A DNA stretch of 64,000 nt from a virus: the IMG/VR virus record IMGVR_UViG_3300044720_000021, positions 2,896 through 66,895 of that record. One strand, 5' to 3'. The translations under genes were made by a program, and so were the position numbers. Positions within the stretch are counted from its first letter, which is position 1, and every line of letters begins with the position of its first letter. The notes beneath the pieces are model-generated. The model was not told where the DNA came from. It ran no database searches and saw only the letters and a list, made by a program, of their open reading frames with translations. Shown here in pieces: positions 1 through 64,000 of this stretch.

Positions 1-900
1 GGAATCGAGTCAACGCCGCTCGTGCTCGGCGCGGCAAAGCAGATCAGCTTGACTGCCATCCCGCTCGGTGGCCCTGGGACGACGGCGAGGAAAATCTACC
101 GCTCGAAGGATGGCGGTGCCTACGCTCTCGTGACCACGCTCGCCAATAACGTGACAGTGGTTTTCACTGACAACGTGGCGGCTCCGGTCGGAGATCCCCC
201 GTCTGTCGGCACCGCAGAGCGTGTGACGGTGGCCGGCGAGGCTGAGGAGTCTGGAACGGCATACAACGCAATCATCGGTTCGATCACAGAGCTCTCCGAT
301 GTTCCTGACGGAGTGACCGACGTGACCAACCCAACAGCATTTTCAGGCGGCGGGGATGACGAGGAGATGGAGGACTTCCGAGTCCGATTGCTCGACTTCC
401 TGCGCAACCCCAAGACGGGCTCGCCCTCCGACATGGAGGCATGGGCTGAGGAGATCGAGGGAGTCGATACCGCCACCGCGTTCAACAACGACAACAACGG
501 CGTTGCGACGAACGGACACATCACCATCCGCATCGCAGGCCCGGATGGATCGATTCCAGGATCCCCGGTGATTGATGCCGTGCTCGCGCACCTTCAGAGC
601 AAGGCGATCTCGGGCGTGACTGTCCACGTACACACCTTCACTCCGGTGAGCACCGCTGTCACGGTGACAATCACTTTGGAGTCGGGTTACGTGCTCGCAG
701 ACGTGACGCCGGCAGTGCAGGATGCGATCGAGGACTACATCAACAACGTTCCGGTGGGCGGCACCGTCTACATGGCAGGACTGATCGATGCTGTGTTCGG
801 ACTCCCCGGAGTGAAAACCGTCGTGCTCAACACCCCCGCAACCGATCAGACGGCAACCGCTACGCAGAAGCGGACTCCTGGCGTCATCACGGTGAACTAG
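1..900 (+). CDS. Baseplate J-like protein (5' truncated)
   Basis: Frame open from base 1; GGGDDEEMEDFRVRLLDFLRNP..GSPSD..AWA motif typical of baseplate J; position before wedge and fibre genes. Confidence 0.85.
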   Translation, partial: GIESTPLVLGAAKQISLTAIPLGGPGTTARKIYRSKDGGAYALVTTLANNVTVVFTDNVAAPVGDPPSVGTAERVTVAGEAEESGTAYNAIIGSITELSDVPDGVTDVTNPTAFSGGGDDEEMEDFRVRLLDFLRNPKTGSPSDMEAWAEEIEGVDTATAFNNDNNGVATNGHITIRIAGPDGSIPGSPVIDAVLAHLQSKAISGVTVHVHTFTPVSTAVTVTITLESGYVLADVTPAVQDAIEDYINNVPVGGTVYMAGLIDAVFGLPGVKTVVLNTPATDQTATATQKRTPGVITVN

Positions 901-901
901 T

Positions 902-2161
902 ATGGCGCAGCCTGCACTCCCCGCTGAGGGTACATACGGCGAGATCGAACAGAATTTCATCGAGAACTCGCCGCCTGGGCTCTGGCCTGACAATCAGGAC
1001 TCCAACTTCGGTCAGCTTCGCAAGGTGCTCCTGGAACCGCTTCAGGAGTGTAGTGACAAGCTGACGGTTCTCGACTTGGAGATGTACGCAGCGACGGCTG
1101 AAATATATCTGTCGCTGTGGGAGCAGGAGTTGAACCTGCCCATCGCACCCACAGGCAAGACTCCGCAGAACCGGCGGGACGTGATCGCATCGAAGTTGGT
1201 CTATGGGCCGTTCACGAGGACGAGACTCAATGCGCTGATCGAGTCTTTCATCGTGACGACATTCGGCTCTGCCGCTTCGCTGACGCCGGAAGGGCTCGCT
1301 CTCGATGCTGGCGGCATCCCCCTCTTTTCAGGGGTGTCGTCGTTGGCCGATGCCTACCGAATCTACGAGGACATCAGAAACTACAGCTTCGAGCTCTGGA
1401 TCAAGAGCGCCGTCACACCGGACATGTCCTCTCTGACGCGAGAGCTCACGCGGATCGTTCCGGGTGGGCACAGCTACACGATCGACAACACCAAAACCAA
1501 TGTGCTCGATTACGCACGGACAGTTCGCAACAAGCAACCGAACGCGTTTTTCAGGCTCGGGCCTGACGCAAACGACACGTCGGGCTATGCAAATCACGGC
1601 ACGCTCAACGGCACCCATGCTCTCGTCTCCTCTCCGGGCCTGCTCGCGCACACAGACGTGGCAGGTGCCAACGGGGCTCGGGACTTCGATGGCGCGAGCG
1701 GCTATGTCTCGGTGCCCGACGCTCCTCAGCTTGATCTCGGTGATCACCTGACAATCGAGTTCTTGGCGCGGCCGGATGCAATCGGCGCGGTGATGCGGGT
1801 GGTGGATAAGGGAGCGAATGCCTACTCCGTCTACATCAACGCAACAGGGGCCGTCGTGTTCGAGCAGAAGGGCGTCGGCACCATTGCTGCGTCAACGATC
1901 AACCTCGTGGCCGGCACGATCTACTACGTCGAGGTCAAGAAGTCCGGGCCTCTAGTGAAAATCCTAATCGACGACGTTGACAGAACCGGCACGGTCGTGA
2001 ACAGGACGCTGGTGGATACAGCAACGGCTCTGAACATCGGACGTAACGTCTCAGGTGGAGAGTTTTTCAACGGCGCGCTCGATGAAGTAGCTCTCTACGA
2101 TCTGCGTCTGACGGCTGACGAGAGCACAAGCAACTACAAGACCGCCAAGAACATCGCCTGA
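902..2161 (+). CDS. Baseplate wedge subunit (Mu gp48/YmfQ-like N-terminus) fused to a LamG/ConA-like domain
   Basis: LWEQELNLP..RRDVIASKL at N-terminus; FDGASGYV..LTIEF..FNGALDEVALYDLRL at C-terminus. Confidence 0.7.
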   Translation: MAQPALPAEGTYGEIEQNFIENSPPGLWPDNQDSNFGQLRKVLLEPLQECSDKLTVLDLEMYAATAEIYLSLWEQELNLPIAPTGKTPQNRRDVIASKLVYGPFTRTRLNALIESFIVTTFGSAASLTPEGLALDAGGIPLFSGVSSLADAYRIYEDIRNYSFELWIKSAVTPDMSSLTRELTRIVPGGHSYTIDNTKTNVLDYARTVRNKQPNAFFRLGPDANDTSGYANHGTLNGTHALVSSPGLLAHTDVAGANGARDFDGASGYVSVPDAPQLDLGDHLTIEFLARPDAIGAVMRVVDKGANAYSVYINATGAVVFEQKGVGTIAASTINLVAGTIYYVEVKKSGPLVKILIDDVDRTGTVVNRTLVDTATALNIGRNVSGGEFFNGALDEVALYDLRLTADESTSNYKTAKNIA

Positions 2162-2173
2162 AAGGGGTGAAAA

Positions 2174-3181
2174 TTGATTAGGTACAAGTCATTCGAGGCT
2201 ACCGGAATCGCCCCCAACGGCAAGCTGTATGCGGGCGACCTGAATGGAATTCAGGACGCGGCAGCCGCACTGGCGGACTTCACGCAGCAGATCGATCTCG
2301 GCACACTCAGAATCGGTGAGGCCGGACTGACACTCTCGAAGTTCGGCACGGCAGAGGCGCAACTTGCAGGCCATCTGCGTGTGACGAAAATCCTTCGAGG
2401 ATTGGAAGGGATCATCCCCGGTGCCTTCACGACCACGCAGAGGGATGCCATCGCTGCGGGTGGTGCTCCCTACGGCCTCGGGATCATCAACACGACCAAG
2501 AACAAGTGGGAGTGGAACACGGGCTCAGACGGAGCTCGCGTGTGGGCACCGTTCGGAATCGACTCAGGTGTTGGCACCCTCGCGTTGCGACCGGCTGCAA
2601 ACGCAGTCACTCCGGGCTCGATCTACTTCGCGACCGATCAGGTGGTTGAGTACGTCAGCGACGGATCCTCTTGGTTCCGCAAGGGGTTGCCGGCGGGTGC
2701 AACGTGCGCATGGTTCGGCGCAGCGGCTCCAACAGGATGGGTGAAATACGACGGCACCAACCTCCCATCGTCCACGGGCATCTACGCAGACCTTGCGACA
2801 CATCTGGGTGGCGTTGCGACAGTGGACACACAGGGTCGAACGATCTTCGGGCAGGGGACGCACGCCGACGTTGACACGGTGAAAACCGACAACGATGGCT
2901 TGGCCGTAGGTTTGCGTCGTCCGAAGCACAAGACGAGCATCACCGACCCTGGCCATCGGACGGACTTCGAGTATTCGGACAGCGGAGTGACCTTCACGGG
3001 CCTCACCAACCGTCCCCGAATTGCTTGGAGCACGGCGTCGGACGTGAACAACCTTCTCGGTACGATCCCGGAATCCGATCGAGCGGCTACCCTGACCGGG
3101 ATCACGGCTGGCCCACAGACCGGAAACGAGCCCACAGACACGGTGCCGTACACCGTGGGGCTCTTTATCGCAAAGCTGTAA
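2174..3181 (+). CDS. Tail fibre protein with tail-collar domain
   Basis: PAGATCAWFGAAAPTGWVKYDG..DTQGRTIFG collar motif; follows baseplate genes. Confidence 0.75.
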   Translation: MIRYKSFEATGIAPNGKLYAGDLNGIQDAAAALADFTQQIDLGTLRIGEAGLTLSKFGTAEAQLAGHLRVTKILRGLEGIIPGAFTTTQRDAIAAGGAPYGLGIINTTKNKWEWNTGSDGARVWAPFGIDSGVGTLALRPAANAVTPGSIYFATDQVVEYVSDGSSWFRKGLPAGATCAWFGAAAPTGWVKYDGTNLPSSTGIYADLATHLGGVATVDTQGRTIFGQGTHADVDTVKTDNDGLAVGLRRPKHKTSITDPGHRTDFEYSDSGVTFTGLTNRPRIAWSTASDVNNLLGTIPESDRAATLTGITAGPQTGNEPTDTVPYTVGLFIAKL

Positions 3182-3203
3182 GTGAAAAAAGGAGGGCGGG
3201 AAC

Positions 3204-3443
3204 ATGGCACAGCAAATGAACATGAATCAAGCGCTCGTCGTACTTGGCGAGTTCGCACTGAAAAACCGGCTACTCGAAGATCAACTCGAATCGACAGAGG
3301 AGACGCTGCTTGCAAAGACTCTGGAATTCGAAACAGAGAAGGAGAAGGCCGAAGCACTGGCAAGTGAAAAGCGCATTCTGCTTGCAGACATAGCGGAACA
3401 GCGCGAGGAGATTGAAAATCTGAAAGGAGGGCGGGAAACATGA
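3204..3443 (+). CDS. Small coiled-coil protein (possible fibre chaperone)
   Basis: GGAGGG RBS; heptad-like Glu/Leu pattern. Confidence 0.5.
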   Translation: MAQQMNMNQALVVLGEFALKNRLLEDQLESTEETLLAKTLEFETEKEKAEALASEKRILLADIAEQREEIENLKGGRET

Positions 3444-4066
3444 GCGTCACCAAAGCAGAGTTCCGATGGCGGGTGTGGGTTCTAGGGGAGGGCGAGTTCG
3501 CGGCCAAAGGGCCACGCTCGAAGCCACGCCCGGATTTCGGTTTCGGCGGCAAGGGGCAGAAGCCTGTGCCTAAGCCGTGGTTCAAGAGGTTGGGGGAGTT
3601 CGTTGCCAAGCGCGAGAAGGACTTCGAGCCCAAGCCCGAGGCTCCTCCCAAGGACGATCCACTGAAAAGACCGGGCATGATCTCGGAGCACTTCAACGTG
3701 CGCGAGTTCGACTGCCACGACGGCAGGAGGGTGCCCAAGGCTGCCGAGCCCGCTCTTGTCAGACTCGCGGTGCAGTTCCTCGAACCGATGCGGAAGAAGT
3801 TCGGGCCTGCGCGGGTGCTCTCGGGCTATCGGCACAAGGCGTACAACCGCAGCATTGGCGGTGCGCTTTTCAGTCAGCACGACTATGACGACGATCCCAC
3901 GACGGTCGCTGCGGATCTGACCTTCGCGAAGGGCTCGCCGGCACAGTGGGCGGCTGAAGCGAGGCGGCTCTCTGACCGACTTGGCTTCGGCGGTGTGGGC
4001 GAGTACCGCAACTCGGGCTTCGTCCACATGGACAACCGCCGTTACAAGGCTCGTTGGAGCGGCTGA
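3440..4066 (+). CDS. Endolysin, peptidase M15A family
   Basis: SEHFNVREFDCHDG, SGYR..YNRSIGGA..SQH, GFVHMDNR zinc-peptidase motifs. Confidence 0.85.
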   Translation: MSVTKAEFRWRVWVLGEGEFAAKGPRSKPRPDFGFGGKGQKPVPKPWFKRLGEFVAKREKDFEPKPEAPPKDDPLKRPGMISEHFNVREFDCHDGRRVPKAAEPALVRLAVQFLEPMRKKFGPARVLSGYRHKAYNRSIGGALFSQHDYDDDPTTVAADLTFAKGSPAQWAAEARRLSDRLGFGGVGEYRNSGFVHMDNRRYKARWSG

Positions 4067-4071
4067 TTTTC

Positions 4072-4353
4072 ATGGACTTCCTTATTGGGGCGGCGGCAGA
4101 GATCCAGTGGATCGACACGATCCTCCGGGGCGGGTTTGCCGCCGCCCTCCTCTACGTCTTGTGGGGAGGTCACAAGGGGTGGTGGGTGTATGGGAAGGAT
4201 CATCGAGCAGCACTAGCTGAAAAAGACAGGCAACTTGCCGACCTGGAAATGCGGCACGACAGGTTGCGGGATGAAAAAGACGCCTGGATGCAGACGGCGT
4301 TGAAATCGGCTGGCGTAGCCTTCGCGTTGACCGAAGGAAAGGGCCAACAGTGA
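4072..4353 (+). CDS. Holin-like membrane protein with C-terminal coiled coil
   Basis: Hydrophobic GGFAAALLYVLWGG segment directly after endolysin. Confidence 0.55.
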   Translation: MDFLIGAAAEIQWIDTILRGGFAAALLYVLWGGHKGWWVYGKDHRAALAEKDRQLADLEMRHDRLRDEKDAWMQTALKSAGVAFALTEGKGQQ

Positions 4354-4544
4354 AAATTCTTGATCGCTTGCGGCGGCGAGAAGAAAGGAACGCAGTGGAA
4401 GATGGACATGTCAAGAAGGACGAGCTCGACATGCGTGTCGAGGAGGAAAAACGCACTCGGCGAAAGTTGAATGCGCGGCTGAACTCCATCGAAATCGAGT
4501 ACGGGCTCGACATCAAACCCACGAAACTGAAGGAAGTGAATTAG
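4350..4544 (+). CDS. Small charged hypothetical protein
   Basis: GTGA overlap with upstream stop; RBS. Confidence 0.5.
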   Translation: MKILDRLRRREERNAVEDGHVKKDELDMRVEEEKRTRRKLNARLNSIEIEYGLDIKPTKLKEVN

Positions 4545-4985
4545 GTGAAAATGCTCGGCGCTCTACTGACCAACACCATTGCTGTGCCTGAGCTCCTGTG
4601 GACGATATTCTGTTCGTTTGCGCTCTACTACGCAGTGCGTGTGACGCGGCGGGCGCGTCGAGCATTGCAGGCACTTCGTGAGGCAGGCATCAACTCCAAT
4701 CGCGAGTATGCGGCCATCACGACCATCTTGTTCTATGCCACAGTGTCATTTGTTCTTTTCATGTTCACCTTCATCGGCATAGCGGTGATGTTCGTTCCAT
4801 CCTCGAACGACCGGATCCAACCGATCACTTGGTTGGTCACGGGAGTTTTCATTGCAGGTGCAGCGGCTCTGGCGTTGGCGCTCTACATGAACGAGCGCCG
4901 GCGCGAGGGGCTGGAAAAGCGCATCGAGAAACATCTCCTTGACGCAGACGCAAAAGATCACCCTCTACGACGCAATGGCGATTGA
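4545..4985 (+). CDS. Membrane protein, about 3 TM segments (holin candidate)
   Basis: Three hydrophobic stretches; lysis cassette. Confidence 0.55.
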   Translation: MKMLGALLTNTIAVPELLWTIFCSFALYYAVRVTRRARRALQALREAGINSNREYAAITTILFYATVSFVLFMFTFIGIAVMFVPSSNDRIQPITWLVTGVFIAGAAALALALYMNERRREGLEKRIEKHLLDADAKDHPLRRNGD

Positions 4986-5201
4986 ATGGGCGGGGCACTG
5001 CTTTGGCGCAGGGTTCATGGCTGGCTGACAATCGCTTGGGCAATTCAGTTCTCTCTTGCATTCTGGATTTTCTCTGACCTACAACGAAGCGTTCCGTACT
5101 TGGTTGGCATCAGCATCGCAGCCGCGCTGCTCGGGGAAATGTCCTCGTGGCACGCAGTACGGGTCGAAGTGAAAATGGAGGAAAGGGGTGGTAGGGATTG
5201 A
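4986..5201 (+). CDS. Small 2-TM membrane protein
   Basis: WLTIAWAIQFSLAFWIF and VPYLVGISIAAALL segments. Confidence 0.5.
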   Translation: MGGALLWRRVHGWLTIAWAIQFSLAFWIFSDLQRSVPYLVGISIAAALLGEMSSWHAVRVEVKMEERGGRD

Positions 5202-5263
5202 CAACTAGCTACGCAGCCTGAAAGGGCGGGCTGTGCCTAGTCAGCTATTAAGGAGTTTTCTAA

Positions 5264-5806
5264 GTGAAAAAACTGCTCGTACTAACCCTCGCCGCCGCCG
5301 TGCTCGGAGGCGGCGTCGGGACATCAGCAGATGCAGCAAGTGAAAACCTGAGATACCCCGACAACAACGCATGGATCAAGCTATGGACAAAACGAGATCA
5401 GAGCATCTACTCCTCGATCAAAGTGGCCGCGAATATTTTCAGGGTCAGCGAATCGACCTTGCGTGCGGTCAACGGAGGCGAAGGAGGCAACGTCCACCCG
5501 GCCAAACTTCGGGTGACAATCTGCAACCCGTCGGCTTACGGCGGGATCGGCTGGAACACGCAAGGCTCTGCCGCGTTTGGGCCGTTCCAGTTCATGCTCG
5601 ACTACCGAGGCGCTTGCAACCGGCAGAAAGCCTGGGGCACCTTCGGTTCATACGACGACGCGGCTTTTCAGGAAGCAAAGCGACAAGGCATCTCGGTGCC
5701 GTATCGGTTCAAGCATCCTGCGTCGAACGTCGGGCAAGCACTTACCGCCGCCTACATGATCTCACGCGGCGGGCTGTACGTCCATTGGTGCGCATCCATG
5801 TGCTAG
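5264..5806 (+). CDS. Secreted lysozyme-fold lytic transglycosylase (SLT/Rpf-like)
   Basis: Signal peptide MKKLLVLTLAAAVL..ADA; LRAVNGGEGG (candidate catalytic Glu), AFGPFQF, GQALTAAYMI..HW. Confidence 0.65.
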   Translation: MKKLLVLTLAAAVLGGGVGTSADAASENLRYPDNNAWIKLWTKRDQSIYSSIKVAANIFRVSESTLRAVNGGEGGNVHPAKLRVTICNPSAYGGIGWNTQGSAAFGPFQFMLDYRGACNRQKAWGTFGSYDDAAFQEAKRQGISVPYRFKHPASNVGQALTAAYMISRGGLYVHWCASMC

Positions 5807-5810
5807 GAGG

Positions 5811-6101
5811 ATGAAAATGCCAACACAAAACACCTTGTCCACTCCCGACATCACACCGATCCAGAAACTCGTTGCTGCGGTCGGTGGACTGCTCGTGTCG
5901 GGAATGCTCCTCGTCAACGCGTTCGACATCTACGACATCAGTGGAGAACAGAGCGCGGCAGTCGTCGGCTTCTGGACGACCATTGGTTCAGTCGTAGTGG
6001 TCGCAGACGCGGTGATTCGCAATGGGCGCGCTCGTGCTCTAGCCGCGAATCCTCCCGCGCAGGCCGTGGACAAGGCAGGCGAGGCAACGATCGCGGGCTG
6101 A
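5811..6101 (+). CDS. Holin-like 2-TM protein
   Basis: Two hydrophobic helices, RNGRAR basic tail, end of lysis cassette. Confidence 0.6.
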   Translation: MKMPTQNTLSTPDITPIQKLVAAVGGLLVSGMLLVNAFDIYDISGEQSAAVVGFWTTIGSVVVVADAVIRNGRARALAANPPAQAVDKAGEATIAG

Positions 6102-6117
6102 GAGCTCGCCACAAGGT

Positions 6118-6161
6118 CGGACGGGGCTGAACCGTGCCCGCCCTCGGGGAAGCCCCGTCCG
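6118..6161 (+). terminator. GC-rich hairpin ending the lysis operon
   Basis: CGGACGGGGC / GCCCCGTCCG 10-bp stem; no U-tract. Confidence 0.45.
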
Positions 6162-6199
6162 GCAACAACAGTAGCGTAGGAGGGCTCTCACGAGTCCGC

Positions 6200-6228
6200 T
6201 TGACGCCGGCTCAGGAGGGCGCTACAGT
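6200..6228 (+). promoter_or_regulatory. Sigma70/SigA-type promoter of the replication operon
   Basis: TTGACG-17 nt-TACAGT. Confidence 0.7.
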
Positions 6229-6326
6229 CCCCGATCTGAGTGACGATCAGGTGCAGGGGAGGGGCTACGGCCTCTCCCCGCTTCTTCTGATCGCGCCGCA
6301 CCCGAACCGTCAACGAAAGGATTTTC

Positions 6327-6626
6327 ATGAGCGAGCAGTTGGCAGAGAGAACTTCGCGTCGTCGCGGGGGTGAAAACAAGTCGCGCCCGAGGTCTGCTTA
6401 TGACGCCGCACTGATCCAGGCAAAGATCGATGGCTCGTGCGTGGATCTCGTTCTTGCCGCTGACTTCGCGACACCCCTCGGAGGACTCCTCGACGCGGAC
6501 AAGACCATCGAGGCGAAGGTTTGTCACGTTGACACCTACGCCGTCGAGTTCGAAGTCATGGGAGCGAACGAAGGAAAAAAAGTTTGGATCAACAAAGGAT
6601 TCATTGCAGGGGTGTGGGTGCGATGA
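6327..6626 (+). CDS. Hfq/Sm-fold-like protein
   Basis: By-eye alignment to Hfq Sm1 and Sm2 motifs (see findings). Confidence 0.55.
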   Translation: [99 protein letters not shown]

Positions 6627-6841
6627 AAATTCGAGTTCGTCCTCTGGGTGTTAGATCACCTGTGATTCGCAAGATCTCTCTGCGAAGATTTTTTGGTTCT
6701 CTTTTCGGAAACCCCACCCCCCTTCCCGTAGGGAAGGAAGGGGCTCCTAGGGGTGAGAGTGTGAGAGAGGGGCGCGCGGAAATCATTCAGCACCCGAGAT
6801 TCGGGCCGATCATCGTGAAGTGGCCGGTGGCTGGCCAATGA
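6623..6841 (+). CDS. Small basic hypothetical protein
   Basis: ATGA overlaps at both ends. Confidence 0.5.
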   Translation: MKIRVRPLGVRSPVIRKISLRRFFGSLFGNPTPLPVGKEGAPRGESVREGRAEIIQHPRFGPIIVKWPVAGQ

Positions 6842-8196
6842 GTGTTGAAGCCCTAGTCGTCACCGCAATCGTGCAAGAGGGAGCTCAGGGGCTCCGCAAG
6901 GTCTACCAGGAGGGAATTTCATCCGATGACTTCTTGGTCTACGAGGAGGAGTTCGCCTGGATCGAGGAGCGTGTTGCTTCGAGGCAGCCGCTCAACGGAA
7001 GGATTTTCAAGGGCAAATTTGACGAGTTCGAGTGGTTGCCGCCGAACGAGAACCTGAAGGATCTGCTCGCTGAACTGAAAAAGGAACGCGCGTTCACCGA
7101 ACTTACTCAGCTTGTCAACACGCTGGCTGACGAGCTCGACATCGACAATGCGCTCTCCAAGGCTGAGTTCGCGCGTGACAGGGTGGCTGAGATCACAAGA
7201 CTGCACGCGCCGGCATCCGACCATCTCCTGATCGCCGGGTGGCGCGACCACTTGGAGGAACAGAAGCATCTGCGGACTCTGCGACGGGGTGGTGCTCCTC
7301 CTGGGATCCCGACAGGACTGGCCAACATCGATTTTCATTGGGACGGGCTAGTACCCGGCCGGATGATCGTCGTGCTCGGGCGACCGGGTGAGGGCAAGTC
7401 CTACCTGACGGCGCAGTTCGCCAAAGAAGCAATCCTTCAGCACTATCGTGTTCTGTTTTTCAGTCCTGAGATGAACAGGCGGGAGCATCTGTGCCGGCTG
7501 CACACGCTCCTGTCGGCGGACTCACGAGTGAAGGAAGCCCTCGGGCTGAAGCATTCGTTCCGCAACAGGGCATTGATGAACGGGATGGGCTACAACATGA
7601 AAAGCTATTCCCGATTCATGAAGCACTTGGAGGAGAACTACGGCGAGATCATCCTGATGACAAACACGCATCGACGGCGGAAGATGTCACCTGCGTTCAT
7701 CGAGGCGAAGATCGAGGACGTGAGGCCCGATCTCGTGATCATTGATCCGATCTACAAGCTGTCCGCTGTCCGGCCGCGTCAGAGCCGAGTCGAGGAACTG
7801 TCGGAGATCTCGGACTCGATCCAGGATCTTGCCGAGGCGTTCAGCATCCCGGTCGTGGTGACAAACCAAGCCCACCGGCAGGCGACGGGCAAGGACGACG
7901 CACCGCACAAGGACTCCTCGTTCAACTCGGACGTGCCGGTGCAGGAAGCAGATCATGTCATCGGAGTGAAAAACAAGAGCGACGAGAACCTGTTGCTGTG
8001 TCGTTGCTCGAAGTCGCGCTTCGGTGCGGATTTTCGTTTCGAGTCGCAGTTCTATCCCAACACCGGAGTGCTGCGAGAGCTCACGCAACCTGAAGGCAGC
8101 TACTACAACGGCAGTGACGATCCCGACGAGGACGAGTTGCGGGAGATCGTCGGCAATGCAACACGAGCGACCCAGGAGGTCGAAGCAGATGACTGA
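6838..8196 (+). CDS. dnaB: DnaB-like replicative helicase
   Basis: GIPTG..D; Walker A GRPGEGKS; Walker B LVIIDPIY; PVVVTNQAHR; KSRFG. Confidence 0.9.
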   Translation: MSVEALVVTAIVQEGAQGLRKVYQEGISSDDFLVYEEEFAWIEERVASRQPLNGRIFKGKFDEFEWLPPNENLKDLLAELKKERAFTELTQLVNTLADELDIDNALSKAEFARDRVAEITRLHAPASDHLLIAGWRDHLEEQKHLRTLRRGGAPPGIPTGLANIDFHWDGLVPGRMIVVLGRPGEGKSYLTAQFAKEAILQHYRVLFFSPEMNRREHLCRLHTLLSADSRVKEALGLKHSFRNRALMNGMGYNMKSYSRFMKHLEENYGEIILMTNTHRRRKMSPAFIEAKIEDVRPDLVIIDPIYKLSAVRPRQSRVEELSEISDSIQDLAEAFSIPVVVTNQAHRQATGKDDAPHKDSSFNSDVPVQEADHVIGVKNKSDENLLLCRCSKSRFGADFRFESQFYPNTGVLRELTQPEGSYYNGSDDPDEDELREIVGNATRATQEVEADD

Positions 8197-8464
8197 TGAA
8201 AAGATCAGCGTGTCGGCGCACGAGCGCAACAAGCCGCTGAAGTCGAAGCCGCCGCAAACGCGGGATGAAAAGATTCCGCACTCGCAGTTCTCGGATCCAC
8301 AGCAGCGAGTGGCCAAGGGAGTGAAAATCCTCTCGAAGTCCGAGAAGAACGACGGCACCAACATCGAGTCGAAGTCGCGGGGCGGCACGCTCGAAACCAC
8401 CGTCACGCTTGGTCGCGGTGACACAGAGCCTCTGGACGCTGATGGGCGGCGGCAGCACTCGTGA
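8189..8464 (+). CDS. Hypothetical protein
   Basis: GGAGG RBS, overlap with dnaB stop. Confidence 0.5.
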   Translation: MTDEKISVSAHERNKPLKSKPPQTRDEKIPHSQFSDPQQRVAKGVKILSKSEKNDGTNIESKSRGGTLETTVTLGRGDTEPLDADGRRQHS

Positions 8465-8631
8465 GCGAGCTCGAAGATGGAATTCCCGAGCCAACTCGTG
8501 AGGAGATCGAAAAGCACATTCACGCTGAGGCTGAAAAGTCGCTTCAGACGATGGTGCGTCATGCGTTGATTCGATTGACGCCCGATCAAGTGATCGAGGT
8601 TGTCACCAAGGAGGCGAGACTGCGTGGATGA
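8461..8631 (+). CDS. Small hypothetical protein (56 aa, not in ORF track)
   Basis: GTG start overlapping upstream stop; MSELEDGIPEPTREEIEKH.. Confidence 0.45.
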   Translation: MSELEDGIPEPTREEIEKHIHAEAEKSLQTMVRHALIRLTPDQVIEVVTKEARLRG

Positions 8632-9061
8632 AATTGTCAGCAAGATCTCCGACGAGGAGCGCAAGCGGCTGGCAGCGGAACATCGTGCAAAGGTCGCGTC
8701 CGGTGAAATCGACATCGGCCCGAAGCCGCATCACGAGCCCACTGACCCGAGCATTCGTGCAGACCGCAGGGATCCCCAGGCAATCGGTGAAAAGCTGATG
8801 GAGATTCGACGGGCGACCATGCCGGCGACGAACGGGAACGCCAACGGTGCTGCCTACGCAGGGGTAGGGCCGAGTCTCAGCGCGCTTGCTGACGAGCACA
8901 TGTCGGCGCTTCTGGCCGTGCCTGACGTGTCTCACAATGAAACCACGGTCGTTGGGACGGCACGGGCCTATCGTCAGGAGTTGGAGGAGCGTGCCGCCAA
9001 AGGTGACAAGTTCGCCATCTCGATGCTGACGACAGGTCAGCCCGGTGATTCAGACTCGTGA
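8624..9061 (+). CDS. Hypothetical protein
   Basis: AAGGAGG RBS before GTG; coding-like codon usage. Confidence 0.55.
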   Translation: MDEIVSKISDEERKRLAAEHRAKVASGEIDIGPKPHHEPTDPSIRADRRDPQAIGEKLMEIRRATMPATNGNANGAAYAGVGPSLSALADEHMSALLAVPDVSHNETTVVGTARAYRQELEERAAKGDKFAISMLTTGQPGDSDS

Positions 9062-9185
9062 CGGTCAGTGAAAAGATCCGAGGAGTTCTGATGCCTTGGC
9101 GTTGGGCTCGTCGGTGCGCGTGCCACAGCAATATTTGGCCGTGCCAATACATTGACCGACCGAATGACAATCACGGTAGCGGACG

Positions 9186-10232
9186 ATGATCTACCGAGGG
9201 CGGGATCTCAATGCTGTCGCGCTGTGGGAGCAGTGGTGCGACTTTCCTCCGAATTTCACCGGGGATGGTGGTGGCTTCTCACCGCTGGTCATCTGCCCCA
9301 ACCCAGAGCACAACACAGACAAGCGACATTTTCAGGTCAACCTGGACAAGCCGCTTGTTCACTGCTTTGCATCATGCGGAATTTCAGGGACATACGAGCG
9401 GGCCATCTCGATCATCACAGGATGCTCAGAACGAGAGGCCCGTAAGGAGCTCCTGAAACACGCTCGCGTCGGCCTCGGCCCGAGGTCAAAGCGAAAAGGA
9501 CGCACGCCGGACGGACAAGTCAAGAGGTTGCAGGATGAAATTCCAGCACCCTCGCTCGACTATGAGCGGTACATACCGCAAGCCGGCATGAATTACCTTT
9601 CTGCCCGAGGGGTCGGGGCCGACGAGATCGTGAAGTGGGAGATCGGATGGGATCCTGCCGAGAGACGGATTGTCATTCCGGCCCACGATGACAGGGGGAT
9701 CGTCCGGTTCTTGATCAAGCGGGCAGTGAGCCCGAAGGACTTCCCCAAGTACCTCTACTGGCCCGAAAAAGCCCTCTGTGGGTGGGGAAAGACAGATATT
9801 CTCTACGGTGCTTGCAGATTCGACCTGAAGCGCGTATCATCTTTTGGGCTCGTGCTCGTGGAGGGGAGCCTAGACACGGCGAGGATCGATTCCTTCGGTT
9901 TTCCGGCAGGAGGGATCCTGGGAACAGGGCTCAGTGAAAAGCAGAGAGGAGTGATCAATAGAACTAGACCCAAGCGGATTTTCCTTATGTTCGACAAGGA
10001 CGCGGCGGGCGTCCAGAACATCTGGAAGGCAGAGGCGATGCTTCCAAAGCTACCGCTGTTCGTCTGCTTGTATCCCAAAGGAAAATCCGATCCTCAAGAA
10101 TTGACCCAAGAGGAGGCGGAATACTCCATTGAAAATGCACTGTCGTTGGTCAGATTCAAACGAAGGCTCCCGAAACGTCAAGCGAGAAGGAAGGTGACGC
10201 ATGGCACAGCCCACAGTCAGACGCGTTCGTAG
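9186..10232 (+). CDS. dnaG: DNA primase (zinc-binding domain plus TOPRIM)
   Basis: CPNPEH..HCFASCG zinc finger; LVEGSLD and MFDKDAAG TOPRIM motifs. Confidence 0.9.
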   Translation: MIYRGRDLNAVALWEQWCDFPPNFTGDGGGFSPLVICPNPEHNTDKRHFQVNLDKPLVHCFASCGISGTYERAISIITGCSEREARKELLKHARVGLGPRSKRKGRTPDGQVKRLQDEIPAPSLDYERYIPQAGMNYLSARGVGADEIVKWEIGWDPAERRIVIPAHDDRGIVRFLIKRAVSPKDFPKYLYWPEKALCGWGKTDILYGACRFDLKRVSSFGLVLVEGSLDTARIDSFGFPAGGILGTGLSEKQRGVINRTRPKRIFLMFDKDAAGVQNIWKAEAMLPKLPLFVCLYPKGKSDPQELTQEEAEYSIENALSLVRFKRRLPKRQARRKVTHGTAHSQTRS

Positions 10233-11454
10233 CGTCGAAGATCGAAACGCCGGTCGTGGTCAGTTCATCACGCTGAAACAGACGAACGATCAGTTCGTTG
10301 GGTTCGCGCTTTTCAAGCCCGACCCCGAGCTCGATGACAACCCCGGCTATTTCGAATACTTCGAGCACTACACGCCAGCCACGGGGTACTTCCCGTGCAT
10401 CGGAGACGACTGCCCTCTCTGCGCGGAGGGTGACAATCCTTCCACGCGGGCAAAGACTCTCTGGCTGGTGCCGAACGACAACAAGGAAATGGATGCCGAC
10501 GACGCGATCGTGAAGGTTTTCACGATGAACTGGTCGGTGATCCAGGAGTTCGCAGATCTTCATGCGGACGACGAGACGATCCTCAGTCGCGCGTTCCGCA
10601 TCAAGCGGCTCGAAGGGAATGGGAAGTATGCGGTGCGTCCCAAGCCTGAAAAGCTGAAGGCTCCGCAGGTCAAGGCCGCGTTGAAGGACGCACCGGATCT
10701 CGAACAGCTTGCGACCAAGCAGGCCGCTCGCGTGATGGAAGATCTCGACACGGCCGAGGCGATGGAGGCCGACGAGGACAAGGCCGAGGAGAAGGCCACG
10801 GCGAAGCAGTCGTCCACGTCCAAGGCGAAGAAGGGCAAGCCCGCAGAGGAGCCGGAGCCCGAGACGGGTGAGGACTTCGACCCGGAGGAGGCCAAGGAGT
10901 TCGCCGGGGAAGTCACGGTGAAAAAGCTGAACAAGTCCAAGCTGATCCTCACCGTCGAGACAGGGGACGTGTCGTTCGACGTGTACCTGATCGAAGGCGG
11001 CGACTTCGACATCGAGGACTACAACAAGGACGACACGCTGTATATCGAGGCTGCGAAGGACGAGGATGGCGATTTCATCGCCAGCGTGGTCACGAATGCA
11101 GAGGAGCCTGCCGAGGAGCCCGAGCCCGGTGACGAAGGTGACGAACCCGAACTGTTCGAGGGAGACGACTTCGACGGCAAGGTGACGGTCGTGTCGGTCA
11201 ACTCGGAGAACGACACGCTCACGGTGAAAACCGAGGACGACAAGACGTTCGAGCTCTACTTCCTCGGTGAAGGAGAGGACGAGGACGGGAACGACTGGTC
11301 GAACCTCGATCTCGATGACTTCTCGGAGGACGAGGAGATTGTCGTCGTTGCGGAAAGGGACGGTGAGGGCGACATGCTCGCGTCCAAGTTTCCCGCGAAG
11401 GCGAAGGGCAAGAAGGCAGCAGCCGGCGCGAAGAAAGCGTCCGGTCGCAAGTAG
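10201..11454 (+). CDS. Single-stranded DNA-binding protein with duplicated acidic C-terminal modules
   Basis: YFEH..YFPCIGDDCPLC..FRIKRLEG..Y resembles phage SSBs; follows primase. Confidence 0.6.
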   Translation: MAQPTVRRVRSVEDRNAGRGQFITLKQTNDQFVGFALFKPDPELDDNPGYFEYFEHYTPATGYFPCIGDDCPLCAEGDNPSTRAKTLWLVPNDNKEMDADDAIVKVFTMNWSVIQEFADLHADDETILSRAFRIKRLEGNGKYAVRPKPEKLKAPQVKAALKDAPDLEQLATKQAARVMEDLDTAEAMEADEDKAEEKATAKQSSTSKAKKGKPAEEPEPETGEDFDPEEAKEFAGEVTVKKLNKSKLILTVETGDVSFDVYLIEGGDFDIEDYNKDDTLYIEAAKDEDGDFIASVVTNAEEPAEEPEPGDEGDEPELFEGDDFDGKVTVVSVNSENDTLTVKTEDDKTFELYFLGEGEDEDGNDWSNLDLDDFSEDEEIVVVAERDGEGDMLASKFPAKAKGKKAAAGAKKASGRK

Positions 11455-11463
11455 AGAACTACC

Positions 11464-11516
11464 CCGGTGTGGCTTCTGCGGGCTTCGAAACCACTTCAAG
11501 CCCGCAGACCACCCGG
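11464..11516 (+). other. Intergenic hairpin before the collagen-like gene
   Basis: TCTGCGGGCTT / AAGCCCGCAGA 11-bp stem plus outer CCGG..GTGG / CCACCCGG pairing. Confidence 0.55.
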
Positions 11517-11535
11517 TCAATCGATAGAGGGGAGA

Positions 11536-12489
11536 ATGAAAATGACCAAGAGGATCAGCACCATCATCTCAGCACTGATCGCAGCGATCGTTGTTGCCAC
11601 CATTGCGTCCGCAGGCGCTCCGCAGTCGGCCAACCGGCCGCTCGGTGTCAGCGGGAACGTGATCACAGCCTGCGTCGAGTCGAGCAGCGCGAAGATCAGC
11701 AAGGAGTCGCGTGGCGACCTGAAGCTGCGCAATTGCCAGCCTGGGTTCACCAAGCTGTCATGGAACAAGGTCGGCCCGAAGGGCGCGGCTGGACAGAACG
11801 GTGCCGCAGGCCCGCAGGGCGTGCAGGGATTGTCAGGCGCACAGGGTGCAACTGGCCCGCAGGGTGCTCAGGGTGGCGCAGGCCCGAAGGGTGAAAAGGG
11901 CGATACAGGTGCTACCGGCCCGCAGGGGCCAGCAGGCCCGCAGGGAGAGGCCGGCGCACCCGCACCGACTCTGCTTCGGCTCAGTGGTGACTTCGCAGGA
12001 ACGAATGCGACTGTCGCTACGTCGCTCGACGGCGTGCAGTTCGGCCCGTACCCCGATGGCGGACAGTGGGGCGGCTCGGTCGCTTACAACGGACTCAATG
12101 GGCACACGCTCAGTGAGATCACGCAGTTGTCCTACACGGTCAAGCACTCGTCTCTCGATGACAGTGCGATCTCGTCGCCGTACCTGCGGATTTTCCTCGT
12201 AGGTGACAACGACGTGCTGTTCGACGCGACCGAGTGTGCCACCGTCGTGCCGACAGAGGACGAGTTCCACACCTACGAGGTCACCACGGCTGAAAAGCTG
12301 CGCTACAGTGATGACCCATGCGGTGCCGAGTACGATCCGCAGACGTGGGAGGAGATCGTTGCAGCCCACGGTGAGGAGATCATCGACGGCATCTACGTGA
12401 CGACGGGATTTGCTGGCGGTGCTCCGCTCGCGGCGATCCTTCGCTCGCTGAAGGTGAACGGAACCGACTTCGTGTTCGGGGCCGCGTAG
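11536..12489 (+). CDS. Exported collagen-repeat protein with C-terminal beta-rich domain
   Basis: Signal peptide; about 20 Gly-X-Y triplets ([19 protein letters not shown]). Confidence 0.75.
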
Positions 12490-12500
12490 GATTGTCAGTT

Positions 12501-12574
12501 CGGGGGAGGGCCACGTCGAAGCGCTAGCGCGTGGAGGTCAGGGTGATCACCTTGATCTAACTGGCCCTCCCCCG
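12501..12574 (+). ncRNA. Structured RNA element upstream of HU gene
   Basis: Perfect 13-bp CGGGGGAGGGCCA / TGGCCCTCCCCCG stem enclosing a 10-bp stem with GATC loop. Confidence 0.45.
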
Positions 12575-12597
12575 ATTCAAACCCAACGAAAGGGCGG

Positions 12598-13071
12598 GTG
12601 AAAATGGAGACAGTGACACAGGCACAGCTTCTCAGAGGCACGCTCGACATCATGGAGGACGATCTTCGGATCACGTCGAAGCAGGCGAATGACTTCGTGT
12701 CGTCGTTGCGTGCGGTAGTCGAGGAGCAGGTGGAGTTCGGGAACAAGGTCAACCTGCTTGGGCTCGGTATTTTCACTCCGGTTGGCGTTCTTGCCAAGCC
12801 GAAGCGGAAAGGCGTCAAGCCGCAGACTGGCGAGGAAGTTGTCTACCCGGCGAAGCCCGCGTCCGTGAAGCTGAAGTTCGGCATCGCCAAGCGCGTCAGG
12901 GAGGCTCTGCCGGCCACGACGAGTAGCGCAGGCAAGTCTCTCCTCTCTACGGCCAAGCAGCGGGCAGAGGCAGCCGCAGAGCGTCGGGCAAAGCGCGAGG
13001 AGGAGGAAGCCAAGGCGGCACGCAAGGCCGAGCGCGATGCGAAGAAGGCGGCGGGCGGGAAGAAGAAGTGA
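12598..13071 (+). CDS. hup: HU/IHF-family DNA-binding protein with Ala/Lys/Glu-rich tail
   Basis: GNKVNLLGLGIF..KRKGVKPQTGEEVVYPAK..KF HU signature. Confidence 0.85.
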   Translation: MKMETVTQAQLLRGTLDIMEDDLRITSKQANDFVSSLRAVVEEQVEFGNKVNLLGLGIFTPVGVLAKPKRKGVKPQTGEEVVYPAKPASVKLKFGIAKRVREALPATTSSAGKSLLSTAKQRAEAAAERRAKREEEEAKAARKAERDAKKAAGGKKK

Positions 13072-13322
13072 GCGTCCACGACGCCAACTACCGCAAGCTG
13101 AAGAAGGAGCTCGGGATCCCCGAGGACGAGCCCATTTTCATTCTTCGTGCGAAAGACAGGCTGGCGTTGCCAGTCATCACTCGATACACGAACTCGGCTC
13201 GTCAGATCGAGAGCGCAAAGGTGCGTCCGTCTGACGAGTGGTTCGAGCAGATGGGTGAGGTCGAGCGTCAGTTCGCAGACTTCGCAAGTGCCCATCCATC
13301 GCAAATGAAAATCCCCGACTAG
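13068..13322 (+). CDS. Conserved phage hypothetical protein
   Basis: EPIFILRAKDRLA motif familiar from phage small proteins. Confidence 0.55.
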   Translation: MSVHDANYRKLKKELGIPEDEPIFILRAKDRLALPVITRYTNSARQIESAKVRPSDEWFEQMGEVERQFADFASAHPSQMKIPD

Positions 13323-13334
13323 AAAGAGGCACGA

Positions 13335-13643
13335 ATGAGTTGGAGCGTAAGCAAGAACGGGATTGCCGAGCCGCATGACATCATGGACGCCGTTGGCGCT
13401 CAGTTCAAAGAGACGTACCCGGAGCCAGCCGAGGGCGTCGATGATCAGGCTCGCGCAGCGGCAGGCGTAGCGCAGGATCTCGCGTTCGAGGCGTTCGATG
13501 GTGAAGGCCCGTTCAACGTGCAGATGTCCGGCCATGTGAAAAACGAGGACTCGGACTCGTTTGTCTCGGTCATCGTCACGAAGGTCACAGAAGCCGAATC
13601 GGACGAGACGGCAGACGCACCTGCCGAAGCAGCGACGGTCTAA
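13335..13643 (+). CDS. Acidic hypothetical protein
   Basis: AGAGG RBS; GC3-rich codons. Confidence 0.55.
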   Translation: MSWSVSKNGIAEPHDIMDAVGAQFKETYPEPAEGVDDQARAAAGVAQDLAFEAFDGEGPFNVQMSGHVKNEDSDSFVSVIVTKVTEAESDETADAPAEAATV

Positions 13644-13647
13644 CCGA

Positions 13648-13690
13648 TTACCCCGCCGTTGGCTGACGCTGGCGGCGGGGTAACTACTTT
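13648..13690 (+). terminator. Intrinsic terminator-like hairpin before dnaE
   Basis: TTACCCCGCCGTTGGC-TGAC-GCTGGCGGCGGGGTAA then CTACTTTT. Confidence 0.6.
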
Positions 13691-13704
13691 TCAGAGGAGC
13701 TCGT

Positions 13705-16700
13705 ATGGCGCGTAAGTCACTCAGGGAATACACTGCTCCCGATTTTCATGTCCACAGTGGTTACTCTCTGCTCGATGGGCAGGGGAGTCCGGTGGACATC
13801 GTTGCGCGAGCCATCGAACTCGGGTGGGGAGCCGCAGCGCTCACAGAGCACGGCTGGATGGGATCAGCGCCGGCCTTCTATCAGATGTGCCGCGCGAAGC
13901 AGTGGCCGAATGGAGATCCCAAGCGGCAGATCAAGCCGATCCTCGGGTGCGAGTTCTACGTCGTGCCTGATGAAATTCTCGGAGTCAACAACAAGGACAC
14001 GCAGAAGTCGAGCCGTCACCTGACTGTGCTCGCGCTCACGAAGGAGGGCTATCAGAACCTCGTTGCGTGGCAGACCCTCTCGATGCAGCGTGAAAATTTC
14101 TATCACCGTCCTCGTCTGAGCATCGAAGCGATGATCGAGAGCGCCCCGTGGCCGCTCCATCACAACGTCGTGCTCTCAGGTTGCATGGGTGGCGAGCTCT
14201 GCATGACGCTCGCGCAGTGCAACGGCAATGGACTCAGTGCCGGCGTTGAATATGTGGACGCAATGAAAAGCGTGTTCCCGAACTTCTATGTGGAGATCCA
14301 AAATCACAGTCACGAGTTCTTCTTCGGCAAAGGTTTTCAGTCATACGAGGAGATGTGCGTCAAGCAGGATGCGCTGAACATCGTCTTGCATGAGATCTCA
14401 GTCAGGTCGGGAACGCCCATCGTCCTGACCAACGACTCGCACTACCAGTCGAAGGAACAGCGCAAGGCACACATCGCAATGCTCGCCTCGAAGATGAATC
14501 GGTGGTCGAAGGGCGACACGCATCGCGACGAGAGCGACGAGCACAACGTCAAGGGATACGTTCGCGACTATGCCTACTGGCGGAATTTCATGATGCCGAT
14601 GGAGGAGTTGGAGGTCAGGACTCCTCTTGCGGCCGGCGCGTGCAAGACGATCTTGGAAATCGTGGACGAGGTTGACATCAGGCTCGATCCTCTCGATGAC
14701 TTTAGCTACTCCATCGCATTTTCAGGCTACGACGACACGACGCACGAGATCCGGGCTCGCTGCAAAAAGCGACTGCATGAACTGATGATCAAGCACGGTG
14801 GCGACATCGCAGTCGAGCGGTTCGAGCACGAGCTCCGCGCGATGGGGAATTTCAAGCACTACCTCCTGATGATGTCCGACTTCATCAAGTGGGCTGAGGA
14901 TCAGGGCATCTACACCGAGGTCAGAGGATCTGCGAATGCGTCCATCCTCTGCTACTGCCTGAAAATTCACGACATCGATTCAATCCAATACAAGCTGACG
15001 TTCGAGCGGTTCGTCAACCCTGAGCGGAAGAAGATGCCGGACATCGACATCGACATCGAGGCCGACCGCTACCCGGACTTCATGAAATTCGTCCAGCAGT
15101 ACGTCGAGGAGCGCGAAGGGCCGGATCAAATCGCGCTGATCTGCAACCTCGGCACGATGGCAAACCGTTCGACCTTCCGCATGGCCGCTGAGGCATACGG
15201 AATCGAAAAGGAAACCATCGATGAAATTGCAGACCTACTGCCGCAGATGATCGACTCGGGCATCGTGGAGGAGGGCGACGACGCCTACTCCGTGCTCAAG
15301 GACGAGTTCCCTGAGCTCTATGACGTTGCGCGCGGGATCTTCGACAGTCCCAAGAACGTCAGTCAGCACGCCTGCGGCTGGATTTTCGGTACGAAGGAGC
15401 GTCCGCTCAAGGACTGGATCCCGCTCTACCTGATCGCGTCGAGCGGAGCGATGGTGACGCAGTACGACTACAAGACCATCGAGAAGTTCGGGCTCACCAA
15501 GGGAGATTTTCTTCGCCAGAAATATCTGGCCGTGATGAAAAGATGCGCCCAGATGTCGGGCATGACGATCGCTGATCTGAAGGAGATCCCTCTGGATGAT
15601 CCGGCGACGATGCAGCGGATCCGCGATGGACGTACCGAGGGTGTTTTCACCCTTCAGGGAAAGACCAACCGCACAGGTGGGATGGAAGTCGAGCCTGAAA
15701 ATGAGCACGGTGTCATCGCCTCGGTTGCCATCTATCGCCCGAGCCTGACGCGTCCCGGCTACCACAAGGTCTACAACAACCGTCGTCGTGGTGACGAGCA
15801 TGTCACCTACCCGCACGAGCTAGCGGAGAGCGTCCTGGGTGAGTCGTTCGGTCTGCCGATTTTTCAGGAGCAGATCCTCGATCTTGGTTACGCCATCGGG
15901 TTCGACCACAACGACGCGCAGGAGCTCTTGGACGCGATCAAGCTGGCGAAGGGCATCGGTCGTGGTGCGAAGGAAGCGTTCGCAAAGATCAAGCCCAAGT
16001 TCATCGAAACCGCTAGTGAAAAGATGACCGTCAAGCAGGCGACGGAGATGTGGGACACGTACATGGAATCCTTCCAGGGCTACGGGTTCAACCGAGCCCA
16101 CGCGACGGGCTACGGGATCCGCGCCGACAGGGCCGCGTACCTGCTCGAACATCACACGCAGAACTTCTACGTCAGCTTGCTCGACGTGTACCCTGAAAAG
16201 CACAAGTATGTGGCGGGTGCAAGGTCGGAGGGGTTCCGGTTCCTCCCCCCGGACATCAATCAGTCATCGGCCGGCTTCACGAAGGGGACAGATGAAAACT
16301 CGATCCGTGTCGGTCTTGCCCGAATTCATGGTGTCGGGCCGGCGGCTCTCAAGTCTATCCTTGTTGGCCAGCCTTTTTCATCGCTTGACGATCTCAAAGA
16401 GCGAACGCCGGGAACTTCGGTCAAGGTCACGACGATCAACAACCTCGCGGCAGCGGGAGCGCTCTCGTCTTTGGGTGTAGAGGCGACCGAAGATGACAGC
16501 GAGATGTTGAAAATCCTCGGCTTCCTTTGCGACAGCCCGAAGGCGATGGAGGGCATCGAACCTGACAAGGGCGCAGTCAGGCGGTGGACGAGTGATCGAG
16601 GCTCGCATCACCTGGGGCTCTACCGGGGTGTCGAGATCACGGACTACAAAGAGAGCGTCAGTAAGCTGTTCTGGATCCCCGAGCTACCTGACGACGAGCT

Positions 16701-17052
16701 ACTGAAAAAGAAGGCGAGCTCTTGGGCGCGAGTCAAGACGTGGCTCATGTTGGTGGTGGATGAAAATGGCATACCGTTTCACATCATGGTCAACGAGGAC
16801 AGGAAGGAGGAAGTCGCCTACCTCGATTTCATCATCAAGAGGCACAAGGGCGCAGTCATCTGCTTCGACGGCTCGATCAAGAAGCCGTTCGACACAGACG
16901 GCCCGATGGGGTTCCGCTTCTACGAGGTCACAGGTGCTAACCGTGACAATCCGCAGGTGTGGAGCCCAAATGAGGACGAGCGCATGACAAGGGGCTTCTG
17001 CCTCCTCAGCAAGAAGAAGCGACAAGCGCGAACCAAAACAACAGGAGGGTGA
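13705..17052 (+). CDS. dnaE: DNA polymerase III alpha subunit (C family)
   Basis: PHP HVHSGYSLLDG, TEHG, TNDSHY; RGSA; catalytic MPDIDID; QHACG; GYGFNRAHA; no intein seen. Confidence 0.95.
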   Translation: MARKSLREYTAPDFHVHSGYSLLDGQGSPVDIVARAIELGWGAAALTEHGWMGSAPAFYQMCRAKQWPNGDPKRQIKPILGCEFYVVPDEILGVNNKDTQKSSRHLTVLALTKEGYQNLVAWQTLSMQRENFYHRPRLSIEAMIESAPWPLHHNVVLSGCMGGELCMTLAQCNGNGLSAGVEYVDAMKSVFPNFYVEIQNHSHEFFFGKGFQSYEEMCVKQDALNIVLHEISVRSGTPIVLTNDSHYQSKEQRKAHIAMLASKMNRWSKGDTHRDESDEHNVKGYVRDYAYWRNFMMPMEELEVRTPLAAGACKTILEIVDEVDIRLDPLDDFSYSIAFSGYDDTTHEIRARCKKRLHELMIKHGGDIAVERFEHELRAMGNFKHYLLMMSDFIKWAEDQGIYTEVRGSANASILCYCLKIHDIDSIQYKLTFERFVNPERKKMPDIDIDIEADRYPDFMKFVQQYVEEREGPDQIALICNLGTMANRSTFRMAAEAYGIEKETIDEIADLLPQMIDSGIVEEGDDAYSVLKDEFPELYDVARGIFDSPKNVSQHACGWIFGTKERPLKDWIPLYLIASSGAMVTQYDYKTIEKFGLTKGDFLRQKYLAVMKRCAQMSGMTIADLKEIPLDDPATMQRIRDGRTEGVFTLQGKTNRTGGMEVEPENEHGVIASVAIYRPSLTRPGYHKVYNNRRRGDEHVTYPHELAESVLGESFGLPIFQEQILDLGYAIGFDHNDAQELLDAIKLAKGIGRGAKEAFAKIKPKFIETASEKMTVKQATEMWDTYMESFQGYGFNRAHATGYGIRADRAAYLLEHHTQNFYVSLLDVYPEKHKYVAGARSEGFRFLPPDINQSSAGFTKGTDENSIRVGLARIHGVGPAALKSILVGQPFSSLDDLKERTPGTSVKVTTINNLAAAGALSSLGVEATEDDSEMLKILGFLCDSPKAMEGIEPDKGAVRRWTSDRGSHHLGLYRGVEITDYKESVSKLFWIPELPDDELLKKKASSWARVKTWLMLVVDENGIPFHIMVNEDRKEEVAYLDFIIKRHKGAVICFDGSIKKPFDTDGPMGFRFYEVTGANRDNPQVWSPNEDERMTRGFCLLSKKKRQARTKTTGG

Positions 17053-17615
17053 AAATGGCACCATTTCCACAGATCGATCACTACATGGGTCGCAAGATCG
17101 AAGCGATCGAGGATCACGAGCTCGGGTGGGCGCTCCTTCTTGAAGGTGGCGTTCGCTTCGTGGTCACGGATTCGCTCGCAGAGCGGCCCTTGGAGGAGCA
17201 CGTCGTCGGCAAGGCGCTTCAGCGGCAGGATCTCTCGGCGCACGGCACGACGCTGTGGTTCGGGACGGATGAAAACCGTCTCGCGATGAAGCTGATCCTG
17301 ACGCCGAACAAGTACGCCGTCGCGGAGCCGAACTACGAGGGCGGTCTGCTTGTCAATCCTCAGCAGCCCGAGGAGTACGCGGACATTCAGACCGTGGAGC
17401 CTGTCGCTCCGGGCGAGCGCAGCGTGGAAGGCCCGGACGAGGAAGGCGTTGCGGAGCGCGAGCTACTTGACCCTCAGCTTGCAGAAGCCGACGCGGCCGG
17501 CGAGGCAGCAGAAGCAGAGCGGCCCGCTCGTGAGGCGGCGGAAGCAGCAGAGGCCGAACGACTCGCGCAGGAAGCCGCTGCGGGCGACGAAACGGATCCT
17601 AGGACTGATTCCTAG
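17049..17615 (+). CDS. Hypothetical protein with Ala/Glu-rich tail
   Basis: GGAGGG RBS; overlap with dnaE stop. Confidence 0.6.
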   Translation: MKMAPFPQIDHYMGRKIEAIEDHELGWALLLEGGVRFVVTDSLAERPLEEHVVGKALQRQDLSAHGTTLWFGTDENRLAMKLILTPNKYAVAEPNYEGGLLVNPQQPEEYADIQTVEPVAPGERSVEGPDEEGVAERELLDPQLAEADAAGEAAEAERPAREAAEAAEAERLAQEAAAGDETDPRTDS

Positions 17616-17912
17616 GTGGAGCGCTCTCAGGGGCGTAGAGGGCCGCTCAGTCGGCTGGCCGACCACTTCAGCATGGACTCGCTGCGAGCCCGTCAGCAGC
17701 GCGACCATGACGCCGAGCAAGCGCTGAAGCGTCTACAGGCGCAGGTGGCTGAAAGGCAGAAGGGTGGCCCGAGGAAGAAAATCAGCACCACCCCGCGTAA
17801 GACGAAGGTGGTAATGAAACGTCGGGACAAGAAATCGAACAAACCGATTCGCAAGAACAAGACGCGGCGGCTTCGGTATCTAAAGGCTGAGAAGCAGAGA
17901 ATCAACAGATGA
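17616..17912 (+). CDS. Basic hypothetical protein
   Basis: Lys/Arg-rich C-terminal half; fills gap before recA. Confidence 0.45.
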   Translation: MERSQGRRGPLSRLADHFSMDSLRARQQRDHDAEQALKRLQAQVAERQKGGPRKKISTTPRKTKVVMKRRDKKSNKPIRKNKTRRLRYLKAEKQRINR

Positions 17913-18979
17913 AAAGACGACCGCCCTCAGCAGCAGCACAGATCCGCGATGCGGTCAACACCGCGTTGAGTGCGGACGTGATCGGGCTCGCGTCCGACTC
18001 ACGGTTCAAGGTCGAGAAGATCACGACTGGCAGCCTGACAATCGACAGGATCACAGGTGGTGGGCTTCCGCGTGGCCGGCACGTCGAGCTCTCTGGCGAC
18101 TACGCCGCAGGGAAGTCCACCATCGCCTATCGAACGATGGCTCTCGCGCAGCAACGGGGAGAGTTGTGCGCACTCGCGGATCCCGAGAAGGTGTTCGAGG
18201 CAGATTGGTTCCGTCAGCAAGGAGGCGATCCTGAAAATCTACTAATGATGCGACCGGATGAAGGGCAACACGCAGCAGAGCACCTGATCGAAGTGCTGAT
18301 GCTGTTCGCTCGCGGCGGTGAGGGTCTGCCCAAGGTCAGCATCGTCACTATCGACTCGGTTGCATCTCTCCTGCCGGGAGAGGAACTGAAAAAGCAGCCG
18401 ACCGAGGGTGAGGACAGAACGGCATCCCGAGCTCGGATGATGTCGCGTCTGCTTCGGCGGGTGACGACGGTGAATCAGGACACGCTTTTCATCTGGACGA
18501 ATCAGACCATCGACAAGGTGTCCGGTTACGGCGGCACGACGACGCCGGGAGGTCGGGCGCTCAAGTTCTATGCGTCGGTGCGGCTCGAACTGAAAAAGCT
18601 GGACAGGAAGAAAGCCGAGCGCAACATCGTGGTCAAGGGCAAGATGACGAAGAAGGAAGTTCCAGTCGGGCAGTGGGTTGCAGTCCGCGCTGAAAAGCAA
18701 AAGACGGCAAGGCCCGAGATGGAGGGGACGTTCCTGTTCGACTTCGACCGCAAGTGCATCGATCGCGAGCGCGAGATCCTGTTCCTCGGGCTCCAAGACG
18801 GGCTGATCGATCGGCGCGGTAACGTGTACCACTTCGAGGACTCAGACGGTCAGGCGTGGTCGGGCATGGAGACAGCGTTCGTCAACCTGCTCCGCGATAC
18901 GCCAGAGATGGCCGATGAAATTGCCTGGGCAATCAATGCCAACACAATGATGATGGGAGGAGATGAAAATGGCTCGTGA
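17909..18979 (+). CDS. recA: RecA-family recombinase
   Basis: TTGSLTID..GGGLPRGR; GDYAAGKST; IDSVASL; TTPGGRALKFYASVRLEL. Confidence 0.95.
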   Translation: MKRRPPSAAAQIRDAVNTALSADVIGLASDSRFKVEKITTGSLTIDRITGGGLPRGRHVELSGDYAAGKSTIAYRTMALAQQRGELCALADPEKVFEADWFRQQGGDPENLLMMRPDEGQHAAEHLIEVLMLFARGGEGLPKVSIVTIDSVASLLPGEELKKQPTEGEDRTASRARMMSRLLRRVTTVNQDTLFIWTNQTIDKVSGYGGTTTPGGRALKFYASVRLELKKLDRKKAERNIVVKGKMTKKEVPVGQWVAVRAEKQKTARPEMEGTFLFDFDRKCIDREREILFLGLQDGLIDRRGNVYHFEDSDGQAWSGMETAFVNLLRDTPEMADEIAWAINANTMMMGGDENGS

Positions 18980-19190
18980 GCAGACATGCGACATCTGCAA
19001 TAAACCAGCAGAGCTCGCCGCCAAGCTGTATCTCGGGCCGCGCGGTAGAGGGAAGGACTTCTCCTCCTACACCGCACACCTTGACGTGGGGACGTGTTGC
19101 CTCGTGAGGGTGCAGGGCTTTGGCAAGTGGCAGAAGCGCCGGAAGATCAATCGTGAGAAGAAGCCGGTCGAGGAGCCGCAGGCAGCCTGA
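18963..19190 (+). CDS. Small zinc-finger protein
   Basis: CDIC..CC. Confidence 0.55.
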   Translation: MKMAREQTCDICNKPAELAAKLYLGPRGRGKDFSSYTAHLDVGTCCLVRVQGFGKWQKRRKINREKKPVEEPQAA

Positions 19191-19567
19191 TGGACACTCC
19201 GTGGTCACGCGCAAACTCGCAAAGAAAATCTGAGAGGCAAGAGCAGAGGATTGCGGCAAAGCCGGGTGGCAAGAAGCAAGTCAACTCGGGCCGGCACTGG
19301 CCGTACAAGCGTGACAACAGGCTAAATGGGTTCCTCGTGGAAGCGAGGACGACCGACGCGGGCAGCTACCGCATCTCGAAAGAGGAGTATGAAAAGCTGA
19401 TCAACGACGCGATCTTGACCCCGCCAGGGCTCCTGCCTGGGATGGCCGTGGATCTCGGTGGGCTTGAGCTTTTCATCATTCGACAAGACGATCACGACTA
19501 CCGCGAGAAGCTGATCGGGGATCTGATCGATGAAGTGAAAACACTGAAGGAGAAGGGTGGAAGCTGA
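19190..19567 (+). CDS. PD-(D/E)XK Holliday junction resolvase-like nuclease
   Basis: SERQEQRIA..QVNSG..D..FLVEARTT pattern. Confidence 0.65.
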   Translation: MDTPWSRANSQRKSERQEQRIAAKPGGKKQVNSGRHWPYKRDNRLNGFLVEARTTDAGSYRISKEEYEKLINDAILTPPGLLPGMAVDLGGLELFIIRQDDHDYREKLIGDLIDEVKTLKEKGGS

Positions 19568-19865
19568 CGTTCTCATGTGCCCGCGATGCGGGAATGCTTA
19601 CGGTACCGAGGAGGCACAGGTGATCCCGGCCATCGCTGCGCTCGGCGGCAATGGCGTGGCGATTCCCGAGCGGTACTTGATTTTCTGTCGCGGGTGTGAC
19701 GTGCCGTTCTACACGCCGACCAAAAGCGCTGAGGAGTTCACTCGCGTCGATGGTGGGTGGGAATGTTCTGAGTGCGGGGAACAGGCACGCGAGCACGCTG
19801 AGGCCAAAATGCCGCATGAGGGTAGCTTCGTCCGGCTCTGCGATGGACGGCTGGCGAAGTTGTAG
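19557..19865 (+). CDS. Zinc-ribbon protein
   Basis: CPRC, CRGC, CSEC. Confidence 0.55.
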   Translation: MEADVLMCPRCGNAYGTEEAQVIPAIAALGGNGVAIPERYLIFCRGCDVPFYTPTKSAEEFTRVDGGWECSECGEQAREHAEAKMPHEGSFVRLCDGRLAKL

Positions 19866-20845
19866 TGGCGCGCACGGCGCTTGAAAAGAGAATCGTGGAG
19901 GAGCGCCGCGCAAAGGGCGTCCTCGTGCCGCTGCTCGAAATGCTGCTAGAGCAGTACCAGTGCGTCGAGGACGAGGAAGATCAGTGGTTCATGATCGAGC
20001 TCATGAAGGCCCGCGCAAAGGAGCGGGAGAAGGGTGTCTTTTCACCTTCGATGCTTTCCTCGTGTCTGCGTCAGTCTTACTTCGCAAAGACACAGGTGGA
20101 GAAGCGGTTGCCGGCGATGCCGCGCACGAACGGCTACTTCGTGGACGGGGATTTTCGTCACTACAAGTGGCAGTTCCTTCTCTGGAAGCTGCACCGCGCC
20201 GGCAAGCTGATACTGCTCGGTTGCGAAGTCCGCGTCTATCACCCGAACGGCGACTTCGCTGGCACGATCGACGCGCTCGTGGAGATCGACGGCAAGCTGT
20301 ACGTCGTGGACTTCAAGGGCATGAACGTCTCAGATTTTCAGAAGCTAGAGAGATACGGTACGCAGGTGAAGCACCGTGTTCAGATTGTGGGCTACGGATT
20401 GATTCTCGAACTCTCGCAGACCGCTGAGGGGTTCATGGGCACGTTCCTTGGTCTGAAAATCGAGGGCTGTCTGCTCGTCGGTGAGAACAAGGGAGGCCCG
20501 TCGCAGTCGGGCTCGCCGCTCGGGTTGCACGAGGACTTTGTTCCGATCCCAAGATACAAGAGCGAAGTGAAAAGACTGATGCACAAATTGAGGAGGTACG
20601 TCGATGCCGAGGAAATCCCCGAGCCCGCCTGCACGAGCACGCGGATCAAGCAGTACCAAGAGTGCCCATTCAAGTACCGCTGCCGGGAGGAAGTCGAACG
20701 CATCCAGCGGGAGCGTGAAGGAACTGAAAATCGCAACTCCTCGGGGCCAAAAGTTGCAGTTTCTACGCGATCTACAACTGATCGTGCCGAGCGATCTGCC
20801 AGCGGACGAAAGACGCGTGCCGCTCGACCTGACGGGGACGAGTAG
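19865..20845 (+). CDS. Cas4-like/RecB-family exonuclease
   Basis: SPSMLSSCLRQ; GTIDALV..VVDFKG; three C-terminal Cys (Fe-S type arrangement). Confidence 0.75.
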   Translation: MARTALEKRIVEERRAKGVLVPLLEMLLEQYQCVEDEEDQWFMIELMKARAKEREKGVFSPSMLSSCLRQSYFAKTQVEKRLPAMPRTNGYFVDGDFRHYKWQFLLWKLHRAGKLILLGCEVRVYHPNGDFAGTIDALVEIDGKLYVVDFKGMNVSDFQKLERYGTQVKHRVQIVGYGLILELSQTAEGFMGTFLGLKIEGCLLVGENKGGPSQSGSPLGLHEDFVPIPRYKSEVKRLMHKLRRYVDAEEIPEPACTSTRIKQYQECPFKYRCREEVERIQREREGTENRNSSGPKVAVSTRSTTDRAERSASGRKTRAARPDGDE

Positions 20846-21194
20846 CGCAGCCGTAGGACACATTCACAACGAATTTTCAGTACGCCTCGGGTATGCGATC
20901 ACTAACGCCTCGATCTTCGAGGGCCACCTGATCGAGTTGCGCCGCGCGAGCAAGCTATTGCGCGCGAACTACACGCTGCACCATCAGGGATCCGGTGACA
21001 AGAAGTACGAACTCGATGCGGCCATGATGACCGACAAGGACATCAAGGAGGTCGAGGACGAGATCGCGTTGGAGGAGATGAAGCTGACGATCTTGAACGG
21101 GGTCATTGGCGGCTACATGAAAATCGTTGAGGGCGCTAGCCGTGAGATCAGCCGGCGCGAGAACGAGGGGAAACGTGGTGGGGGCTACGTTTGA
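20715..21194 (+). CDS. Helical recombination accessory protein (UvsY-like by position and pattern)
   Basis: Coiled-coil C-terminus; near recA; start uncertain, overlaps exonuclease 3' end. Confidence 0.35.
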   Translation: MKELKIATPRGQKLQFLRDLQLIVPSDLPADERRVPLDLTGTSSAAVGHIHNEFSVRLGYAITNASIFEGHLIELRRASKLLRANYTLHHQGSGDKKYELDAAMMTDKDIKEVEDEIALEEMKLTILNGVIGGYMKIVEGASREISRRENEGKRGGGYV

Positions 21195-21219
21195 CATAAA
21201 TCCACCTAGGGTGTAGACT
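21191..21219 (+). promoter_or_regulatory. SigA-type promoter with conserved spacer element
   Basis: TTGACA-TAAATCCACCTAGGGTG-TAGACT. Confidence 0.8.
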
Positions 21220-21253
21220 TCCCTGGAATCGTCACTGACAGGGGAGGTAACTG

Positions 21254-21418
21254 ATGCTCGAACCGATCGTGAACGCGGATCCCGGCGACGAGATAGACGT
21301 GAACAAGGATTGCACCGCGAGTCCCAAGTGCTTCGGCTGTGACGGACGCGAGGGATGCACACACGTCGAAGTCATCCATCTGTCGCTCGACAATTACATG
21401 AGCAACGGGGGTCGCTGA
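21254..21418 (+). CDS. Small Cys-containing protein (not in ORF track)
   Basis: GGGGAGG RBS; CTASPKCFGC..C. Confidence 0.5.
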   Translation: MLEPIVNADPGDEIDVNKDCTASPKCFGCDGREGCTHVEVIHLSLDNYMSNGGR

Positions 21419-21753
21419 TGGCGTCCGCGAAAGAACGCAAGGAACGTCAGCCCGAGCCCGAGGCAAAGCCGGGTCGATCAGGGAGGGTGAAGATCTACAC
21501 CATCAGAGGCACCAAGGGTGAAAAGCAGAAGCGACAAGCCATCAACAAGGCGTTCCTTCCTGCGATGGGCAAGAGTGAAGGACTGTCGGCAGAGGCTCGC
21601 TTCGACATGCTGAAGCCCAGGGAGGTACACCCCTTGGAATGGTTCCGGCTTTTCACTCCGAACGAGGAACTGTGGGAGGCGATTCGCGAGGAGGCAATCG
21701 CAGCAGTCCAGAGCGGGGAGATGGAAAAGTACGATGGCCCGGTGGGACGGTAG
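21418..21753 (+). CDS. Hypothetical protein
   Basis: TGATG coupling. Confidence 0.55.
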   Translation: MASAKERKERQPEPEAKPGRSGRVKIYTIRGTKGEKQKRQAINKAFLPAMGKSEGLSAEARFDMLKPREVHPLEWFRLFTPNEELWEAIREEAIAAVQSGEMEKYDGPVGR

Positions 21754-22522
21754 CTTCCTCGTCCATGCGACGGTCAACCTCACCCTTCAGCGCACGCTGC
21801 ACGAGGAGTCAGACGACGTGCTGATCAACTTCGACGCCTACGTGCCGGCGCTCAATCACGGGCTCCGTGAAATCCTGGACGACGGCCCGATCTACATGCA
21901 CATGCCCGCAACGCCACCGCTATGCGCATCCTGCCGAGAGGAGACTGAAAAATGATCATCTCTGAAAAGACAATGGATCTAGGTGAGGGTCGTTCTGTGA
22001 CGCTCGCTTTGCACGAAGGAGGAGTTTTCACTATCGCGCTTGAGGATCCCATCTCGGTAGCTGTTACCGAGATCAGCCGCGAGCTCTTGCAGGAGTTCAT
22101 CGACACAGGAAGTCTGATGCTCGATGCCGCGTAAGACCGCCATCCAGAACGACGCAAACGTAGTGGAGGCGCTAGGGGAGTGGAAGGCGCTGACTGAGGT
22201 TCGGTACGAGCTCGCAAAGGAGGCATACGATTTTCAGGACGACGAGACGAAGGCTCTCCTCGACCGGATCGTGAATCGTCTCCGTGTCGGCGCGAGCGGG
22301 TACATCACCGTTCGAGTCAACGGCAAGCACGGATCCACGGTGCCCGTCAAGATCGAGCAGCAGTACCTCGACTTCAATCTCCTCTACGTGGCAACTGAAA
22401 TTCTGAAGGATCTTGCCCTGTTCGACATCAGAGTCGGCACCTACGAGATCCCGCCGTCGCACTGCGTTCTCTGTGCGGCCGAGATCGTCAAGGAACAGCC
22501 GAAGAAGCGGAGGCGCGTATGA
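21734..22522 (+). CDS. Three small hypothetical genes (21734-21955, 21952-22134, 22124-22522)
   Basis: Overlapping starts/stops; CxxC motifs in first and third. Confidence 0.5.
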
Positions 22523-22646
22523 GATTGTCATTCATTACTTGTGCGTCTACGGTCGGGTTCGCCTACCTGATCAACGGCTGGCCCGCAGTTGCCGGTTGGT
22601 GCATCGGCGCGCTTGCCGGCTTCTGCTTCTGCGCGAGGATGGTCTG

Positions 22647-23123
22647 ATGCGAAAGGGAATGAAAACCTCAACTGTCCTCGTGGCCACGCCGCCTTCGGTG
22701 TGGGCTCCCGCATTCAAGTGGCTCGAAAAGTGGACGCTCGATACCACGCAGTCCGTTCACGGTTCGACAGTTCGTTGCAAGCTGTGTGAACTTTTCATCC
22801 CGTTCAACCCAACGGCGCGCGAGGCTCACTTGCACACGCACGTCGAAGAACTGTGGGCGTTCACCGGCAAGACCATCACGGGTGCTGACTTCTTCGACGT
22901 GCCGGACGCGGAGCTCAGGCAACTCCTCTACGACACGCTGATGAAAACACATGACGCACTGGATGATCGTCTTGTTCACCTGAAGGGGCTCGAACGTTCC
23001 CGCGAGCTCAAACTGGTCGCGAACGAGTTGATCGGTGAGATGAAAAACGCACACGTCAAGATCGGAGAGCACGAGTTCGACGCGCCGATGTGTGCCGGCT
23101 GCATTGCGGAGATCGCTGCATGA
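22647..23123 (+). CDS. Zinc-finger protein
   Basis: CKLC..HLHTH (C2H2-like) and CAGC. Confidence 0.55.
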   Translation: MRKGMKTSTVLVATPPSVWAPAFKWLEKWTLDTTQSVHGSTVRCKLCELFIPFNPTAREAHLHTHVEELWAFTGKTITGADFFDVPDAELRQLLYDTLMKTHDALDDRLVHLKGLERSRELKLVANELIGEMKNAHVKIGEHEFDAPMCAGCIAEIAA

Positions 23124-23481
23124 CTGAGGAGCGCATCTGTCCGACGTGTTTGCGGCCATATAAGCCGAACGATCAAGACAGACGTGTGTGCGCCAAATGC
23201 GGCAATCCCATCCTCAAGCATGACAAATACCGCTTTGTGAAAAGCGCGGTGGAGCATCGTAATTGCGACAACCCAACGGCCTATCACTGATGTCACGTTT
23301 GACGCTCAAGCAGAAGAAGGCGTTGATCAAGCCGTGGCGCGCGAAGTTCGACGGGACGTGCCCGGACTGCAAGAGCAAGATCAATGCCGACCGTGATCTC
23401 GTTTGCCGTCTCAACGGCAGGGTGATCCACTACGTCTGTCATCCCGATTGGTTTCCTGCGCCGATGCCGAACCTGTCATGA
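23120..23481 (+). CDS. Two small zinc-binding proteins (23120-23290, 23290-23481)
   Basis: CPTC..CAKC..HRNC; CPDC..H..C. Confidence 0.5.
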
Positions 23482-23496
23482 AAAGATTGGATTACT

Positions 23497-24048
23497 GTGG
23501 CTCGTAAATTCAACGGAAAGAATTTCACCTACGCAGGTATTGGCTCGCGAGAGACGCCACAGGACGTGCTCGATGGCATGGAGGCCATTGCCTACACGCT
23601 TGCCGCAGGATGGAACCTTCGATCGGGCGCGGCTGACGGTGCTGATTCGGCGTTCGAGCGTGGTGCAGAACACGGGGGTGCAGGGCACGCCACCGAGCTC
23701 TATCTTCCCTGGCCTGGGTACAACGATCGCAAGGAAGCAACTCTGCATCATCCCACGCCCGAGGCATATCTATTGTCCTCTGATTTTCACCCTGCGTGGC
23801 CGCATCTGAGCAGAGGGGCCAAGTCTTTGCACGCCCGCAATGCGCACATCATTCTCGGGGCGGATCTCGACGCGCCGGCTCGCTTCGTTCTGTGCTGGAC
23901 GCCGCGCGCCAAAGGGGGAGGGGGTACCGGGCAGGGCATTCGAATCGCACGCCATTACAAGGTGCCAGTCTACGACTTGGCTGATGAAAAGATTCGAGAA
24001 CGTGTCCTCTCGACTACGAATTTCATGAGGACTCTCGGTGGCTCGTAA
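23497..24048 (+). CDS. SLOG-fold DprA/Smf-like protein
   Basis: YAGIGSRETP, LRSGAADGADSAFE, GGTGQGIRIA. Confidence 0.8.
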   Translation: MARKFNGKNFTYAGIGSRETPQDVLDGMEAIAYTLAAGWNLRSGAADGADSAFERGAEHGGAGHATELYLPWPGYNDRKEATLHHPTPEAYLLSSDFHPAWPHLSRGAKSLHARNAHIILGADLDAPARFVLCWTPRAKGGGGTGQGIRIARHYKVPVYDLADEKIRERVLSTTNFMRTLGGS

Positions 24049-24718
24049 ATTCCCGTCCAAGAAGAAGGCGACTGGCGCTCGCAAGAACCCGGCCTGGGGG
24101 GTCATCGGCGTGGACTTGTCGATGACAAGCATCTCGGGTGCGATGATTTTGCACGATGAAATGCTTGGCAAGGTGAAGGGGCCGTCGCTTCATTGCGTCC
24201 GTTGGACGAGAGACGTTCATTGGTTCGAGCGCATGGCCGCAGTGAGTCGCGCTGAAAATTTTATTCACGACCTGATGTCAGGGATCCCTGGGTGCGTGGT
24301 CGAATTGGATCGGCTTTTCATTGGGGTTGAGGAGCCCTGGCCTTTGGGGATGGTAAAGCGAATGGAAAGCGGTTGGCTAAAGCAGCAGTCGCAGATCCAC
24401 GGCGCATTCATGGGCGGACTTCTGCGCTACGGCTACCGGAACATCTTCGAGGTCAACAACATGGCGTGGAAGTCGCCCGTCGCTCGCGACCTAGGAGTGA
24501 AAATCACCAAGGATTTCAAGTGGCGAGTGCCGGCGTGGGCGATAGAGGCATACGGGGTGCCTGAGTACCCCGATCTGATTGAGAGCTCCAAGGGGCTCGT
24601 TCCACGGCCAGAGGAGAGCCGTGCGAAGGCCAAGCAGCCCGACGATCGCTACGACGCGCTCGGGATCATGAATTGGATGGAGAACGAGATCCTGTCCGGC
24701 TCCGTAGTGATGCTTTGA
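24038..24718 (+). CDS. ruvC: RuvC-like Holliday junction resolvase
   Basis: VIGVDLS, IGVEE, DDRYDALGI RNase H-fold acidic motifs. Confidence 0.7.
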   Translation: MARKFPSKKKATGARKNPAWGVIGVDLSMTSISGAMILHDEMLGKVKGPSLHCVRWTRDVHWFERMAAVSRAENFIHDLMSGIPGCVVELDRLFIGVEEPWPLGMVKRMESGWLKQQSQIHGAFMGGLLRYGYRNIFEVNNMAWKSPVARDLGVKITKDFKWRVPAWAIEAYGVPEYPDLIESSKGLVPRPEESRAKAKQPDDRYDALGIMNWMENEILSGSVVML

Positions 24719-24743
24719 CAAAAATCCACCCTGGGTATAGGAT
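24715..24743 (+). promoter_or_regulatory. SigA-type promoter with conserved spacer element
   Basis: TTGACA-AAAATCCACCCTGGGTA-TAGGAT. Confidence 0.8.
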
Positions 24744-24775
24744 CAACTCCGAAACGTCGAGAGAGGGAGGTAGCT

Positions 24776-25518
24776 ATGCTGAAAATCCCGAAGATCAAGG
24801 CGCTCGATCTGCGAACTGGTTTTCACCGGATGGATCCGACGCGCAGCTTCTTCGAACCGGACGACTGGTTCCAGACGCGCAGGTATTTCGGTCGGTTCGG
24901 AGTAGGTGGCCCTGTCGTCTCTGTTCAAGTGTCTGCCGCTGACATTGAGTGGGGCTGGCCTGTGGTGCCGGCGTGTGCCGGGGGGCCGGTGCTTGTGAAT
25001 TTGGCGCACGCAAGGCAACACGCTGTTGCCCTTTTGAGAGGGCTCGATGTCCGAGGTTAGGCAGCGCACCGTCCGGCTTCATGCTGTCCGCAAGGGTGAC
25101 GAATTTCACCACGATCACAAGTGGTGGATTGTCAAGCAACACAATGTTCCACCCGGCGCGAAGTTCTCAGGGCTCGACAAGGATGGGAACAAGCGCGAGG
25201 ATATCGTGCCCTCGTTCAGTTTGGAGCGCTCGTGTGCCATCTGGATCTCGCGCGGTCGTTTCAGCACTGTTGTTTTTGGCCCGAAGATCCAAGTGGTGAA
25301 AATCATCAGGAGGAATCATGGGAAATAGAGGACATTTCATCTTCCGTCGATTCAAGGTTCGCTCTGCCAATCCCGAGGAGCATGAAAAGGTGGGCCAGTG
25401 TTTCAAAGAGACGATGTGGGGACGCGGCAACGTGCGATGGGTTTGGCTTCGCTTCGAGGACGGAAGTGAAAAGGCGTTCGCGCCATCGCATCTGACGCCG
25501 GCAGGGGTAAAGCGATGA
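24776..25518 (+). CDS. Three small hypothetical genes (24776-25060, 25047-25328, 25318-25518)
   Basis: AGGGAGGTAG RBS at first; overlapping junctions. Confidence 0.5.
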
Positions 25519-25522
25519 TCAA

Positions 25523-27058
25523 TTGGCTTCGCGATACCTTCGAGGTTCCGAACTGGTTGGGCCTTCTGCTTGTCATCCAGATTGTCTTGAAGGTGGTCGA
25601 TCTACTGACGTGAAAGTTTCGTCGGACATTCTGCTTGGCCCGAGCGAGCTCACGCCGATCGAGTTGCGTCAGCTTTTCAAGAAGCTGGCATTCCTCGACG
25701 GCGAGCAGAATGAGGTCAAGCCGTACCGCGTAGAGCGAGGGGGTCAAATCAGACTCCCTCGTGGTGCGTGGGCGCTCCTGCCTGATCATGTGCGCTACCA
25801 CGATGACAGGATCCGGCCGATCCGTCTCGACGCGCTTGGCTTTGACCTAGAGCTAGACGCTGAAGGCTTTTCAGGTCAGAAGGCGGCGCTCGAAGCGATC
25901 ATGCAAGAGGAGCAGGGGCTCGTTATTGCGCAACCGGGATTCGGCAAGACAGCGGTGGCGCTCGCAGCTTTTCATGAATCTCAAACGACGGCGCTTGTGC
26001 TGGTTCACACTGAGGATATTTTCAATCAGTGGGTCGGGTACATCAAGAGGTACATGCCCGACGCCGACGTGGGGACGATCCAGGGCTCGCAGTGGCGGCT
26101 TGGAGACATCACCGTGGGGATGGTGCAGACCATCACTCGGCAGATGACACGCTACCGTCGTCTTGCGCACAGGTTCGGCATGGTGATTGTGGACGAGACG
26201 CATCATGCGCCGGCTGAATCGTGGGAGAAAATCCTGAACGAAACACCCGCGCATTATCGGCTCGGGTTCACTGCGACTGAGAGTCGTGCCGATGGGATGC
26301 ATCCGTTGATGCGTCATCTGATTGGCCCGGTGATTTTCAAGCAGGCGTTTGAACTGAAGGTGCCGACCAAGATCATCCCACTGAAAAGCGGATTCCAGTT
26401 CACCTATCGTGGACGCTACGATTGGGGACGCCTACAGGACGCGCTGATCAAGAATGACGATCGCAATGCGCTGATTGCAAAGACGATCGCGCGACAGATG
26501 AAAAAGGGTCACTCATGCCTTGTGCTCTCCCGCAGGATCGAGCACCTAGAGCAGATCCACGAGCATCTGCGGCTCGCGCTCGATTTTGACGAGGGATGGA
26601 TCCAACTTGTGACGACGCTGACCGGGCAGGTGCCCAAGCCGCGCCGACTGAAAATGCTGAAAGACTTTCGTGCCGGCGAGATCAAGTGCATCCTTGCAAC
26701 GCAGCTAGCGGACGAAGCGCTCGACGTGCCGATCCTCTCTCGCGTGTTCCTCACCTACCCCGGCAAGCACGACGGTCGGATCATTCAACAGGTAGGCCGA
26801 GCTCTGCGCGAGCACGATGAAAAGAACGACGCTCTGATCTTCGATGTGGTGGATGACAGGATCGGCCCATTGCGTCGGCAGTGGATGGAGCGGAAGCAGA
26901 CCTATGGCAAGTTGGGAATCAAGATTGTCAGGAAACCGAACGAGGAGGACAACTATGTCTCTAGTGCAGCAAGACGACGGGTCGTTTCAGATCGAATCCG
27001 CAAGCGACTACGAACACGCATGGGAAGTGCTCGCAACGCTGGAAGAAAGCGTCCGTGA
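25523..27058 (+). CDS. SF2 DNA helicase (UvsW/XPB-like)
   Basis: AQPGFGKT, IVDETHH, GFTAT, QQVGRALR. Confidence 0.9.
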   Translation: MASRYLRGSELVGPSACHPDCLEGGRSTDVKVSSDILLGPSELTPIELRQLFKKLAFLDGEQNEVKPYRVERGGQIRLPRGAWALLPDHVRYHDDRIRPIRLDALGFDLELDAEGFSGQKAALEAIMQEEQGLVIAQPGFGKTAVALAAFHESQTTALVLVHTEDIFNQWVGYIKRYMPDADVGTIQGSQWRLGDITVGMVQTITRQMTRYRRLAHRFGMVIVDETHHAPAESWEKILNETPAHYRLGFTATESRADGMHPLMRHLIGPVIFKQAFELKVPTKIIPLKSGFQFTYRGRYDWGRLQDALIKNDDRNALIAKTIARQMKKGHSCLVLSRRIEHLEQIHEHLRLALDFDEGWIQLVTTLTGQVPKPRRLKMLKDFRAGEIKCILATQLADEALDVPILSRVFLTYPGKHDGRIIQQVGRALREHDEKNDALIFDVVDDRIGPLRRQWMERKQTYGKLGIKIVRKPNEEDNYVSSAARRRVVSDRIRKRLRTRMGSARNAGRKRP

Positions 27059-27452
27059 GATCGAGGCGCTGTTGGAGGAGGAGTACGACTGGCTGACAAT
27101 CCAGCGAGACATCGACCAACTGAAAGCTGCGCTGGCTTCGTTCATGACGCGCAACGATGTCGCCAAGCAGATCACAGACGAGGGCCACTGGTCGTTGATT
27201 CGGCGCACGCGCGGAAGGTGGGACGAATCCAAGCTGAAGGAAAGGCTTGGCAAGTCGATGTGGCTGAAAATCACCAAGCAGGTTCTCGACACAGAGAAGC
27301 TGGACGACATGGTGCGCAAAGGCGGGATCAAGAAAGAGGAAGTCAAAGGCGCGTACATCGAGACGCCTGAAAAGCCGCACCTTCGTTTCTATGCGAAGGG
27401 CACGAGCAATGAGGACGAGGCGGTTGCACTTAAGGAGGCGATGGGCTCGTGA
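26955..27452 (+). CDS. Helical protein, Gam/Gp157-like
   Basis: GAGGAGG RBS; coiled-coil N-terminus; KQVLDTEKLDDMV. Confidence 0.4.
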   Translation: MSLVQQDDGSFQIESASDYEHAWEVLATLEESVREIEALLEEEYDWLTIQRDIDQLKAALASFMTRNDVAKQITDEGHWSLIRRTRGRWDESKLKERLGKSMWLKITKQVLDTEKLDDMVRKGGIKKEEVKGAYIETPEKPHLRFYAKGTSNEDEAVALKEAMGS

Positions 27453-27614
27453 TTTCATGGTGGGGCAGACTTCGCAACCCAGATCGATTTCGGCTGGACG
27501 TGAAGCGCGTTGTTGTCATCGACGGGCTCGACTTCATCATTCGTGACTTTCATGCGATTGGTGCGTACAGTCAAGACGACTGCGACGAGATCATGGTCAG
27601 GTTCGAGCGGTGGA

Positions 27615-27887
27615 ATGGCTCGTAAGAGCGCAGCCAAGTCACGCCGAGCCCCACAGGTGGCGCATCTGAAGCCGCCCAAGTTCGCGCACTATCTCACGCT
27701 CGGTGAACTGTCAGTGAAAATCGGGAGGGATCCAAGCCGGATCCGCGCCCTCGAACGAGAGGGCCGTTTGCCTGAAGCGAAGCGAGCTCAGGTGGGCAAG
27801 CTGCCTGTCCGGCTCTACTCGCCCGAGCAGGTGGTCGAGATCGAGAGGATTTTCAAAGAGATGCGCCCTGGCCGTCCGCGTGCTTGA
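27615..27887 (+). CDS. MerR/BldC-like helix-turn-helix protein
   Basis: YLTLGELSVKIGRDPSRIRALEREGRLP..RLYSPEQV. Confidence 0.75.
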   Translation: MARKSAAKSRRAPQVAHLKPPKFAHYLTLGELSVKIGRDPSRIRALEREGRLPEAKRAQVGKLPVRLYSPEQVVEIERIFKEMRPGRPRA

Positions 27888-27912
27888 CGAAAACCCACCC
27901 AGGGTGTAGACT
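27884..27912 (+). promoter_or_regulatory. SigA-type promoter with conserved spacer element
   Basis: TTGACG-AAAACCCACCCAGGGTG-TAGACT. Confidence 0.8.
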
Positions 27913-28082
27913 TGGTGAAAATCGAGAGGAGGAAGCATGAGAAAGCACAAGATCGAGTTGACAGAACGGGAACTGCGGGACGTGCTCAACGCGTTCGACT
28001 TCGCGGGTGAGAAGCACGACTTGTGGTTCAAGAGCAAGCGGATTGTCAAGCTGTACGAGAAGCTGAGGGGGCACGGGCTCTG

Positions 28083-28773
28083 ATGGCCGCGAAGGAACCG
28101 ACCGTCAGCGACTACATGGAATTGCACGATCTTGCCAAGTCGCTGATCGACAAGCTGGAAGATGCGAGACTCGACTGGAAGGAAGGCACGTCCGACGAGC
28201 CCGCTATCCGCAATGAAATGAAGGGTTATCGCGGCCGGCTTACTCGGTTGCGTCGGAAGGCGGGGCTCTGATGGAAGCGCGAGAGATGTTCGAGAAGGCG
28301 TCAGAACTGACTGCCACTGCGCCGTTTGGATTCGTTTACGGTCACGATGAAAACGGGCAGGCAGCGCTCGTGCTCGTGGCACGCAGCGATTCTGCTCGAC
28401 AACTTCAGCCTTTCGTCAGTGCTCTTTTCAGGCTGATGGAACGGAGCAAGTGATGGCTACAAACAAGAAGCCCATCACGGAAGTTCAGCGCGCGGAATTT
28501 CAGGCCAACGTCATCGACGTGGTGAATGCGTTCCTCGACTCCGACATCGCGAACCAACTGCATGTCGAATTCACGCAGCATCTTGGGGATGCGCACGGGC
28601 ATAAGCCCAAGGACATCACGACTCATTACGCGGTGGTGAAATTCCCTCACCGGGGATGCAACCACGAGCGCCTTATGCAGATCATCGATCTTGCAACGTT
28701 CCTCGACTGCAAGGTGTCTCTGAGTGAGGACGCTGAGGTTGTCATCTGGCCGGGGAGCGCGCGAGAGTCATGA
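28083..28773 (+). CDS. Three small hypothetical genes (28083-28271, 28271-28453, 28450-28773)
   Basis: TGATG/GTGA coupling. Confidence 0.5.
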
Positions 28774-29168
28774 GAAAAGGCGGCGGGCGCACATGGTCAG
28801 CGACGGTCACGGTTGTTGGTCTGCAATTCCGTTGGAAGGCAGATGGTCGCGAGACGTTGGCTCGCAACGTGCCGATCCCGGTGCTTCTCGAACGAGAGCC
28901 GGCGAACGAGCACGATGAAAACGCGGTCAAGGTGATCATCGCTCAGAACTACAGCCTGAAGGCGCTGAGGGGAATCCACTTGGGCTACCTGCGTCGAGAG
29001 GTTGCGGCGATGATCGCGCCCAAGCTGGACGAGGGGAGCATCGAGCCTGTCGTGCTGCGGGTCACTGCGGTGGATCCGAAGCCGGGAGAGGCGGCGCTCG
29101 AAATGACGTTCCGCGATGTCAAGCTAAAGACGACCGCTGTGAAAAAGGGTCGCAAACAAGCCAAGTGA
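28770..29168 (+). CDS. HIRAN-domain protein
   Basis: VVGLQFR..LEREPANEHDENAVKV..HLGYLRRE. Confidence 0.85.
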   Translation: MRKGGGRTWSATVTVVGLQFRWKADGRETLARNVPIPVLLEREPANEHDENAVKVIIAQNYSLKALRGIHLGYLRREVAAMIAPKLDEGSIEPVVLRVTAVDPKPGEAALEMTFRDVKLKTTAVKKGRKQAK

Positions 29169-29176
29169 CAAGCCAC

Positions 29177-29205
29177 TTGACAATCTGATTGTCAGCGTGT
29201 AGTTT
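29177..29205 (+). promoter_or_regulatory. SigA-type promoter overlaid by a perfect inverted repeat
   Basis: TTGACA-17 nt-TAGTTT with TG extension; TGACAATC-T-GATTGTCA at 29178-29194. Confidence 0.75.
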
Positions 29206-29240
29206 GTCAGTGTCCGAGACGGCGACGAAGGAGGAGAAAG

Positions 29241-30158
29241 ATGGCAGAGAACGCAATCACGCTCCGCGCAAAGGCGAAGGTGGCAGGCATCGAGGGCTAC
29301 AAGTTGATGACTGTTCCCGAGCTCGAAGCGGCGCTGAAAAAGTCCGGGGGCTCGACGGGTCGCAAGGCCGCACCCGCAGCTTCCTCGAACGGATCCGGGC
29401 GCAAGCAGGCCACGGGTCGCAAGGTGGCGAGCACGACCGTCAAGAAGCCGGCGGCGTCCACCGGGCGCAAGCAGGCCACGAGTGCGAAGCAGGCACCTGC
29501 CGCGAAGTCCGAAACTTCGGGCAAGGCGAAGCGGCCTGCCACTGGCACTCGCAAGCAGGCGGCGGCGACCACGAAGAAGGCACCCGCCACGACCAAGAAG
29601 CAGGCCGCGCCGAAGGCGGCAAAGGTCAACGCCGATGCTCCGGGTCGCGCGGCCATCGACAACAAGGCCGTGGACTGGAAGAAGGACACGACCATCGGCA
29701 AGGCGGACGGCCCGCGCCAGGACATCATGCGTGCGCTGCGCAAGTTCAACGGGAACAAGGAGAAGGTTTTCACCGCGCTCAAGGATGCGGCGCAGACCCT
29801 CTACCCGAGGAACAAGCGGAGCGGCGAGCGCTACAACAAGGCCAAGTCGCTCGAACTGCTCCGCTGGCACATCGGTCGGGTGGCGTTCGACTACGTGGTT
29901 CAGACGGGGCAGCACACTGTCTCCTCGAACCGCGCGGCCTACGGCCACTCGACGGATCCGCAGGCGGTCAAGCGGCGCGAGGCACGCGGGGTGAGCTCTA
30001 CGGGCACCACAGGCCGCAAGAGCGCGCCGAAGGCCCAGACCGCTCGGAAGCCCGCGCCGACGCCGAAGAAGGCACAGACGCCCGCACGCAAGCCCGCAGC
30101 GGCGTCCACGCCGAAGTCGGCAGCCGGTCGCAAGACGGCCGCAGCGCGGAAGCGGTAG
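29241..30158 (+). CDS. Histone H1-like basic protein: Rho-N/HEH-like N-terminus, folded core, Lys/Ala/Thr-rich arms
   Basis: AAGGAGG RBS; TLRAKAKVAGIEGYKLMTVPELEAAL; repeated GRKQAT/KKPAA/KAP motifs. Confidence 0.7.
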   Translation: MAENAITLRAKAKVAGIEGYKLMTVPELEAALKKSGGSTGRKAAPAASSNGSGRKQATGRKVASTTVKKPAASTGRKQATSAKQAPAAKSETSGKAKRPATGTRKQAAATTKKAPATTKKQAAPKAAKVNADAPGRAAIDNKAVDWKKDTTIGKADGPRQDIMRALRKFNGNKEKVFTALKDAAQTLYPRNKRSGERYNKAKSLELLRWHIGRVAFDYVVQTGQHTVSSNRAAYGHSTDPQAVKRREARGVSSTGTTGRKSAPKAQTARKPAPTPKKAQTPARKPAAASTPKSAAGRKTAAARKR

Positions 30159-30176
30159 GTGTCGGCAACTCGGACA

Positions 30177-30209
30177 GGTGGGAGGCCCGGAGAGATCCGG
30201 GCCTCTACC
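30177..30209 (+). terminator. Hairpin after the H1-like gene
   Basis: GAGGCCCGGA-GAGA-TCCGGGCCTC stem with GNRA loop; no U-tract. Confidence 0.5.
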
Positions 30210-30214
30210 GTCTG

Positions 30215-30478
30215 ATGATCGCACAGACTTTCACGCTGTCGGAGTACGCGATTGCAGGCTGGCTCGCGCTTGCACTCACGCTGCTCGTGCTACACGCCCT
30301 GGTCGATTTGTCTAGGCTTTTCACGCGCCTGATGAATCGCACGCCGACAGTCAACGTGGACGCCGACGTGCAGGCAGTCATCACAGAGTCGCTGCATGTT
30401 CATCGCGACCCGCTTGCGCCTGACGCTCGATACGGGGCATTCAACGAAGCCCGAGAGAGATTGAGAAGGAGGAGATGA
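30215..30478 (+). CDS. Single-TM membrane protein
   Basis: AIAGWLALALTLLVLHALV. Confidence 0.5.
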   Translation: MIAQTFTLSEYAIAGWLALALTLLVLHALVDLSRLFTRLMNRTPTVNVDADVQAVITESLHVHRDPLAPDARYGAFNEARERLRRRR

Positions 30479-30642
30479 AAATGCCAAGCAGATCGATCAA
30501 GGTCAAGGCAGGTGACAGGGTGAACTACGAGAACCGTCCCGTCACCGTGCTGCAAGTCAAAGGCTCGACCGTCCAGATCCGCAACACGTTCGGCTATCCG
30601 CAGGACGTGAAGAAGTCGGAGCTCACCGAAATCAAAACCTGA
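30475..30642 (+). CDS. Small SH3/KOW-like beta protein (55 aa, not in ORF track)
   Basis: AAGGAGGAG RBS; KVKAGDRVNYENRPVTVLQVKGSTVQI. Confidence 0.55.
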   Translation: MKMPSRSIKVKAGDRVNYENRPVTVLQVKGSTVQIRNTFGYPQDVKKSELTEIKT

Positions 30643-30650
30643 CCAAATTT

Positions 30651-30803
30651 TCACCCGGTTGCCCGTGTCAGGGAATTGCCGGCGACGTTCCATCTTGACG
30701 TTCTGCGGAATGCTGCTACGATTTGCTGGTGCCAGAGCGTCAAGTGGCTCGGTCGCAAAGCGGGGAGGGTAAACAGGCGTGAGCTCTCCCCGCAGATTTT
30801 CAT
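30651..30803 (-). CDS. Possible 50-aa minus-strand ORF (MKICGESSRL..)
   Basis: Same AGGGAGGTAG RBS as neighbouring early genes; codon usage atypical. Confidence 0.3.
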   Translation of the reverse strand: MKICGESSRLFTLPALRPSHLTLWHQQIVAAFRRTSRWNVAGNSLTRATG

Positions 30804-30967
30804 AGCTCACTACCTCCCTGAGTAGAGAGCGGAACATGACGGCCCGTCCTTCACCGGCACGGGCCGTCACCGTTCTAGGGCTCAACGCTCGAACCGTAGA
30901 GCCGGATCCGTGAGTAGGTGCGCTAGCTGCGAAGGTGGATCGCGTAGCCATGCATGAAAATCCACCC

Positions 30968-30996
30968 TTGACATGCCGTGGCCGTTCAGGTAGATT
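30968..30996 (+). promoter_or_regulatory. SigA-type promoter of the plus-strand early operon
   Basis: TTGACA-17 nt-TAGATT; AAAATCCACCC just upstream; TTGTCA twice at 30995-31006. Confidence 0.75.
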
Positions 30997-31029
30997 GTCA
31001 TTGTCAAGCAAACGAGAGGGAGGTAGCGC

Positions 31030-31374
31030 ATGAGCGAAACCCTGGATACGCGGCAGTTGATTGAGGAGTTGGACGCGCTGGATGATCGCGATAGCGCGGA
31101 TTCCGACGATCCACTGGACGACGAGGAGCGCGAGCGCCGCGATGCAATCCGCGAACTGGCCGATGCCGGGATCGAGGATTGGGAGCACGGTGCGACTCTG
31201 ATTCCAGAGGACGGGTTCGAGGACTACGCGCGTGAACTCGCTGAGGACATCGGCGCAGTCGATCCCAACGCCGCATGGCCGGCCACGTACATCGATTGGG
31301 AAGCCGCCGCTACGGCTCTGCAACAGGACTACACGTCCGTAGAGTTCATGGGCGTCACGTACTACGTCCGATGA
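31030..31374 (+). CDS. Acidic ArdA-like antirestriction/DNA-mimic candidate
   Basis: Very Asp/Glu-rich; FEDYARELAEDIG..YIDWEAAATAL resembles ArdA C-terminal domain. Confidence 0.55.
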   Translation: MSETLDTRQLIEELDALDDRDSADSDDPLDDEERERRDAIRELADAGIEDWEHGATLIPEDGFEDYARELAEDIGAVDPNAAWPATYIDWEAAATALQQDYTSVEFMGVTYYVR

Positions 31375-31397
31375 AAAACTCAAATAGGGAGGTAGCA

Positions 31398-32345
31398 ATG
31401 AGCGAAACCCTCAAATGTCCGGAATGCGGTGAGGTCGTATGGGATTTGCCGCACGGATCCAAACTCGCAAAGTGTTGGGCCGTTCACCCTTCGACGGGTG
31501 GAACTCTCGCGTTCGACACTATGAGCGATGACGACGATGACGAGGAGGAAAACGTGACAGTCGAAACCCGAACAATCCAGATTTTCAAATTCGAGGAACT
31601 GTCCGAGGAGAGCCCTCGTGCCTACATCGGGAGTATGTCTCCAAAGGATCGGGCTCGTGACAAGATCAGTCAGTGGCTTCACGAGGATGCAAACGAAACA
31701 CTGAATGATCTTTTCAGTGAGCGTTTGGACGAATACGGATTCCCAACCGATACGATTGAGTGGTCGCTCGGCTACTCTCAGGGTGACGGAATGGCTTTCT
31801 ACGGATCCGTGGACGTGAACGCTTTCCTTCGCAAAATCAAGCAGGTGAAAAGGTTCCGCACTCTGCTCAGTGAAAATGTGGACGTGTCTGCCGACATCTC
31901 GCGCAATTCGTTCGGTTCTCACTACTCGCATTGGAACACGATGAACGTGGACGTGGATTACAGCGGGGTCGAGACTCCCAAGCGCGATGCCCTCCTGAAA
32001 GAACTCTGTGATGTCATGACTGAAAAGGTGCAAGACATCTCGCGCGAGCTCGAACAGGCAGGCTATGCCGCGCTGGAAGTCTCAGACGAGATAATTGCCG
32101 AGCACTGTGAGGCAAATGAGTACCGTTTCCTCGTTACTGGCGAGTTCGCGCCGGAAGGGGAGAGCACTGAAAAGTCAGAGCCCAACACCGCTGCTAAGGC
32201 ACGCCTAGAGGAGCTAAGAATCGAACTTCGAGCCGAACGCATGAGCTACGGCGAATTGGCCGAATTGCAAGGTCTAGCCGAGCACATCGACCCGAGCGAT
32301 GCCGAGCTACTTGAGGCCGCAGGCGTTCCCGAGGGGGATTCATGA
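31398..32345 (+). CDS. Multidomain acidic early protein
   Basis: CPEC N-terminus; FKFEELS..YSQGDG..EANEYRF core; RLEELR..SYGELAELQ..LLEAAGVPE C-terminus. Confidence 0.6.
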   Translation: MSETLKCPECGEVVWDLPHGSKLAKCWAVHPSTGGTLAFDTMSDDDDDEEENVTVETRTIQIFKFEELSEESPRAYIGSMSPKDRARDKISQWLHEDANETLNDLFSERLDEYGFPTDTIEWSLGYSQGDGMAFYGSVDVNAFLRKIKQVKRFRTLLSENVDVSADISRNSFGSHYSHWNTMNVDVDYSGVETPKRDALLKELCDVMTEKVQDISRELEQAGYAALEVSDEIIAEHCEANEYRFLVTGEFAPEGESTEKSEPNTAAKARLEELRIELRAERMSYGELAELQGLAEHIDPSDAELLEAAGVPEGDS

Positions 32346-33067
32346 ACTGGCGCGAGGCTCGTGACATGCTCGATGGCAAGGGCAAGCGGAGAGGGCCGCA
32401 GGACAGTCTGAAAATCGCTCGAAACACTGTGCTCGAACGTGGACGTTCATTCAACCCCGCGCTTGCTCGTGCGCCAGTGTCGAATTCGCAGTACCCCGAG
32501 ACTGCAATTGGGCTCAGGTTCCACAACACATATGTGGCAGTCCTCACGCCGCGTTGGACGGAGCTCAACACGGGAGGATGGAATACGAGGTCTACGCGCG
32601 ACAGGATCGAATTCGTGAGTGGAATTTCAGTAGGCAATCAAAGCGGCAAGGGGTGGGCCGTCTACCTCACGCGTGACGATCTCCCGTGCTACTGCCTACG
32701 CCATGCCGAGGCAGGGAAGCCGACAGGGGATCCTGAGAGGGCAATCGTCATCCGTGGCGACTACGCACCGGGGCTCGATTTTCATTTCACGGGAGAGTAC
32801 GAGGGTACGTCTGACGTGAACCCGTCCGGCAAGCCGATCTATGAATGGATCCCATGTTCGACGTGCAAAGGCTCAACATTGCGCGCCGGCATCGACTACG
32901 AAAGTGGCGGGCATCCTTTCTACGACGGGATCCGCGTTAGTGCGGACGGAAAGCGGATCATGAAAAGCCAACCGCACAAGCCGGCACGCGTCACGCCTGT
33001 CATCACTGAATCCGGGTTCGACATGGCAAGTAGTTACTCACGCCCGCGCATCTACGGGGGATGGTAG
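32342..33067 (+). CDS. Conserved phage early hypothetical protein
   Basis: LRFHNT..LNTGGWNTRSTRDRI motif. Confidence 0.6.
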   Translation: MNWREARDMLDGKGKRRGPQDSLKIARNTVLERGRSFNPALARAPVSNSQYPETAIGLRFHNTYVAVLTPRWTELNTGGWNTRSTRDRIEFVSGISVGNQSGKGWAVYLTRDDLPCYCLRHAEAGKPTGDPERAIVIRGDYAPGLDFHFTGEYEGTSDVNPSGKPIYEWIPCSTCKGSTLRAGIDYESGGHPFYDGIRVSADGKRIMKSQPHKPARVTPVITESGFDMASSYSRPRIYGGW

Positions 33068-33351
33068 GTATGACGCCCGCGCCGACGCGCCACGCCGCGC
33101 CTAAGCGCCGTCGATATCTTGTCGGATGGTCGGAGCACGGGGTGCTGTTCGAGCCGCTTACGGGGCTCTACGCAACGCACGAGAGAGCTCTAGCTCGATT
33201 GGACAGGATCCTCGGAGAGATGCGGCGCAAAAGGATCCGCGAACCGGACGGTTGGTATTTCATCTACGGCCCGGATGGCGTTCAGGACGTGGTTGGGACG
33301 GGAAAGGAGAAAGGCAAGGAGATGCCTAAATTCAGCGCCAGCGTTCGCTAG
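33061..33351 (+). CDS. Hypothetical protein
   Basis: Last gene before terminator. Confidence 0.5.
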   Translation: MVGMTPAPTRHAAPKRRRYLVGWSEHGVLFEPLTGLYATHERALARLDRILGEMRRKRIREPDGWYFIYGPDGVQDVVGTGKEKGKEMPKFSASVR

Positions 33352-33355
33352 AAAC

Positions 33356-33384
33356 AGGGCCGGGAAACCGGCCCTTTTTCTTTC
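33356..33384 (+). terminator. Intrinsic terminator
   Basis: AGGGCCGG-GAAA-CCGGCCCT-TTTTCTTT. Confidence 0.85.
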
Positions 33385-33709
33385 TGAAAATCTGGGATAA
33401 TTTTCACGCGTTTGCCGATGTCAGACGATCTCACCGGCGAAGCTGGACGCGCTTTTCAGGAATGCGCGAGCGATACCCGGATGAAATGCATCCCGGAGCT
33501 CAAGCGCAATGCAGACGTGCAAAGACAGATCGACGTTGCGGCCGGCATTCTTCTGCCGACAGGGAACGACAAAATACCCGGCGGTTGCCGGGTTTGTTGA
33601 AAATCTCTCGATTGTGGGATCCTCGCAACCCGTAGCGGACTGCAAGCGATGATCCCTAAAACGTCCTCGCAGGTCTACGCATAGCCCTCCTCGAACTCTC
33701 TACATACAT

Positions 33710-33736
33710 GCATGAAAAACCGTTGTGGATAGCGGC
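33710..33736 (+). repeat. 27-bp inverted repeat, left copy
   Basis: GCATGAAAAACCGTTGTGGATAGCGGC; 26/27 to reverse complement of 34659-34685. Confidence 0.8.
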
Positions 33737-33757
33737 TATACGCGCAATTGAGTTTAC

Positions 33758-33997
33758 TTAGACGAAGGTAGGTTTGCCATCGACAATTTTCACGGTGCCG
33801 ATGAACTCGTTAGACCCGGATCCGCTAGACCCGGACGTTGCATAGAGGTTGAAAACGTCCTGTCCCTCGAAAACGTGGCCATCGACAAGAACGCCAACAT
33901 TCCAACCTTGTGCTTGCGCGCGGATCCCGCTTGCGGAAGAACCTAGGCGGGATGCTTCTCCGCGTGAGCCCTTCACGTAGCCTATGAATTGCGCCAT
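33758..33997 (-). CDS. Conserved phage early hypothetical protein
   Basis: MAQF..GSRGEASRLGS..GW motif; AGAGGAG RBS. Confidence 0.65.
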   Translation of the reverse strand: MAQFIGYVKGSRGEASRLGSSASGIRAQAQGWNVGVLVDGHVFEGQDVFNLYATSGSSGSGSNEFIGTVKIVDGKPTFV

Positions 33998-34114
33998 GAC
34001 TTTGACTCCTCTCTGAGCCCGTTACGGACTGTCCTGCGACTGTCACGCGGTTTCAGTACGCGGCCATCGGAACGCTTTTCGTCTCGCATACGGATCCGCG
34101 AGTCTTTGAACGTC

Positions 34115-34630
34115 CTAGACATAGCCGGTACCTGCGTGCTTGAGCGTTGCCGGGTTTTCAGGATCGACCACGAGCAGTTCGGTATTGCCTCGCTCGTTCA
34201 CTTCCCACATTTCGGGAAAGTAGTTGTGCTCGTTAGTCCACGAGACGAGGAATTCCCTAGCAGCGTCGATGTCAGCGAACGTCCCTAGGTGGAACTGCTC
34301 GCTTGACACTGAAAACCCGTCGCGCGTCTCGGAAATAAACGCGTCCGATTCCTGATCGGGTCTAGGCGGCTCGCTTTCGCGAATCACCTTGCCGCAGTCA
34401 TCGCACGTAATGCCATTTTCCGTTTCATCCCACGGCGCGATTGCGCCTACGGGATTCCCTTCACTGTCTCGCGCTGATTCCGGGATAAAGCCATTTTCAT
34501 CGACCCCGAACATTTCAGCGGTGCAAGCAGGACAGTTCTCGGACGCGTTGTAGGTATAAGCGATCGGGTGCGGGTATTCCTGGTTCAGATAGTCGCCTGC
34601 ACCTTCCGTACCTGCGGGTAGAGCTCGCAT
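34115..34630 (-). CDS. Acidic zinc-binding early protein
   Basis: AYTYNASENCPAC..TCDDC; GGGAGG RBS. Confidence 0.65.
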   Translation of the reverse strand: MRALPAGTEGAGDYLNQEYPHPIAYTYNASENCPACTAEMFGVDENGFIPESARDSEGNPVGAIAPWDETENGITCDDCGKVIRESEPPRPDQESDAFISETRDGFSVSSEQFHLGTFADIDAAREFLVSWTNEHNYFPEMWEVNERGNTELLVVDPENPATLKHAGTGYV

Positions 34631-34658
34631 TGCTTCCTCCCTGAGAGAAAGCGCGCAC

Positions 34659-34685
34659 GCCGCTATCCATAACGGTTTTTCATGC
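34659..34685 (-). repeat. 27-bp inverted repeat, right copy
   Basis: GCCGCTATCCATAACGGTTTTTCATGC on + strand. Confidence 0.8.
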
Positions 34686-34765
34686 TGTATGCAGTTGTCA
34701 AAGAACGTCGGAGCGGGTTCTAGTGCTCCGAACCCGTCCCCCGCGAGGGAGGACGGATCCGCAAC

Positions 34766-34999
34766 CTAGCTACCGTGAAAAGCCGTGAGGCATTGCGCGC
34801 AATGCTCCTCCTCGGACGGATCCTCCAAAACTTGCAGTCCTTCGAGCCGCCAACCGTCTGCCTCTCCTCCGGCATGGACAGGATTGGAGGGCTCGTTCAT
34901 GCAGTCGCCGCATAGCATCTCGCTATCGTCCATGACGTAGCCGATTGGATAACCGCCCGGCCATGCGTACTTTTCAGCGGGTGCAAATGGGAAGTTCAT
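34766..34999 (-). CDS. Small zinc-binding early protein
   Basis: YAWPGGYP..LCGDC..CAQC; ATG coupled to upstream stop. Confidence 0.6.
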   Translation of the reverse strand: MNFPFAPAEKYAWPGGYPIGYVMDDSEMLCGDCMNEPSNPVHAGGEADGWRLEGLQVLEDPSEEEHCAQCLTAFHGS

Positions 35000-36065
35000 C
35001 GAACTCGCTTTCCCTTCGAGGTCGGCCGGATATGAAAAGCGCGAGCAGGGCGCTTGTGCTTCCCCTTCTCTGTACGCGTCTGAAAGCGTCTCCAACCATT
35101 CTCAGACTTGTGAACGTTATCGGCCATGCTTCCCCCTAGATTGTCATTCGATTGACTGTGCGAGGCTTGAGCGCTTCCGCTGAGATGCCATAGCGCGCGA
35201 GAACCTCGGAAACGACACCTAGCTTTTCTTCCTCGTCCAACCACGCTGCTACCCGGATCCCTTCGAGCGTGAGCAAATCGACCGTGGACGGGCTCAACTC
35301 TCGACCCGTGAGCGTGTCGATGGCCAGAGAAGCCAACTGTGCCGAGTTCAGCATGGCAATGCCCGCGCGATGTCTGCGTAATGCGGCGACACGAGATGCA
35401 TCATGCTCCGCATCTCGGCTTGCCAGTCGCGGCCGGCGCGCTCGTTCAAGCGGGTATCCATGAGGAACCGTCCGGCAAGATCCTTCGTCCTCTCGTCGGC
35501 AGTGAAAAGCATTTCATGGACTGAGCACGTCCGGTAGATGAAGTTGATTGCCTCGTCCTCGAACGCGACCACGGCGGTTTCGTTGCAGTAGTCGCACGGC
35601 TTCCCGGAGACTGATAGACGGTATGACGAGATTGTCACGGTAGGAACCTTTCTTTGTAGTCATCGACGCATTGAGTGAAAAGGGATGAATCGTAGGCATC
35701 CCCTGCGAGAACTTCGGCGGTGCAGGCGAAAGCGGCATCCGTTGTCATGCGGACGGATGAAAAAAGCGCGAACGTCACAAGGACGATAAGCAGGAAGAAC
35801 GCGATAGCGCCTCTCATGACTGCCTCTCGCCTGCCGCCGCACGCAAGCCATCGCGAAGCGTGCGCGCGAGGATGGCCGCTAGGCACTGTCCACGGGATGC
35901 TTGCGACCATCCCTCGCAACGGTAGATCACTTCCCCCGTCTCAGTGTTGCGCGCTTGCGCCTCTCTCTGCGGGGTAGTCAGCTCGATCGACCACGGCGCG
36001 TAGCGCTCGTTCAATGAGGCAACGTCGGCCGTTCTGACCATCGGGTGTGCGTGCGTGGATCCCAT
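34996..36065 (-). CDS. Five small minus-strand genes (34996-35127, 35136-35354, 35348-35638, 35635-35817, 35814-36065)
   Basis: RBSs and overlapping junctions; one TM protein, one CxxC protein. Confidence 0.5.
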
Positions 36066-36384
36066 GCTGCTCCTCTCGTCTCGTGATGTAAGTGAAAATC
36101 TAGCACAGTCAGCGGACAAATGCAGGTTCGGCGTCAACGCGTCCGCTCCTCCTCTACCCCGCAAGCGGGGGAAGGGTCGGACTGTGGGATCCTGCCAACT
36201 GACCATCTCCCCCTAGATCGGCGGCTAGAGGAGCATCCTGCATCCCTCACTAGGGGGATCCCCTCTCCGGGCTCGTGCGGCACCGCTGCGGGGATGCCCG
36301 TAGGCGGGAGAAGGGATCTACCCCGCTATAGATACGCACCCCCTGAGAGCCCTCTCTGTGAGCCCCTATGCCTAGGGTCGTGCT

Positions 36385-36416
36385 CGTGCGCGCGCGCGTG
36401 CGTGCGTGCGCGCATA
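36385..36416. repeat. 32-nt alternating purine/pyrimidine tract
   Basis: CGTGCGCGCGCGCGTGCGTGCGTGCGCGCATA. Confidence 0.85.
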
Positions 36417-37031
36417 GGGGGATTGTCATGGGCTAATGCAAGCAGGGTGCTAGCCCTCTATCCATGCCACATTGAGCGCTATATGAAAACCCGTCCCTGA
36501 AAGCGGGCAATGGGAGACTATTCACCTATCCACACTGCATAGAGAACAGGCATTCAATCCCTTCCTTTCCTAGTCTCATTCTCCCCTTGCACGGGGCCGC
36601 TCAGCACAGTGACAGGATGAAAAAAGAATCTGATCATGGCATCACTGGATTGTCACTCTACTGGCATGTACCTATGCAGGGATGCCCGCTTAGATTTTCA
36701 CCTATGCCACTGTCTGAGGGCTCAAGTAGTGAAAATCACAAGTACGATTCAAGCGACCTTCCGAGGCAGTACCGGATATTTTCATCGAGAAGGTGTTTGG
36801 ACGTATCGGTGCGGGGGGCGCATCAACACACCGCTTCTCGGATTCTGGATCAGGGAGTATTTTCATGAGGAATACCCTGGGTGGATTTTTTCTGGGTAGG
36901 AAAAAGCACTCGGGAGGACGAGGGCGCAAGCGGAGGCACAGCAAACGGGGACAGGAAGCGCTGAGAGGCCCAAAGCGGGGTGAAGGGGGGTGGAGGACGG
37001 ATTCCCGCTTCCGGGGAGCCTGTGGGCGGGT

Positions 37032-37060
37032 TTGACAGGCAAGGGAAAGGGGAGCAGACT
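37032..37060 (+). promoter_or_regulatory. SigA-type promoter of accessory operon
   Basis: TTGACA-17 nt-CAGACT. Confidence 0.55.
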
Positions 37061-37118
37061 CGATCTACCCGAAAGGCCAAGACCCCGCCGAAAGAGTGCA
37101 GGAACGAGAGGAGGAGGA

Positions 37119-37478
37119 ATGCTGGTGGCAGAACACGGACTCGGAGTCGTTTGGCACTGCCCATCGTGCGGTGCTCACTCCAAACGGCGCTTCGACAGTG
37201 TGGAGGTAGCTGCTGTCGCGCTGAAAAGACACAAGACGATGCTGCATGGCCCATCGACTGAGCGGTGGATCCGGCTGCGTGCGGGTCACTACCGATTGCT
37301 TCGAGATGGGGAGAGCGTCGGGGACGTGATCTACGAAGTGGACGTGTGGCACATCTACCCGTTCGCGGAGATCGCTGTCTACACGAAGGACATGGACGAG
37401 CCCTTCGGCACAAAGCGCGAAGCGAAGGTCGCGTTGCGGGAGGTTGCACATTCGACGGCGAAGGTTGCTTTCGTCTGA
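37119..37478 (+). CDS. Small zinc-finger protein
   Basis: GAGGAGGAGG RBS; WHCPSCG..H. Confidence 0.6.
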   Translation: MLVAEHGLGVVWHCPSCGAHSKRRFDSVEVAAVALKRHKTMLHGPSTERWIRLRAGHYRLLRDGESVGDVIYEVDVWHIYPFAEIAVYTKDMDEPFGTKREAKVALREVAHSTAKVAFV

Positions 37479-37533
37479 TGCGGCTGCTAGCTTTCGCGCG
37501 GAGCGAGATGGGGTTCCCCTTGATCGCTTTGGT

Positions 37534-37668
37534 GGAGCTCGGTGTTACCCCGGACGGTGCCGAAAGGGTTAGGCCAGAGGGGCGACGTGACATCGGCCGG
37601 CGAGTAGTGGTCACGCACTTGCTGACTCGGCGGCATGGAGGTTCGAAACCTCCCACCGGGCCTCCACC
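37534..37668 (+). ncRNA. tRNA-like RNA with an extended hairpin in place of the anticodon loop
   Basis: Acceptor CTCGGTG/CACCGGG, D-arm ACC/GGT, stem GCCGA/TCGGC, 5-nt variable region, T-arm GGAGG-TTCGAAA-CCTCC. Confidence 0.6.
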
Positions 37669-37691
37669 GCCAACTCTGAGGGGAGGTAGCG

Positions 37692-39749
37692 ATGGAAGCA
37701 GAATTCGAAGTCAATCCTGAAAAGCTGAAGGAGCTACAGGATTGGGCCAACTCCGAGCAAGGGCGCGGCGCGGCGGCTGTCGGGCTTTCCTTCGAGACGA
37801 CATGGTGCCCGAAACACCTTGAGCCCTACCGCGCAAACTGGCCCATGTGTGCCGCCGCTGCGATGGTGAAGCTGTTCGAGGCGTTTGTCGAGGACGAGCG
37901 GGCTATCAGCATGGCGGGGGGAGACTCGCTCAAGTTGAACGCAGTCATGATCGAATGCAGCCCAATCTGCTGCTTCATCTCTGAGGACGCGCTGAAAAGA
38001 GTCTACGAGGAAACGGGGGTCAGCAATGGATGAAAAGCAGATCGCGGCGCTGCGCTACATCGCTGGTGGTTCGCCTTGGAAGGAAAAGCTAGGAGCGGAG
38101 TCGATTGTCATTGAGTACGAGGAGGTTGCCAAGGCTGCGTTGCGAGGCGACTACAAGGAACCCGCGACTCCGGCGCAAGCGGAGGGTGCATGAGCAATCT
38201 CGACAGGGCAGCAATAAGGCGCGTCAATCGAGCGGTCGAGACAGCGAAGAAGGCTGCGACAGACCGGCAGTTACAAGACATTCATCTCAGACGTTTTCAT
38301 CGAGCGATGGATGACTTGGAATCGCGCGAGGAAGGCGAGGCGGTATACGACCAGTTGCGCAGTGAGGGCTGGTACGAGATGGCGGCGCGGGCGTTGTCGA
38401 AAGCCGGCCGGTCATGAATATCGAGGAGCAGTTCGAGCTCTCGTCACGGATCCGCGAGTTGATCCGCGTCACGTACAAGGCGGACGGCATCACGATCTCG
38501 AAGGCGCAGGAGATCCTTGGTGGCTACGCAGATGCCGACCATCTGATCCAGAAGATGTGGGACGACAAGATCCTTTTTCAGTCTGCGATGCGAGAGGACG
38601 AGGCGAAGTACGAGTTCACGTTCGAGGGACTTCAACAGGTTTTCAAGGTAGCGATCCCGGAAGCGCGCGACCACTACGGCGTCGAGGACGTGAACGAGGA
38701 TCAGCTACTCACTTTCGTTACGAGGCATTGGTAGAGGAGGTTTTCATGTTCGCAGGAATGTTCGATCCGAAGAACCACAGTGAAAAGGCGTGGGTGCTGC
38801 GAGGCATCGCAATCGCTTGGGTGGGCTATCTGATCTGGACTCTCGCATGAACGGTCATCAGGAATCCGGCCGGATTCTCGCGGAGAGGCTGGAACTGGAT
38901 ACTGACAATCCAGACATCGAGTTTTCGTTCAACGGAAAGCTAGGCGCTCTGCTCGACGCAGCCCAACGACTTGCGTTCAAGGGGACGCAGGCAACGCACA
39001 TGCCCAAGACAGGTGAAAATACCGAACGGGGCACGGTGATCTTCGGAGGGACGACGGATGCTGCCACGACGCCGGACGGAGCTCCGTACCACGCGTCTCT
39101 CGAATTCCCGGCCTATCTTTGGCAGGTGCTTGACCGGCCCGAGGAGATCGAAGTGTTCTTCCGCGTCAGGAAGCCGGCATGAGCGTCCACGATGACAAGC
39201 CGGTGCGTTACATGGAGGAACTAATCAGGCCCAAGTTCATCGGAGGGGAATTTCATACAAACGAACTGTTCGAGCAATGCCCTGCGATCGTTCTGGCCGA
39301 AGCTGTGATTGCGGGCGGCAACATCGCCTTCGACATGCATCACACGGCCGAATACACACCACACGGTCAGGCGGTCGAGAACTTCTGGGTGCCGACAAAC
39401 TTCAGGGTGGTGAAGCCGCGATGAAAATAACAGACAGGCTGCTCGACATGGGGTGGCACGACGATGACATATGGTGGGTGATCGGCTTCTTTGTCGCGGT
39501 CATTTTGCTTGTCATCGTCGCTATCGGGCTCGTGTCGGTGTACTTGTGAAAACCACGGAGTCGGTCAAAGGTGAAATTACCGAGGTCAAGTGGAATCACG
39601 AAGCGCAAGGTACGAACAAGCACACGGCATTCGTTCACGTCAAAACCGACTCAGGAGCTCGACTGACAATCGAAGTAGAGCGGAGTCGCAACATGGACGA
39701 GTGGAAGGTGTCGGTGCGTCGTCAGTTCGAGGTCAGGGTGCGGCGCTGA
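37692..39749 (+). CDS. Run of small hypothetical genes (37692-38033, 38190-38417, 38414-38734, 38847-39182, 39179-39424, 39421-39549 TM, 39546-39749)
   Basis: RBSs, ATGA/GTGA coupling, GC3-rich codons. Confidence 0.5.
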
Positions 39750-39873
39750 ACTTCATGGAGAACGCGATCTTTCGAATGCTCGTTCACTTCGTCATGCTTG
39801 ACGGGGTTGACGAGGAGAAGTAGGCTCGCGCAGCGCCGAAATCGTTCGACGCGTCTACCATTGGAGGAAAAGC

Positions 39874-40146
39874 ATGAAAAGACTAATCCTCGTTCCGCTT
39901 CTGGCGCTCACGTTTTTCATCGGGCTTGCGGTTGGCCCCGGTGACTCAGTAGCGGACTCGTGCGCTGCCGGCTTCGTGCAAGACGCAGCGGCGTGCGGCA
40001 GCACTGGCCCTACCAACGTGCATCTCTACGACTACAACTGTAGCCAGCGTTGGGAGCCGCCGGTCACGTTGCAGGGTCAGACTTCGACCTACGCAATGTG
40101 GTGCAACAACAATCACATCGGGCTGCACCAGCACAACAACATGTGA
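39874..40146 (+). CDS. Small secreted protein with four Cys
   Basis: GGAGG RBS; signal peptide MKRLILVPLLALTFFIGLAVG. Confidence 0.65.
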   Translation: MKRLILVPLLALTFFIGLAVGPGDSVADSCAAGFVQDAAACGSTGPTNVHLYDYNCSQRWEPPVTLQGQTSTYAMWCNNNHIGLHQHNNM

Positions 40147-40234
40147 TCTTGCAATTCGTCGTCTGACGAAGTATGCTTCCCTTCGGTGCGCCGGTTTCCC
40201 CCGGTTCATCCCCAATAGCACGCGAGGCCCGCTC

Positions 40235-40263
40235 TTGACGGCGGGCCTTCGTGTCTCTAGGAT
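40235..40263 (+). promoter_or_regulatory. SigA-type promoter with its -35 in the loop of a terminator-like hairpin
   Basis: TTGACG-17 nt-TAGGAT inside GAGGCCCGC / GCGGGCCTT stem. Confidence 0.65.
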
Positions 40264-40426
40264 CTGATTCTCACGAGTCGGCGTCGTGCTCCTAGGCTTC
40301 AGGAGTTCAACGGCCGGCTCAAGTTGGAGCCACAGGCGGCGGATCTCTCACAGATCCCAGGAGATCCGTCGCCTGACAATCTAAGGAGGGAGCCCAAGTG
40401 GCTGAGAACTCAGAATTGATGAAAAG

Positions 40427-40549
40427 ATGATTGCCTGGGTGGAAGTCCTAGCATGGCCGGTGGCTGTCATTATCGCGTCTGCGAATCTGCGGCGTGCGAT
40501 CGGCGCGCTCGCGCTTGTGTGGTTCGAGAAAGTGAAGTCGGGTGCGTAA
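40427..40549 (+). CDS. 40-aa hydrophobic peptide coupled to a 10-codon leader ORF (40398-40430)
   Basis: AAGGAGGGAG RBS before leader GTG; ATGA overlap; MIAWVEVLAWPVAVIIASANLRR. Confidence 0.45.
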   Translation: MIAWVEVLAWPVAVIIASANLRRAIGALALVWFEKVKSGA

Positions 40550-41099
40550 GGGCTCACACCCGATCGCGCAGTTCGATGGCGAGGCTGCGTTCCTCTCGAA
40601 CTTCTGGCCCTGGAACGGGAAGGTCTACGTTGCAGATCATCCGGTCACGTACAACGGCGTTCACTACAAGACGGCTGAACATGCTTTTCAGTCAGCCAAG
40701 ACGCGGTTCCCATCTCAGAAGCGCATGATCGCCGCTGCGTTGACTCCGGGGCAGGCCAAGCGGTATGGCCGGCGAGTCGATCTCCGTGAGGATTGGGAGG
40801 ACGTGAAAGTCTCTGTGATGCGGACAGTGCTTCGCTCGAAGTTCGAAGTCCTCGCTCTCCACGAGAAGCTGCTCGCGACCGGCGACCGCTTGCTGATCGA
40901 GGGCAACAGTTGGGGTGATGCATTTTGGGGTGCTGTCTCGATGTCTCAAATGCCGATGACCAGCGAGCTTGCTGACGTGACGATGTGGAAGCTGCCGCCA
41001 GGGCCGAATAGCAACTTGTTCGGTGAAAATCATTTGGGCAAGTTGCTCATGGAGCTCAGAGAGGAACTGCGTGCCGAAGCCAGTCACCCCCATCGTTGA
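40542..41099 (+). CDS. NADAR-family protein
   Basis: FLSNFWP..YKTAEHAFQSAK..AKRYGR..DWEDVKVSVM..LLATGDRLLIEGNSWGDAFWG..NHLGKLLMELR. Confidence 0.9.
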   Translation: MRKGSHPIAQFDGEAAFLSNFWPWNGKVYVADHPVTYNGVHYKTAEHAFQSAKTRFPSQKRMIAAALTPGQAKRYGRRVDLREDWEDVKVSVMRTVLRSKFEVLALHEKLLATGDRLLIEGNSWGDAFWGAVSMSQMPMTSELADVTMWKLPPGPNSNLFGENHLGKLLMELREELRAEASHPHR

Positions 41100-41392
41100 G
41101 AGATTCGAGAAGCTGAAAATAACTTGCCCTGCGTGTCAGTTCACCGTGGTTCGCAAGCTGACGGAGAAATTGCCGGCGTCATGCCAGCGATGCGAGGTTC
41201 CGTTCGAGAGAGGAGACTGAAATGAAAAATTGGATCGAGATGTATCTGTTTGCCATGCTTTTCATGATCTACTACCGCGCATCTAGGCCCGGTAGCTACC
41301 CGACGCAGGACGGAGCCATTGCCCTGATCGTCGGGCTCGTGCTTGCGTTCCTCGGCCTCGTCTACATGTGGGGCGATCTTGTCCGTTCCTAA
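41071..41392 (+). CDS. Zinc-ribbon protein (41071-41220) and 2-TM protein (41222-41392)
   Basis: CPAC..CQRC; two hydrophobic segments. Confidence 0.5.
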
Positions 41393-41837
41393 TCTCCTCA
41401 CCCGGTCGGTCGCAATCTCGCTGATCCTGAAGGAGCGCGAGCGGCAGGAGGATCTGAAAGCCGAAGGGCGCTTTCGGTTCACGCTCTACGATGATCCAGG
41501 GCTCAGCGAAGATGAAAAGCTGTTAGGGATCCTCGAAGAAGTCGCGGAAGTCGGCAAGAACCTCTTGGCCCGTCGTGGGCTTGTCACAGATGGCGACACA
41601 ACCGACGCGGCGCTCTTGAAAGAGATTGTTCAAATCGCGGCTCTTTCTCTTGCTTGGATCGAGCGCATGGCCGAGGACGCAGGCATGGAGGAGACGACGA
41701 GTGAGACTTTTCAGTCTACCGTGTTGCTCGATGAAATTAATCTGATGCGTCGAGTCATGCAAAATGCTGGCTATTGGGATCGGTTCATCGCTGACTACAC
41801 CGCCTACAAGTACGACAGGGTAGTGCGCAATGGGTGA
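41343..41837 (+). CDS. MazG-like nucleotide pyrophosphohydrolase (start uncertain)
   Basis: ERERQ..LGILEEVAEVGK..LLKEIVQIAALSLAWIE. Confidence 0.65.
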   Translation: MRSSASSTCGAILSVPNLLTRSVAISLILKERERQEDLKAEGRFRFTLYDDPGLSEDEKLLGILEEVAEVGKNLLARRGLVTDGDTTDAALLKEIVQIAALSLAWIERMAEDAGMEETTSETFQSTVLLDEINLMRRVMQNAGYWDRFIADYTAYKYDRVVRNG

Positions 41838-42228
41838 AAACCCTGAAGCTGAAGGCGGACGACAGAGGATTTTCGAAGGAGAAGCGGTGTGGGTTATCCT
41901 GCCCGGAGATCCGCTGCCTACGGTCGAGCCTCTTGGCACGGCTGACCCATCAGTCCCTTGCTATGGGATTACTCCGACGAAGATTTTTGCTTTTCATCCC
42001 CAGACGTTCTGGCGTCGAGCTTCACAGGTGGACGAATGGATGCGGAGGTCGCAGGCTATCTTGCGGTTGATGATCGCGCAGCGAGTCGGGCTTGACAATC
42101 ACATTCGAGAGCTTCTACCCAAGGCGCAGCGATACGATGAAATCATGGAGGCGGTCGAAAATGATTCGCTCGCCCGAGACGGCCTTGAGATGATCGAGGC
42201 AGGAGAGAGGAGACTGAAAAATGGATGA
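41830..42228 (+). CDS. Hypothetical protein
   Basis: Coupled junctions. Confidence 0.5.
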   Translation: MGENPEAEGGRQRIFEGEAVWVILPGDPLPTVEPLGTADPSVPCYGITPTKIFAFHPQTFWRRASQVDEWMRRSQAILRLMIAQRVGLDNHIRELLPKAQRYDEIMEAVENDSLARDGLEMIEAGERRLKNG

Positions 42229-42880
42229 CGCGCAAGATGCAGTGATCAGTGACATCGAGATTCCGTATCCGCTCATGAAAGGTAACGCGAGAATGGCTCT
42301 GGGGGCGGGCTATTTCGAGGTTCCGCTTTTCACTCCGTTGACACGATTCCTGTGGACGGGCTGCTCGCCGGCTGAATTCCCGAACGAGATGGAGGAGTTC
42401 GACTACGATCCGATGAAGGTCTACTTCTCTGGCCCGTTCAAAGAACCTATCGAGTGCAAGTGGCTCTGGCAGTCGAAGTCGTCAAGCGAAGCGGCGGCTG
42501 AAAATGATTGGGAGGAGCCCCCGCCGTTCTTCGATTCGATCCTCAATCTCTACCCTTGGGGCAAGTATGTGGTGCCCGAAGGCGTCGAGTACCGCGAGGT
42601 CGAGCTATACGACTCGGCTGACGAGCCCGACGTGGAACAGATCGAGGAGTTGGCCGCGTGGGTGATCTCTCGCCGGGGCGAAGGGCAGACAGGACGCGTG
42701 CTTGTGCATTGTCAGGCGGGGCTCAATCGCTCGGCGCTCGTGGCGGCGCGGGCGTTGATGGTTGCCAAGGGAATGACAGCGGACGACGCAATCGGACTGA
42801 TCCGTGAAAAGCGCAGCCCCACTTGCCTATGCAATCCCACCTTCGAGCGGTTTCTGAGGAAGTTCGATGCCAAGTCCTGA
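42221..42880 (+). CDS. Dual-specificity/tyrosine phosphatase
   Basis: LYDSAD acid loop; VLVHCQAGLNRS (CX5R); NPTFERFL. Confidence 0.85.
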   Translation: MDDAQDAVISDIEIPYPLMKGNARMALGAGYFEVPLFTPLTRFLWTGCSPAEFPNEMEEFDYDPMKVYFSGPFKEPIECKWLWQSKSSSEAAAENDWEEPPPFFDSILNLYPWGKYVVPEGVEYREVELYDSADEPDVEQIEELAAWVISRRGEGQTGRVLVHCQAGLNRSALVAARALMVAKGMTADDAIGLIREKRSPTCLCNPTFERFLRKFDAKS

Positions 42881-43271
42881 AAAGCCCCCGTGCGTGCTAT
42901 GCACCAAACCGATCTATGCGGGGAAGCCGCACGAGACGAGTATCGGCTTGATGTGCCCTGACTCGACGGGTTGCCGGCGTCGGGCCTACGATCTGCTCCA
43001 CCCCCCTCTGCGCAACCGTGAGGGAGATCAGCCACTTCCGGTCATCAACGATGAAAAGTCGATTCAGGATCGGGTGATCGAGGACATCTTGGCGCGGAAG
43101 GAACTCGGCATCAAACGGTACGGGACGGCGCTTCAGCCGTTCAATGGCCGGGATCCTTTGCAAGACCTGTACGACGAACTGATCGATGCAACGCAGTACG
43201 TGAAGCAGGAACTTGTCGAACGCGATGAAAAAGGGGGTTCTAATGCCACAGAGGAGAGTAGTGCTAGGTGA
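42867..43271 (+). CDS. All-alpha NTP-pyrophosphatase-like protein with N-terminal zinc finger
   Basis: RKELGIKRYGT..DLYDELIDATQY. Confidence 0.55.
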   Translation: MPSPEKPPCVLCTKPIYAGKPHETSIGLMCPDSTGCRRRAYDLLHPPLRNREGDQPLPVINDEKSIQDRVIEDILARKELGIKRYGTALQPFNGRDPLQDLYDELIDATQYVKQELVERDEKGGSNATEESSAR

Positions 43272-43581
43272 TGATCGGGGTGGGGTTGCTTATGCAGAGC
43301 TCGGCCCGGTCAAGGTGCCGAGGCGCAGCGACGGCCGCATTATCCAGCCCACAGGCGACCGGAGGCACATCACCGGGATCCGCGAGGGTCGGATCAGCTT
43401 CGAGTCTTTCAGTCGGGCGAATCGGGAGAAAATCCCGGTCGATCATGACGTGGAGACTGTCGTTGCAGTGAAGTCGGCAAAAGCCGAGGTCGTGCCTGTC
43501 AAGGTCAAGGTCACTGATGAAAAGCCTGTGTCTACGGCCAAGGCTCGCAAGAGACAAGTGACGAAGAAGAAGTCGGTCTAG
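43213..43581 (+). CDS. Basic hypothetical protein (start uncertain)
   Basis: Fills gap; Lys/Arg tail. Confidence 0.45.
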   Translation: MSNAMKKGVLMPQRRVVLGDDRGGVAYAELGPVKVPRRSDGRIIQPTGDRRHITGIREGRISFESFSRANREKIPVDHDVETVVAVKSAKAEVVPVKVKVTDEKPVSTAKARKRQVTKKKSV

Positions 43582-44072
43582 TGGCTTCGCGGCAGAAGCA
43601 TCCCGGCTTTACCAACGCTGAGTTCAAACGGCTCGGGGAATATTTTCGGTGGGCAGCCGATCAGATGGGGCTCCGCGATTGGTACATCGATCTGATGTAT
43701 CGACCGCCAGAGGAGAAGGACGGCACCCCGGACACGAACGCGGCTGCTCGTGTCGAGATCCCGTGGGGGAAGCGATATGTGCAGGTTTTCATCTGCGCCG
43801 AATTCATGGAGTATCGGCCTGAACGGCAGAGGCAGTTCGTCGTGCATGAACTTCTGCATTGCCACTTCGATCATCTCGATTCGCTCACTCAGAACGAACT
43901 GCGTGACCATGTAGGTGAGATCTACTGGCAGGCGTGGCATCCTGGGTTTTGGCTCATGTTCGAGAACACCATCGATGCAATCGCAAACGCGTGGGCTGAA
44001 AAGCTACCTGTGATCTCGTGGCCGAAGCCGCCTCCGAAGGCAGCGCCTAGGCGGAAGGGTAAGCGGGGTTAG
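43581..44072 (+). CDS. HExxH zinc metallopeptidase-like protein
   Basis: VVHELLHCHF. Confidence 0.65.
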   Translation: MASRQKHPGFTNAEFKRLGEYFRWAADQMGLRDWYIDLMYRPPEEKDGTPDTNAAARVEIPWGKRYVQVFICAEFMEYRPERQRQFVVHELLHCHFDHLDSLTQNELRDHVGEIYWQAWHPGFWLMFENTIDAIANAWAEKLPVISWPKPPPKAAPRRKGKRG

Positions 44073-44779
44073 TGCCGTCGAATCGACTGCCGGCCAGATT
44101 CACCACTCCACTCCCTCTCCCGCCGAAGGAGGAGATGGAAAGGCTCTATCTCAGTGAAAATCTGAGCATGGGGAAATTGGCCAAACACTACGGCGTTGGC
44201 ATCGGCACGATTCACAGGTGGATCCATCAGCTTGAAATTCCGGCTCGGCCAAAAGCGACCAACGCCATCGTTGCTGTCAAGCGAGGTCGGAAGATGCGGT
44301 TGTGCAAGGGAGTCCTCCACCCCGAGGGAGAGTGGGTGAAGGAGTCCAATTTTCATCACTACCGAAAGGTGGGTCGGAAGAACAAGGTCATCCGGCTCAC
44401 CTGCCTCGACTGTGACGAGATGGCCGGACGCCGCCATTCTGTTGCCTACAGTCCGATCTACCAGGGGTGGGTGAAAAGCATCATCAATCGCCTCGGTGTG
44501 ATGGAAGCTGCTCGGCGGATTGGCATTCACGATCACACACTGCGCCGCTGGCGAGCCTCTGACAAGCCGAAGCATCTTTGGAGGCCGCACGCAAAGGCCA
44601 TCGTCAGGGTGATGGGAGAGCTCCGGGTGACTGGTGAGGTTCGTCATCGGGACTCGATCCATTACGGAGCCACTGCGCGAGGCGGGGATGAAAAGGCGGT
44701 ACAGCGATCGGCCGATCTCTACCGCCGTCACGGCGACCACGACACTGAAGTTCGTCGTCGGCATCGTTTGACAAGCTGA
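44072..44779 (+). CDS. Regulator candidate with two HTH motifs flanking a Cys/His region
   Basis: LSMGKLAKHYGVGIGTIHRWI; GVMEAARRIGIHDHTLRRWR. Confidence 0.65.
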   Translation: MPSNRLPARFTTPLPLPPKEEMERLYLSENLSMGKLAKHYGVGIGTIHRWIHQLEIPARPKATNAIVAVKRGRKMRLCKGVLHPEGEWVKESNFHHYRKVGRKNKVIRLTCLDCDEMAGRRHSVAYSPIYQGWVKSIINRLGVMEAARRIGIHDHTLRRWRASDKPKHLWRPHAKAIVRVMGELRVTGEVRHRDSIHYGATARGGDEKAVQRSADLYRRHGDHDTEVRRRHRLTS

Positions 44780-44837
44780 TCGAGGGGACATACCCTCGAT
44801 TCGCTGCCGCCTTTCGAGGACGCGGCGTTTCGGGTAC

Positions 44838-44877
44838 AGGCCCGGTGGGTTCCTCCTCTCCCCACCGGGCCTTTTTG
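44838..44877 (+). terminator. Intrinsic terminator before the packaging genes
   Basis: AGGCCCGGTGGG / CCCACCGGGCCT then TTTTG. Confidence 0.8.
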
Positions 44878-44944
44878 TTTGTCATGTAAGCCTCGCGTAC
44901 ACTGGTACACGCATTCATGAGCAGCGAATTGTCAGAGGCCGGGG

Positions 44945-46654
44945 TTGGCGCGTAAAGCGACGAAAATCCCAGGAAAAACTGTGATTTCATCGTCGCAACC
45001 GTCTGCGTTCTCTCAGCGAGCTCAGGCGAATGTCTACGCAGACGCTTGGGCGGCTCTCCTGAAGTTGAAAGTAGACGGACATGATTTCGACCTGAGAGGC
45101 CGGGAGTACCAAATCCCGATCATCAGGGACGAATCAGATTGGATTGTCATGCCCAAGGGGGCTCAGATGGGTTTGACGACCATCTTCCTCGTTCGCACTT
45201 TTCATTGGATTGTCAAGCGGCGCTGGCATGGGCTCTATCTGATGCCGCTGAAAACAGGAGCCATCCCGTTCGTCCAGGGCAGGATCGACCCAATCATCAA
45301 CTCGAACCCGGAGCTAGCGAGTCTGTTCAAGTCAGTGGACAACAGGCTTCACAAGCAGACGATCCACGACATCGCCCTGCGAATCCGAGGAACGAACATC
45401 TGGACGGAACTGCGCGAGATCCCGGCCGACTTCGCCGTCTTTGACGAGCGCGACAAGATGATCGAGGACAACATTCCCGAGGCGATGGCTCGACTCGACG
45501 GATCCAAGGTTAAAAGGATCACCGAGCTCTCGACGCCGACGCAGCCGGGACACGGTGTAGACGCAGAGGATGCATGGCACGCGAGCGATCAGCACAGATG
45601 GTTCGTTCCCTGTCCTCACTGCTCGCGCCGGCAGACCTTCATAGTCGATGAAAATATCTACATCGGTGACACGAAAGAGGAGTGCTACCTGCACTGCGCG
45701 CACTGCAAGAAGAAGATCAGTGACGACGATCGGGCTCTTGCCAACGCCTTCGGAACTTGGGAGCCTGACAATCCAAGCGGCTCGAAGCGTGGCTACCACA
45801 TCAACCAGCTTCACAGCCCGACGCAGACAATCTCCTCGTTCATGCACAACTACTTCCTCGGGCAGACTGACTCGCGGAAGCTGAGGGCGTGGTTCAACAA
45901 CAACCGAGGCGAGCCCTTCGTCGCCTTCGGTGATCAGATCACCCCGGAGCTATTGGACAAGTGCCGCAAGGCGGGTCTTGTGCTCGGCGGGATTCCACCC
46001 GGCCCTCTCTACATCGGGGTGGACGTAGGAAACGTCCTCCACGTCAGGGCCAACTATCTCGACCGTGCAGGCAACACGATAGCGTGGCAGTTCAAGATTT
46101 TCACGGACAAGAAGGGCCAGTCGATGTGGAAGCAGTTGGACGAGTGGTTCTACGGGCTCGGTTCTTTCACGGCTGTCATCGACGCTCACCCTGAAAAGAG
46201 TGAGGCCAAGACGCTCGCACTGAAGTACCACAAGCGAGTGTGGATCGGATTCGAGCAGGATCGGCCCAATCAGGCTGAGACGGCTCTTTTCAACAACCCT
46301 GGCCCTGGCGAGGTTGGCAAGGTCAACATCGACCGGACAGCCGCGTTCGACAACGTGATCCGGCGCGTCATCGATGGGCGTTTTCATCTGCCGCCCGATG
46401 CTCGTGAGATCGGTGAGCTCATGGCTCGGATGCCGTACAACGGCTACTACTACCACCTGAGCCAGCAGGTGCGTGACGAGGAGGAGGACGCGAACGGTCG
46501 CATCGTCGCTCGGTGGAAGAAGAACAGGAACCCCGATCACTGGCACCACGCAGAGATGTTCGCGGAGGTAGCCACGGCCAAGCCTCCCTACGTTTCAATC
46601 ACCCCCGAGATTGGTGAACTTTTCGCCAAGGCAGGAAACCTCGTTGCCGCGTAA
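44945..46654 (+). CDS. terL: Terminase large subunit (lambda GpA-like)
   Basis: PKGAQMGLTT Walker A variant; VFDERD; STPT; CPHC..CAHC; YIGVDVG nuclease. Confidence 0.9.
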   Translation: MARKATKIPGKTVISSSQPSAFSQRAQANVYADAWAALLKLKVDGHDFDLRGREYQIPIIRDESDWIVMPKGAQMGLTTIFLVRTFHWIVKRRWHGLYLMPLKTGAIPFVQGRIDPIINSNPELASLFKSVDNRLHKQTIHDIALRIRGTNIWTELREIPADFAVFDERDKMIEDNIPEAMARLDGSKVKRITELSTPTQPGHGVDAEDAWHASDQHRWFVPCPHCSRRQTFIVDENIYIGDTKEECYLHCAHCKKKISDDDRALANAFGTWEPDNPSGSKRGYHINQLHSPTQTISSFMHNYFLGQTDSRKLRAWFNNNRGEPFVAFGDQITPELLDKCRKAGLVLGGIPPGPLYIGVDVGNVLHVRANYLDRAGNTIAWQFKIFTDKKGQSMWKQLDEWFYGLGSFTAVIDAHPEKSEAKTLALKYHKRVWIGFEQDRPNQAETALFNNPGPGEVGKVNIDRTAAFDNVIRRVIDGRFHLPPDAREIGELMARMPYNGYYYHLSQQVRDEEEDANGRIVARWKKNRNPDHWHHAEMFAEVATAKPPYVSITPEIGELFAKAGNLVAA

Positions 46655-47231
46655 GCTAGACGATCCAATGGTTTTCATCGCACCCCGCAACAAGGCGGGT
46701 GCTTCTGTGTTGAGCCGGCGAAAATCCGCCAAGGTCACGAACCTCGATGACATCACGAAGGCAGAGTTGCAATTCGCTCGGGTCTACTCAGCAACGCTCA
46801 AGGCAACCGGGTGGTCGTGGCGGTACATCTCCGACACGGTGAATATCCAAGGCTCGCTTGTGAAGGCGTGGGCTGATGACCCCGAGTGGATCGCGATGGT
46901 CGAGAAGGTTGCCGGCGACATCGTGGAGGGATCCGTCGAGCACCTGAAGCGTCACTCCATCGACCTGACTGAAATGCTGCTTGAGCTCGCACGCAAGACC
47001 ACGGACGACGCAGTGAAGCTGCGAGCGATCGAGTCGGGTCTGGATCGTGTCGGAGTCACCAAGGTGAACAAGTCCGAGTCGATTGTCACCAAGAAGGATC
47101 AGCAGGAGCATTCGTTGGCCGCAGATCTGTTCGAGCGCATGGAGGGACTGCCGCTCGAAACACAGCAGAAGATCGCGGCGCTTGCAACTGAACTGGACGA
47201 GCTAGTCACGTCCGCGAGAGGAACAGAATGA
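46611..47231 (+). CDS. Terminase small subunit-like HTH protein (start uncertain)
   Basis: HTH-like GWSWRYISDTVNI..VKAW; KLRAIESGLDRVG. Confidence 0.45.
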   Translation: MVNFSPRQETSLPRKLDDPMVFIAPRNKAGASVLSRRKSAKVTNLDDITKAELQFARVYSATLKATGWSWRYISDTVNIQGSLVKAWADDPEWIAMVEKVAGDIVEGSVEHLKRHSIDLTEMLLELARKTTDDAVKLRAIESGLDRVGVTKVNKSESIVTKKDQQEHSLAADLFERMEGLPLETQQKIAALATELDELVTSARGTE

Positions 47232-48814
47232 AATTCTTTCAGACATTGACCGAACAATTCGTTCCCGCCTTCGGGCTCCCGACCTGGGGTGGGACACTGC
47301 GTTCGGTTTTCAGGGTTGTCAGCAGTGCGTTCTTCCCGGCGCAGCCGGCTTACGACAAGACGGTGATCAATTACGACGTGGCGCGGCAGCTATATCGCAA
47401 CGATGGTTCGGACACGAATCTCGGGGCAGGCTTCTGCAAGCCGATCATCGACAGGGCCGTCGAATTCATGGGCATCCCGTCTGTCTCCTCGGATGACGAC
47501 GAACTCGACGCAGAGGTAAACAACGCGATCGAGCGACACTGGAAGCCTCAGCTTCAGGAGATTTTCAGAAACTCGATGCGCGACAGCAAAACGATCGTTC
47601 GGATCTGGCAGCCTCTCCTCAATGACAAGCTGACGACAGAGGAGGAGCGAACCGCTTGCGTCCTTCAGGTGTACGAGCCCGAGCGTGTGACGCTCACCTA
47701 TGACCCAAAGAATCCGAAGCGGGTCATTCGGGCTCTAGTCATCTCCAACGTCGAGTGGCCGGACATCGAGACGCAGCCCAGGCCGGATCCGCAGCGCGGA
47801 GCAAGGCCCAACGTGAAAATACACGAAATTTGGGAGATCATCACCCCCGATCGGTACACCTACTACGACAAGACGGACAACAGGTGGCTGGACACATGGG
47901 CGCGTGACAATACGGCTGGCTTCGTGCCGATGCTCGAAGTCTGGAACGAGTACGACAGCGCGCTTTCAGGTGGGCAAAGCGACTTGGAGAGCCCGTTCCC
48001 GTTCATCAAGGCTTTTCATGAGGTCATGCGTCAGGCACTTCAAGCGCACAAGTACCATTCGACTCCGAAGTTGGGGATCAAGGTTGCGCAAATGGAAGGC
48101 TTCCTGAAAAACAACTACCCGGACGTGTTCGACGCCGATGGGAAGGTCATCTCCGGCGCTACGATCTCGTGGAAGGGTCGGGAAGTGTTTTTCATCGGTG
48201 AGAACGACGAGATCAGTTTCATCGAGGCCAAGTCGGTGCTCGGTGACTCGAAGGTGATGATGGAGTTCCTGATCGACTGCATCTCGATCTCGTCCGAGAC
48301 ACCCGAGGAGATGTTCATGCGTTCGGAGTCCGGCGTCTCGGGCTCGTCTGACAAGAAGATCATCGCCTTCGAGAAGAAGATCGAGCGCAAGCGAACCAAC
48401 TACCAGCCTTACGTTCAGCAGATGGTGAAAATGATGATGGTCATGAGTGGACGAACTCCCGCGAATGTGGACGTTCTCTGGGAGGAGATCCGCACGGAAA
48501 CCCTCGTCACGCTCTCGCAGTCTATGCAGCAGCTTGTCATGTCGCTGGAAGTGCTCTTGGAGCGCAAGCTGATCAGCGACAACACGGCCCGCTACACTCT
48601 GCGCAGCTTCCGGCTGTTCCGCAAGATGAAAACTCCGGCAATCGAGGCCAGGGAGGCACAAAGCAACCTGAGCCTGGACGAGCGGAACGCAGAGCTCGAT
48701 CAGAAAACGCAAAGACTCGCCATCACGGCGGGCGGCGGGAGCAGCAGCAACGGAAATGGCTCCACTCGCACTCCGGTGACAAGTAGTCGCAATGGAGGGG
48801 GCAAGAACGAGTGA
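47228..48814 (+). CDS. Portal protein
   Basis: 528 aa after terminase; CKPIIDRAVEFMG, PMLEVWN..GQSDLE. Confidence 0.8.
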   Translation: MKFFQTLTEQFVPAFGLPTWGGTLRSVFRVVSSAFFPAQPAYDKTVINYDVARQLYRNDGSDTNLGAGFCKPIIDRAVEFMGIPSVSSDDDELDAEVNNAIERHWKPQLQEIFRNSMRDSKTIVRIWQPLLNDKLTTEEERTACVLQVYEPERVTLTYDPKNPKRVIRALVISNVEWPDIETQPRPDPQRGARPNVKIHEIWEIITPDRYTYYDKTDNRWLDTWARDNTAGFVPMLEVWNEYDSALSGGQSDLESPFPFIKAFHEVMRQALQAHKYHSTPKLGIKVAQMEGFLKNNYPDVFDADGKVISGATISWKGREVFFIGENDEISFIEAKSVLGDSKVMMEFLIDCISISSETPEEMFMRSESGVSGSSDKKIIAFEKKIERKRTNYQPYVQQMVKMMMVMSGRTPANVDVLWEEIRTETLVTLSQSMQQLVMSLEVLLERKLISDNTARYTLRSFRLFRKMKTPAIEAREAQSNLSLDERNAELDQKTQRLAITAGGGSSSNGNGSTRTPVTSSRNGGGKNE

Positions 48815-48960
48815 GAGTTGGCCGGCCACGCAGCATCAGGGTGAAAAAGTCCGTGAAGCGGCGTCGGTATGGCAATCGTCGCAAGGGCATGAAAAATCCG
48901 AAGCAGGTAGCAGCCAAGGTAGGGCGGAATCGCGTCCGCAGACGCAGAAGGAGAAGATGA
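48811..48960 (+). CDS. Arg-rich protamine-like micro-protein 1 (49 aa, not in ORF track)
   Basis: MRVGRPRSIRVKKSVKRRRYGNRRKGMKNPKQVAAKVGRNRVRRRRRRR; GTGA overlap with portal stop. Confidence 0.55.
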   Translation: MRVGRPRSIRVKKSVKRRRYGNRRKGMKNPKQVAAKVGRNRVRRRRRRR

Positions 48961-48963
48961 AAA

Positions 48964-49098
48964 ATGCGTTGGAACAACAAGAGCGGCAAACTGAGTCCCA
49001 AGTCGAGGACTCGTTCGCCTGCCGCGAAACAGCGGATCGCTCGTCGGCGCACCATCGTGCCCTACGGCCGCGAGATCCGGGTCAGGGGTTCTGTCTGA
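48964..49098 (+). CDS. Basic micro-protein 2 (44 aa)
   Basis: AAGGAG RBS; MRWNNKSGKLSPKSRTRSPAAKQRIARRR.. Confidence 0.5.
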   Translation: MRWNNKSGKLSPKSRTRSPAAKQRIARRRTIVPYGREIRVRGSV

Positions 49099-49229
49099 TG
49101 GCGCTTAGGGTTTTCAACGCCAATGGCGACTACGGCAAGACAAAGGTTGGTCGGACACGTTCGAACCGCAAGAGGGGTTCCACGCCTCCCGGCCTGCATC
49201 TGAAAATCCGACGTAGAGGAAGGAGGTAG
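49098..49229 (+). CDS. Basic micro-protein 3 (43 aa)
   Basis: TGATG coupling; MALRVFNANG..KIRRRGRR. Confidence 0.5.
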   Translation: MALRVFNANGDYGKTKVGRTRSNRKRGSTPPGLHLKIRRRGRR

Positions 49230-49234
49230 ACCGC

Positions 49235-49525
49235 ATGAGGATCCTCAGTGGAGGCGCACACAAGGCAGTCGGCCGTCCCGGCTATTACCCGCTGTCGCGG
49301 GCAATGGGCAGCGCAAAGCGCGGCGTTCGTCGTCTGATCAAGCGTGACCCGGCCAAGGGAACGTCACTGCCCGAGTTCGACCGTTACACCGAGGTTCATG
49401 GCGTGACGGGGCTCTCCGGGCCTACGTCGGCTACGCAGATGTCCAAGGCTCGCTCTGCACGCCCAGGAGCAGGGCAGACGCGGATTCGTGATCGAGGCAA
49501 GAACACGAACCTGAAGAAGCGGTAG
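49235..49525 (+). CDS. Basic protein 4 (96 aa)
   Basis: AAGGAGG RBS; Arg/Lys/Gly-rich. Confidence 0.55.
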   Translation: MRILSGGAHKAVGRPGYYPLSRAMGSAKRGVRRLIKRDPAKGTSLPEFDRYTEVHGVTGLSGPTSATQMSKARSARPGAGQTRIRDRGKNTNLKKR

Positions 49526-49531
49526 GTCATC

Positions 49532-50644
49532 ATGAGCAATATTTTCACCGACATCGAACTGGAACTCCCCCTCGAAGTCTCCGAGATGGCGACGGAGGCG
49601 GGCCAGATCGTGACGTTGAATCAGACCCGCGTTGCAGAGCTCCTGGCGGACTATGGTGATGAAAAGCCACAGTTCCCAATTCTGCGGGTCGAGGCCGGCC
49701 TGAGCAACAACAACAACAACTGGTCGGAATCCCTGCTCGTGGACATCGCGGAGCAAGTGAACAAGTCTGAAAAGCCTGGGTATTGGGGGCACATCAAGCC
49801 GGATGAACGTGGCTATGTGTTCCCTGACCCGGAAACGCTGTGGCTCGGTGCCACGGTGAAAAGGGAAGGTGGCAAACAAGTCCTGTACGTCAAGGGCTAC
49901 AACATTCCTGGTGGTCGAGCTCGGAGGCATCGCTCGCTCGCGAAGGTGACTTCGTGGGCAGGCAAGGCGTCCGGCAAGGTCGTCGGGGGTGTGCGCATGA
50001 TCGAGAAGTTCGCGCTCGAAAGCATCGATTGGGCTCGCCCAGGTGCCGAAGGCATGAACGCGCGAGTCGTCGGAATCGCAACGGAAATGGAAGGGAGTGA
50101 CAACGAAGTGGACGATCTGAGCAAAGTCACGGTCGATCAGCTTCGGGCAGCGAACCCGTCGCTTTTCACCCTGGTCAAGAACGAGGTCGAGAAGGACTAC
50201 GAGTCGCAGGTTCAGGAGATGACCGAGAAGGCGAAGAAGGCCGACGAGGCCGAGTCGCTTTTCAGCAAGCTGCGCACGTTGCTGAAGATCGATGAAAAGG
50301 ACGACATCGTGGAGGCTGTGACCAAAGCAGTCGAGACGGTCGAGAACGTCGGCAAGGGCGAACTTCGCGAGAAGATCGCGGCCTACCTGAAGGGCAAGGT
50401 CAAGTCGGACTCGGCGCAGAGCACGCTCATGCGTCTGATCCCCGTGACCGAGATGGCGGGAAAGTCGGACGAGGAAATCGGCAAGTACGTCGATGAATTC
50501 CTCACGACCGATGACGACGCCAAGTCGGTTGTCACCGAGATGGAGCAGGCACCTGCCCCTCTCACGCGACATCGGACTGGCGACGGGCAGCGGGACAAGA
50601 TCGGCTCGTCCGGCATGGTTCGCAAGCAGACCGTCAAGCTGTAA
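49532..50644 (+). CDS. Prohead protease/scaffold fusion
   Basis: GH..; ESIDW..PG N-terminal domain followed by long acidic helical region; position. Confidence 0.6.
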   Translation: MSNIFTDIELELPLEVSEMATEAGQIVTLNQTRVAELLADYGDEKPQFPILRVEAGLSNNNNNWSESLLVDIAEQVNKSEKPGYWGHIKPDERGYVFPDPETLWLGATVKREGGKQVLYVKGYNIPGGRARRHRSLAKVTSWAGKASGKVVGGVRMIEKFALESIDWARPGAEGMNARVVGIATEMEGSDNEVDDLSKVTVDQLRAANPSLFTLVKNEVEKDYESQVQEMTEKAKKADEAESLFSKLRTLLKIDEKDDIVEAVTKAVETVENVGKGELREKIAAYLKGKVKSDSAQSTLMRLIPVTEMAGKSDEEIGKYVDEFLTTDDDAKSVVTEMEQAPAPLTRHRTGDGQRDKIGSSGMVRKQTVKL

Positions 50645-50664
50645 CGGGAAAGGAGCAGCTTTTC

Positions 50665-51252
50665 ATGGCAACCACGAAAGACAATCTGGAAGTCGCACGC
50701 GCAGTCGTCGGTGACACGCCGCCTTCTGCTCTCGTCAACCCCTCACTTCGACAGGAGGATCAGCACATGGCTGAGGAACTTCAGCCTGTCGTTGTCGGCC
50801 CGCCCGCCTACGCGAGCCCGGATCCGGCGACGAACCAGGGCCGGCTCGTTCCGGTCGAGACGCACCCGCTCTCTGGGGACATCTCCGACGACTACGGCGC
50901 GGCCGTAGCGGATCGGACTCCGGGTCAGCCCGACACCCTCACTGCGACCGAGGCAGACGCAAAGCCTCGCGAGGAGTGGGAGGGCGAGGACTGGCGCAAT
51001 CAGGCCGAGAAGTACGGTCTGTCGAAGGGCGGCTCGAACGCAGATGTTCAGGCGCGCGTCGAGGATCACGAGAAGGCGCTCGAAGCGGACAAGGAGATGG
51101 GCGCGAAGGAATGGATCTCCGAGTTCGAGGACGCCGACAACGCCGAGTCACTCTCAGCGGTGAAAAGCCGCTTCGACGCATCCGGCGCGACGTTCACCAC
51201 GTCCCAGGCCGCGTATGACAAGCGGTACCAGGAACTCAACGCGGGCTCGTAA
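50665..51252 (+). CDS. Head-module protein with SAP-like motif
   Basis: WEGEDWRNQAEKYGLSKGGSNADVQARV. Confidence 0.5.
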   Translation: MATTKDNLEVARAVVGDTPPSALVNPSLRQEDQHMAEELQPVVVGPPAYASPDPATNQGRLVPVETHPLSGDISDDYGAAVADRTPGQPDTLTATEADAKPREEWEGEDWRNQAEKYGLSKGGSNADVQARVEDHEKALEADKEMGAKEWISEFEDADNAESLSAVKSRFDASGATFTTSQAAYDKRYQELNAGS

Positions 51253-51286
51253 GCCCGGTGAACACCCGAAAGGAGTGAAAAGCTAA

Positions 51287-51661
51287 ATGGGTAACAAGAT
51301 CAGCGATGGCAAGGCCATCGATGTGCAGGCACCCGGCGCAACCGTCATCAACGATGGCGACATGTACCGGATCTCCGGGTTCACCGGGTTTGCAATCGGC
51401 AAGAAGGACGGCGTTCAGACCGATCTCGGGATGGCTCTCGAAGTCGATACGAATGCCGTGTGGTCGGTCAAGCTGCCCGCAGCACTGAACCCCGCCGTGG
51501 GGACGAACCTGAAGTGGTCTGCCGGCGCAGGCTTCAAGAAGGGCGACACCGACTTGATCGCTGGCGGTGCGCTCGAAACCGGAGTCTGCAAGGTCGTCGC
51601 AGTGAAAAATGCCGCTGGCTACGCGCAGGTTCGCCTGACGGGCCAGATCCCCGAGGTCTAA
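51287..51661 (+). CDS. Capsid cement/decoration protein (DUF2190-like)
   Basis: Small Gly-rich beta protein directly before MCP. Confidence 0.6.
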   Translation: MGNKISDGKAIDVQAPGATVINDGDMYRISGFTGFAIGKKDGVQTDLGMALEVDTNAVWSVKLPAALNPAVGTNLKWSAGAGFKKGDTDLIAGGALETGVCKVVAVKNAAGYAQVRLTGQIPEV

Positions 51662-51695
51662 GCCTCTAACTGAAGTGAAGGGAGTGAAAAACTAG

Positions 51696-52757
51696 ATGCA
51701 GCCTTACTGGCAGACCCTCGACAAGTCCTCCGCGCTGAAAGCGTGGCGGACAGCGATCAACGAGGGTGATCTTCGCCGCGAGCTCCTGATCTCGGAGATG
51801 ATCTGCGAGATGGTGGACGTGGAGAACGGCGGGATCCAGAACATCGAATGGGGCTCAGAGGACGCGGTGAACATCGCAGAGATGATCAACACGTCCCAGG
51901 GCTCGATGGATCTGCTCGAAAAGGTGCGGGTGGACGTGGCCTTCGGGCTCGCTGAAATTCCGCTTCTCTACGGGCCGATCTACGAGCGGGTCGATGGCCC
52001 GTTCCCCGGCGGCGTGTTTCAGATCGATGAAAACACGTTGCAGGCCGATGTCGTTTTCCTCGAAAAGTTCGAGGGAGGCGAGGTTCAGTTCGGAACGCTC
52101 CGCAAGGGAGCTCCGTCGCTCGGGAAGATCCAGACCTACGCGGCTGGATTCGAGTGGACGGAGGACATGGTGGAGTTCGATCAGACGTGGAGCATCACGC
52201 TTCACAACCGCGCCTTCGGGCGTGCGTACAACGCTCTGATCAACCATCTCCACCTGTCTCCGATCATCGGCTTCACCTACGGCGCAGGGAACTCGTCAGC
52301 CGCCGTGACCACCGGAGCAACGCTTCAGGAGGACACGCACCTGACGTTCCAGGCGGCGTACAAGGAGACGGTGATGGCTGCTCCGCAGCGCAGGGGCTCC
52401 GTGCTGCTCGCGTCCGAGTCGGATCGCTTCCAGATCGAGGAAGCGCTTCTGACCCCAGTGCGGGACGTGCAGGGCAACTCGCTGCCGACCATCCCCATCG
52501 ACACCATCATCTACTACGACGGCGAGACGTTGCAGCGCGGCTCGGACGTTTTCACCTATCCGGGTGTGACGCCGGGAACCGCGTTCATGATCTTCCCGAA
52601 GCAGAAGATGAAGGAGATGCTGCATCACGATCTCCGCATCGACATCGGCCCTGCCGACATCTCTCGGTTGGTCGAAGGTCAGCAGGTTGGTCGGGCTCGG
52701 CGCGGTCTGTACGCAGACATCGCCGGGAGCGTCGAGAAGATCACGCTGCCGACCTAA
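51696..52757 (+). CDS. Major capsid protein
   Basis: 353 aa; position; TYAAGFEWTEDM..FGRAY HK97-like pattern. Confidence 0.8.
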   Translation: MQPYWQTLDKSSALKAWRTAINEGDLRRELLISEMICEMVDVENGGIQNIEWGSEDAVNIAEMINTSQGSMDLLEKVRVDVAFGLAEIPLLYGPIYERVDGPFPGGVFQIDENTLQADVVFLEKFEGGEVQFGTLRKGAPSLGKIQTYAAGFEWTEDMVEFDQTWSITLHNRAFGRAYNALINHLHLSPIIGFTYGAGNSSAAVTTGATLQEDTHLTFQAAYKETVMAAPQRRGSVLLASESDRFQIEEALLTPVRDVQGNSLPTIPIDTIIYYDGETLQRGSDVFTYPGVTPGTAFMIFPKQKMKEMLHHDLRIDIGPADISRLVEGQQVGRARRGLYADIAGSVEKITLPT

Positions 52758-52819
52758 CAGATGAAAAACTGATGGGTGGCGGCGCGGGCCACCCTGATGT
52801 TTTCATCAAGGAGACGTGA

Positions 52820-53495
52820 ATGTCGCATCTCAAGAAAGCAGAGCCCTCTCGGGCGAAGGTGAAAGTGAAACTAGGAGCCGTGAAAATCCACGGCCCCAAT
52901 TCGCCTATCGGCTTGGAGGGAACACGCGAGCACGTCGAGGGCAGTGAGATCGCTGCCGAGCTCACCTACGCAGAAATCGAAGCAGGGTGGGGGAAGGAAG
53001 CAGCCGACGCCGTATTCGCCGGAATCGACCCCGAGGAGGCACAGGATGGCTGATGAAAATAGCGGCCTTCCCAACACCATCGTTCAGTGCGATGGTTGCG
53101 AGAAGCCGTTGAACGTCCTGAAGCCCTTCCTCTCTGTCGTCGTCAAGGCGCAGCGGCAGGTACTCGTCACAACGGTCGCACAGGCCGAAGGTGACAACTT
53201 CGAGGAAGTGGAAAATCCCGAGGCGGAAGCCCCGGACGTGTACCTCGGCACTCGCTCAGGTCGCGGTCGGATTCTCTCGCTCCACGATTTTTCATGCCTC
53301 AATCGCTACGCAAGGGACGACAAGCGGAAGGACGCACCCGCAAAGATCATGCAGCATCACGAACCGGGCGAGATCTACGTGCCGGCTGACAATCGCTCCC
53401 CCGAGGAGTTGGTCGAGGCCGGAGATCTTCCCGAGGCGATGCTGGCGGTCTACGCGGAACAGGCCGATGCAATCGAACCAGGGGAGGGTGAGTGA
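52820..53495 (+). CDS. Two hypothetical genes (52820-53053; 53046-53495 with CDGC..H..C)
   Basis: RBSs, overlap. Confidence 0.5.
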
Positions 53496-53950
53496 TGGAT
53501 CACGCACTCGATCTGCCACGGGCCTTCCCGAGCCTGCGTGAGCTCTGGCGGCGGCTGATCCACTTGGCCGTCGTCGTGACAAACGCAGGTGAGGAGTTCG
53601 TGGTTGACAAGCTGAACGAGACAGTGCAGACCAAGCCCGAGTATTGCGGTTGGGGTGAGGGGGCGGGAACGGCTGCGAAGGCCGACACCGATCTTTTCAC
53701 CCCTGTGAACACGGATCAGGCGAACACGACTCTCCGTCAGCTTTCAACGACGAGCAAGACCGGCACGGGAGCCACGGCGAAGTATCAGGCCATTGCCACG
53801 CTCACGAGCCCGAACGCGAACAACAAGACGAACGCCGGCTTGTGGACGGCGGCGACGGCGGGGACGTTGATTGTCAAGGGCGACCATGCATCGACCCCGA
53901 TGGCGATTGGCGACCGAATCGAATACACGTTCACCATCGACCCGAGCTAG
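53492..53950 (+). CDS. Structural beta protein (fibre-attachment type)
   Basis: VTNAG..YCGWGEG..DTDL..NAGLWTAATAG..FTI. Confidence 0.55.
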   Translation: MMDHALDLPRAFPSLRELWRRLIHLAVVVTNAGEEFVVDKLNETVQTKPEYCGWGEGAGTAAKADTDLFTPVNTDQANTTLRQLSTTSKTGTGATAKYQAIATLTSPNANNKTNAGLWTAATAGTLIVKGDHASTPMAIGDRIEYTFTIDPS

Positions 53951-54047
53951 ACCATGAGCTCCTGGGCTGATGAAAACAGGGTCGGGTAGTGCAATCAGGC
54001 TGCCCGACCCTCGGCGTCGAAGGGTGGGATGAAAAATAGCGACGTTC

Positions 54048-54454
54048 GTGCCCAAGGACTTCGATCAGGCGTTGAAACTGGCAACAATGTGCCCGGTGCA
54101 GGTGTATGCCAAGACGGGAGCTACCTACACGATAGCTTTTCTTCCGCTCGACATGGTGCGAACCGGAGTAACGCAGGCGCAACTCGATAGAGCAAAGGCA
54201 ATGCTTCCTGATCTCGAAGAAGTAACCAGCATCACACCCTAGGAGGAACCTTGGCGCAAGTGACACCCAAGAACGTGAACGACTTCATTGCATTGGCAGG
54301 AGCATGTCCCCTGTCGGTCTATACCGATGACGGCGGGACGTACACCGTCGCAGGTTGCCCCTTCGACGCGATCCTGTCCAATGTGTCGCAGGCTGACTTC
54401 GATGAAATTCTGCTTGCGCTGCCCGGCATCATGGAGGTCGAGCGGATCGCATGA
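54048..54454 (+). CDS. Tandem paralogous small proteins (54048-54242, 54251-54454)
   Basis: Both: LA..CP..VY...G.TYT.A..P.D.....V.QA..D.....LP...EV. Confidence 0.65.
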
Positions 54455-54993
54455 AAATCGAGGACGGCATCATCCTGGATCCGATCACCGGCAAGCCGCG
54501 TGACTCACTCGATCATATCGAGGAGATGCTGTCGCTCTCTGAAAAGTATCCCTGGCTTGTAGGGACGACGACGACCCGCCGCTACCTCTGTACCCCGGCG
54601 GCGGCGGCGGGTCTGACGTACACGATGAACGCGACCGCTTGGAACGCGGCGAGCACTTGGACGCAGATTGTCGCGTCAGGTGGCATCGGAGATCCCTACT
54701 ACATCACGGGCTTTACCTGCCAGTACCACAACACGCCGACGATCACGGTGGACACGACCCTTCAGGTCGAGATGCAGATTGCGACCGGCGCAGCGGCGTC
54801 AGAAGTGATGAAAATTCAGTATCCGTTCAGCGTGCGCGTGGACTCCGCAGTTGGACACCATCCTGTACTCAGCTTCGATCTTCCCGAGCCCTTCACTGTC
54901 ACCGGCAACCCCCGACTTGCCTTCCGCATGTTGTCCTCGATGGCTGTGGCAACCGTGTGGCAGGGCATCAAGTTCAAGTATCAGATCACATGA
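54451..54993 (+). CDS. Beta-sandwich structural protein
   Basis: Paralogous to central domain of 54990-57542. Confidence 0.55.
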   Translation: MKIEDGIILDPITGKPRDSLDHIEEMLSLSEKYPWLVGTTTTRRYLCTPAAAAGLTYTMNATAWNAASTWTQIVASGGIGDPYYITGFTCQYHNTPTITVDTTLQVEMQIATGAAASEVMKIQYPFSVRVDSAVGHHPVLSFDLPEPFTVTGNPRLAFRMLSSMAVATVWQGIKFKYQIT

Positions 54994-57542
54994 GTGCCTA
55001 CGGACTGAAAAGCGCGTTCACAGGTGCGGAGACTCCTCTGTCCGAGGGTGGCAATTGGGACGGTGTTGGTGATGGCACTGGAACAGGTCAGTACGTTTTC
55101 TTGGACATCGGGATCTTCGTTGCGTCTGACAACTCGATGATCAAGAACGCCGACAAGGCCAGGGCTGTAGCAGTTGCAGGAACGCAAGGGTATGCAGCTT
55201 GGACACCTGAATCTTTGGACATGACAAAACGAGTGAAAATCGGCGCTGACTTGACAGGATACGCGGGTGCCAACACTGCAAGCACTGATCAGGTTGGCAT
55301 TTTCATTCTGGGGTCGAGCGGCAGTGTCTCTGACGGGTACGGAGTCACAATTCGCGACAACGGAACCACGGGTGCGGCCTACTTCGCCTGTCTGCGCAAG
55401 CTGACTGGATCATCGACTTTTGGGAACCTTGGCGAGTTTTCACTCGGTGCAACCGCGACTGCCTTTGTCGAGCTAGAGATTTATGGCGATTACGTGATCA
55501 TGTACGTCAATGGCGTTGAGCGTGTGCGCTGGCGCGACGATGACTACAGGTACGCGACTGCATACGGCGTGATCGCAGCATCCTGCGATCCTCTTAGTGG
55601 TGCAACATTTTCAACGGTTGACAACTTCAACCTTGGCACTCTTGCTGACATCACTGAGGAGAGGCACATCTCTTTGCCTGGTGGCCAAAGCGGCTTCGCG
55701 ACCGTGGCAGCAGGTGCAAGCGCGTGGGCGAATACCGCCTGGGTAGAGCTCGTAGGCAGCCACCCATTCGGGTTGGCGCTTGAGCGAGTTGACTTCTATC
55801 CCCAGGTGGCAAGTGCAACCTATCTCGTGAACACAACTTACGAGATGGAGATTGTCATTGGTATCGGTGCTCCCGGTTCAGAAGTTGAGAAGGTTGTCAT
55901 CCCCTGCTCTTGGAGAATCAACGATCGCACCGGCCATTGCGAGATTACGTTGCCTCCGAACCTCCCTGAGCCGTATGAAATTCCGGCTTTTACCAGGGTG
56001 GCTGTGAGAACGAGACAAAGCGTTGCGTCTGCTCCGGGGATCCAGGCGCTCAAGGGAATGTTCAAGGAAGTTGTCCCGGCAGGAGTCGTGACTACTCCGC
56101 TCACCCTCGCAGCAACGTTGGTGCTGACTCCTCTCGTCGCCCGACAGATGAAGCCGCTTCCCAAGGCAGTGACGCTGACGTTGACGCCGGCCGTGTCGAG
56201 GCGAGTCTACGTGCCTGAAAATGTGGCAGCCAGTCTGACTGCTCAGGTGAGCCAAGTGAAAAAAAGCCTTGTGCCTCTCAGCGCCAGCATTCCTCTCGTG
56301 CCGGCGCAGATCAGGAAACGACTGATCCCCCTCAGTGGTGGGCTCACGGACGTGGGCGCGGTCGTGCGGAAGATGTACGTGGCCGAGGCAGCCTCTCTGC
56401 CGCTTGCGAACGCACTGGCCAAGAAGGTCAGCCGTCAGGAAAGTGCCAGCCTCAGCACGTCACCTGTCATGCTTTTCACCAAGACGGCTCCGCGATCGTT
56501 GGCGGCGAGTCTCGCTCTGACAAGCAACGTGGCCATGCGCCGTACCGGACTGATCGCACTTGGTGCTGGCCTTCCGCTGATTATCACCGAGGCAGACATC
56601 GTGCAGCACTACCTCACGCTCAACGGTGGGCTCGTGGTCACACCTGCGCTTGTGAAGGAGCCCTCGCGCACAATGGCGGCGAACCTGATCGAGACGGCGG
56701 CGCTCGCGAAGAAGGTCAGTCGGCTGATGGCGCTGACAGTCTCGATGAATCCAGCAATGACAATCAGAAAAACTGCTCCTCGGTCATTGGCTGCGAACTT
56801 GCCTCTGGCGGCAGACATGATCAGATTGAAACTGCCGACAGCCATTCCACTTGCCGCAGGATTGTCATTGGCTTCCGCAATCACGAAAGAGCCCTCTCGT
56901 CAGCTTGCGATCACGCTGGCGCTCGCGGCAGAGCTCAACAAAGAGCCCTCGCGGACGATGGCGACAGGACTGCCGCTGACAACTGCTTTGTTGCGTGAAA
57001 AGCAGTTGCTTCTTGTGGCCCTTCTGCCGATGGGGCAGAACATGACCTTCCTCAAATTGGCCGGATTGTTCCCAATCTCTCTCAGCGCGTCTCTCGTGCT
57101 CGTTCCTACGCTGGCGAAGGTCAAGACTGCCCCGAGGCAGTTGAGCAGCACTGTGGCGCTCTCAGCGGCGCTGACGCGGTTGCTGTGGCGGGACATGGCA
57201 GCAGGGATTCCGCTCGACGCGGCGATCCTTCGGGAGTTCGACAAGACGATGGCTGTCAATCTTCAGCTTTTCAATGAGTTGGCGTTCCAGAGACTCGGCG
57301 GCGAGATCGCGATGGACGTGACTCTCAATCTGACCGCAACCTTGCTCGAACTGATACAGCGTTTCCGCGATGGACTGATCAGCAGTGGATTGTCACCTGC
57401 GGTCTTGCTCGCAGCAGGCGCGGAACCGGCAACGCTGTTCGGCTCTGCCCCGAGCGAGGGTAGTCTGCACGAGGTACACGAGGAAGTTCCTGAGTTGTCC
57501 ATCAAGCCCGTCTCCATTCCGCACATCACAGAGGTCAGGTGA
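54990..57542 (+). CDS. 850-aa fibre-like protein with lectin-like N-terminus and about 20-aa repeats
   Basis: ATGA coupling at 54990; repeated R.LAA.L.L..A..K units. Confidence 0.65.
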   Translation: MSAYGLKSAFTGAETPLSEGGNWDGVGDGTGTGQYVFLDIGIFVASDNSMIKNADKARAVAVAGTQGYAAWTPESLDMTKRVKIGADLTGYAGANTASTDQVGIFILGSSGSVSDGYGVTIRDNGTTGAAYFACLRKLTGSSTFGNLGEFSLGATATAFVELEIYGDYVIMYVNGVERVRWRDDDYRYATAYGVIAASCDPLSGATFSTVDNFNLGTLADITEERHISLPGGQSGFATVAAGASAWANTAWVELVGSHPFGLALERVDFYPQVASATYLVNTTYEMEIVIGIGAPGSEVEKVVIPCSWRINDRTGHCEITLPPNLPEPYEIPAFTRVAVRTRQSVASAPGIQALKGMFKEVVPAGVVTTPLTLAATLVLTPLVARQMKPLPKAVTLTLTPAVSRRVYVPENVAASLTAQVSQVKKSLVPLSASIPLVPAQIRKRLIPLSGGLTDVGAVVRKMYVAEAASLPLANALAKKVSRQESASLSTSPVMLFTKTAPRSLAASLALTSNVAMRRTGLIALGAGLPLIITEADIVQHYLTLNGGLVVTPALVKEPSRTMAANLIETAALAKKVSRLMALTVSMNPAMTIRKTAPRSLAANLPLAADMIRLKLPTAIPLAAGLSLASAITKEPSRQLAITLALAAELNKEPSRTMATGLPLTTALLREKQLLLVALLPMGQNMTFLKLAGLFPISLSASLVLVPTLAKVKTAPRQLSSTVALSAALTRLLWRDMAAGIPLDAAILREFDKTMAVNLQLFNELAFQRLGGEIAMDVTLNLTATLLELIQRFRDGLISSGLSPAVLLAAGAEPATLFGSAPSEGSLHEVHEEVPELSIKPVSIPHITEVR

Positions 57543-57545
57543 AAA

Positions 57546-58235
57546 ATGGCATCAGCACGTCTTGACTTTGTACCGCCTCCTGAACCTGACATCGTTGCGC
57601 TTCGGATCTATGAAGCTGCGACACAGGACGGTGTGTATGCGCAGATCGAACGAACCACAGCGGTCGGCACGGCACCCGACTGGATCAGCTACTACACGAC
57701 CGACGATGCAGCTTCGGCAACAGGGTGGTTCAGGATTGCCTGGGAGACGACCGGGGGAGTCGTCGGGCCATTTTCACCGCCAGTGCAAGGGGGAACTTCC
57801 TCACTTATCTCGAAAGTGGTCGCGCGGGTGATGCAGCGCAACGTGAACTTGGACGAGGCTTTGGTCTACCAGTCGGCGCAGTACGTCATCGCCACGTTCC
57901 TCAACACTGAAAACCCGGATGATCCTGCGTTGACTGTCACGATCAAGGAGCTCGAAGGGCTCACGCTCCTGACGTTGGCCCGAGCCTCGATGCAGACGGT
58001 GATGCAAGGTGGACAGAGTGAGTCCTTCACTGCCGGCCTCGTCAGCATGAAAAGCGAAACAAAGGTGGGGGATCTGCGCGACCTGATCAAGTACCTCACC
58101 GACGAAGCCGCTCTCTTGCTCGGGATCACGAACGTCTACATCATGCTCTTGGAGGACATCGACCCGACAGGGATCGGCAGCATCTCTGCGATCGATTACG
58201 ACCAGTCCCGCCTCTTGATGACGGAGATCCCGTAG
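57546..58235 (+). CDS. Head-tail adaptor-like protein
   Basis: Position; QSESFTAGLVSMK. Confidence 0.5.
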   Translation: MASARLDFVPPPEPDIVALRIYEAATQDGVYAQIERTTAVGTAPDWISYYTTDDAASATGWFRIAWETTGGVVGPFSPPVQGGTSSLISKVVARVMQRNVNLDEALVYQSAQYVIATFLNTENPDDPALTVTIKELEGLTLLTLARASMQTVMQGGQSESFTAGLVSMKSETKVGDLRDLIKYLTDEAALLLGITNVYIMLLEDIDPTGIGSISAIDYDQSRLLMTEIP

Positions 58236-58784
58236 ATGGCGGGCAACCGCGATAGGTTCCTCGCTCTCCTAGCGCTGCGGGGAGCAGACGTGACTTTTCA
58301 TCGGGAGACGGGTGGGATCGATTGCCCCTGCTTGTCACCCGAGGGCTACCGAAGCCCGAAGTGGCATCGCGACCATCCGACAGGCACTCCGAACGCTGCG
58401 CTGGCCGGCCCTCCTTGGAACGGGCTCAACCCGCCTCCGTGCAATGAGGAGGGCAAGCAGGCAACGGTCATCATCAACAGAATCATCAAGGGGTTCGTTC
58501 AGCCGGCGCAGAGTACGAGGGCGACTCGCATGAGCCCGGAGACGGTGGAACTGATGTTCGGTGAAGTGCAGACCGATGACCACATTGGGATTTTCCCCGC
58601 AACCTGGGCCGGGAGCTCCGTGGACTTCGAAGCGTGGTCGCAGGACGGCGAGGACTACCTTCTCTACGACGGCAAGCGGTACATGGTCGTCGCATGGAAC
58701 TCAATGCCGGATCCCGCAGACCATGAAAAGCATCATTGGGAAGTCGGAATGCGCCTGATCAAGTCGGGGAGGCCCGTTGCCTAG
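58236..58784 (+). CDS. Head closure/neck protein
   Basis: CPCLS; EDYLLYDGKRYMVV..HHWEVGMR. Confidence 0.6.
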   Translation: MAGNRDRFLALLALRGADVTFHRETGGIDCPCLSPEGYRSPKWHRDHPTGTPNAALAGPPWNGLNPPPCNEEGKQATVIINRIIKGFVQPAQSTRATRMSPETVELMFGEVQTDDHIGIFPATWAGSSVDFEAWSQDGEDYLLYDGKRYMVVAWNSMPDPADHEKHHWEVGMRLIKSGRPVA

Positions 58785-59358
58785 GTGGCCCTCGTCAGCA
58801 GGCTCGCACAACAACCTCCCCGGCGCGTTTGGGATCTCTCGCTCGACGTTCAACGATGTCGATGCGTTGATCTCCTCCGTGCGCATGGGCTCAAGGGAAT
58901 TTCAGTCCGTGATGAACGTCGCCGCAGAGTTGCTTGCCAAGACAAGTCAGGGCTTCGTTCAGCAGAAGATGCGCGGGCCATACGACCCGCAGCAGCGTCG
59001 TCGCTCTGCCGCGTTCAAGATCCCGGTCAGGCGGATCACGCAGCGCACCTATCGCGGCTGGCTCGTCCGGCAGATCCGTCCGGGCATGTGGGAACTTTTC
59101 AACGAGGAGCGCGGAGCCTATGTGGTCGAGACAGGAATGACGCCGGAAGGCAAGTCTGTCGGCCCTCGCAGACCCGTGCTGAAAATGTCCTCGATCGCCA
59201 CCCTTCGCTACGTCCAACGCACTCGCTTTGCGGAACGGATCATGCATGATACGTTTGGCAGCCTCAGAACCAACCGGGGTCAGTTCCGCACCTTTTCAGC
59301 GAGGATGCGTGGCTCAAGCCTCCTTGGAGTGACTGGCCCGACGGGATACCTGCCGTGA
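58777..59358 (+). CDS. Neck protein (HK97 gp10-like)
   Basis: Basic; GAYVVETG..RRPVLK. Confidence 0.55.
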   Translation: MPRWPSSAGSHNNLPGAFGISRSTFNDVDALISSVRMGSREFQSVMNVAAELLAKTSQGFVQQKMRGPYDPQQRRRSAAFKIPVRRITQRTYRGWLVRQIRPGMWELFNEERGAYVVETGMTPEGKSVGPRRPVLKMSSIATLRYVQRTRFAERIMHDTFGSLRTNRGQFRTFSARMRGSSLLGVTGPTGYLP

Positions 59359-59960
59359 GCACATACAACCCTGACAATCACGTCACGACGATGTTCCGTG
59401 CGCTGCGTGCGTACATGGAAACGCTTTTCACTTCCGATCTCTACACCTTGATCGATTCCTTCCCTGAGCCCGACGAGATGCAGACACGGATGCCTCTTGA
59501 AAAGACTTTGGTTCATATAGACATCGACAACATCGAGCCCATCGTGTTCGGACTCGGTGACAATCTCGTGGACGCTCTCTACGACAACGGAGCAGGAACC
59601 GTCGAGGAATGGGAGGCTCGTTGCCATGAAGTAACGTTCGACATCGGCGTGTGGGCTAGCGCTGAAACGGGTGGAGTGACGGCCCGGATGGAGGCGCGAG
59701 AGTTGCTTGACAAGCTGTTCGTCGGATCCACGGCGTATGAGGCTTGTCAGACAACGACGGATGGCGTCGAGATCCTTGGCTTTTCAGGGGGACAGAACAT
59801 CATCGATACTGTTGGTGACGTGAAGGTTTTCAGGACGATCGGACTCGAACTCGTCGTTCGGATCTTCTCGCGGATCCGCAGACCCGTCACTGAGTTCATC
59901 GACGTGATCGAACAAGATCCTCAGAACGTCATCGACGGCAATGTAACCATCACCGGATAG
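59355..59960 (+). CDS. Tail terminator/completion protein
   Basis: Acidic beta-rich protein just before sheath. Confidence 0.55.
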   Translation: MSTYNPDNHVTTMFRALRAYMETLFTSDLYTLIDSFPEPDEMQTRMPLEKTLVHIDIDNIEPIVFGLGDNLVDALYDNGAGTVEEWEARCHEVTFDIGVWASAETGGVTARMEARELLDKLFVGSTAYEACQTTTDGVEILGFSGGQNIIDTVGDVKVFRTIGLELVVRIFSRIRRPVTEFIDVIEQDPQNVIDGNVTITG

Positions 59961-59977
59961 AAAGAAGGGAGTGAAAA

Positions 59978-61102
59978 TTGTCTACGCAGCTTTACCCCGA
60001 AGTGAAGGATGCCACAACTCTCGGCGCTCGCTTTTCACAGCCGCTTTTCCTGCCCATCGGCGTCGAAGGCGCTAGTGCGGTAGGAGGCACGGCTGTCGAG
60101 GCAACGCTGTACGACGTGTCGCGGCCCGCAGATGCCGACACGTTGTTCGGAGCGGCGTCCTCACTGTCTACGTTGGTGAAATTCCTTCTTGGTCGGGGAG
60201 TCCCGACTGTGAAGGCAATCTCGTCCGAGACGGACGGCACGGCACCAACGCTCGTGGAACGTCAGGCGGCATGGGCTCTGCTCGAATCGGATCAGTCGAT
60301 CCGCCTTCGTCTGACCGACTCCGTGACGCAGGCGGATCTCGTCGCGCTCGCGGACTCTGCCGAGTGGGCAGAGGGGATCCAGAACAAGCAGGTGGCGATC
60401 ATGGGCATGGCGGCTGCAACAGCGTCGGCCGGATTGATCACCGCCGCAGGAGCGATCCTGTCGAAGCGGGGAGTGCTCGTTGCTCCTGGCTTCTACGATG
60501 AAAATGGTGTTCTTCGTGGTGGCAACTATCTCGCAGCCGCAATCGCGGCCGAGGTTGCGAAGAACAGCGATTTGGGCGACGATCTCGACACCCTCGCGCT
60601 CGCTGGCTTCACCGGGGTCGAGAAGGACGCGAACGGGATGCCGCTGTTCCGCATCAAGGCCGGCGCAGGCACCCCGATCAACGACTTCGAGACTCTGCTC
60701 GTCGGTGGCGTGAGCCCCGTCCGGGCAGGGCGGAACGGTGGAGTCGAGATCACCCATCTGCGGACGACGTGGACGACAGATGCCACGTTCGACTCGCTGA
60801 TGACGCGTCTCATTGTCGATCAAATTTTCATCGACGTGAGGAACTACTGCGAAGCACAGAACTTCCTTCGCAGGGGCAACACGCAGAAGAACCGCGACGA
60901 CTTGAAAGCTGGCGTCGAGGCGCTTCTGAATGAGCGCTCGAACTGGATCAAGCCGCTGGTGCAGCCGGACAATACGTTCGGCTACTCGGTCGCGATTATC
61001 CCCTCGGGCGACAACCGATCGGTGACAATCAGCTACAAGGGCGAAGTCGTGCGTGGGATCCAGACGATCCTCGTTGCCCCTGAGCTCGTCATCGCAGCGT
61101 AG
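59978..61102 (+). CDS. Contractile tail sheath protein
   Basis: LLVGGVSPV..ITHLRTT..LMTRLIVDQI..RGNTQKNRDDLKAGVEALL. Confidence 0.8.
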   Translation: MSTQLYPEVKDATTLGARFSQPLFLPIGVEGASAVGGTAVEATLYDVSRPADADTLFGAASSLSTLVKFLLGRGVPTVKAISSETDGTAPTLVERQAAWALLESDQSIRLRLTDSVTQADLVALADSAEWAEGIQNKQVAIMGMAAATASAGLITAAGAILSKRGVLVAPGFYDENGVLRGGNYLAAAIAAEVAKNSDLGDDLDTLALAGFTGVEKDANGMPLFRIKAGAGTPINDFETLLVGGVSPVRAGRNGGVEITHLRTTWTTDATFDSLMTRLIVDQIFIDVRNYCEAQNFLRRGNTQKNRDDLKAGVEALLNERSNWIKPLVQPDNTFGYSVAIIPSGDNRSVTISYKGEVVRGIQTILVAPELVIAA

Positions 61103-61119
61103 GAAAGGAGGACTGACAG

Positions 61120-61512
61120 ATGGCATGGTTGGAAGGGCTCAACGCTCCTGATCTCGGCATTTTCATCGCTGGCGAGGACTTCGCGGCAACGATGGACATG
61201 ACCGAGGAGTTCAACCAGGAAGTCGCCTTCGAAGGAGCCTTCGGCTCTGACGGGCCTGTGCTTCGGACTGTGAAGGGTGCAGACGAAGATCGGGTTAGCT
61301 TTTCAGCGGTTCTCCTGAAGCGCGGCGTTGCGCGAGGGCTGAACAGCGAGAAGAAGCTACGGACGCTTCGTGACTTCGAGGTCATGACGCGCCGAGGCGA
61401 AGATCGCACCGTCTATCGAGGGTGCAACTGGACGCGCATCACGATCAACTCGACGCGTGAGAGGGTCACGCTGAATTGTGACATCTCCGTTCCCGGATTC
61501 GTTCGGGACTAA
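61120..61512 (+). CDS. Tail tube protein
   Basis: 130 aa after sheath. Confidence 0.7.
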   Translation: MAWLEGLNAPDLGIFIAGEDFAATMDMTEEFNQEVAFEGAFGSDGPVLRTVKGADEDRVSFSAVLLKRGVARGLNSEKKLRTLRDFEVMTRRGEDRTVYRGCNWTRITINSTRERVTLNCDISVPGFVRD

Positions 61513-61527
61513 CGGGAGAAGGGCGGG

Positions 61528-61857
61528 ATGGACAAGGAAACTGAAAACCTGCTCCGCGAAGTGGTTGGTGTGCTTGAGCGGAGTGCGGTCGCAAATGAAA
61601 AACTGCTCGAACTCGCTGAGAGCGAGCAGATGCAATTCGAGCACGGGCCGACTGTCTGTCCGGGCTGCGGGAAGCTGAACCCCCAGGTGACAATCCTGGC
61701 TCCCGAGCCCGGACAGGATGGCCATACGGACGAGTTCATCATGAAATTCGAGTCGCACTGTTGTAACAGGGTTCTGTTCGGCGTGCCCGTCGCCTGGAAC
61801 CTTGTAGATGACATCGATCTCGCAACCGACATCATGAATCAGAAGGGCGGTGGGTGA
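61528..61857 (+). CDS. Zinc-binding hypothetical protein
   Basis: CPGC..HCC. Confidence 0.55.
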   Translation: MDKETENLLREVVGVLERSAVANEKLLELAESEQMQFEHGPTVCPGCGKLNPQVTILAPEPGQDGHTDEFIMKFESHCCNRVLFGVPVAWNLVDDIDLATDIMNQKGGG

Positions 61858-62405
61858 AAATGAGCACGGTGATCGAGCAGATCAAAGAGGACAGCCGGCT
61901 CGCAAGAATGCGACTCGGGCAGGATGCACCTGACATCGTTGCGCTGAAAAGCGCACCAAGCGTGAGAGTGGCTCTCGTGCCGCTGGTTGGCAAGGAGGAT
62001 CACCTTGCGTGGCTGGCAGCGGCGTCACTCGAACTGCCTGAAAACGATTACGCTCGCGAGATCCGCGACAACGTGCTGCGGCAGAACACGCTCCTGCACG
62101 CAGTGCGCAATGTCGAGAACTTGGAGGAGCGGGTTTTCAGCAGCGTGGAGGAGTTGCTGGAATCGTTGGAGGACGTTGACATCAACATGCTCTCCGAGCG
62201 GTACATGATGATGAAAATGGACTCGAACCCGGCAATGGACGGCCTCAGCGACGAGCAGATGGCCGATCTAAAAAAAGTATGGAGGAAAATCGACTTGAAC
62301 GGGCTATCTGGAAGGTCATGGGAGTTGGCAAAGGCGCTGCTTTTGGAACTTTCGCTGATCTCACTGACGGGCAGATCTGTTGGATTTTCCTCAACTACGA
62401 AGTAG
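61854..62405 (+). CDS. Tail assembly chaperone (G product)
   Basis: Between tube and TMP; slippery A7 run in frame. Confidence 0.7.
   Translation: MKMSTVIEQIKEDSRLARMRLGQDAPDIVALKSAPSVRVALVPLVGKEDHLAWLAAASLELPENDYAREIRDNVLRQNTLLHAVRNVENLEERVFSSVEELLESLEDVDINMLSERYMMMKMDSNPAMDGLSDEQMADLKKVWRKIDLNGLSGRSWELAKALLLELSLISLTGRSVGFSSTTK
62270..62277 (+). promoter_or_regulatory. Predicted -1 ribosomal frameshift site
   Basis: CTA AAA AAA GTA; -1 slip enters the 62279-62665 frame. Confidence 0.7.
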
Positions 62406-62665
62406 ACGACGAGGAGCGTAGAGATCGAGTTCACCTGCATTGTGAACATGAACTTGAAATCACGCGCTGCGAGGTCTGCCACGAGCCCGTGAACGTGGAG
62501 GCCAAGAAGGAGATGCTTGAAAAGTACGCGGACAACATCTACCGACCGGGCGAGGAGATAGACGAGTTGGAGAAGTTGACCGAGGAACAGATGACAGACA
62601 GGCGACGAGAGATCGAGTCTCTTTTCAGTGACCCAAGCGGCATCCTGGTGAGTGAAGGAGAGTAG
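62279..62665 (+). CDS. Frameshift extension of tail chaperone (GT product)
   Basis: -1 frame relative to 61854-62405; ends at TMP start. Confidence 0.65.
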   Translation: MEENRLERAIWKVMGVGKGAAFGTFADLTDGQICWIFLNYEVDDEERRDRVHLHCEHELEITRCEVCHEPVNVEAKKEMLEKYADNIYRPGEEIDELEKLTEEQMTDRRREIESLFSDPSGILVSEGE

Positions 62666-64000
62666 TGAGTCAGTCGAACTACAGAATGAACTTGGTCTGG
62701 ACGAGCCACGGAGAACAACTCCGGGGAGATCTCGACCGGATTGTCAGTCATCTCACAGGCGTCGAGAACGCGGCGCAGCGTGTCGCGCGTACCGGATCTC
62801 GTCTCGGATGGTGGGGGCAGGAGCTCAAAGCCATCGGGACGACGATCCGGTACGCGTTCGCCGGCTCCATCGTCTACGGGCTTGTCACCGCGACTGACTC
62901 GCTCGCGCAGTTCAACAACCGGCTCGGTGAAGTCGATGGACTCGCGGCCAAAGTCGTCGGCGGCAATCTCGTGGGGCTCGGCAAGGAGCTCAACGACGTG
63001 GGCGACTTCGCGCTTCAGACGAGCAACAAGTTCGGACTCGCTGCCGATGGGATCAGCCAGTTCATCACCAAGTTCTTTTCATCGAACCTCCCAGGTGGCA
63101 TTGCGCAGATGCGCGGCTTCGTGGAGGAGATGGCCCGGATGCAGCTTGTGCTCGGCGGTGAGGTCGGAGATCCGCAGGCGCTTGCAGGTGGCGTGGCTGG
63201 CATGTTGCACGCAACGGGTACTCAGGCGAACCCAACAAAGGGTGCGCGACGCATGGGCAACATCTTCGCGGAGCTCACGCGATTGTCACCGGGCTTGACC
63301 GGCGTGGACATCACCCGAGACATCGGCCGACTGTCCGGCGCGGCAACGGCCATGCGAATGACGCCCGAGGAGATTTTCGCTGTGTACGGCACAGCGTCTA
63401 TGGCTGGTGGCTCAACTCCGGTGATTGGACGCGGCGTGGCGCAGCTTCTCACGTCGTCGCTGCTCAACCCGAAGTCGAAGGATCAGAGGGCGGCGTTCCT
63501 GCAAATGGGACTGCCGACCGATCCGAACGCGTTGCGTGCAAAGGGTGGCTGGAATGTCCTTCAGCAGATGATGCGAGCGACGGGTGGTTCGAGCATCACG
63601 TCAGCGCAGCGGCAGTCGCTTCTGAACATCGAAGATCCAGCGGAGGCGTTGTCGCAAGCTGGAATTTCAGGCCCGAACGTCAGCCTCTTGACCAAGGCTG
63701 TCGGTCGCATCGAATCTGTCCGTCAGCTTCTCAACATCTCGGCTGTCGGAGGAACGGAGGCGCTTGACAAATTCAGGGAAAGCCTTCTCACGGCCACCCG
63801 TGAAAATCGCGCAGCGCAGAGAGAGAAGCTGATTCAAGATCGGCGTGCTCTGACGCTGGCGGCGAACGCACAGAAAAACCTTCAGCTTCAGGTGGTGCGG
63901 TCAATCGAACCTCTCCTCAATCCTGTCGCTCGTGGGCTGAAGCGAATTTCGGATTGGTCGGTCGGGCAAGACCCGAAAGCGACGGGTGCTGTGATTGCCG
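62665..64000 (+). CDS. Tape measure protein (3' truncated, not in ORF track)
   Basis: GTG at 62665; frame open where checked to window end; Ala/Gly-rich helical. Confidence 0.8.
   Translation, partial: MSQSNYRMNLVWTSHGEQLRGDLDRIVSHLTGVENAAQRVARTGSRLGWWGQELKAIGTTIRYAFAGSIVYGLVTATDSLAQFNNRLGEVDGLAAKVVGGNLVGLGKELNDVGDFALQTSNKFGLAADGISQFITKFFSSNLPGGIAQMRGFVEEMARMQLVLGGEVGDPQALAGGVAGMLHATGTQANPTKGARRMGNIFAELTRLSPGLTGVDITRDIGRLSGAATAMRMTPEEIFAVYGTASMAGGSTPVIGRGVAQLLTSSLLNPKSKDQRAAFLQMGLPTDPNALRAKGGWNVLQQMMRATGGSSITSAQRQSLLNIEDPAEALSQAGISGPNVSLLTKAVGRIESVRQLLNISAVGGTEALDKFRESLLTATRENRAAQREKLIQDRRALTLAANAQKNLQLQVVRSIEPLLNPVARGLKRISDWSVGQDPKATGAVIA

Follow-up and report, generated by a model that had tools for sequence, protein, structure and literature searches.

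The window analysed here is a 64,000-nt stretch of the 69,205-bp genome of an uncultured soil phage. Two related short words run through its whole length (positions 1-64,000) in both orientations, namely TGAAAA, with 302 copies and the consensus V-TGAAAA-K-C, and a weaker form, TGACAA(TC), with 106 copies. The GC content is 58.6%, and not about 62% as given in a first-pass annotation of this DNA. Of 32 bins, 30 have a positive GC skew, and the cumulative curve climbs nearly all the way. On the plus strand lie genes for a DnaG-type primase (9186-10232; Toprim and DnaG N-terminal core), whose orthologues occur in each of the seven relatives with a completeness of 90% or more, and for an HU/IHF-like DNA-binding protein with a Lys/Ala/Glu-rich tail (12598-13071; PF00216, E 7e-11). 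RecA (17909-18979) is followed by a small endonuclease-VII-like ORF (18963-19190) and then by a second candidate for a junction-resolving enzyme (19190-19567, plus strand; PHROG 2002). The phage further encodes a Cas4-like exonuclease, an SF2 helicase and HIRAN. The 226-aa product of 24038-24718 (plus strand) is a Holliday-junction resolvase of RuvC fold, exceeding the matched bacterial RuvC chains by about 55-70 residues. Its AlphaFold2 model has a pLDDT of 92, every one of the top 12 Foldseek matches is a RuvC (TM by target 0.69-0.77, probability 1.0), and its D-E-D-D catalytic residues (D26, E98/E99, D203 and D206) are invariant among 44 homologues. It was found in all eight complete or near-complete relatives, as well as in the fragment G003p. 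A MerR-like gene (27510-27887) is conserved across the relatives, and neither an integrase nor a CI-type repressor was found in the phage.

The gene at 29241-30158 (plus strand) is preceded by a consensus -35 and by GGAGGAG, a strong ribosome site, and encodes a lysine-rich protein of 305 aa. The protein consists of a short N-terminal helical segment, Lys/Ala/Pro/Thr-rich linkers, a helical core of about 100 aa and a basic tail. The core, common to 183 cluster representatives, is predicted to be helical with confidence (pLDDT 84); comparison of the predicted structure with the PDB gave no significant match and no recognisable DNA-binding fold, and no Pfam or PHROG family was found for the protein. 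Orthologues are matched in nine of the 11 relatives compared, with none in the fragment G004p. Just upstream lies the densest site array of the whole genome (29140-29209, plus strand), with five copies spaced by 26, 12, 11 and 15 bp, the sole genomic run of at least three copies with gaps below 30 bp. The array, which overlaps both the promoter's -35 (TTGACA) and its spacer, includes the palindrome TGACAATC-T-GATTGTCA at 29178-29194. The -35 hexamer TTGACA itself contains TGACA, which accounts for part of this array. Another inverted pair, TGAAAAT-8-ATTTTCA (33385-33406), lies inside a 763-bp non-coding stretch (33352-34114) that holds seven copies of the word; both inverted pairs had been reported in the first-pass annotation and are real. 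A non-coding hub of 1.56 kb between divergent gene blocks (35639-37199) contains 12 copies; at 7.7 per kb, it is only a little denser than the genome as a whole (mean 6.3 per kb).

Abundance, spacing and orientation of the word

In the window, TGAAAA occurs 190 times and TTTTCA 112 times, with about 10 and 5 expected from an i.i.d. model, and TGACAA and TTGTCA occur 58 and 48 times; the counts for the whole genome are 198, 124, 61 and 52, respectively. The genome-wide enrichment of TGA(A/C)AA on both strands, first proposed from hand counts of bases 1-10000, is thereby confirmed. The recount of these bases gave the same 29 TGAAAA and 12 TGACAA, with 16 TTTTCA instead of 15 and 6 TTGTCA instead of 3. 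The overall excess amounts to 10-20 times over i.i.d. expectation, 4-5 times over a third-order Markov model (43 TGAAAA and 29 TTTTCA expected in the genome) and 5-7 times over a shuffle keeping proteins and codon usage. Permutation of synonymous codons within genes gave 32±5 copies of TGAAAA on the sense strand, against 159 observed, and 14±4 antisense copies, against 103; for TGACAA and TTGTCA, 15 and 11 were expected and 52 and 37 observed. A shuffle preserving protein and dinucleotides gave 60±6 TGAAAA and 39±4.5 TTTTCA. Since the excess survives nulls that keep protein, codon usage and dinucleotides, including the control for amino acids and codon context that the first-pass annotation had singled out, the word is a selected DNA-level signal. 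No less than 62% of all AAAA runs are part of a TGAAAA, and its one-base neighbours are depleted (TCAAAA 0.12x, TGAAGA 0.17x, TGGAAA 0.35x). Two of the sense frames and three of the antisense frames contain TGAAAA, as does non-coding DNA: of 322 copies genome-wide, 158 are sense and 103 antisense in genes, and the other 61 are outside gene calls or at their edges. The form (A/G)TGAAAA opens 18 of the 105 gene calls, and the 13 gene starts listed earlier do all read so.

Copies of TGAAAA are on average 212 bp apart, and the average falls to 159 bp when TGACAA is included. Among the 390 coding positions at which the word is synonymously available, 245 (63%) carry it, compared with about 12% expected from the codon shuffle. 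The gaps are also far more regular than under random choice among permitted positions, with a CV of 0.66 against 0.95±0.045 (z about -6), a largest gap of 725 bp against about 1280 bp, and nine gaps below 40 bp against 50 expected. Occupancy rises with the distance to the nearest copy (3-6%, 22%, 54%, 71-76% and 86-100%), being about 5% where another copy lies within 20 bp and 71-100% at distances above 60 bp. A matching curve was obtained for the relatives G002, G001c84 and G006, each scored with its own word. For the control words GATCGA and AAGCTG, occupancy is flat with distance; GAGCTC, for which short-range positions are few, shows some rise. Under the word definitions used, G011 and the lower-GC relatives G005, G007 and G010 show little or no regularity of spacing. 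A copy is retained by selection at nearly every position permitted by the encoded proteins, and each copy defines a redundancy zone of about 60 bp, inside which a second one adds nothing and is not retained.

Orientation labels are random along the genome (161 runs vs 153±8), and no orientation switch of the word was found along it. Sliding the sites of one strand against those of the other abolishes the regularity in four genomes (z -4.8, -8.4, -6.4 and -6.4). The sites of either strand alone show no more regularity than a randomly thinned joint set, and the depletion below 60 bp is alike for same-strand, convergent and divergent pairs. Either orientation counts equally, and copies on opposite strands are interchangeable for spacing. 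Such strand-blind tiling argues against primase-like and Chi-like readings. The first-pass annotation had envisaged a selected DNA-level address about every 170 bp, and this is strongly supported: the address recurs about every 160-210 bp, with strand-blindness, saturation, the 60-bp zone, and the orthologous conservation and dialects described below.

Dialects in relatives and comparison with known systems

Words of the TG..A(A/T) type were found in ten of 11 related genomes and in most of about 55 loci of at least 8 kb, in differing lineage dialects such as TGACAA, TGCCAAG, TGAAATT and TGAAAAC. In a relative of about 60% protein identity, the word is kept at 60-73% of the orthologous positions where the amino acids are identical; codon usage predicts 7-8% at such positions, and any hexamer is kept at 33%. 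Two word forms co-exist within a genome, and from one relative to another the word changes by one-base steps (TGAAAT, TGAAAA, TGACAA, TGCCAAG). As judged from sequence, this drift with co-existing forms implies a reader co-evolving with its roughly 300-600 sites, dialect being confounded with phage phylogeny. The promoter array of the lysine-rich protein recurs in G006, where four copies of that genome's own word (TGCCAAG/TGACAAG) are spaced by 10, 11 and 17 bp; in this phage (G000) and in G006 the array lies 37-40 bp upstream of the gene, each in its own dialect. Paired copies are seen in the orthologous promoter of G005, and two copies, 11-13 bp apart, in each of those of L150, L151 and L152. 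The array is absent or weak in G002, G001c84, G007, G009, G010 and G011. In the only candidate host genome available, an Acidobacteria MAG that holds a relative and whose assignment as host comes from metagenomic binning only, the word is not enriched (TGAAAA 65 vs 66 expected and TGACAA 26 vs 41 over 218 kb), so that the host-wide bias for which the first-pass annotation had allowed is not seen there. The word is best read as a cis-acting signal on duplex DNA, a property of the phage lineage and not of the host's overall composition. G000, G002 and G006 avoid the same restriction-type words (CACCTC, CAGCTC) yet differ in dialect, which suggests similar hosts despite different dialects.

No published description of such a phage word array was found in the literature searched. 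The DUS of Neisseriaceae and the USS of Pasteurellaceae are, like the phage word, short and much commoner than expected by chance, occur within genes and in either orientation, and are split into lineage dialects; Karlin et al. are said to have described USS as evenly spaced in 1996. They are, however, bacterial chromosomal words of 10-12 bp, found about once per kb and read outside the cell by a pilin in transformation. Here the carrier is a 69-kb phage, the word of 6-7 bp recurs 5-9 times per kb and has its 60-bp redundancy zone, an uptake step does not exist, and the candidate MAG lacks the enrichment that marks the chromosome of a competent bacterium. DUS dialects co-evolve with ComP (PMC3630211, PMC3868556), and this co-evolution of DUS/USS dialects with a dedicated receptor is a further, proposed likeness. 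HIP1 of cyanobacteria is similarly short, hyper-abundant and spread throughout genes genome-wide, but it is a palindromic octamer of cellular genomes, whereas the phage word is asymmetric and obeys a spacing law.

The stoperators of Cluster A mycobacteriophages are 13-14 bp long; a genome has a few dozen of them, aligned with the direction of the transcription that they block. In contrast, the present sites number 430-600, are mostly genic in both sense and antisense orientation rather than intergenic, ignore orientation and saturate the available positions, with no linked repressor-type gene. The stoperator is an asymmetric word bound by a monomeric phage protein at many genomic sites, word and reader co-evolving into specificity groups (PMC9283540, PMC6550527); asymmetry and many sites spread over a phage genome are features in common, and a monomer-like reader that co-evolves with its word would be another. 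Chi is also a short asymmetric word, over-represented where recognition by a DNA-processing machine benefits the genome (PMC3784561). It is host-owned, though, and works in one orientation relative to the entering nuclease, while the shift test and the random orientation labels show that orientation is irrelevant for the phage word; Chi had already been judged a poor fit in the first-pass annotation. The phi29 p6 and SPO1 TF1 proteins are abundant phage proteins thought to organise the whole viral chromosome. These recognise DNA shape or a modified base instead of a discrete word, and no selected word array is known for them; no homology of this phage's proteins to p6 or TF1 was found, and the HU-like gene is not clade-conserved.

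Candidate readers of the word

The explanation that we prefer, and to which we would give slightly less than an even chance, is that an abundant DNA-binding protein of the phage docks or nucleates at the copies, with the product of 29241-30158 as the best candidate. This phage-encoded reader would dock monomer-like on the asymmetric 6-7 bp word, occupying or organising roughly 50-60 bp, and the array would tile the whole chromosome for a coat, a chromatin-like organiser or a shield. In favour of the lysine-rich protein are the densest word array of the genome in its promoter, the array or paired copies in the promoters of some orthologues, the matches in nine of the 11 relatives, the consensus -35 and the strong ribosome site; against it are the core with no recognisable DNA-binding fold, the share of the -35 hexamer in the array and the six relatives in which the array is absent or weak. 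The sites of that array, about one helical turn apart and overlapping the -35, would fill only once free protein exceeds the genomic sites, and the resulting feedback would match protein supply to the number of genome copies. Many restriction-type words are strongly avoided in the phage DNA, and the persistence of this avoidance means that shielding by a coat cannot be complete, at least at entry. The coating, organising or shielding protein put forward in the first-pass annotation would fit the spacing law and the promoter array, but a RuvC-type resolvase or a modification may fit much of the same evidence. It is possible, although doubtful, that a sequence-encoded chromatin code operates in this soil-phage lineage, the word positioning a phage-made lysine-rich protein of new fold chromosome-wide, with co-evolving dialects. 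If so, the dialects could separate related phages, marking self against competitor DNA.

The main rival, which seems unlikely, is that the word is the preferred cleavage sequence of the resolvase encoded at 24038-24718, a cleavable word being kept within a short branch-migration distance everywhere. Strand-blind coverage would be naturally accounted for, since a junction can be resolved by cutting either like-strand pair, so that a word on either strand serves equally; junctions must also go before packaging, hence a selection for cleavable words throughout. The RuvC fold, its invariant catalytic residues and its wide presence among relatives agree with this, and RecA, the Cas4-like exonuclease, the second resolvase candidate, the SF2 helicase and HIRAN point to heavy recombination-dependent replication. 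Cellular RuvC, moreover, cleaves cognate sequences only (PMC6736871). However, known RuvC-family specificities are of 2-4 nt, branch migration spans hundreds of bp, so that saturation at about 60 bp exceeds the need, and the tight array in the 29241 promoter is left unexplained. Promiscuity is a further objection, resolvases of viruses being as a rule less selective than those of bacteria (PMC3864405). A sequence-specific DNA modification (methyl or bulkier, on the conserved T, G or fifth-position A), with marks tiling the genome, looks rather unlikely; such marks might block a host nuclease needing an unmarked stretch, or mark phage DNA as self where a nuclease of the phage degrades that of the host. 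In its asymmetry, its 6-7 bp, its fixed T1, G2 and A5 and its other positions that vary from relative to relative, the word is reminiscent of how specificity drifts among type IIS, IIG and III methyltransferases, and the equivalence of both strands with a distance-dependent benefit fits a mark read on duplex DNA. Yet no methyltransferase, glycosyltransferase, transglycosylase or hydroxymethylase was found among about 60 proteins scanned with Pfam and PHROGs, a scan that leaves many small ORFs outside or family-less, or among the clade-conserved genes, which include several small proteins without assignment. Restriction-word avoidance moreover indicates that the DNA is not generally protected, and to our knowledge modification motifs are not enriched in their carriers.

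Only a slim chance is given to the word as start site of the DnaG-type primase, which would be its reader. The template would be 5'-..NNCA-3' with a cryptic 3' A, and the primer would begin with pppG and copy the next 4-5 bases (GAAAA, GACAA, GCCAAG, GAAAT). Phage primase sites that combine a cryptic 3' nucleotide with an initial purine (T7 GTC, T4 GTT/GCT, SP6 GCA) are likewise short with one fixed end, and the fixed TG, which would give a pppG start beside the cryptic A, and the 5-7 nt length match this layout, as does the retention of the primase in the seven most complete relatives. But primases act on one strand, and their sites are not reported to be enriched or jointly spaced across strands, whereas here sites on opposite strands substitute for each other in spacing, no strand is more regular than the thinned joint set, and exclusion across strands equals that within a strand. 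The lack of an orientation switch, with the skew almost uniformly positive, also speaks against priming, and Okazaki initiation in phages is known to be spaced much more widely than one site per 110-215 bp. The chance appears slimmer still that the reader is a host component, the word acting as a Chi-like attenuator of an end-processing nuclease, an uptake-type sequence or another mimicked self marker. Chi is over-represented in some phages dependent on host recombination (PMC3784561), and dialects could follow different hosts. Against this, Chi-type recognition depends on orientation, the binning-based host MAG is not enriched, G000, G002 and G006 use different dialects while avoiding the same restriction-type words, and the density is 10-30 times that of known chromosomal signals. 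Hardly credible, finally, is an excess without function, arising incidentally from mutation bias, codon-pair preference or amino-acid usage. Any tolerated A-rich word does stand out against simple nulls, A-tracts being scarce elsewhere in this GC-rich genome; but the excess survives the protein-, codon-usage- and dinucleotide-preserving shuffles, extends over five reading frames and non-coding DNA, and differs in its word between close relatives, and no compositional bias predicts distance-dependent occupancy and regular spacing.

Among the four proteins named as possible readers in the first-pass annotation, the lysine-rich one at 29241 stays the best. The HU-like protein (12598) is ranked low, with no orthologue detected in the motif-bearing G006, G009 and G011, and the protein at 44072 is without an orthologue in relatives. 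Position 27615 lies in the MerR-like gene, and a separate promoter-spacer element explains this region better. That element, which adjoins the MerR-like gene, occurs at three promoters and is found only in this genome.

Over-representation of the word

The analysis confirms that the hexamer TGAAAA, read with its reverse complement TTTTCA and hereafter called the word, is a strongly selected, phage-owned and strand-blind tiling code with lineage dialects. It occurs 322 times in the genome, to be compared with about 33 copies expected from a second-order and about 72 from a third-order Markov model, and is the top over-represented hexamer pair under each model applied. The hand counts of the first-pass annotation, which had proposed a selected DNA-level address, proved nearly exact on recount. 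TG precedes 62% of the AAAA runs, same-letter permutations of the word are 2 to 300 times rarer, and hexamers one base away from it are depleted. At its flanks, K-C is favoured after the word and T is disfavoured before it. A weaker second word, TGACAA/TTGTCA, is present in 113 copies (3.7-fold enrichment), and its extended form TGACAATC in 52.

The word is slightly denser outside genes than inside. It occupies two of the sense frames (77 and 81 copies), since the third would give a stop codon, and every antisense frame (19, 63 and 21 copies). Shuffling synonymous codons within genes leaves 32±5 sense and 14±4 antisense copies, versus 159 and 103 observed, and a shuffle that also keeps dinucleotides leaves 60±6 and 39±4.5. 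A codon-preserving null had been set beforehand as the refuting test for the selected address; the enrichment persists under both shuffles, and this first test thus does not refute the proposal. A third shuffle, which also fixed two flanking bases per side, accepted about 970 swaps, too few to be informative.

Among the 13 gene starts at which the word had been pointed out, seven (4545, 5811, 11536, 12598, 17049, 30475 and 61854) carry (A/G)TGAAAATG. These seven genes may in truth begin at the second ATG, just downstream of the word, so that their annotated starts are uncertain by two codons.

Spacing and strand-blindness

The most informative result of the analysis is the spacing law. The coefficient of variation (CV) of the gaps separating TGAAAA copies is 0.66, versus about 1.0 for a Poisson process and a median of 0.97 for 20 frequent comparison hexamers. 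No gap exceeds 725 bp (about 1,360 bp expected for the largest), and just three gaps are shorter than 30 bp (about 42 expected). Synonymous choice permits the word at 390 coding positions, of which 245 (63%) carry it; a random choice of the same number among the permitted positions gives a CV of 0.95±0.045, with a minimum of 0.81 in 2,000 trials. Occupancy, the fraction of permitted positions that carry the word, depends on the distance to the nearest copy: it is 3–6% below 20 bp, 22% at 20–40 bp, 54% at 40–60 bp, 71–76% at 60–200 bp and 86% at 200–400 bp, and it reaches five of five positions beyond 400 bp. The genome thus places a copy at almost every chance, except where another is present within about 60 bp. 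TGACAA positions respond similarly to a nearby TGAAAA, their occupancy rising from 10 to 55%. The pair correlation is close to 0 below 10 bp, 0.2–0.3 at 10–30 bp and 0.45–0.8 at 30–60 bp, then flat at 1. Helical phasing and any preferred longer-range spacing are excluded, since the correlation stays flat beyond 80 bp, with no periodic peaks. Such an occupancy-versus-distance curve provides a quantitative signature that can be searched for in any genome to reveal similar hidden codes.

A copy in either orientation does an equal job. Orientation labels along the genome are random (161 runs versus 153±8 expected), with no orientation switch found along its length, and each strand taken alone is just as regular as a randomly thinned joint set. 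When the minus-strand copies are slid against the plus-strand ones, the CV rises from 0.66 to 0.83±0.035 (z −4.8). Among pairs closer than 60 bp, same-strand, convergent and divergent arrangements are excluded equally. A nick-avoidance model, in which close opposite-strand sites would be harmful, is thereby ruled out, as it does not account for the equally strong exclusion of same-strand pairs. This equivalence of orientations points to recognition of duplex DNA, or to a process able to use either strand.

Conservation, dialects and the host

Conservation was analysed against two relatives that share about 60% protein identity with this genome. Over identical amino acids, the word is kept in 73% and 60% of cases, respectively, versus 7–8% expected from the relative's codon usage and 33% retention for any hexamer over identical amino acids. 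It is still kept in 20% of cases where the amino acids differ, and TGAAAA stands opposite TGACAA in the same alignment column in 9–10 cases.

Portal alignment of IMG/VR provided 79 loci and further contigs, and eight complete or near-complete relatives plus three fragments were compared. Hyper-frequent TG..A(A/T) words were found in 10 of 11 genomes and in most of the approximately 55 loci of at least 8 kb, the exceptions being low-GC records such as the fragment G008p and the loci L003 and L053; the fragment G004p has only a weak TGTAAT(T). Each lineage has its own form of the word, or dialect. Two relatives, G002 and G001c84, use TGACAA (426 and 369 copies) together with TGAAAA (162 and 224). 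A third one, G006, uses the 7-mer TGCCAAG (347 copies in 72 kb) and TGACAAG; G007, G009 and G010 share TGAAAT(T), TGTAAT and TGGAAT; and G011 combines TGAAAAC with TGAAATT. Neighbouring dialects are one base apart, usually with two forms per genome, as would be expected if a factor of relaxed specificity that recognises the word (the reader) and its sites drifted together. In G002, G001c84 and G006, the two forms united are more regular (CV 0.62–0.65) than either alone, the cross-strand test gives z values of −6.4 to −8.4, and the occupancy curve matches that of the genome under study. Regularity is weaker in G009, and regular spacing is weak or absent in G005, G007, G010 and G011 under the word definitions used. 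In G011, the record behind locus L083, TGAAAA alone has no regular spacing (CV 1.0); this genome has no match to the DnaE, RecA and 19190-resolvase proteins of the window and retains the primase, RuvC-like and lysine-rich proteins.

A bias common to the whole host chromosome had been named as an alternative source of the enrichment. One relative (70.8 kb) was binned in an Acidobacteria metagenome-assembled genome (MAG), binning being weak evidence of host. In 218 kb of other contigs of this candidate host, the word is not enriched: 65 copies of TGAAAA were counted (66 expected) and 26 of TGACAA (41 expected), corresponding to 0.30 and 0.12 per kb, versus 3.2 and 5.2 in the phage contig. As far as can be told, the bias is thus not host-wide. 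Among words of restriction-site type, CACCTC is absent from this genome, G002 and G006, and CAGCTC is present in 1, 0 and 1 copies, respectively. This common avoidance suggests similar hosts despite differing dialects, which gives independent support against a host-wide bias. No tRNA gene was found that could hint at the host.

In all, several words of this type are missing from the genome: CTCGAG (0 copies, 65 expected), GTCGAC (0, 40), CACCTC/GAGGTG (0, 62), CTCTTC/GAAGAG (0, 44), GAAGAC (0, 39), CTGCAG (0) and CAGCTG (0). CAGCTC and CTCATC are nearly so, with one copy each (50 and 47 expected). By contrast, GAGCTC (80 versus 34) and AAGCTG/CAGCTT (103 versus 37) are enriched.

Candidate readers, mechanisms and gene content

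Non-structural genes matched in all eight complete or near-complete relatives encode the helicase, the primase, the SSB-like protein, the Cas4-like exonuclease, a 226-aa protein (24038-24718), the SF2 helicase, the MerR-like protein and a lysine-rich 305-aa protein (29241-30158, hereafter 29241); the HIRAN protein is absent from G007 only. The 226-aa protein is a RuvC-fold resolvase with invariant D26, E98/E99, D203 and D206. Its AlphaFold2 model has a pLDDT of 92 and finds RuvC in each of the twelve best Foldseek matches; the protein is about 55–70 residues longer than the matched bacterial RuvC chains. It has no Pfam or PHROG match, and the family profile matched none of the PDB sequences, so that the identification comes from the fold search only. 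The family of protein 29241 comprises 183 clusters and has a confidently predicted helical core, for which no fold match was found among solved structures (best Foldseek E 2.5; best VIA Z 6.3, too low to be meaningful for helical domains).

The 29241 promoter holds the only run of at least three closely spaced copies in this genome, namely five copies with gaps of 26, 12, 11 and 15 bp. The array ends 37 bp before the start codon and overlaps the −35 region, part of it being merely the −35 hexamer. The largest run in G006, four TGCCAAG/TGACAAG copies with gaps of 10, 11 and 17 bp, lies 40 bp before the 29241 orthologue. Two to four copies are found at the orthologous promoter in the related loci L150, L151 and L152 and in G005, and no such array in G002, G001c84 and the lower-GC genomes. 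An array spaced at about one helical turn, written in the local dialect at the promoter of a basic protein that is evidently expressed at a high level, has a suggestive look of reader autoregulation. In G002 (about 59949-60030) and G001c84 (about 7565-7646), the sole tight run of at least three copies occupies the same site inside the orthologue of the large terminase (TerL) instead of the promoter of the lysine-rich protein.

Of the candidates proposed in the first-pass annotation, 29241 is the one retained, as a possible though doubtful reader. The HU-like protein (12598-13071) drops out as a universal reader for lack of a detected orthologue in G006, G009 and G011, and the 44072 HTH protein because none of the relatives has an orthologue. 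The MerR-like protein (27510-27887) is also set aside, because its operator is probably another element, the 17-bp spacer shared by three promoters. These are of sigma-70 type (21191-21220, 24715-24744 and 27884-27913; TTGACA, 17-bp spacer, TAGACT/TAGGAT), the shared spacer contains CCACC-N3-GGGTG, and the third promoter directly follows the MerR-like gene. A simple-pattern search found the element in none of the relatives.

Regarding the mechanism, a protein that binds duplex DNA and covers or reaches over about 50–60 bp comes close to an even chance. Such a protein would explain the fixed 60-bp scale across site densities of 4.7–9.2 per kb, as well as the saturation, the strand-blindness and the promoter array. 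Reading of the word by a primase or in a Chi-type manner predicts strand-specific selection, and is contradicted by the strand-blind spacing. Strand-blindness would be elegantly explained if the word were the cleavage sequence of a RuvC-fold enzyme, because a junction can be cleaved in either pair of strands; this reading looks unlikely, however, as it does not need saturation down to 60 bp and requires the enzyme to be far more specific than is known for its family, in which the viral resolvases are usually less specific (PMC3864405). The form of the word would also fit a modification mark, but no modifying enzyme was found and the strong avoidance of restriction sites speaks against general protection, which makes a mark quite improbable.

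Among known systems, DUS/USS, whose dialects co-evolve with their reader (PMC3630211, PMC3868556), are the closest in form, dialects included, and the stoperators of Cluster A mycobacteriophages are alike in logic (PMC9283540, PMC6550527). The array nevertheless fails the defining features of DUS/USS, stoperators, Chi and primase sites, and no published description of the word, or of phage hexamers at even spacing, was found in the literature. If the reading is true, a large uncultured phage lineage devotes measurable coding freedom to one DNA word, largely through codons that the genome otherwise avoids (63% of synonymous opportunities), which would imply a strong constraint on phage chromosomes. 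Depending on its nature, the reader would bring to light a new kind of viral chromatin or a shield of the genome, a resolvase of unusual specificity, or a site-specific modification of a new type. Through the word, these phages are easily recognised in metagenomes; the word is also an obvious target and weak point for host restriction, and this exposure may explain the ever-moving dialect.

The window, with a GC content of 58.6%, covers bases 2896-66895 of one contig of 69,205 bp from a soil metagenome assembly. Our gene calls (105 genes, 87% of the genome, nearly all on the plus strand) describe a tailed phage with a gpA-type large terminase (44945-46654), a portal (47228-48814), and tail and baseplate genes. 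Replication and recombination functions include a DnaB-like helicase (6820-8196), a DnaG-type primase (9186-10232), an SSB-like protein (10201-11454), the HU-like protein, DnaE (13705-17052), RecA (17909-18979), a junction-resolvase candidate (19190-19567), a Cas4-like PD-(D/E)XK exonuclease (19865-20845), an SF2 helicase (25610-27058) and a HIRAN protein (28770-29168). No close relative was found in the cultured-phage collection, either by DNA or by the DnaE, portal, RuvC-like and 29241 proteins. Candidate counter-defence genes encode a NADAR domain protein (40542-41099, E 1e-28), a dual-specificity phosphatase-like protein (42221-42880) and a weak ArdA-like match (31030-31374), none of which has orthologues in more than two of the relatives. 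A strong match to a PHROG annotated as DprA-like recombination mediator (23497-24048, E 2e-53) is present in this genome alone among those compared. A collagen-like protein with Gly-X-Y repeats (11536-12489, Pfam Collagen E 1.5e-8) sits within the replication module, with orthologues limited to G007 and G008.

Follow-up and report, generated by a model that had tools for sequence, protein, structure and literature searches.

An even, orientation-blind word in phage DNA suggests that the phage encodes an undescribed system for reading its own genome

We show that a family of phages carries, in its own duplex DNA and at near-uniform density, a short word that is under purifying selection and whose recognition specificity drifts among relatives as "dialects". 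In the window (the whole stretch of 64,000 nucleotides of viral DNA analysed here) the word is TGA[A/C]A[A/T], or TGAMAW, and 487 sites are dispersed over both strands (1..64000), as established by counts, shuffles, codon nulls and spacing. An even, orientation-blind word of this kind points to an undescribed phage-encoded system reading the phage's own DNA, and no published description of such a word system was found.

The word and its enrichment

The array comprises 302 TGAAAA and 106 TGACAA sites, the remainder being TGAAAT or TGACAT, and occupies both coding and intergenic DNA. None of 100 dinucleotide-preserving shuffles of the window reached 487 sites, the mean being 104.3±10.7. By strand, TGAAAA occurs 190 times and TTTTCA 112 times, TGACAA 58 times and TTGTCA 48 times, while an i.i.d. 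model predicts ~15 sites for TGAAAA/TTTTCA in the whole window and ~20 for TGACAA/TTGTCA. Single-base variants at positions 1-3 were each at least 10-fold rarer. A sequence-only reading of this DNA had proposed an enriched TGA(A/C)AA hexamer; the enrichment is real and stronger than it claimed, and the word, which it drew too narrowly, is one dialect of a family-wide trait. Its hand counts for bases 1-10000 were right for TGAAAA (29) and TGACAA (12) and slightly low for TTTTCA (16, not 15) and TTGTCA (6, not 3), and the GC content it took as ~62% is 58.6% in the window. Its spacing of ~170 bp was about right, as TGAAAA and TGACAA together occur once per 159 bp, and its description of an even density throughout, minus-strand block included, held.

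Coding TGAAAA numbered 157 against 31.6±4.4 under within-gene synonymous shuffling, and coding TTTTCA 106 against 15.1±3.6; codon permutation or resampling nulls made the excess even larger. Enrichment therefore persisted under nulls preserving amino acids and codons (z 25-29), under which the sequence-only reading had allowed that it might vanish. The word was enriched in every stop-free frame, in either orientation and in intergenic DNA, where the excess was 8-10 fold. Its reliance on rare codons was also confirmed: motif sites take 38% of AAA and 44% of TTT codons and only 4% of all codons. Accessory, lineage-specific genes had the same word density as core genes. The data support a DNA-level signal under selection, and not a by-product of codons, amino acids or composition; the word is written into genomes even where the protein sequence changes.

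Spacing, orientation and dialects

Sites were spaced more evenly than random placement allows, with a gap CV of 0.62-0.74 versus 0.99±0.04, and the biggest gaps were smaller than randomly expected. Density was one TGAMAW per ~130 bp here and per ~90 bp in close relatives, with a soft exclusion zone between sites reaching out to ~35-65 bp; taken over this phage and its relatives, the word in its several dialects recurs roughly every 100-160 bp. Site spacing showed no 10.5-bp phasing, no nucleosome-like phasing and no hard-core exclusion. In 7/7 genomes, pairs 7-40 bp apart were depleted to 0.47 (z -14.5) in opposite orientation and to 0.44 (z -13.8) in the same orientation. Since avoidance was as strong between orientations as within them, the two are redundant, which shows them to be functionally interchangeable. 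TGAAAA sites were avoided by TGACAA and TGAAAT sites and not by control words; near sites, AT-rich hexamers other than the motif showed no depletion (ratios 1.13 and 1.07), and GC compensation was absent from the flanks. No polarity switch of the word was seen along any genome examined. This result and the redundancy of orientations uphold the earlier view that the word is unlike Chi or KOPS; orientation redundancy disfavours primase models as well as Chi-like ones.

A test in related phages, proposed with the sequence-only reading, was run on ~20 related uncultured contigs and genomes. These carry the dialects TGACAA, TGCCAA, TGAAATT, TGGAATT, TGTAATT and TGCCCTT, and across the family a 6-7-mer occurs at 7-15 per kb. 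Family words are always rare by chance, and in lower-GC relatives they are stretched to 7-mers. Contigs L001 and L023 come from one metagenome sample, yet they use different dialects. When two genomes (G002 and G001c84) were compared, site conservation was 0.47 versus 0.23, twice that of other hexamers, and the fraction of positions that were still a site was 0.51 against a base rate of 0.005.

The host comparison covered one host-like co-binned MAG, which may not be the true host. TGAMAW occurs at 0.76 per kb in the MAG chromosome versus 10.7 per kb in the MAG's phage contig; TGACAA is at 0.57 times expectation in the MAG, and TGCCAA is under-represented too. This single host-like genome is free of the bias. 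Given the drift of specificity and a MAG that lacks the word, the reader is most likely phage-encoded and co-evolving with its sites.

Candidate readers and rival explanations

The reader that we put forward, tentatively, is a branch-processing module comprised of a RuvC-fold resolvase, an SNF2 motor, a HIRAN protein and a histone-H1-like protein. The RuvC-fold Holliday-junction resolvase (24038..24718, plus strand, 226 aa) is a core gene in all complete motif-bearing genomes. Its AF2 model has a pTM of 0.83, its top 14 Foldseek matches are all RuvC or MOC1 resolvases (probability 1.00, TM 0.72-0.77 on target), and residues D26, E98, E99, D203 and D206 are invariant in 8 orthologues. An SNF2/ResIII-type helicase or translocase, also core, lies at 25610..27058 (plus strand; Pfam ResIII, DEAD and Helicase_C). 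The HIRAN-domain gene (28770..29168, plus strand; Pfam HIRAN 1e-10) stands directly 5' of the H1-like gene (29241..30158, plus strand), here and in 5/6 divergent relatives, and all four genes are syntenic in the window and in divergent relatives. The strict non-structural core consists of the resolvase, the SNF2 helicase, the H1-like protein, a DnaB-family replicative helicase (6838..8196, plus strand; Pfam DnaB_C 2e-22), a DnaG-type primase and an acidic SSB-like protein (10201..11454, plus strand; phrog_14578, single-strand DNA binding protein, 2e-6).

The H1-like protein, characterized by sequence, alignment and AF2, has 305 aa and a pI of 11.3. Its N-terminus is Rho_N/HeH-like; next come ~100 disordered residues rich in Lys, Ala, Pro and Thr, then residues 140-225, a conserved helical domain with an invariant R...TGQH, and finally a basic tail. 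Against the PDB there was no clear match; the N-terminus resembles the Rho N-domain (Z 4.3), and matches to the globular domain were uninformative (best Z 6.2). The family forms 209 clusters among 1.84e9 proteins, and all sampled carriers have TG-type words. It is confined to the clade, and no motif-bearing genome sampled, divergent ones included, lacks it; this very basic protein thus stays a good candidate among those that the sequence-only reading had named. Two others that it named fared worse. The HU/IHF-family protein with a Lys/Ala-rich tail (12598..13071, plus strand; Pfam Bac_DNA_binding 7e-11) was not detected in a complete class-A motif-bearing genome (G011) and is not required for the trait, and the HTH candidate at 44072/44135 has no orthologue in relatives. 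The resolvase and SNF2 protein equal the H1-like protein in co-distribution and, judged from their families, have the better precedent for sequence-dependent action.

Under the module model, the word would be the place where these proteins engage or cut, as the cognate sequence of the resolvase, as a docking site for the H1-like subunit, or as both. Replication in these phages is recombination-heavy, and a usable site would then be no more than a few tens of bp from any four-way or reversed-fork intermediate that it produces, so that such branched DNA could be resolved before packaging. A junction exposes both strand pairs, hence either site orientation would work equally; additional sites near an existing one would bring little gain, while long gaps would be costly. 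The model predicts the even, orientation-blind spacing that is observed.

There is a precedent in the RuvC family, whose members cut junctions only at a short asymmetric cognate word, 5'-A/T-T-T|G/C-3', which limits the places where junctions can be resolved (PMC6736871). This is the word in E. coli; Cce1, Ydc2 and MOC1 have others. Such cutting is orientation-neutral on the duplex, as the phage spacing data require; each motif-bearing genome has its own RuvC-fold enzyme, and the complementary strand of each dialect reads TT followed by G, C or T. Against this reading, the phage word is longer (~10 bits versus roughly 6 bits for bacterial RuvC), the cleavage specificity is a predicted one, and class B and C words have G where canonical RuvC needs T. 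To our knowledge, no genome is enriched for the word of its resolvase. Viral RuvC-type resolvases are reported to be more promiscuous than bacterial ones, and the phage enzymes studied so far are promiscuous (PMC3864405). In most genomes a second small resolvase is present as well (phrog_2002; Endonuclease_7 in L107), so dependence on one enzyme should relax. All candidate readers are co-distributed within one clade, which argues against singling out one, and RuvC-like residues that only the two non-sister TGAAAA-class genomes have in common numbered 0 columns, compared with 10 in the primase.

The main rival, possible but rather doubtful, is that the word addresses a coat or shield. Here an abundant H1-like protein would nucleate at the word via its globular domain and spread ~±50 bp via its disordered Lys-rich tails, specifically coating, compacting or shielding phage DNA; a word rare in a GC-rich host would spare the protein from titration by the larger host chromosome. 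The under-representation of TGACAA and TGCCAA in the MAG and the chance-rarity of all family words, stretched where GC is lower, fit this proposal, as do the clade restriction and constant presence of the protein, its high pI, and the two long basic disordered arms and confident conserved helical domain of its AF2 model. Its gene is preceded by a consensus sigma70-type promoter of its own and outranks all others of similar size in GC3 and coding score, and the orientation-blind even coverage with 35-65 bp exclusion is footprint-like. However, sequence-specific binding by the H1-like protein is putative, and its globular-domain matches are uninformative; the spacing lacks nucleosome-like phasing or hard-core exclusion, no globular-domain residues track motif class, and the close association with HIRAN and SNF2 points to fork or junction remodelling and not to a passive coat. 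The Lys/Ala/Pro/Thr low-complexity tails on either side of a small globular domain recall linker histone H1 and AlgP-/HupB-type proteins; unlike H1/H5, the globular domain has no detectable winged-helix relationship, and for H1 and H1-like/AT-hook nucleoid proteins no dispersed hexamer address is known.

That the word marks primase start sites is unlikely. The DnaG-type primase (9186..10232, plus strand; Pfam Toprim_2 and DNAG_N; PDB profile matches to Aquifex, E. coli and T7 primases) would initiate on template 5'-[A/T]T[G/T]TCA-3', with a cryptic A, making the primer pppGA[A/C]A[A/U]; a moving helicase-primase uses only some of its sites, so a GC-rich genome would have to enrich an AT-rich word until its density sufficed. 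The CHC2 zinc finger, the template-reading module, is intact (CPNPEH...HCFASC). In the word, position 2 is always G, position 1 hardly changes and position 3 varies, a pattern resembling 5'-YTA-3'-type DnaG triplets. The primase alone had an excess of class-exclusive residues in non-sister genomes (10 columns versus 3-5), and E127, E147 and R254 are common to all three class-A genomes; yet this covariation is weak (about p 0.04) and in effect a single event, and a similar affinity of the adjacent DnaB and SSB genes suggests module ancestry instead. The sites of T7 primase (5'-GGGTC, TGGTC, GTGTC), another zinc-finger enzyme with a degenerate 5-6-nt word built much like the phage one, reach ~8 per kb by chance, the density attained here by selection, but they are only 1.1-2.1 times as frequent as expected and randomly spaced (CV 0.94). 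Opposite-strand sites are different templates and should be independent, whereas the phage word shows motif-specific cross-strand avoidance as strong as that within strands, and no polarity switch. A class D primer would have A, G or U as its second base with positions 3-6 fixed, which is atypical for primases.

About as improbable is molecular drive, in which a postulated sequence-biased recombination step (initiation, resolution or heteroduplex repair) would favour word-bearing alleles in mixed infections until saturation, regardless of fitness, as proposed for bacterial uptake sequences. Like the phage word, Haemophilus USS and Neisseria DUS are short words in 10-100 fold excess, found in both orientations and shaping codon and amino-acid choice, and they too are spaced more evenly than chance and have lineage-specific dialects (PMC2817400, PMC3630211, PMC1939737). 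Unlike it, they are 9-12-mers that uptake machinery reads and that occur in bacterial chromosomes at ~1 per kb, whereas the phage word is a 6-7-mer at 7-15 per kb in a virus without an uptake step. The phages are recombination-rich (RecA, DprA-like, RuvC-like resolvase, SNF2, HIRAN, PD-(D/E)XK), and accessory genes are as word-dense as core genes. However, positional site conservation fits selection or drive alike, and drive would explain accumulation only: a phage-encoded reader would still be needed, making it largely compatible with the module.

Quite improbable is a modification target, where a base- or backbone-modifying enzyme would mark the word at a density selected for whole-genome protection. 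Dialect-like drift is typical of modification enzymes, and a NADAR-domain protein (40542-41099) and an anti-restriction-like protein (31030-31374) indicate DNA-level conflict; but Pfam and PHROGs searches of ~70 proteins returned no methyltransferase, glycosyltransferase, transglycosylase or nucleotide-modifying enzyme, the strict core holds no modifying enzyme, and we know of no modification targets enriched in phage genomes. An origin in the oligonucleotide usage of the host, in one of its factors, for example Chi, or in context-dependent mutation is most improbable of all and already largely refuted: the phages share a GATC/TCGA-rich tetranucleotide style with the co-binned MAG (r 0.82-0.89), but the MAG, possibly not the host, lacks the word, dialects differ within one sample, there is no polarity, and mutation bias does not yield even spacing, redundant orientations or conserved sites.

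Two further systems invite comparison. Chi (RecBCD/AddAB) and KOPS/AIMS (FtsK) are likewise over-represented, family-specific words read by DNA-processing motors, but their strand polarity follows replication and neighbouring copies lie several kb apart, whereas the phage word is enriched both ways. HIP1 (GCGATCGC) of cyanobacteria is an extremely abundant short genome-wide word whose function is debated, and in this it resembles the phage word; unlike it, HIP1 is palindromic, has eight bases and belongs to a cellular genome, while the phage word is asymmetric, viral and variable between close relatives.

Gene starts and inverted pairs

Two inverted pairs had been described in the sequence-only reading. 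The intergenic pair TGAAAAT-N8-ATTTTCA (33385..33406) is as described and is the window's only close convergent TGAAAA pair; close inverted pairs are scarcer than chance (1 observed versus 4.3 expected). The other, given as TGAAAAT from 29178, is in fact TGACAA-N5-TTGTCA. It belongs to TTGACAA-N5-TTGTCA (29177..29194, plus strand) upstream of the H1-like gene, where the first arm supplies the -35 box for the conserved sigma70-type promoter. TTGACAA followed by TAnnnT ~17 bp on is kept upstream of the H1-like orthologue in 7/8 genomes, regardless of motif class; it is thus a promoter, and a class-specific operator was ruled out.

All 13 gene starts listed in that reading do begin with (A/G)TGAAAA. 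In seven, an in-frame ATG follows the word (RTGAAAATG), so that either the word lies in the SD-start spacer or the true start is 6 nt downstream. The sense strand carries a mild 1.5:1 excess of TGAMAW, which the module model does not predict and which coding and SD-spacer use may explain.

The word and the genome that carries it

In the window, TGAAAA and its reverse complement TTTTCA occur 190 and 112 times, respectively, and TGACAA and TTGTCA occur 58 and 48 times. For bases 1–10000, our recount (29, 16, 12 and 6 copies of TGAAAA, TTTTCA, TGACAA and TTGTCA) was close to the hand count of the sequence-only reading. Every one of the variants NGAAAA, TNAAAA and TGNAAA was at least 10-fold rarer. 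Only changes at position 4 (A>C) and position 6 (A>T) were tolerated, so that the word is TGA[A/C]A[A/T], or TGAMAW. It was observed 487 times, compared with 104±11 in dinucleotide-preserving shuffles, which rules out dinucleotide composition as the cause.

Within genes, the word was compared with three codon-aware nulls: synonymous shuffling, codon permutation, and resampling from the codon usage of the genome. Under all three, TGAAAA and TTTTCA were in 5–13-fold excess (z 25–44), while the excess of TGACAA and TTGTCA was about 3–5-fold (z 8–11). The enrichment put forward in the sequence-only reading thus survives nulls under which an artefact was expected to vanish. In sense orientation the word occupies both frames that are free of stops, and in reverse orientation all three; it is also placed in intergenic DNA, where it reaches 8–10 times expectation. 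Both orientations are 3.5–5-fold above synonymous shuffles. The three nulls and the intergenic enrichment together rule out a codon or amino-acid artefact. Selection for off-frame stops ("ambush") was rejected as well, since the reverse complement is equally enriched, the excess extends to intergenic DNA (8–10-fold), and TGAGA and TGATA are not enriched. The word holds 38% of the AAA codons and 44% of the TTT codons, and motif codons make up 4% of the total. All gene starts listed in that reading (13/13) read RTGAAAA; seven of them are RTGAAAATG behind a Shine-Dalgarno sequence, and in these the word therefore doubles as the spacer between Shine-Dalgarno sequence and start. The inverted pair claimed at 29178 is present, but it is of the TGACAA and not the TGAAAA type.

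Genes were placed by a home-made codon-usage gene caller on the single 69,205-bp phage contig that holds the window (GC 58.6%). The 112–113 genes called cover about 90% of the genome, nearly all on the plus strand, and the presence of terminase, portal, capsid, tail, and replisome genes identifies the sequence as a phage. The annotated set includes tail and baseplate genes, an M15 peptidase, a gpA-type large terminase, DnaB helicase, a DnaG-type primase, an SSB-like protein, an HU-family protein, Pol III alpha, RecA, a PD-(D/E)XK nuclease, a small resolvase, a DprA-like protein, a SNF2/ResIII helicase, a HIRAN protein, and a NADAR protein. No tRNA genes were found, megablast gave no match to named relatives, and known phages are remote relatives at best (22–31% identity in TerL and Pol III alpha).

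The largest non-coding stretch of the window, about 1 kb without a called gene (36066–37118), lies between a minus-strand block (33758–36065) and the next plus-strand genes; it also contains word sites and is possibly a divergent promoter or origin region. Inside the replication module, the SSB-like and HU-like genes flank a gene for a collagen triple-helix repeat protein (11536–12489; Pfam 1.5e-8) that has no orthologue in relatives. A DprA-like recombination-mediator protein (23497–24048; phrog_768, 2e-53), with no orthologue in close relatives, is encoded directly upstream of the RuvC-like gene. Other genes encode an anti-restriction-like protein (31030–31374; phrog_2059/25535), a dual-specificity phosphatase (42221–42880), and the NADAR-domain protein (40542–41099; Pfam 1e-28). 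NADAR proteins remove the ADP-ribose that DarT-type enzymes attach to DNA bases, so that this gene may serve in counter-defence. On its complementary strand, the motif core reads T-N-T-C, which coincides with the published target context of DarT2. Words containing TA are nearly missing genome-wide (TGTAAA 0, TGATAA 1, TAAAAA 1, TTAAAA 1).

Dialects in related phages

Relatives were sought by scans with TerL, primase, RuvC-like, and H1-like seeds, which yielded about 20 contigs, eleven records of them in full. The trait, which the sequence-only reading had suggested looking for in related phages, was found in these contigs in several forms. Class A (genomes G000 and G011 and contig L054) carries TGAAAA. 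Class B (genome G002 and G001c84, a phage contig in the metagenome-assembled genome G001) carries TGACAA in 426 and 369 copies, with about 11 TGAMAW sites per kb. The words of class C are TGCCAA and TGACAA (G013, L031), and that of class D is (T)G[A/G/T]AATT (G012, G014, G015, and G007, with G006 weak). Class E has mixed words (G004, equal to G003 over their overlap). Enrichment over synonymous shuffles recurs in G002, G001c84, and G004/G003. No such signal was seen in relatives with a TerL of ≤35% identity or a primase at 27%. To judge from these sequences, the trait is a property of the whole phage family, with dialects.

The family is no curiosity: a profile of the globular domain of its marker, the H1-like protein, matched 209 clusters (50% identity) among 1.84 billion proteins from public metagenomes, nearly all with the same architecture. 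The six contigs with the most divergent H1-like members all have TG-type words. Identification of the reader would also yield a simple sequence signature by which such phages and their dialect groups could be picked out in metagenomes. Two contigs from one metagenome sample, L001 and L023, have different dialects. A further, longer dialect, TGCCCTT, occurs in contigs L103 and L108 of divergent family members (context AAGGGCAAG/CTTGCCCTT) beside TGACAAG or TGCCAAG, a hint that a single genome may combine two specificities.

Conservation of individual sites was assessed between orthologues. For G002 and G001c84, 61 orthologue pairs with 72% nucleotide identity were compared. Motif hexamers were identical in 47% of cases and other hexamers, AT-rich controls included, in 23%; 51% of the motif hexamers were still a site, compared with a base rate of 0.5%. 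Between G000 and either of these two genomes, the identical fractions were 24–27% and 11–12%. Individual sites thus appear to be under purifying selection, yet turning over. Where only one genome of the closest pair has a site, the encoded residues mostly differ (187 versus 38); therefore, the word is gained and lost largely via amino acid change.

Spacing and orientation

TGAAAA sites are more evenly spaced than random sites: the coefficient of variation (CV) of their gaps is 0.66 (random 0.99±0.06), only 9 gaps are shorter than 40 bp (random 53±6), and the largest gap, 725 bp, is below that of every one of 2000 simulations. TGACAA and TGAAAT sites avoid the 40-bp vicinity of TGAAAA (0.18 and 0.22 versus 0.35), while control words show no avoidance. 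The sites thus act like a single functional class held at uniform density. Even spacing recurs in G002 and G001c84. When about 2,600 sites from four genomes were pooled, a soft exclusion zone was seen around sites, with recovery by about 65 bp. The pair distances among these sites had no 10–11 bp periodicity, only the coding period of 3. A curved-DNA array of helically phased A-tracts was rejected, since no 10.5-bp signal exists and the words of classes B and C have no A-tract.

In four genomes, the forward:reverse ratio did not vary significantly between 4-kb bins (p 0.53–0.74), and orientation mildly tracks the gene strand (about 1.5:1). Replication polarity was rejected, since the ratio does not switch along any genome. 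Chi has a polarised orientation, and KOPS/AIMS have a strand skew that switches at the terminus or at a dif-like point; here, in contrast, both orientations are enriched and no genome shows a switch, which bears out the view of the sequence-only reading that Chi and KOPS fit poorly.

To compare the two orientations, we used a shift null that keeps each orientation's own spacing, and counted pairs at 7–40 bp. Opposite-orientation pairs were depleted to 0.47 (z −14.5), and in each of seven genomes none of the shifts (0/400) came to the value observed there; same-orientation pairs were depleted to 0.44. Local AT-content homeostasis was ruled out as the cause of this avoidance, since non-motif AT-rich hexamers show, if anything, a slight excess close to sites (ratios 1.13 and 1.07) and GC compensation is absent from the flanks. 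The two orientations are redundant. Opposite-strand sites would be expected to be independent if the word were used strand-specifically, as a primase template site, Chi, KOPS, or an RNA motif is. Since they are not, the reader acts on duplex DNA or on a strand-equivalent structure, such as a four-way junction.

The most similar statistics are those of bacterial uptake sequences (USS/DUS), which combine excess, both orientations, even spacing, dialects, and a protein imprint (PMC2817400, PMC3630211); all of these are found here, the excess being strong and the dialects following lineage. However, USS/DUS belong to a competent bacterium with uptake machinery, whereas the word belongs to a virus, has a roughly ten-fold higher density, and stands in a 69.2-kb genome in which no competence machinery is present. 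A literature search on the words, on primase-site enrichment, and on evenly spaced phage motifs returned no description of the phenomenon. Each of the genome-wide signal words Chi, KOPS, and uptake sequences has led to the discovery of a DNA-handling machine and of the way in which it discriminates DNA. This virus spends about 4% of its codons, 38–44% of two rare codons, and many amino acid changes on a word placed every 90–160 bp, and its relatives re-tuned the word repeatedly. By implication, a phage-encoded reader and the phage DNA interact strongly and to the present day, in a way that has not yet been described.

Candidate readers

In seven complete genomes, the strict non-structural core consists of DnaB, primase, an SSB-like protein, a 226-aa protein, the SNF2 helicase, and the H1-like protein. 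The complete class A genome G011 (L058–L061) retains the primase, DnaB, SSB-like, RuvC-like, SNF2, and H1-like genes and has no detectable HU, Pol III alpha, RecA, or small resolvase; its polymerase and recombinase were presumably replaced by other types. The HU/IHF-like protein (window start 12598), being absent from G011, was rejected as the reader. G014 lacks HIRAN and PD-(D/E)XK. Fragments G006–G010 lack the replication module and are thus uninformative for gene co-occurrence.

We tentatively rank first a branch-processing module as the reader. The RuvC-like (24038), SNF2 (25610), HIRAN (28770), and H1-like (29241) genes form one syntenic module, and HIRAN lies directly upstream of the H1-like gene in five of six divergent contigs. 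The modelled 226-aa protein (pTM 0.83; Foldseek probability 1.00 to RuvC and MOC1) is a predicted RuvC-fold resolvase, and D26, E98, E99, D203, and D206, invariant in 8 orthologues, are by their motifs the probable equivalents of the RuvC catalytic residues. RuvC-family enzymes cleave junctions only at a cognate word, in E. coli 5′-A/T-T-T|G/C-3′, which limits the sites of resolution (PMC6736871). On the complementary strands, TTTTCA, ATTTCA, and AATTCC contain this sequence, TTGTCA and TTGGCA match it only in another register, and AATTAC does not fit. The RuvC-like enzyme would cut junctions at the word as its cognate sequence. As a junction presents either strand pair, orientation-blind redundancy is explained. 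Since branches migrate spontaneously at only a few steps per second, a junction could be resolved in the course of an infection cycle only if a site lay within tens of bp, which rationalises the density. Against a resolvase module, the word exceeds in length every resolvase specificity that is known, most genomes encode a further resolvase, and viral RuvC enzymes are reported to be promiscuous (PMC3864405). In contig L107, from a divergent relative, a T4 endonuclease VII-type resolvase gene (9644–10240; Pfam Endonuclease_7) adjoins the SNF2/HIRAN/H1-like module, besides the RuvC-like gene.

Alternatively or additionally, the word may be read by the H1-like protein, which would then form a coat or act as a targeting subunit. 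Its N-terminus is Rho_N/HeH-like, its two long basic arms are disordered, and its helical domain is predicted with confidence; structure and feature searches gave no convincing match for the globular domain. In the window (29177–29210) and in seven relatives, covering all classes, its gene is preceded by a conserved promoter that fits the sigma70-type consensus, with TTGACAA and TAnnnT about 17 bp apart; this implies that the gene is probably transcribed strongly by host RNA polymerase. An autoregulatory operator 5′ of the gene was rejected, since the palindrome arm is the conserved −35 box in all classes. As no homologues of the RuvC-like and H1-like proteins were found in IMG/VR outside the clade, these two candidates are inseparable by distribution. 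A broader reading, possible if rather unlikely, is that the phages of this family mark their own chromosome with a dense, even, fast-evolving "self" word that is rare in the host and is read by the H1-like protein with SNF2/HIRAN/RuvC partners, so that phage DNA would be treated as distinct from that of the host, in recognition, in organisation or protection, and in processing. If true, the virus would have a sequence-based self/non-self system with a dialect per lineage; the phenomenon is a genome-wide signal word, and might prove categorically new if its reader is such a system. Knowing the reader would give a function to the clade-specific histone-like protein and the SNF2/HIRAN/RuvC module, and could reveal in what way viral DNA is told apart or processed by the virus itself. 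That the word serves a coat or shield is our second-ranked explanation and an unlikely one.

Primase start sites are an improbable explanation. The primase (9186) has a CHC2 finger and a Toprim domain, and its PDB profile matches to DnaG and T7 primase mark it as a bona fide DnaG-type enzyme. This zinc-finger enzyme also gave the sole hint of class-tracking residues, a weak signal in the residue-covariation test: 10 columns were exclusive to non-sister class A genomes, compared with 3–5 for other partners, and 3 columns held in all three class A genomes. These residues may reflect module ancestry. However, the experimentally defined primase sites of T7 are neither enriched (1.1–2.1-fold) nor evenly spaced (CV 0.94), and T7/DnaG primases use sites on one template strand, whereas the motif-specific redundancy across strands (0.47) contradicts a template-strand mechanism. 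Molecular drive as the mode of accumulation is given an equally low probability. In the G004 primase (L012:11670–13670), the CHC2 zinc finger is interrupted between ...LVHC and CFANCG by about 320 aa that resemble, in size and sequence, an intein with a homing-endonuclease domain. The oversized G004 RecA (604 versus 356 aa) and G014 SNF2 helicase (737 versus about 470 aa) may also contain inteins.

A DNA modification target is very unlikely, since Pfam and PHROGs scans of about 70 proteins found no cognate modification enzyme, though a small or novel one may have escaped them, and none is in the strict core.

Least credible of all is host or mutational bias. One relative was binned in a 4.5-Mb "Acidobacteria" metagenome-assembled genome (MAG; G001), the host assignment being by binning alone. 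A Chi-like word would be expected in excess in the host chromosome. In this MAG, TGAAAA stands at 0.3 per kb overall; 160 kb of its chromosome have 0.76 TGAMAW sites per kb, with TGACAA at 0.57 times expectation. Provisionally, and as far as testable, the host is without the word bias. A phylum-wide scan found distant terminases only, and a close relative in no other genome of the phylum. The MAG and its phage contig share a tetranucleotide style (r 0.89), which probably explains why they were binned together. In the phage, GATC (1216) and TCGA (1250) each occur about 2.6 times as often as expected (471), on both strands and genome-wide; this richness is common to the co-binned MAG, in which GATCGA reaches 7.3 times expectation.

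What the first reader, a model, noticed from the sequence alone, without database searches (positions are those of the whole stretch)
29140..30158. H1-like protein whose promoter is saturated with the genome-wide motif: candidate phage chromatin factor
Seen: five motif copies in 70 bp (29140, 29166, 29178, 29189, 29204), including the perfect palindrome TGACAATC-T-GATTGTCA from the -35 into the spacer. The gene encodes a Rho-N/HEH-like helix pair, a Lys/Ala/Thr-rich linker, a roughly 100-aa ordered core (AIDNKAVDW..LLRWHIGRVAFDYVV) and a basic tail. The early promoter at 30968 is likewise flanked by TGAAAA and tandem TTGTCA. Inference: the core reads TGA(A/C)AA, the arms condense DNA, and the gene represses itself when sites are saturated. 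Together with the dispersed hexamer this would be a sequence-addressed phage nucleoid system.
Basis: inference. Interest (0 to 1): 0.82.

Follow-up and report, generated by a model that had tools for sequence, protein, structure and literature searches.

The report
Basic DNA-coating protein, word-saturated promoter
An uncultured soil phage and all its relatives write one short DNA word about every 160 bases across their genomes. They all encode the same very basic, previously undescribed protein, whose own promoter is the one place where copies of that word are packed together. This makes the protein the leading, still unproven, candidate for the word's reader.

Summary
In this genome the word is 8 bp, TGA[A/C]AA[T/G]C. 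It occurs 435 times in 69 kb, is evenly spaced, and is forced into genes against codon preference. Only 18 of 434 gaps are 26 bp or less, and four consecutive ones lie on this promoter (P about 0.001).

The 305-aa protein has a charge of +51 and pI 11.3. It has a Rho_N-type helix pair, K/A/T-rich disordered arms with (S/T)GRK turns, and a confidently folded core of about 90 aa with no known fold match. It defines an unannotated family of at least 182 clusters. Every sampled member lies in the same gene order (helicase, MerR-like, HIRAN, this gene).

All 22 distinct loci long enough to score that carry the gene have a hyperabundant AT-rich word, and the word drifts between genomes. None of 66 helicase-related phage loci without the gene has one. 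This is one lineage, however, so at least five neighbouring genes co-occur with the word equally well.

That the core reads the word, and that the gene represses itself, remain inference. This scan has noted private genome-wide words in other phages, but none with a candidate reader.

The parts
29140..29145 (+). TGAAAA copy inside the 3' end of the upstream HIRAN gene
29166..29173 (+). TGACAAGC copy. Its TGA is the stop codon of the HIRAN gene (28770-29168)
29177..29182 (+). -35 hexamer TTGACA. It reads TTGACAA in 9 of the 10 lineage promoters examined (TTGACG in L012)
29178..29194 (.). Perfect palindrome TGACAATC-T-GATTGTCA. It is two optimal 8-bp words head to head with hexamer starts 11 bp apart, and it covers the -35 and most of the spacer
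29200..29205 (+). -10 hexamer TAGTTT, of this phage's TAGnnT type, after a 17-bp spacer
   Evidence: Not called by the generic scanner
29202..29209 (-). TGACAAAC copy overlapping the -10 and the start-site region
29227..29236 (+). Shine-Dalgarno GAAGGAGGAG, 6 nt before the ATG
29241..30158 (+). Gene for the 305-aa basic protein (P0001). Residues 1-36 are a Rho_N-type helix pair, 37-134 a K/A/T-rich linker, 135-235 the ordered core and 236-305 a basic tail
29643..29945 (+). Coding region of the conserved core: two helices, a beta-hairpin, a long helix, and the nearly invariant TGQH motif
30170..30217 (+). Strong GC-rich hairpin just after the stop codon. It is terminator-like but has no U tract
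   Evidence: -44.5 kcal/mol, z -5.4
30955..31006 (+). Neighbouring promoter of the ArdA-like operon. TGAAAA lies upstream of the -35 (30968-30973). The -10 TAGATT is at 30991-30996. Tandem TTGTCA copies lie at 30995 and 31001 over the start region

Best explanation
The gene encodes an abundant, phage-specific DNA-coating protein of the nucleoid-associated or chromatin type. It is a hallmark of an uncultured lineage of soil phages of about 62-74 kb.

Proposed mechanism:
- The protein holds DNA through an N-terminal Rho_N/HeH helix pair and two long basic arms with SPKK-like (S/T)GRK turns.
- Its novel ordered basic core is the best candidate for the module that recognises the lineage's genome-wide 6-8-bp word. 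Here the word is TGA[A/C]AA[T/G]C, about one per 160 bp in either orientation.
- The gene has its own strong promoter. Four copies of the word sit there at 11-15-bp spacing across the -35, the spacer and the -10.
- Whoever binds the word would therefore shut this promoter once free protein accumulates.

Shown here: the architecture, the family, the lineage-wide co-occurrence, DNA-level selection for the word and for its spacing, and the exceptional promoter cluster.

Inferred: DNA binding, sequence-specific reading by the core, high abundance, and autorepression.
For: Architecture:
- Net charge is +51 and pI 11.3. The core alone carries +11.
- AF2 with a 72-sequence alignment gives an N-terminal helix pair (pLDDT 84-95) and a core with pLDDT 94-98.
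- At E 0.01 or better, Pfam finds Rho_N in 11 of 72 relatives, Hc2 in 3 and AT_hook in 2.
- The Rho N-terminal domain 1a62 aligns to residues 1-40 at Z 3.8.

Family:
- 182 representatives match at E 1e-3 or better. Nearly all have the same architecture.
- Even the most distant members looked up keep the gene order helicase, MerR-like, HIRAN, this gene.

Link to the word:
- All 22 distinct loci with the gene that are long enough to score have a hyperabundant AT-rich hexamer, 7-25 times expected. None of 66 helicase-related loci without the gene has one.
- The rest of the only genome bin that carries a member, labelled Acidobacteria, is not enriched.

The word is selected as DNA:
- It occurs in every reading frame that avoids an in-frame stop, on both strands.
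- In the context NTG-AAR-A the Lys codon is AAA 61 times and AAG 2 times. Elsewhere the counts are 123 and 680 (P 1e-42).
- The coefficient of variation of the spacing is 0.66, and there are 26-35 sites in every full 5-kb bin.
- The variants exclude each other within about 40 bp.

Promoter:
- A run of four short gaps has P about 0.001.
- The palindrome is the only perfect one built from the word in the window.
- The upstream region is in the densest 1.5% of windows or better in W, L002, L004, L013, L011 and L054.

Abundance proxies:
- GC3 is 0.85, the highest of 66 genes of 100 aa or more. It is just above a head-module gene and the SSB-like gene.
- The -35 is perfect, the SD is strong, and a terminator-like hairpin follows the gene.
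Against: - There is no direct evidence of DNA binding or of specificity.
- All carriers are one lineage, so co-occurrence counts as roughly one evolutionary event. The helicase, the MerR-like protein and the RuvC-like 226-aa protein are present in all 16 genomes compared. HIRAN is in 15 and the 202-aa protein in 14.
- Divergence of the core tracks divergence of the word no better than the other proteins do. Spearman r is 0.35 for the core, 0.50 for the helicase and 0.50 for the RuvC-like protein.
- The promoter cluster is absent in 7 of 13 relatives.
- One copy in the cluster is simply the -35 TTGACAA. That same -35 is present in relatives whose own word is TGAAAT.
- The core has no recognisable DNA-binding fold. 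The best match is Z 6.2 to the Nab2 N-terminal domain, and the rest are generic three-helix matches at Z 5 or less.
- The -10 is weak against the E. coli consensus.
Confidence: 0.42

Rival explanations
1. The protein is a sequence-independent nucleic-acid coat or condenser, in the manner of H1, Hc2 or HU tails. A different conserved phage protein, or a host factor, reads the genome-wide word. That other reader also regulates this promoter, for example to time production of the coat protein.
For: - Five other module proteins co-occur with the word equally well. Several have no assigned function: the 226-aa RuvC-like protein, the 202-aa protein and the 132-aa proteins.
- The distance test does not favour the core.
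- The core has no known DNA-reading fold.
- Basic low-complexity tails bind DNA without specificity (established knowledge of H1 and Hc2).
Against: - No other conserved protein near the gene shows a better DNA-reading signature.
- The MerR-like protein is already plausibly matched to the separate 17-bp spacer element.
- A well-folded core that is conserved, basic and lineage-specific needs a role.
- The word drifts between close relatives, which fits a co-evolving phage reader better than a host factor.
Confidence: 0.3
2. The cluster is only promoter architecture. It would be a strong -35 TTGACAA plus overlapping -35-like hexamers and an operator for an ordinary dimeric repressor. On this reading it has no functional tie to the genome-wide word, and the resemblance comes from a shared TGACA core.
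For: - TTGACAA is the -35 in 9 of 10 lineage promoters, including those of genomes whose word is TGAAAT.
- Seven of 13 relatives have no cluster.
- A palindrome in a promoter spacer is the classic layout of a dimeric repressor operator.
- Non-coding DNA carries about twice the word density of coding DNA.
Against: - The two arms of the palindrome are exact copies of TGACAATC. That 8-mer occurs 45 times in the window, 37 of them inside genes.
- All four TGACAA copies in the cluster have the same C at the eighth position as the dispersed copies.
- The cluster breaks a spacing rule kept everywhere else.
- Five relatives have clusters built from their own, different words.
Confidence: 0.13
3. The protein does not act on double-stranded DNA. 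It might be an RNA-binding or RNA-chaperone protein (the Rho_N-type domain comes from an RNA-binding factor), a scaffold, or a phase-separating hub for replication proteins beside the HIRAN and helicase genes.
For: - The helix pair is of the Rho_N type.
- The best fold match of the core is the Nab2 N-terminal domain, a protein-interaction domain, at Z 6.2.
- Long basic disordered regions are typical of condensate-forming proteins.
- The gene always follows HIRAN and a helicase.
Against: - HeH/SAP-type helix pairs and K/A/P-rich tails are established double-stranded DNA binders.
- The fold matches are at noise level for helical domains (note).
- This reading does not explain the word cluster on the promoter.
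Confidence: 0.1

Closest known systems
Linker histone H1 and bacterial H1-like proteins (chlamydial Hc1/Hc2, Pfam PF07382; K/A/P-rich tails of mycobacterial HupB and Pseudomonas AlgP)
   Same: - Very basic K/A/T/P-rich disordered arms with SPKK-like turns.
- Probable high abundance.
- About one word site per 160 bp, similar to linker-histone stoichiometry.
- Three of 72 relatives hit Hc2.
   Different: - There is no linker-histone winged-helix domain and no Pfam hit for this protein.
- The likeness is compositional and does not indicate homology.
- H1 and Hc2 are not addressed to a defined word.
Phage-encoded genome-coating proteins: phi29 p6 and SPO1 TF1 (recalled from my own knowledge, not tested here)
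   Same: These are phage early proteins made in large amounts. They coat the phage's own genome and repress or organise early promoters.
   Different: - p6 recognises bendability, and TF1 (an HU fold) recognises hydroxymethyluracil DNA.
- Neither uses a short word written into the genome.
- No sequence or fold similarity was found.
Stoperators of Cluster A mycobacteriophages (L5 gp71 sites; recalled from my own knowledge)
   Same: An asymmetric short site is dispersed through the genome, including inside genes. It is bound by one phage protein that also controls its own early promoter.
   Different: - Stoperators are 13 bp, number about 25-35 per genome and are oriented with transcription. Their reader is an HTH immunity repressor.
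- Here the sites are 6-8 bp, 435 per genome, orientation-free and evenly spaced.
AT-rich-binding nucleoid proteins used by or against phages: phage-encoded H-NS (PMC3097231), prophage Lsr2-like CgpS (PMC5137423), host Lsr2 needed for mycobacteriophage infection (PMC10066036)
   Same: In each case an AT-rich target lies in GC-rich DNA, minor-groove-type basic motifs are involved, and a nucleoid protein is tied to the phage life cycle.
   Different: - Those proteins read general AT-richness.
- Here an exact word is selected, with one-base variants depleted.
- There is no H-NS or Lsr2 domain.
Hyperabundant genomic words without a known reader: cyanobacterial HIP1 (PMC5861425), and the private words noted by this scan in other phages (e1-3264983, e1-295963, e1-3643706, e1-4266041)
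   Same: A short word is many-fold over-represented, is kept by selection inside genes, and differs between relatives.
   Different: Density here is much higher, at one per 160 bp. The word is orientation-free, neighbouring copies exclude each other, and there is a concrete lineage-specific candidate reader whose promoter carries the only cluster.

Membership tests
Linker histone H1/H5 (PF00538) | Central winged-helix globular domain | tested here: not met
   No Pfam hit at E 1 or better. No H1/H5 chain appears among the Foldseek or VIA matches. The core is helix, helix, beta-hairpin, long helix.
Linker histone H1/H5 (PF00538) | Long Lys/Ala/Pro-rich basic tails | tested here: met
   The linker carries +21 and the tail +17, each with pI 12.0. 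(S/T)GRK occurs 5 times, and TPKK, TTKK and TVKK motifs are present.
Chlamydial Hc2 (PF07382) | Match to the Hc2 profile | tested here: not met
   The window protein has no hit. Three of 72 relatives hit (best E 7e-7), through low-complexity repeats.
Rho_N / HeH helix pair (PF07498) | N-terminal helix-extended loop-helix of about 35-45 aa matching the profile or fold | tested here: inconclusive
   The window protein is below the Pfam reporting level. Eleven of 72 aligned relatives hit Rho_N (best E 8e-5). The AF2 helix pair has pLDDT 84-95. VIA gives Z 3.8 to Rho 1a62, residues 1-40 against 7-46.
AT-hook (PF02178) | Arg-Gly-Arg-Pro (GRP) core flanked by basic residues | tested here: not met
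   The window protein has no GRP, only (S/T)GRK and the conserved AKRP. The close relative P0002 has PGRPKG. Two of 72 relatives hit the profile.
Stoperator/immunity-repressor systems of Cluster A mycobacteriophages | Dispersed asymmetric sites oriented with transcription, read by an HTH repressor | tested here: not met
   The plus-strand fraction is 0.50-0.71 across the body of the genome, with no strand rule. Both orientations occur inside genes. No HTH is detected in this protein.
Directional genome signals (Chi, KOPS/SRS, primase start sites) | Strand bias that follows replication or translocation direction, switching at an origin | tested here: not met
   There is no switch of orientation along the 69 kb. 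The mild plus-strand excess follows gene direction.
New family defined here (HeH, basic linker with AKRP, core ending in TGQH, basic tail) | Core profile match plus position directly after a HIRAN gene in the helicase module | tested here: met
   Core self-match 5.5e-75 and 182 family representatives. The invariant or nearly invariant residues are listed. Synteny is shown.

The most novel reading that the evidence does not exclude
This is a sequence-addressed viral chromatin. The phage lineage writes a private 6-8-bp word into its genome at nucleosome-like, mutually exclusive spacing, overriding codon choice. Its own basic HeH protein reads that word through a novel core domain and coats or compacts only phage DNA, which marks it apart from host DNA that lacks the word. 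The protein's specificity and the word co-evolve, giving TGAAAA, TGACAA, TGCCAA, TGAAAT, TGGAAT, GAAATT and TGAAATC in different relatives. Residue 210 on the long helix (H, M/Y, L, R/Q) may be one determinant. Clustered words on the gene's own promoter set the protein's level by feedback.
Probability: 0.3. Interest if true: 0.9.

Novelty: new variant of a known kind. Interest (0 to 1): 0.72.

Why it matters
If the protein reads the word, this would be a virus that addresses its own chromatin protein by a code written through all its genes.

- It would explain why some phage genomes are saturated with private short words, several of which this scan has found without a reader.
- It would show a sequence-based way of telling phage DNA from host DNA.
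- It would supply a natural series of orthologues with shifted 6-8-bp specificities. That series makes the idea directly testable and could be useful as orthogonal DNA-binding modules.

Even if the protein is only a general DNA coat, it defines a large unannotated family with a new ordered domain. It is also a marker gene for an uncultured lineage of soil phages that encode DnaE, DnaB and RecA.

Tried and rejected
- **Family and phage databases.** Pfam and PHROGs found nothing for the protein. megablast and tblastn against 50,697 phage records found no match. The terminase is only about 22% identical to that of any cultured phage.
- **Word-index protein search.** It found only one relative. 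The exhaustive HMMER search was needed to find the family.
- **Fold searches.** PDB Foldseek, VIA-wide, AFDB clusters, BFVD and the ESM Atlas gave no convincing match for the core.
- **Core homodimer prediction.** No verdict, so it is not evidence either way.
- **Does core divergence track word divergence better than neighbouring proteins?** No. Spearman r was 0.35, against 0.28-0.50 for five other proteins, so the test does not discriminate.
- **Residue-to-word covariation.** Position 210 sorts by word class (H, M/Y, L, R/Q), but the classes are also clades, so I do not count it as evidence.
- **Directional-signal readings (Chi, KOPS, primase sites).** Rejected, because there is no orientation switch.
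- **Host-genome word (uptake or Chi-like).** Rejected for the only available bin. TGACAA occurs 912 times in 4.5 Mb against 535 for the control pattern. The phage contig alone would account for roughly 380 of these, by extrapolating its local density.
- **RNA-level signal.** Rejected, because the word occurs on both strands and in every frame that avoids an in-frame stop.
- **-35 decoy reading for TGAAAA.** Rejected in this genome, because T is depleted just upstream of the word (7%).
- **Metagenome and GTDB scans for more relatives.** They gave mostly short contigs and one genome-bin contig.
- **RNA runs.** None hold the region, only two soil DNA runs.
- **Literature.** Four full-text searches found no description of this word or protein family.
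Full report
**What is at the coordinates**

The window is 64 kb of a 69,205-bp single-contig virus record with about 59% GC.

- An ORF at 29241-30158 (+) encodes a 305-aa protein, P0001.
- It lies directly after a HIRAN-domain gene at 28770-29168 (Pfam E 1e-10).
- Upstream are a MerR-like HTH gene and a ResIII/DEAD helicase. Downstream is a weakly ArdA-like gene.
- The -35 TTGACA is at 29177-29182, followed by a 17-bp spacer and the -10 TAGTTT at 29200-29205.
- The perfect palindrome TGACAATC-T-GATTGTCA spans 29178-29194.
- A strong Shine-Dalgarno (GAAGGAGGAG) lies 6 nt before the ATG.
- A GC-rich hairpin follows the stop codon (-44.5 kcal/mol, z -5.4).
- The promoter at 30968 has TGAAAA just upstream, and two tandem TTGTCA copies over the -10 and start region.

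**The genome-wide word is real and is one site class**

- TGAAAA occurs 302 times in the window against 25.7 expected. TGACAA occurs 106 times against 29. TGAAAA is the commonest hexamer in the genome.
- Among single-base variants, only TGACAA (5.3 times expected) and TGAAAT (3.8 times) are enriched. Others, such as TGAAGA, TGATAA and TGTAAA, are depleted.
- Both main variants prefer C two bases after the hexamer, so the word is TGA[A/C]AA[T/G]C. The top 8-mers are TGAAAAGC (61), TGACAATC (45) and TGAAAATC (44).
- The word lies in every reading frame that avoids an in-frame stop, on both strands. Density is 4.3 per kb in coding DNA and 8.5 per kb in non-coding DNA.
- Codon choice is overridden to make it. 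In the context NTG-AAR-A, Lys is AAA 61 times and AAG 2 times. Elsewhere the counts are 123 and 680 (odds ratio 169, P 1e-42). Glu GAA/GAG behaves the same way.
- Sites are evenly spread. The coefficient of variation of gaps is 0.66 against about 1.0 for random placement, and every full 5-kb bin holds 26-35 sites.
- In 6 of 7 genomes with two enriched variants, the combined set is more regular than independent superposition, with P from 0.013 to below 0.0005. In L001 each variant alone looks random (CV about 0.93), but together they give 0.66. The variants are therefore interchangeable members of one site class that avoid each other within about 40 bp.
- Orientation shows no switch along the genome. 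This argues against Chi-, KOPS- or primase-type directional signals.

**The promoter cluster is exceptional**

- Uniform random placement would often give five sites in 70 bp (P about 0.3). That null ignores the spacing rule.
- Only 18 of 434 gaps are 26 bp or less, and four consecutive ones (26, 12, 11 and 15 bp) lie on this promoter. A run that long appears in 0.1% of permutations of the genome's own gaps.
- Four TGACAA in 45 bp is unique in the window (P about 0.006).
- All four carry the C at position 8, and the two palindrome arms are the optimal TGACAATC.
- Only one other convergent pair of the word lies within 12 bp, an imperfect one at 33385.
- One copy is simply the -35. TTGACAA is the -35 in 9 of 10 lineage promoters examined, including genomes whose word is TGAAAT.

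**The protein**

- Net charge is +51 and pI 11.3. By segment, the charge is +2 for the HeH, +21 for the linker, +11 for the core and +17 for the tail. There are five (S/T)GRK turns plus TPKK- and TTKK-type motifs.
- The window protein has no Pfam or PHROGs hit.
- An exhaustive search with the core (residues 128-250) found 182 cluster representatives at E 1e-3 or better. Nearly all are about 210-460 aa with the core in the same relative position, apart from a few fragments.
- The aligned family shares four features:
  - the N-terminal helix pair;
  - a conserved AKRP motif in the linker;
  - the core, with invariant Q224 and nearly invariant L207, R213, T222 and H225;
  - a basic tail.
- Among 72 members, 11 hit Rho_N, 3 hit Hc2 and 2 hit AT_hook.
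- AF2 with this alignment gives the helix pair at pLDDT 84-95. It gives a core (helices 158-168, 173-187 and 200-222, with a short beta-hairpin) at pLDDT 94-98. The linkers are disordered.
- No fold library gave a convincing match for the core. Foldseek on the PDB gave E above 3. VIA gave a best Z of 6.2 to the Nab2 N-terminal domain, then generic three-helix domains at Z 5 or less. AFDB, BFVD and the Atlas gave nothing.
- 'H1-like' therefore describes only the tails.
- GC3 is 0.85, the highest of 66 genes of 100 aa or more. Next are a head-module gene (phrog_3116) and the SSB-like gene. Together with the perfect -35, the strong SD and its own terminator-like hairpin, this suggests very high expression (inference).

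**Relatives**

- Family members were recovered from Logan, IMG/VR, JGI and one GTDB bin.
- All long contigs are 62-74 kb or fragments of such genomes. They keep the order RecA, helicase, MerR-like, HIRAN, this gene.
- Every locus long enough to score has a hyperabundant AT-rich hexamer, and the word drifts:
  - TGAAAA: the window's own genome ('W' below), L010/L012;
  - TGAAAA plus TGACAA: L001, L004, L091;
  - TGACAA(T): L002, L105;
  - TGACAA plus TGCCAA: L005/L013, L100, L101;
  - TGCCAA: L098;
  - TGAAAT/GAAATT: L008, L009/L054, L092, L106, L109;
  - TGAAAT plus TGGAAT: L107, L108;
  - TGAAATC(A): L095;
  - GAATT-type: L093.
- A scan of IMG/VR seeded with the helicase gave 66 loci of 7 kb or more that lack the gene. 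None has such a word. Their top hexamers are ordinary codon- or SD-type words.
- The gene bin labelled Acidobacteria that holds L091 is not enriched outside the phage contig. The two sequencing runs that hold the region are soil metagenomes.

**Limits of the co-occurrence evidence**

- All carriers are one lineage, however. The helicase, the MerR-like protein and the RuvC-like 226-aa protein are present in all 16 genomes compared. HIRAN is in 15 and the 202-aa protein in 14.
- Divergence of the core correlates with divergence of the word no better than these do: Spearman 0.35 against 0.28-0.50.
- Residue 210 on the long helix sorts with word class:
  - H with TGAAAA plus TGACAA;
  - M or Y with TGACAA only;
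  - L with TGCCAA;
  - R or Q with TGAAAT types.
- Those classes are also clades, so this is a lead and I do not count it as evidence.
- The promoter cluster recurs but is not universal. With each genome's own word set, the upstream 150 bp is in the densest 1.5% of windows or better in W, L002, L004, L013, L011 and L054. It is ordinary in seven others.

**Reading**

The best-supported explanation is an abundant, phage-specific DNA-coating protein. Its promoter is controlled through clustered copies of the lineage's word. It is also the leading candidate for the word's reader, for five reasons:

- it is the only conserved protein of unknown function nearby with clear DNA-binding modules;
- it has an ordered, basic, lineage-specific core;
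- it looks highly expressed, as needed for more than 400 sites per genome copy;
- it carries the genome's only dense word cluster on its own promoter, the usual layout for an autoregulated DNA-binding protein;
- the neighbouring MerR-like protein is plausibly matched instead to the separate 17-bp spacer element of three other promoters.

I put this at about 0.4. The main rival, at 0.3, is a non-specific coat protein with some other reader of the word. Two further readings are less likely: that the cluster is only promoter architecture, and that the protein does not act on double-stranded DNA. DNA binding, specificity, compaction and autorepression are all inferred and none has been shown.

**Comparison with known systems and novelty**

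- It works most like phage genome-coating proteins (phi29 p6, SPO1 TF1) and H1/Hc2-type tails.
- Its dispersed sites recall Cluster A stoperators.
- It fails the defining tests of each of these families (see the membership tests).
- Four full-text searches found no description of the word or the family.
- This scan has noted private genome-wide words in other phages, but none with a candidate reader.

I class the finding as a new variant of a known kind. The sequence-addressed-chromatin reading would be categorically new if confirmed.

Noticed in passing
whole window; relatives L001-L013, L054, L091-L095, L098-L109: The genome-wide word drifts between related phages: TGAAAA, TGACAA, TGCCAA, TGAAAT, TGGAAT, GAAATT, TGAAATC and GAATT-type. 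Site density stays at about 0.5-1 per 100 bp throughout. In L093 the EcoRI palindrome GAATTC is 7-8 times over-represented.
   Followed up: partly
window 24038-24718: A 226-aa protein is conserved in all 16 lineage genomes compared. It has no Pfam or PHROGs hit. A language-model search places it near RuvC-family nucleases (score 0.91-0.93, a lead only).
   Followed up: partly
window 21191, 24715, 27884 (promoters); 27510-27887 (MerR-like gene): Three promoters share a 17-bp spacer element containing the dyad CACCC-n-GGGTG. A half element abuts the -35 at 30968. The MerR-like HTH gene is conserved in all relatives and is the obvious candidate binder.
   Followed up: partly
window 6820-20845: The phage carries its own replication and recombination set: a DnaB-like helicase, a DnaG-type primase, DNA polymerase III alpha (1115 aa), an SSB-like protein, RecA, a Holliday-junction resolvase and a PD-(D/E)XK nuclease.
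   Followed up: partly
L091 (CALMZP010000084.1, 70,839 bp): This contig is binned in an 'uncultured Acidobacteria' MAG. It is a genome-sized member of this phage lineage, so it is either a mis-binned phage or a hint that the host is an acidobacterium. The rest of the bin lacks the word.
   Followed up: partly
L095:9700-10000: The family member there was called as a short protein with the core at its N-terminus. The DNA just upstream, however, encodes a K/A-rich stretch in another frame. The start is probably mis-called or the gene is frameshifted, and the minus-strand gene called at 9732-9965 looks spurious.
   Followed up: no
L110 (JGI11643J11755_11716507, 7.1 kb, 46% GC): This locus has only a weak match to the tail region (E 1e-4). 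It carries a quite different hyperabundant word, around ATGTCCGA (TGTCCG at 22 times expected).
   Followed up: no
window 33385-33406: This is the only other close convergent pair of the word (TGAAAATC, a 6-bp gap, then the inverted copy). It lies in non-coding DNA at the edge of the minus-strand operon.
   Followed up: no
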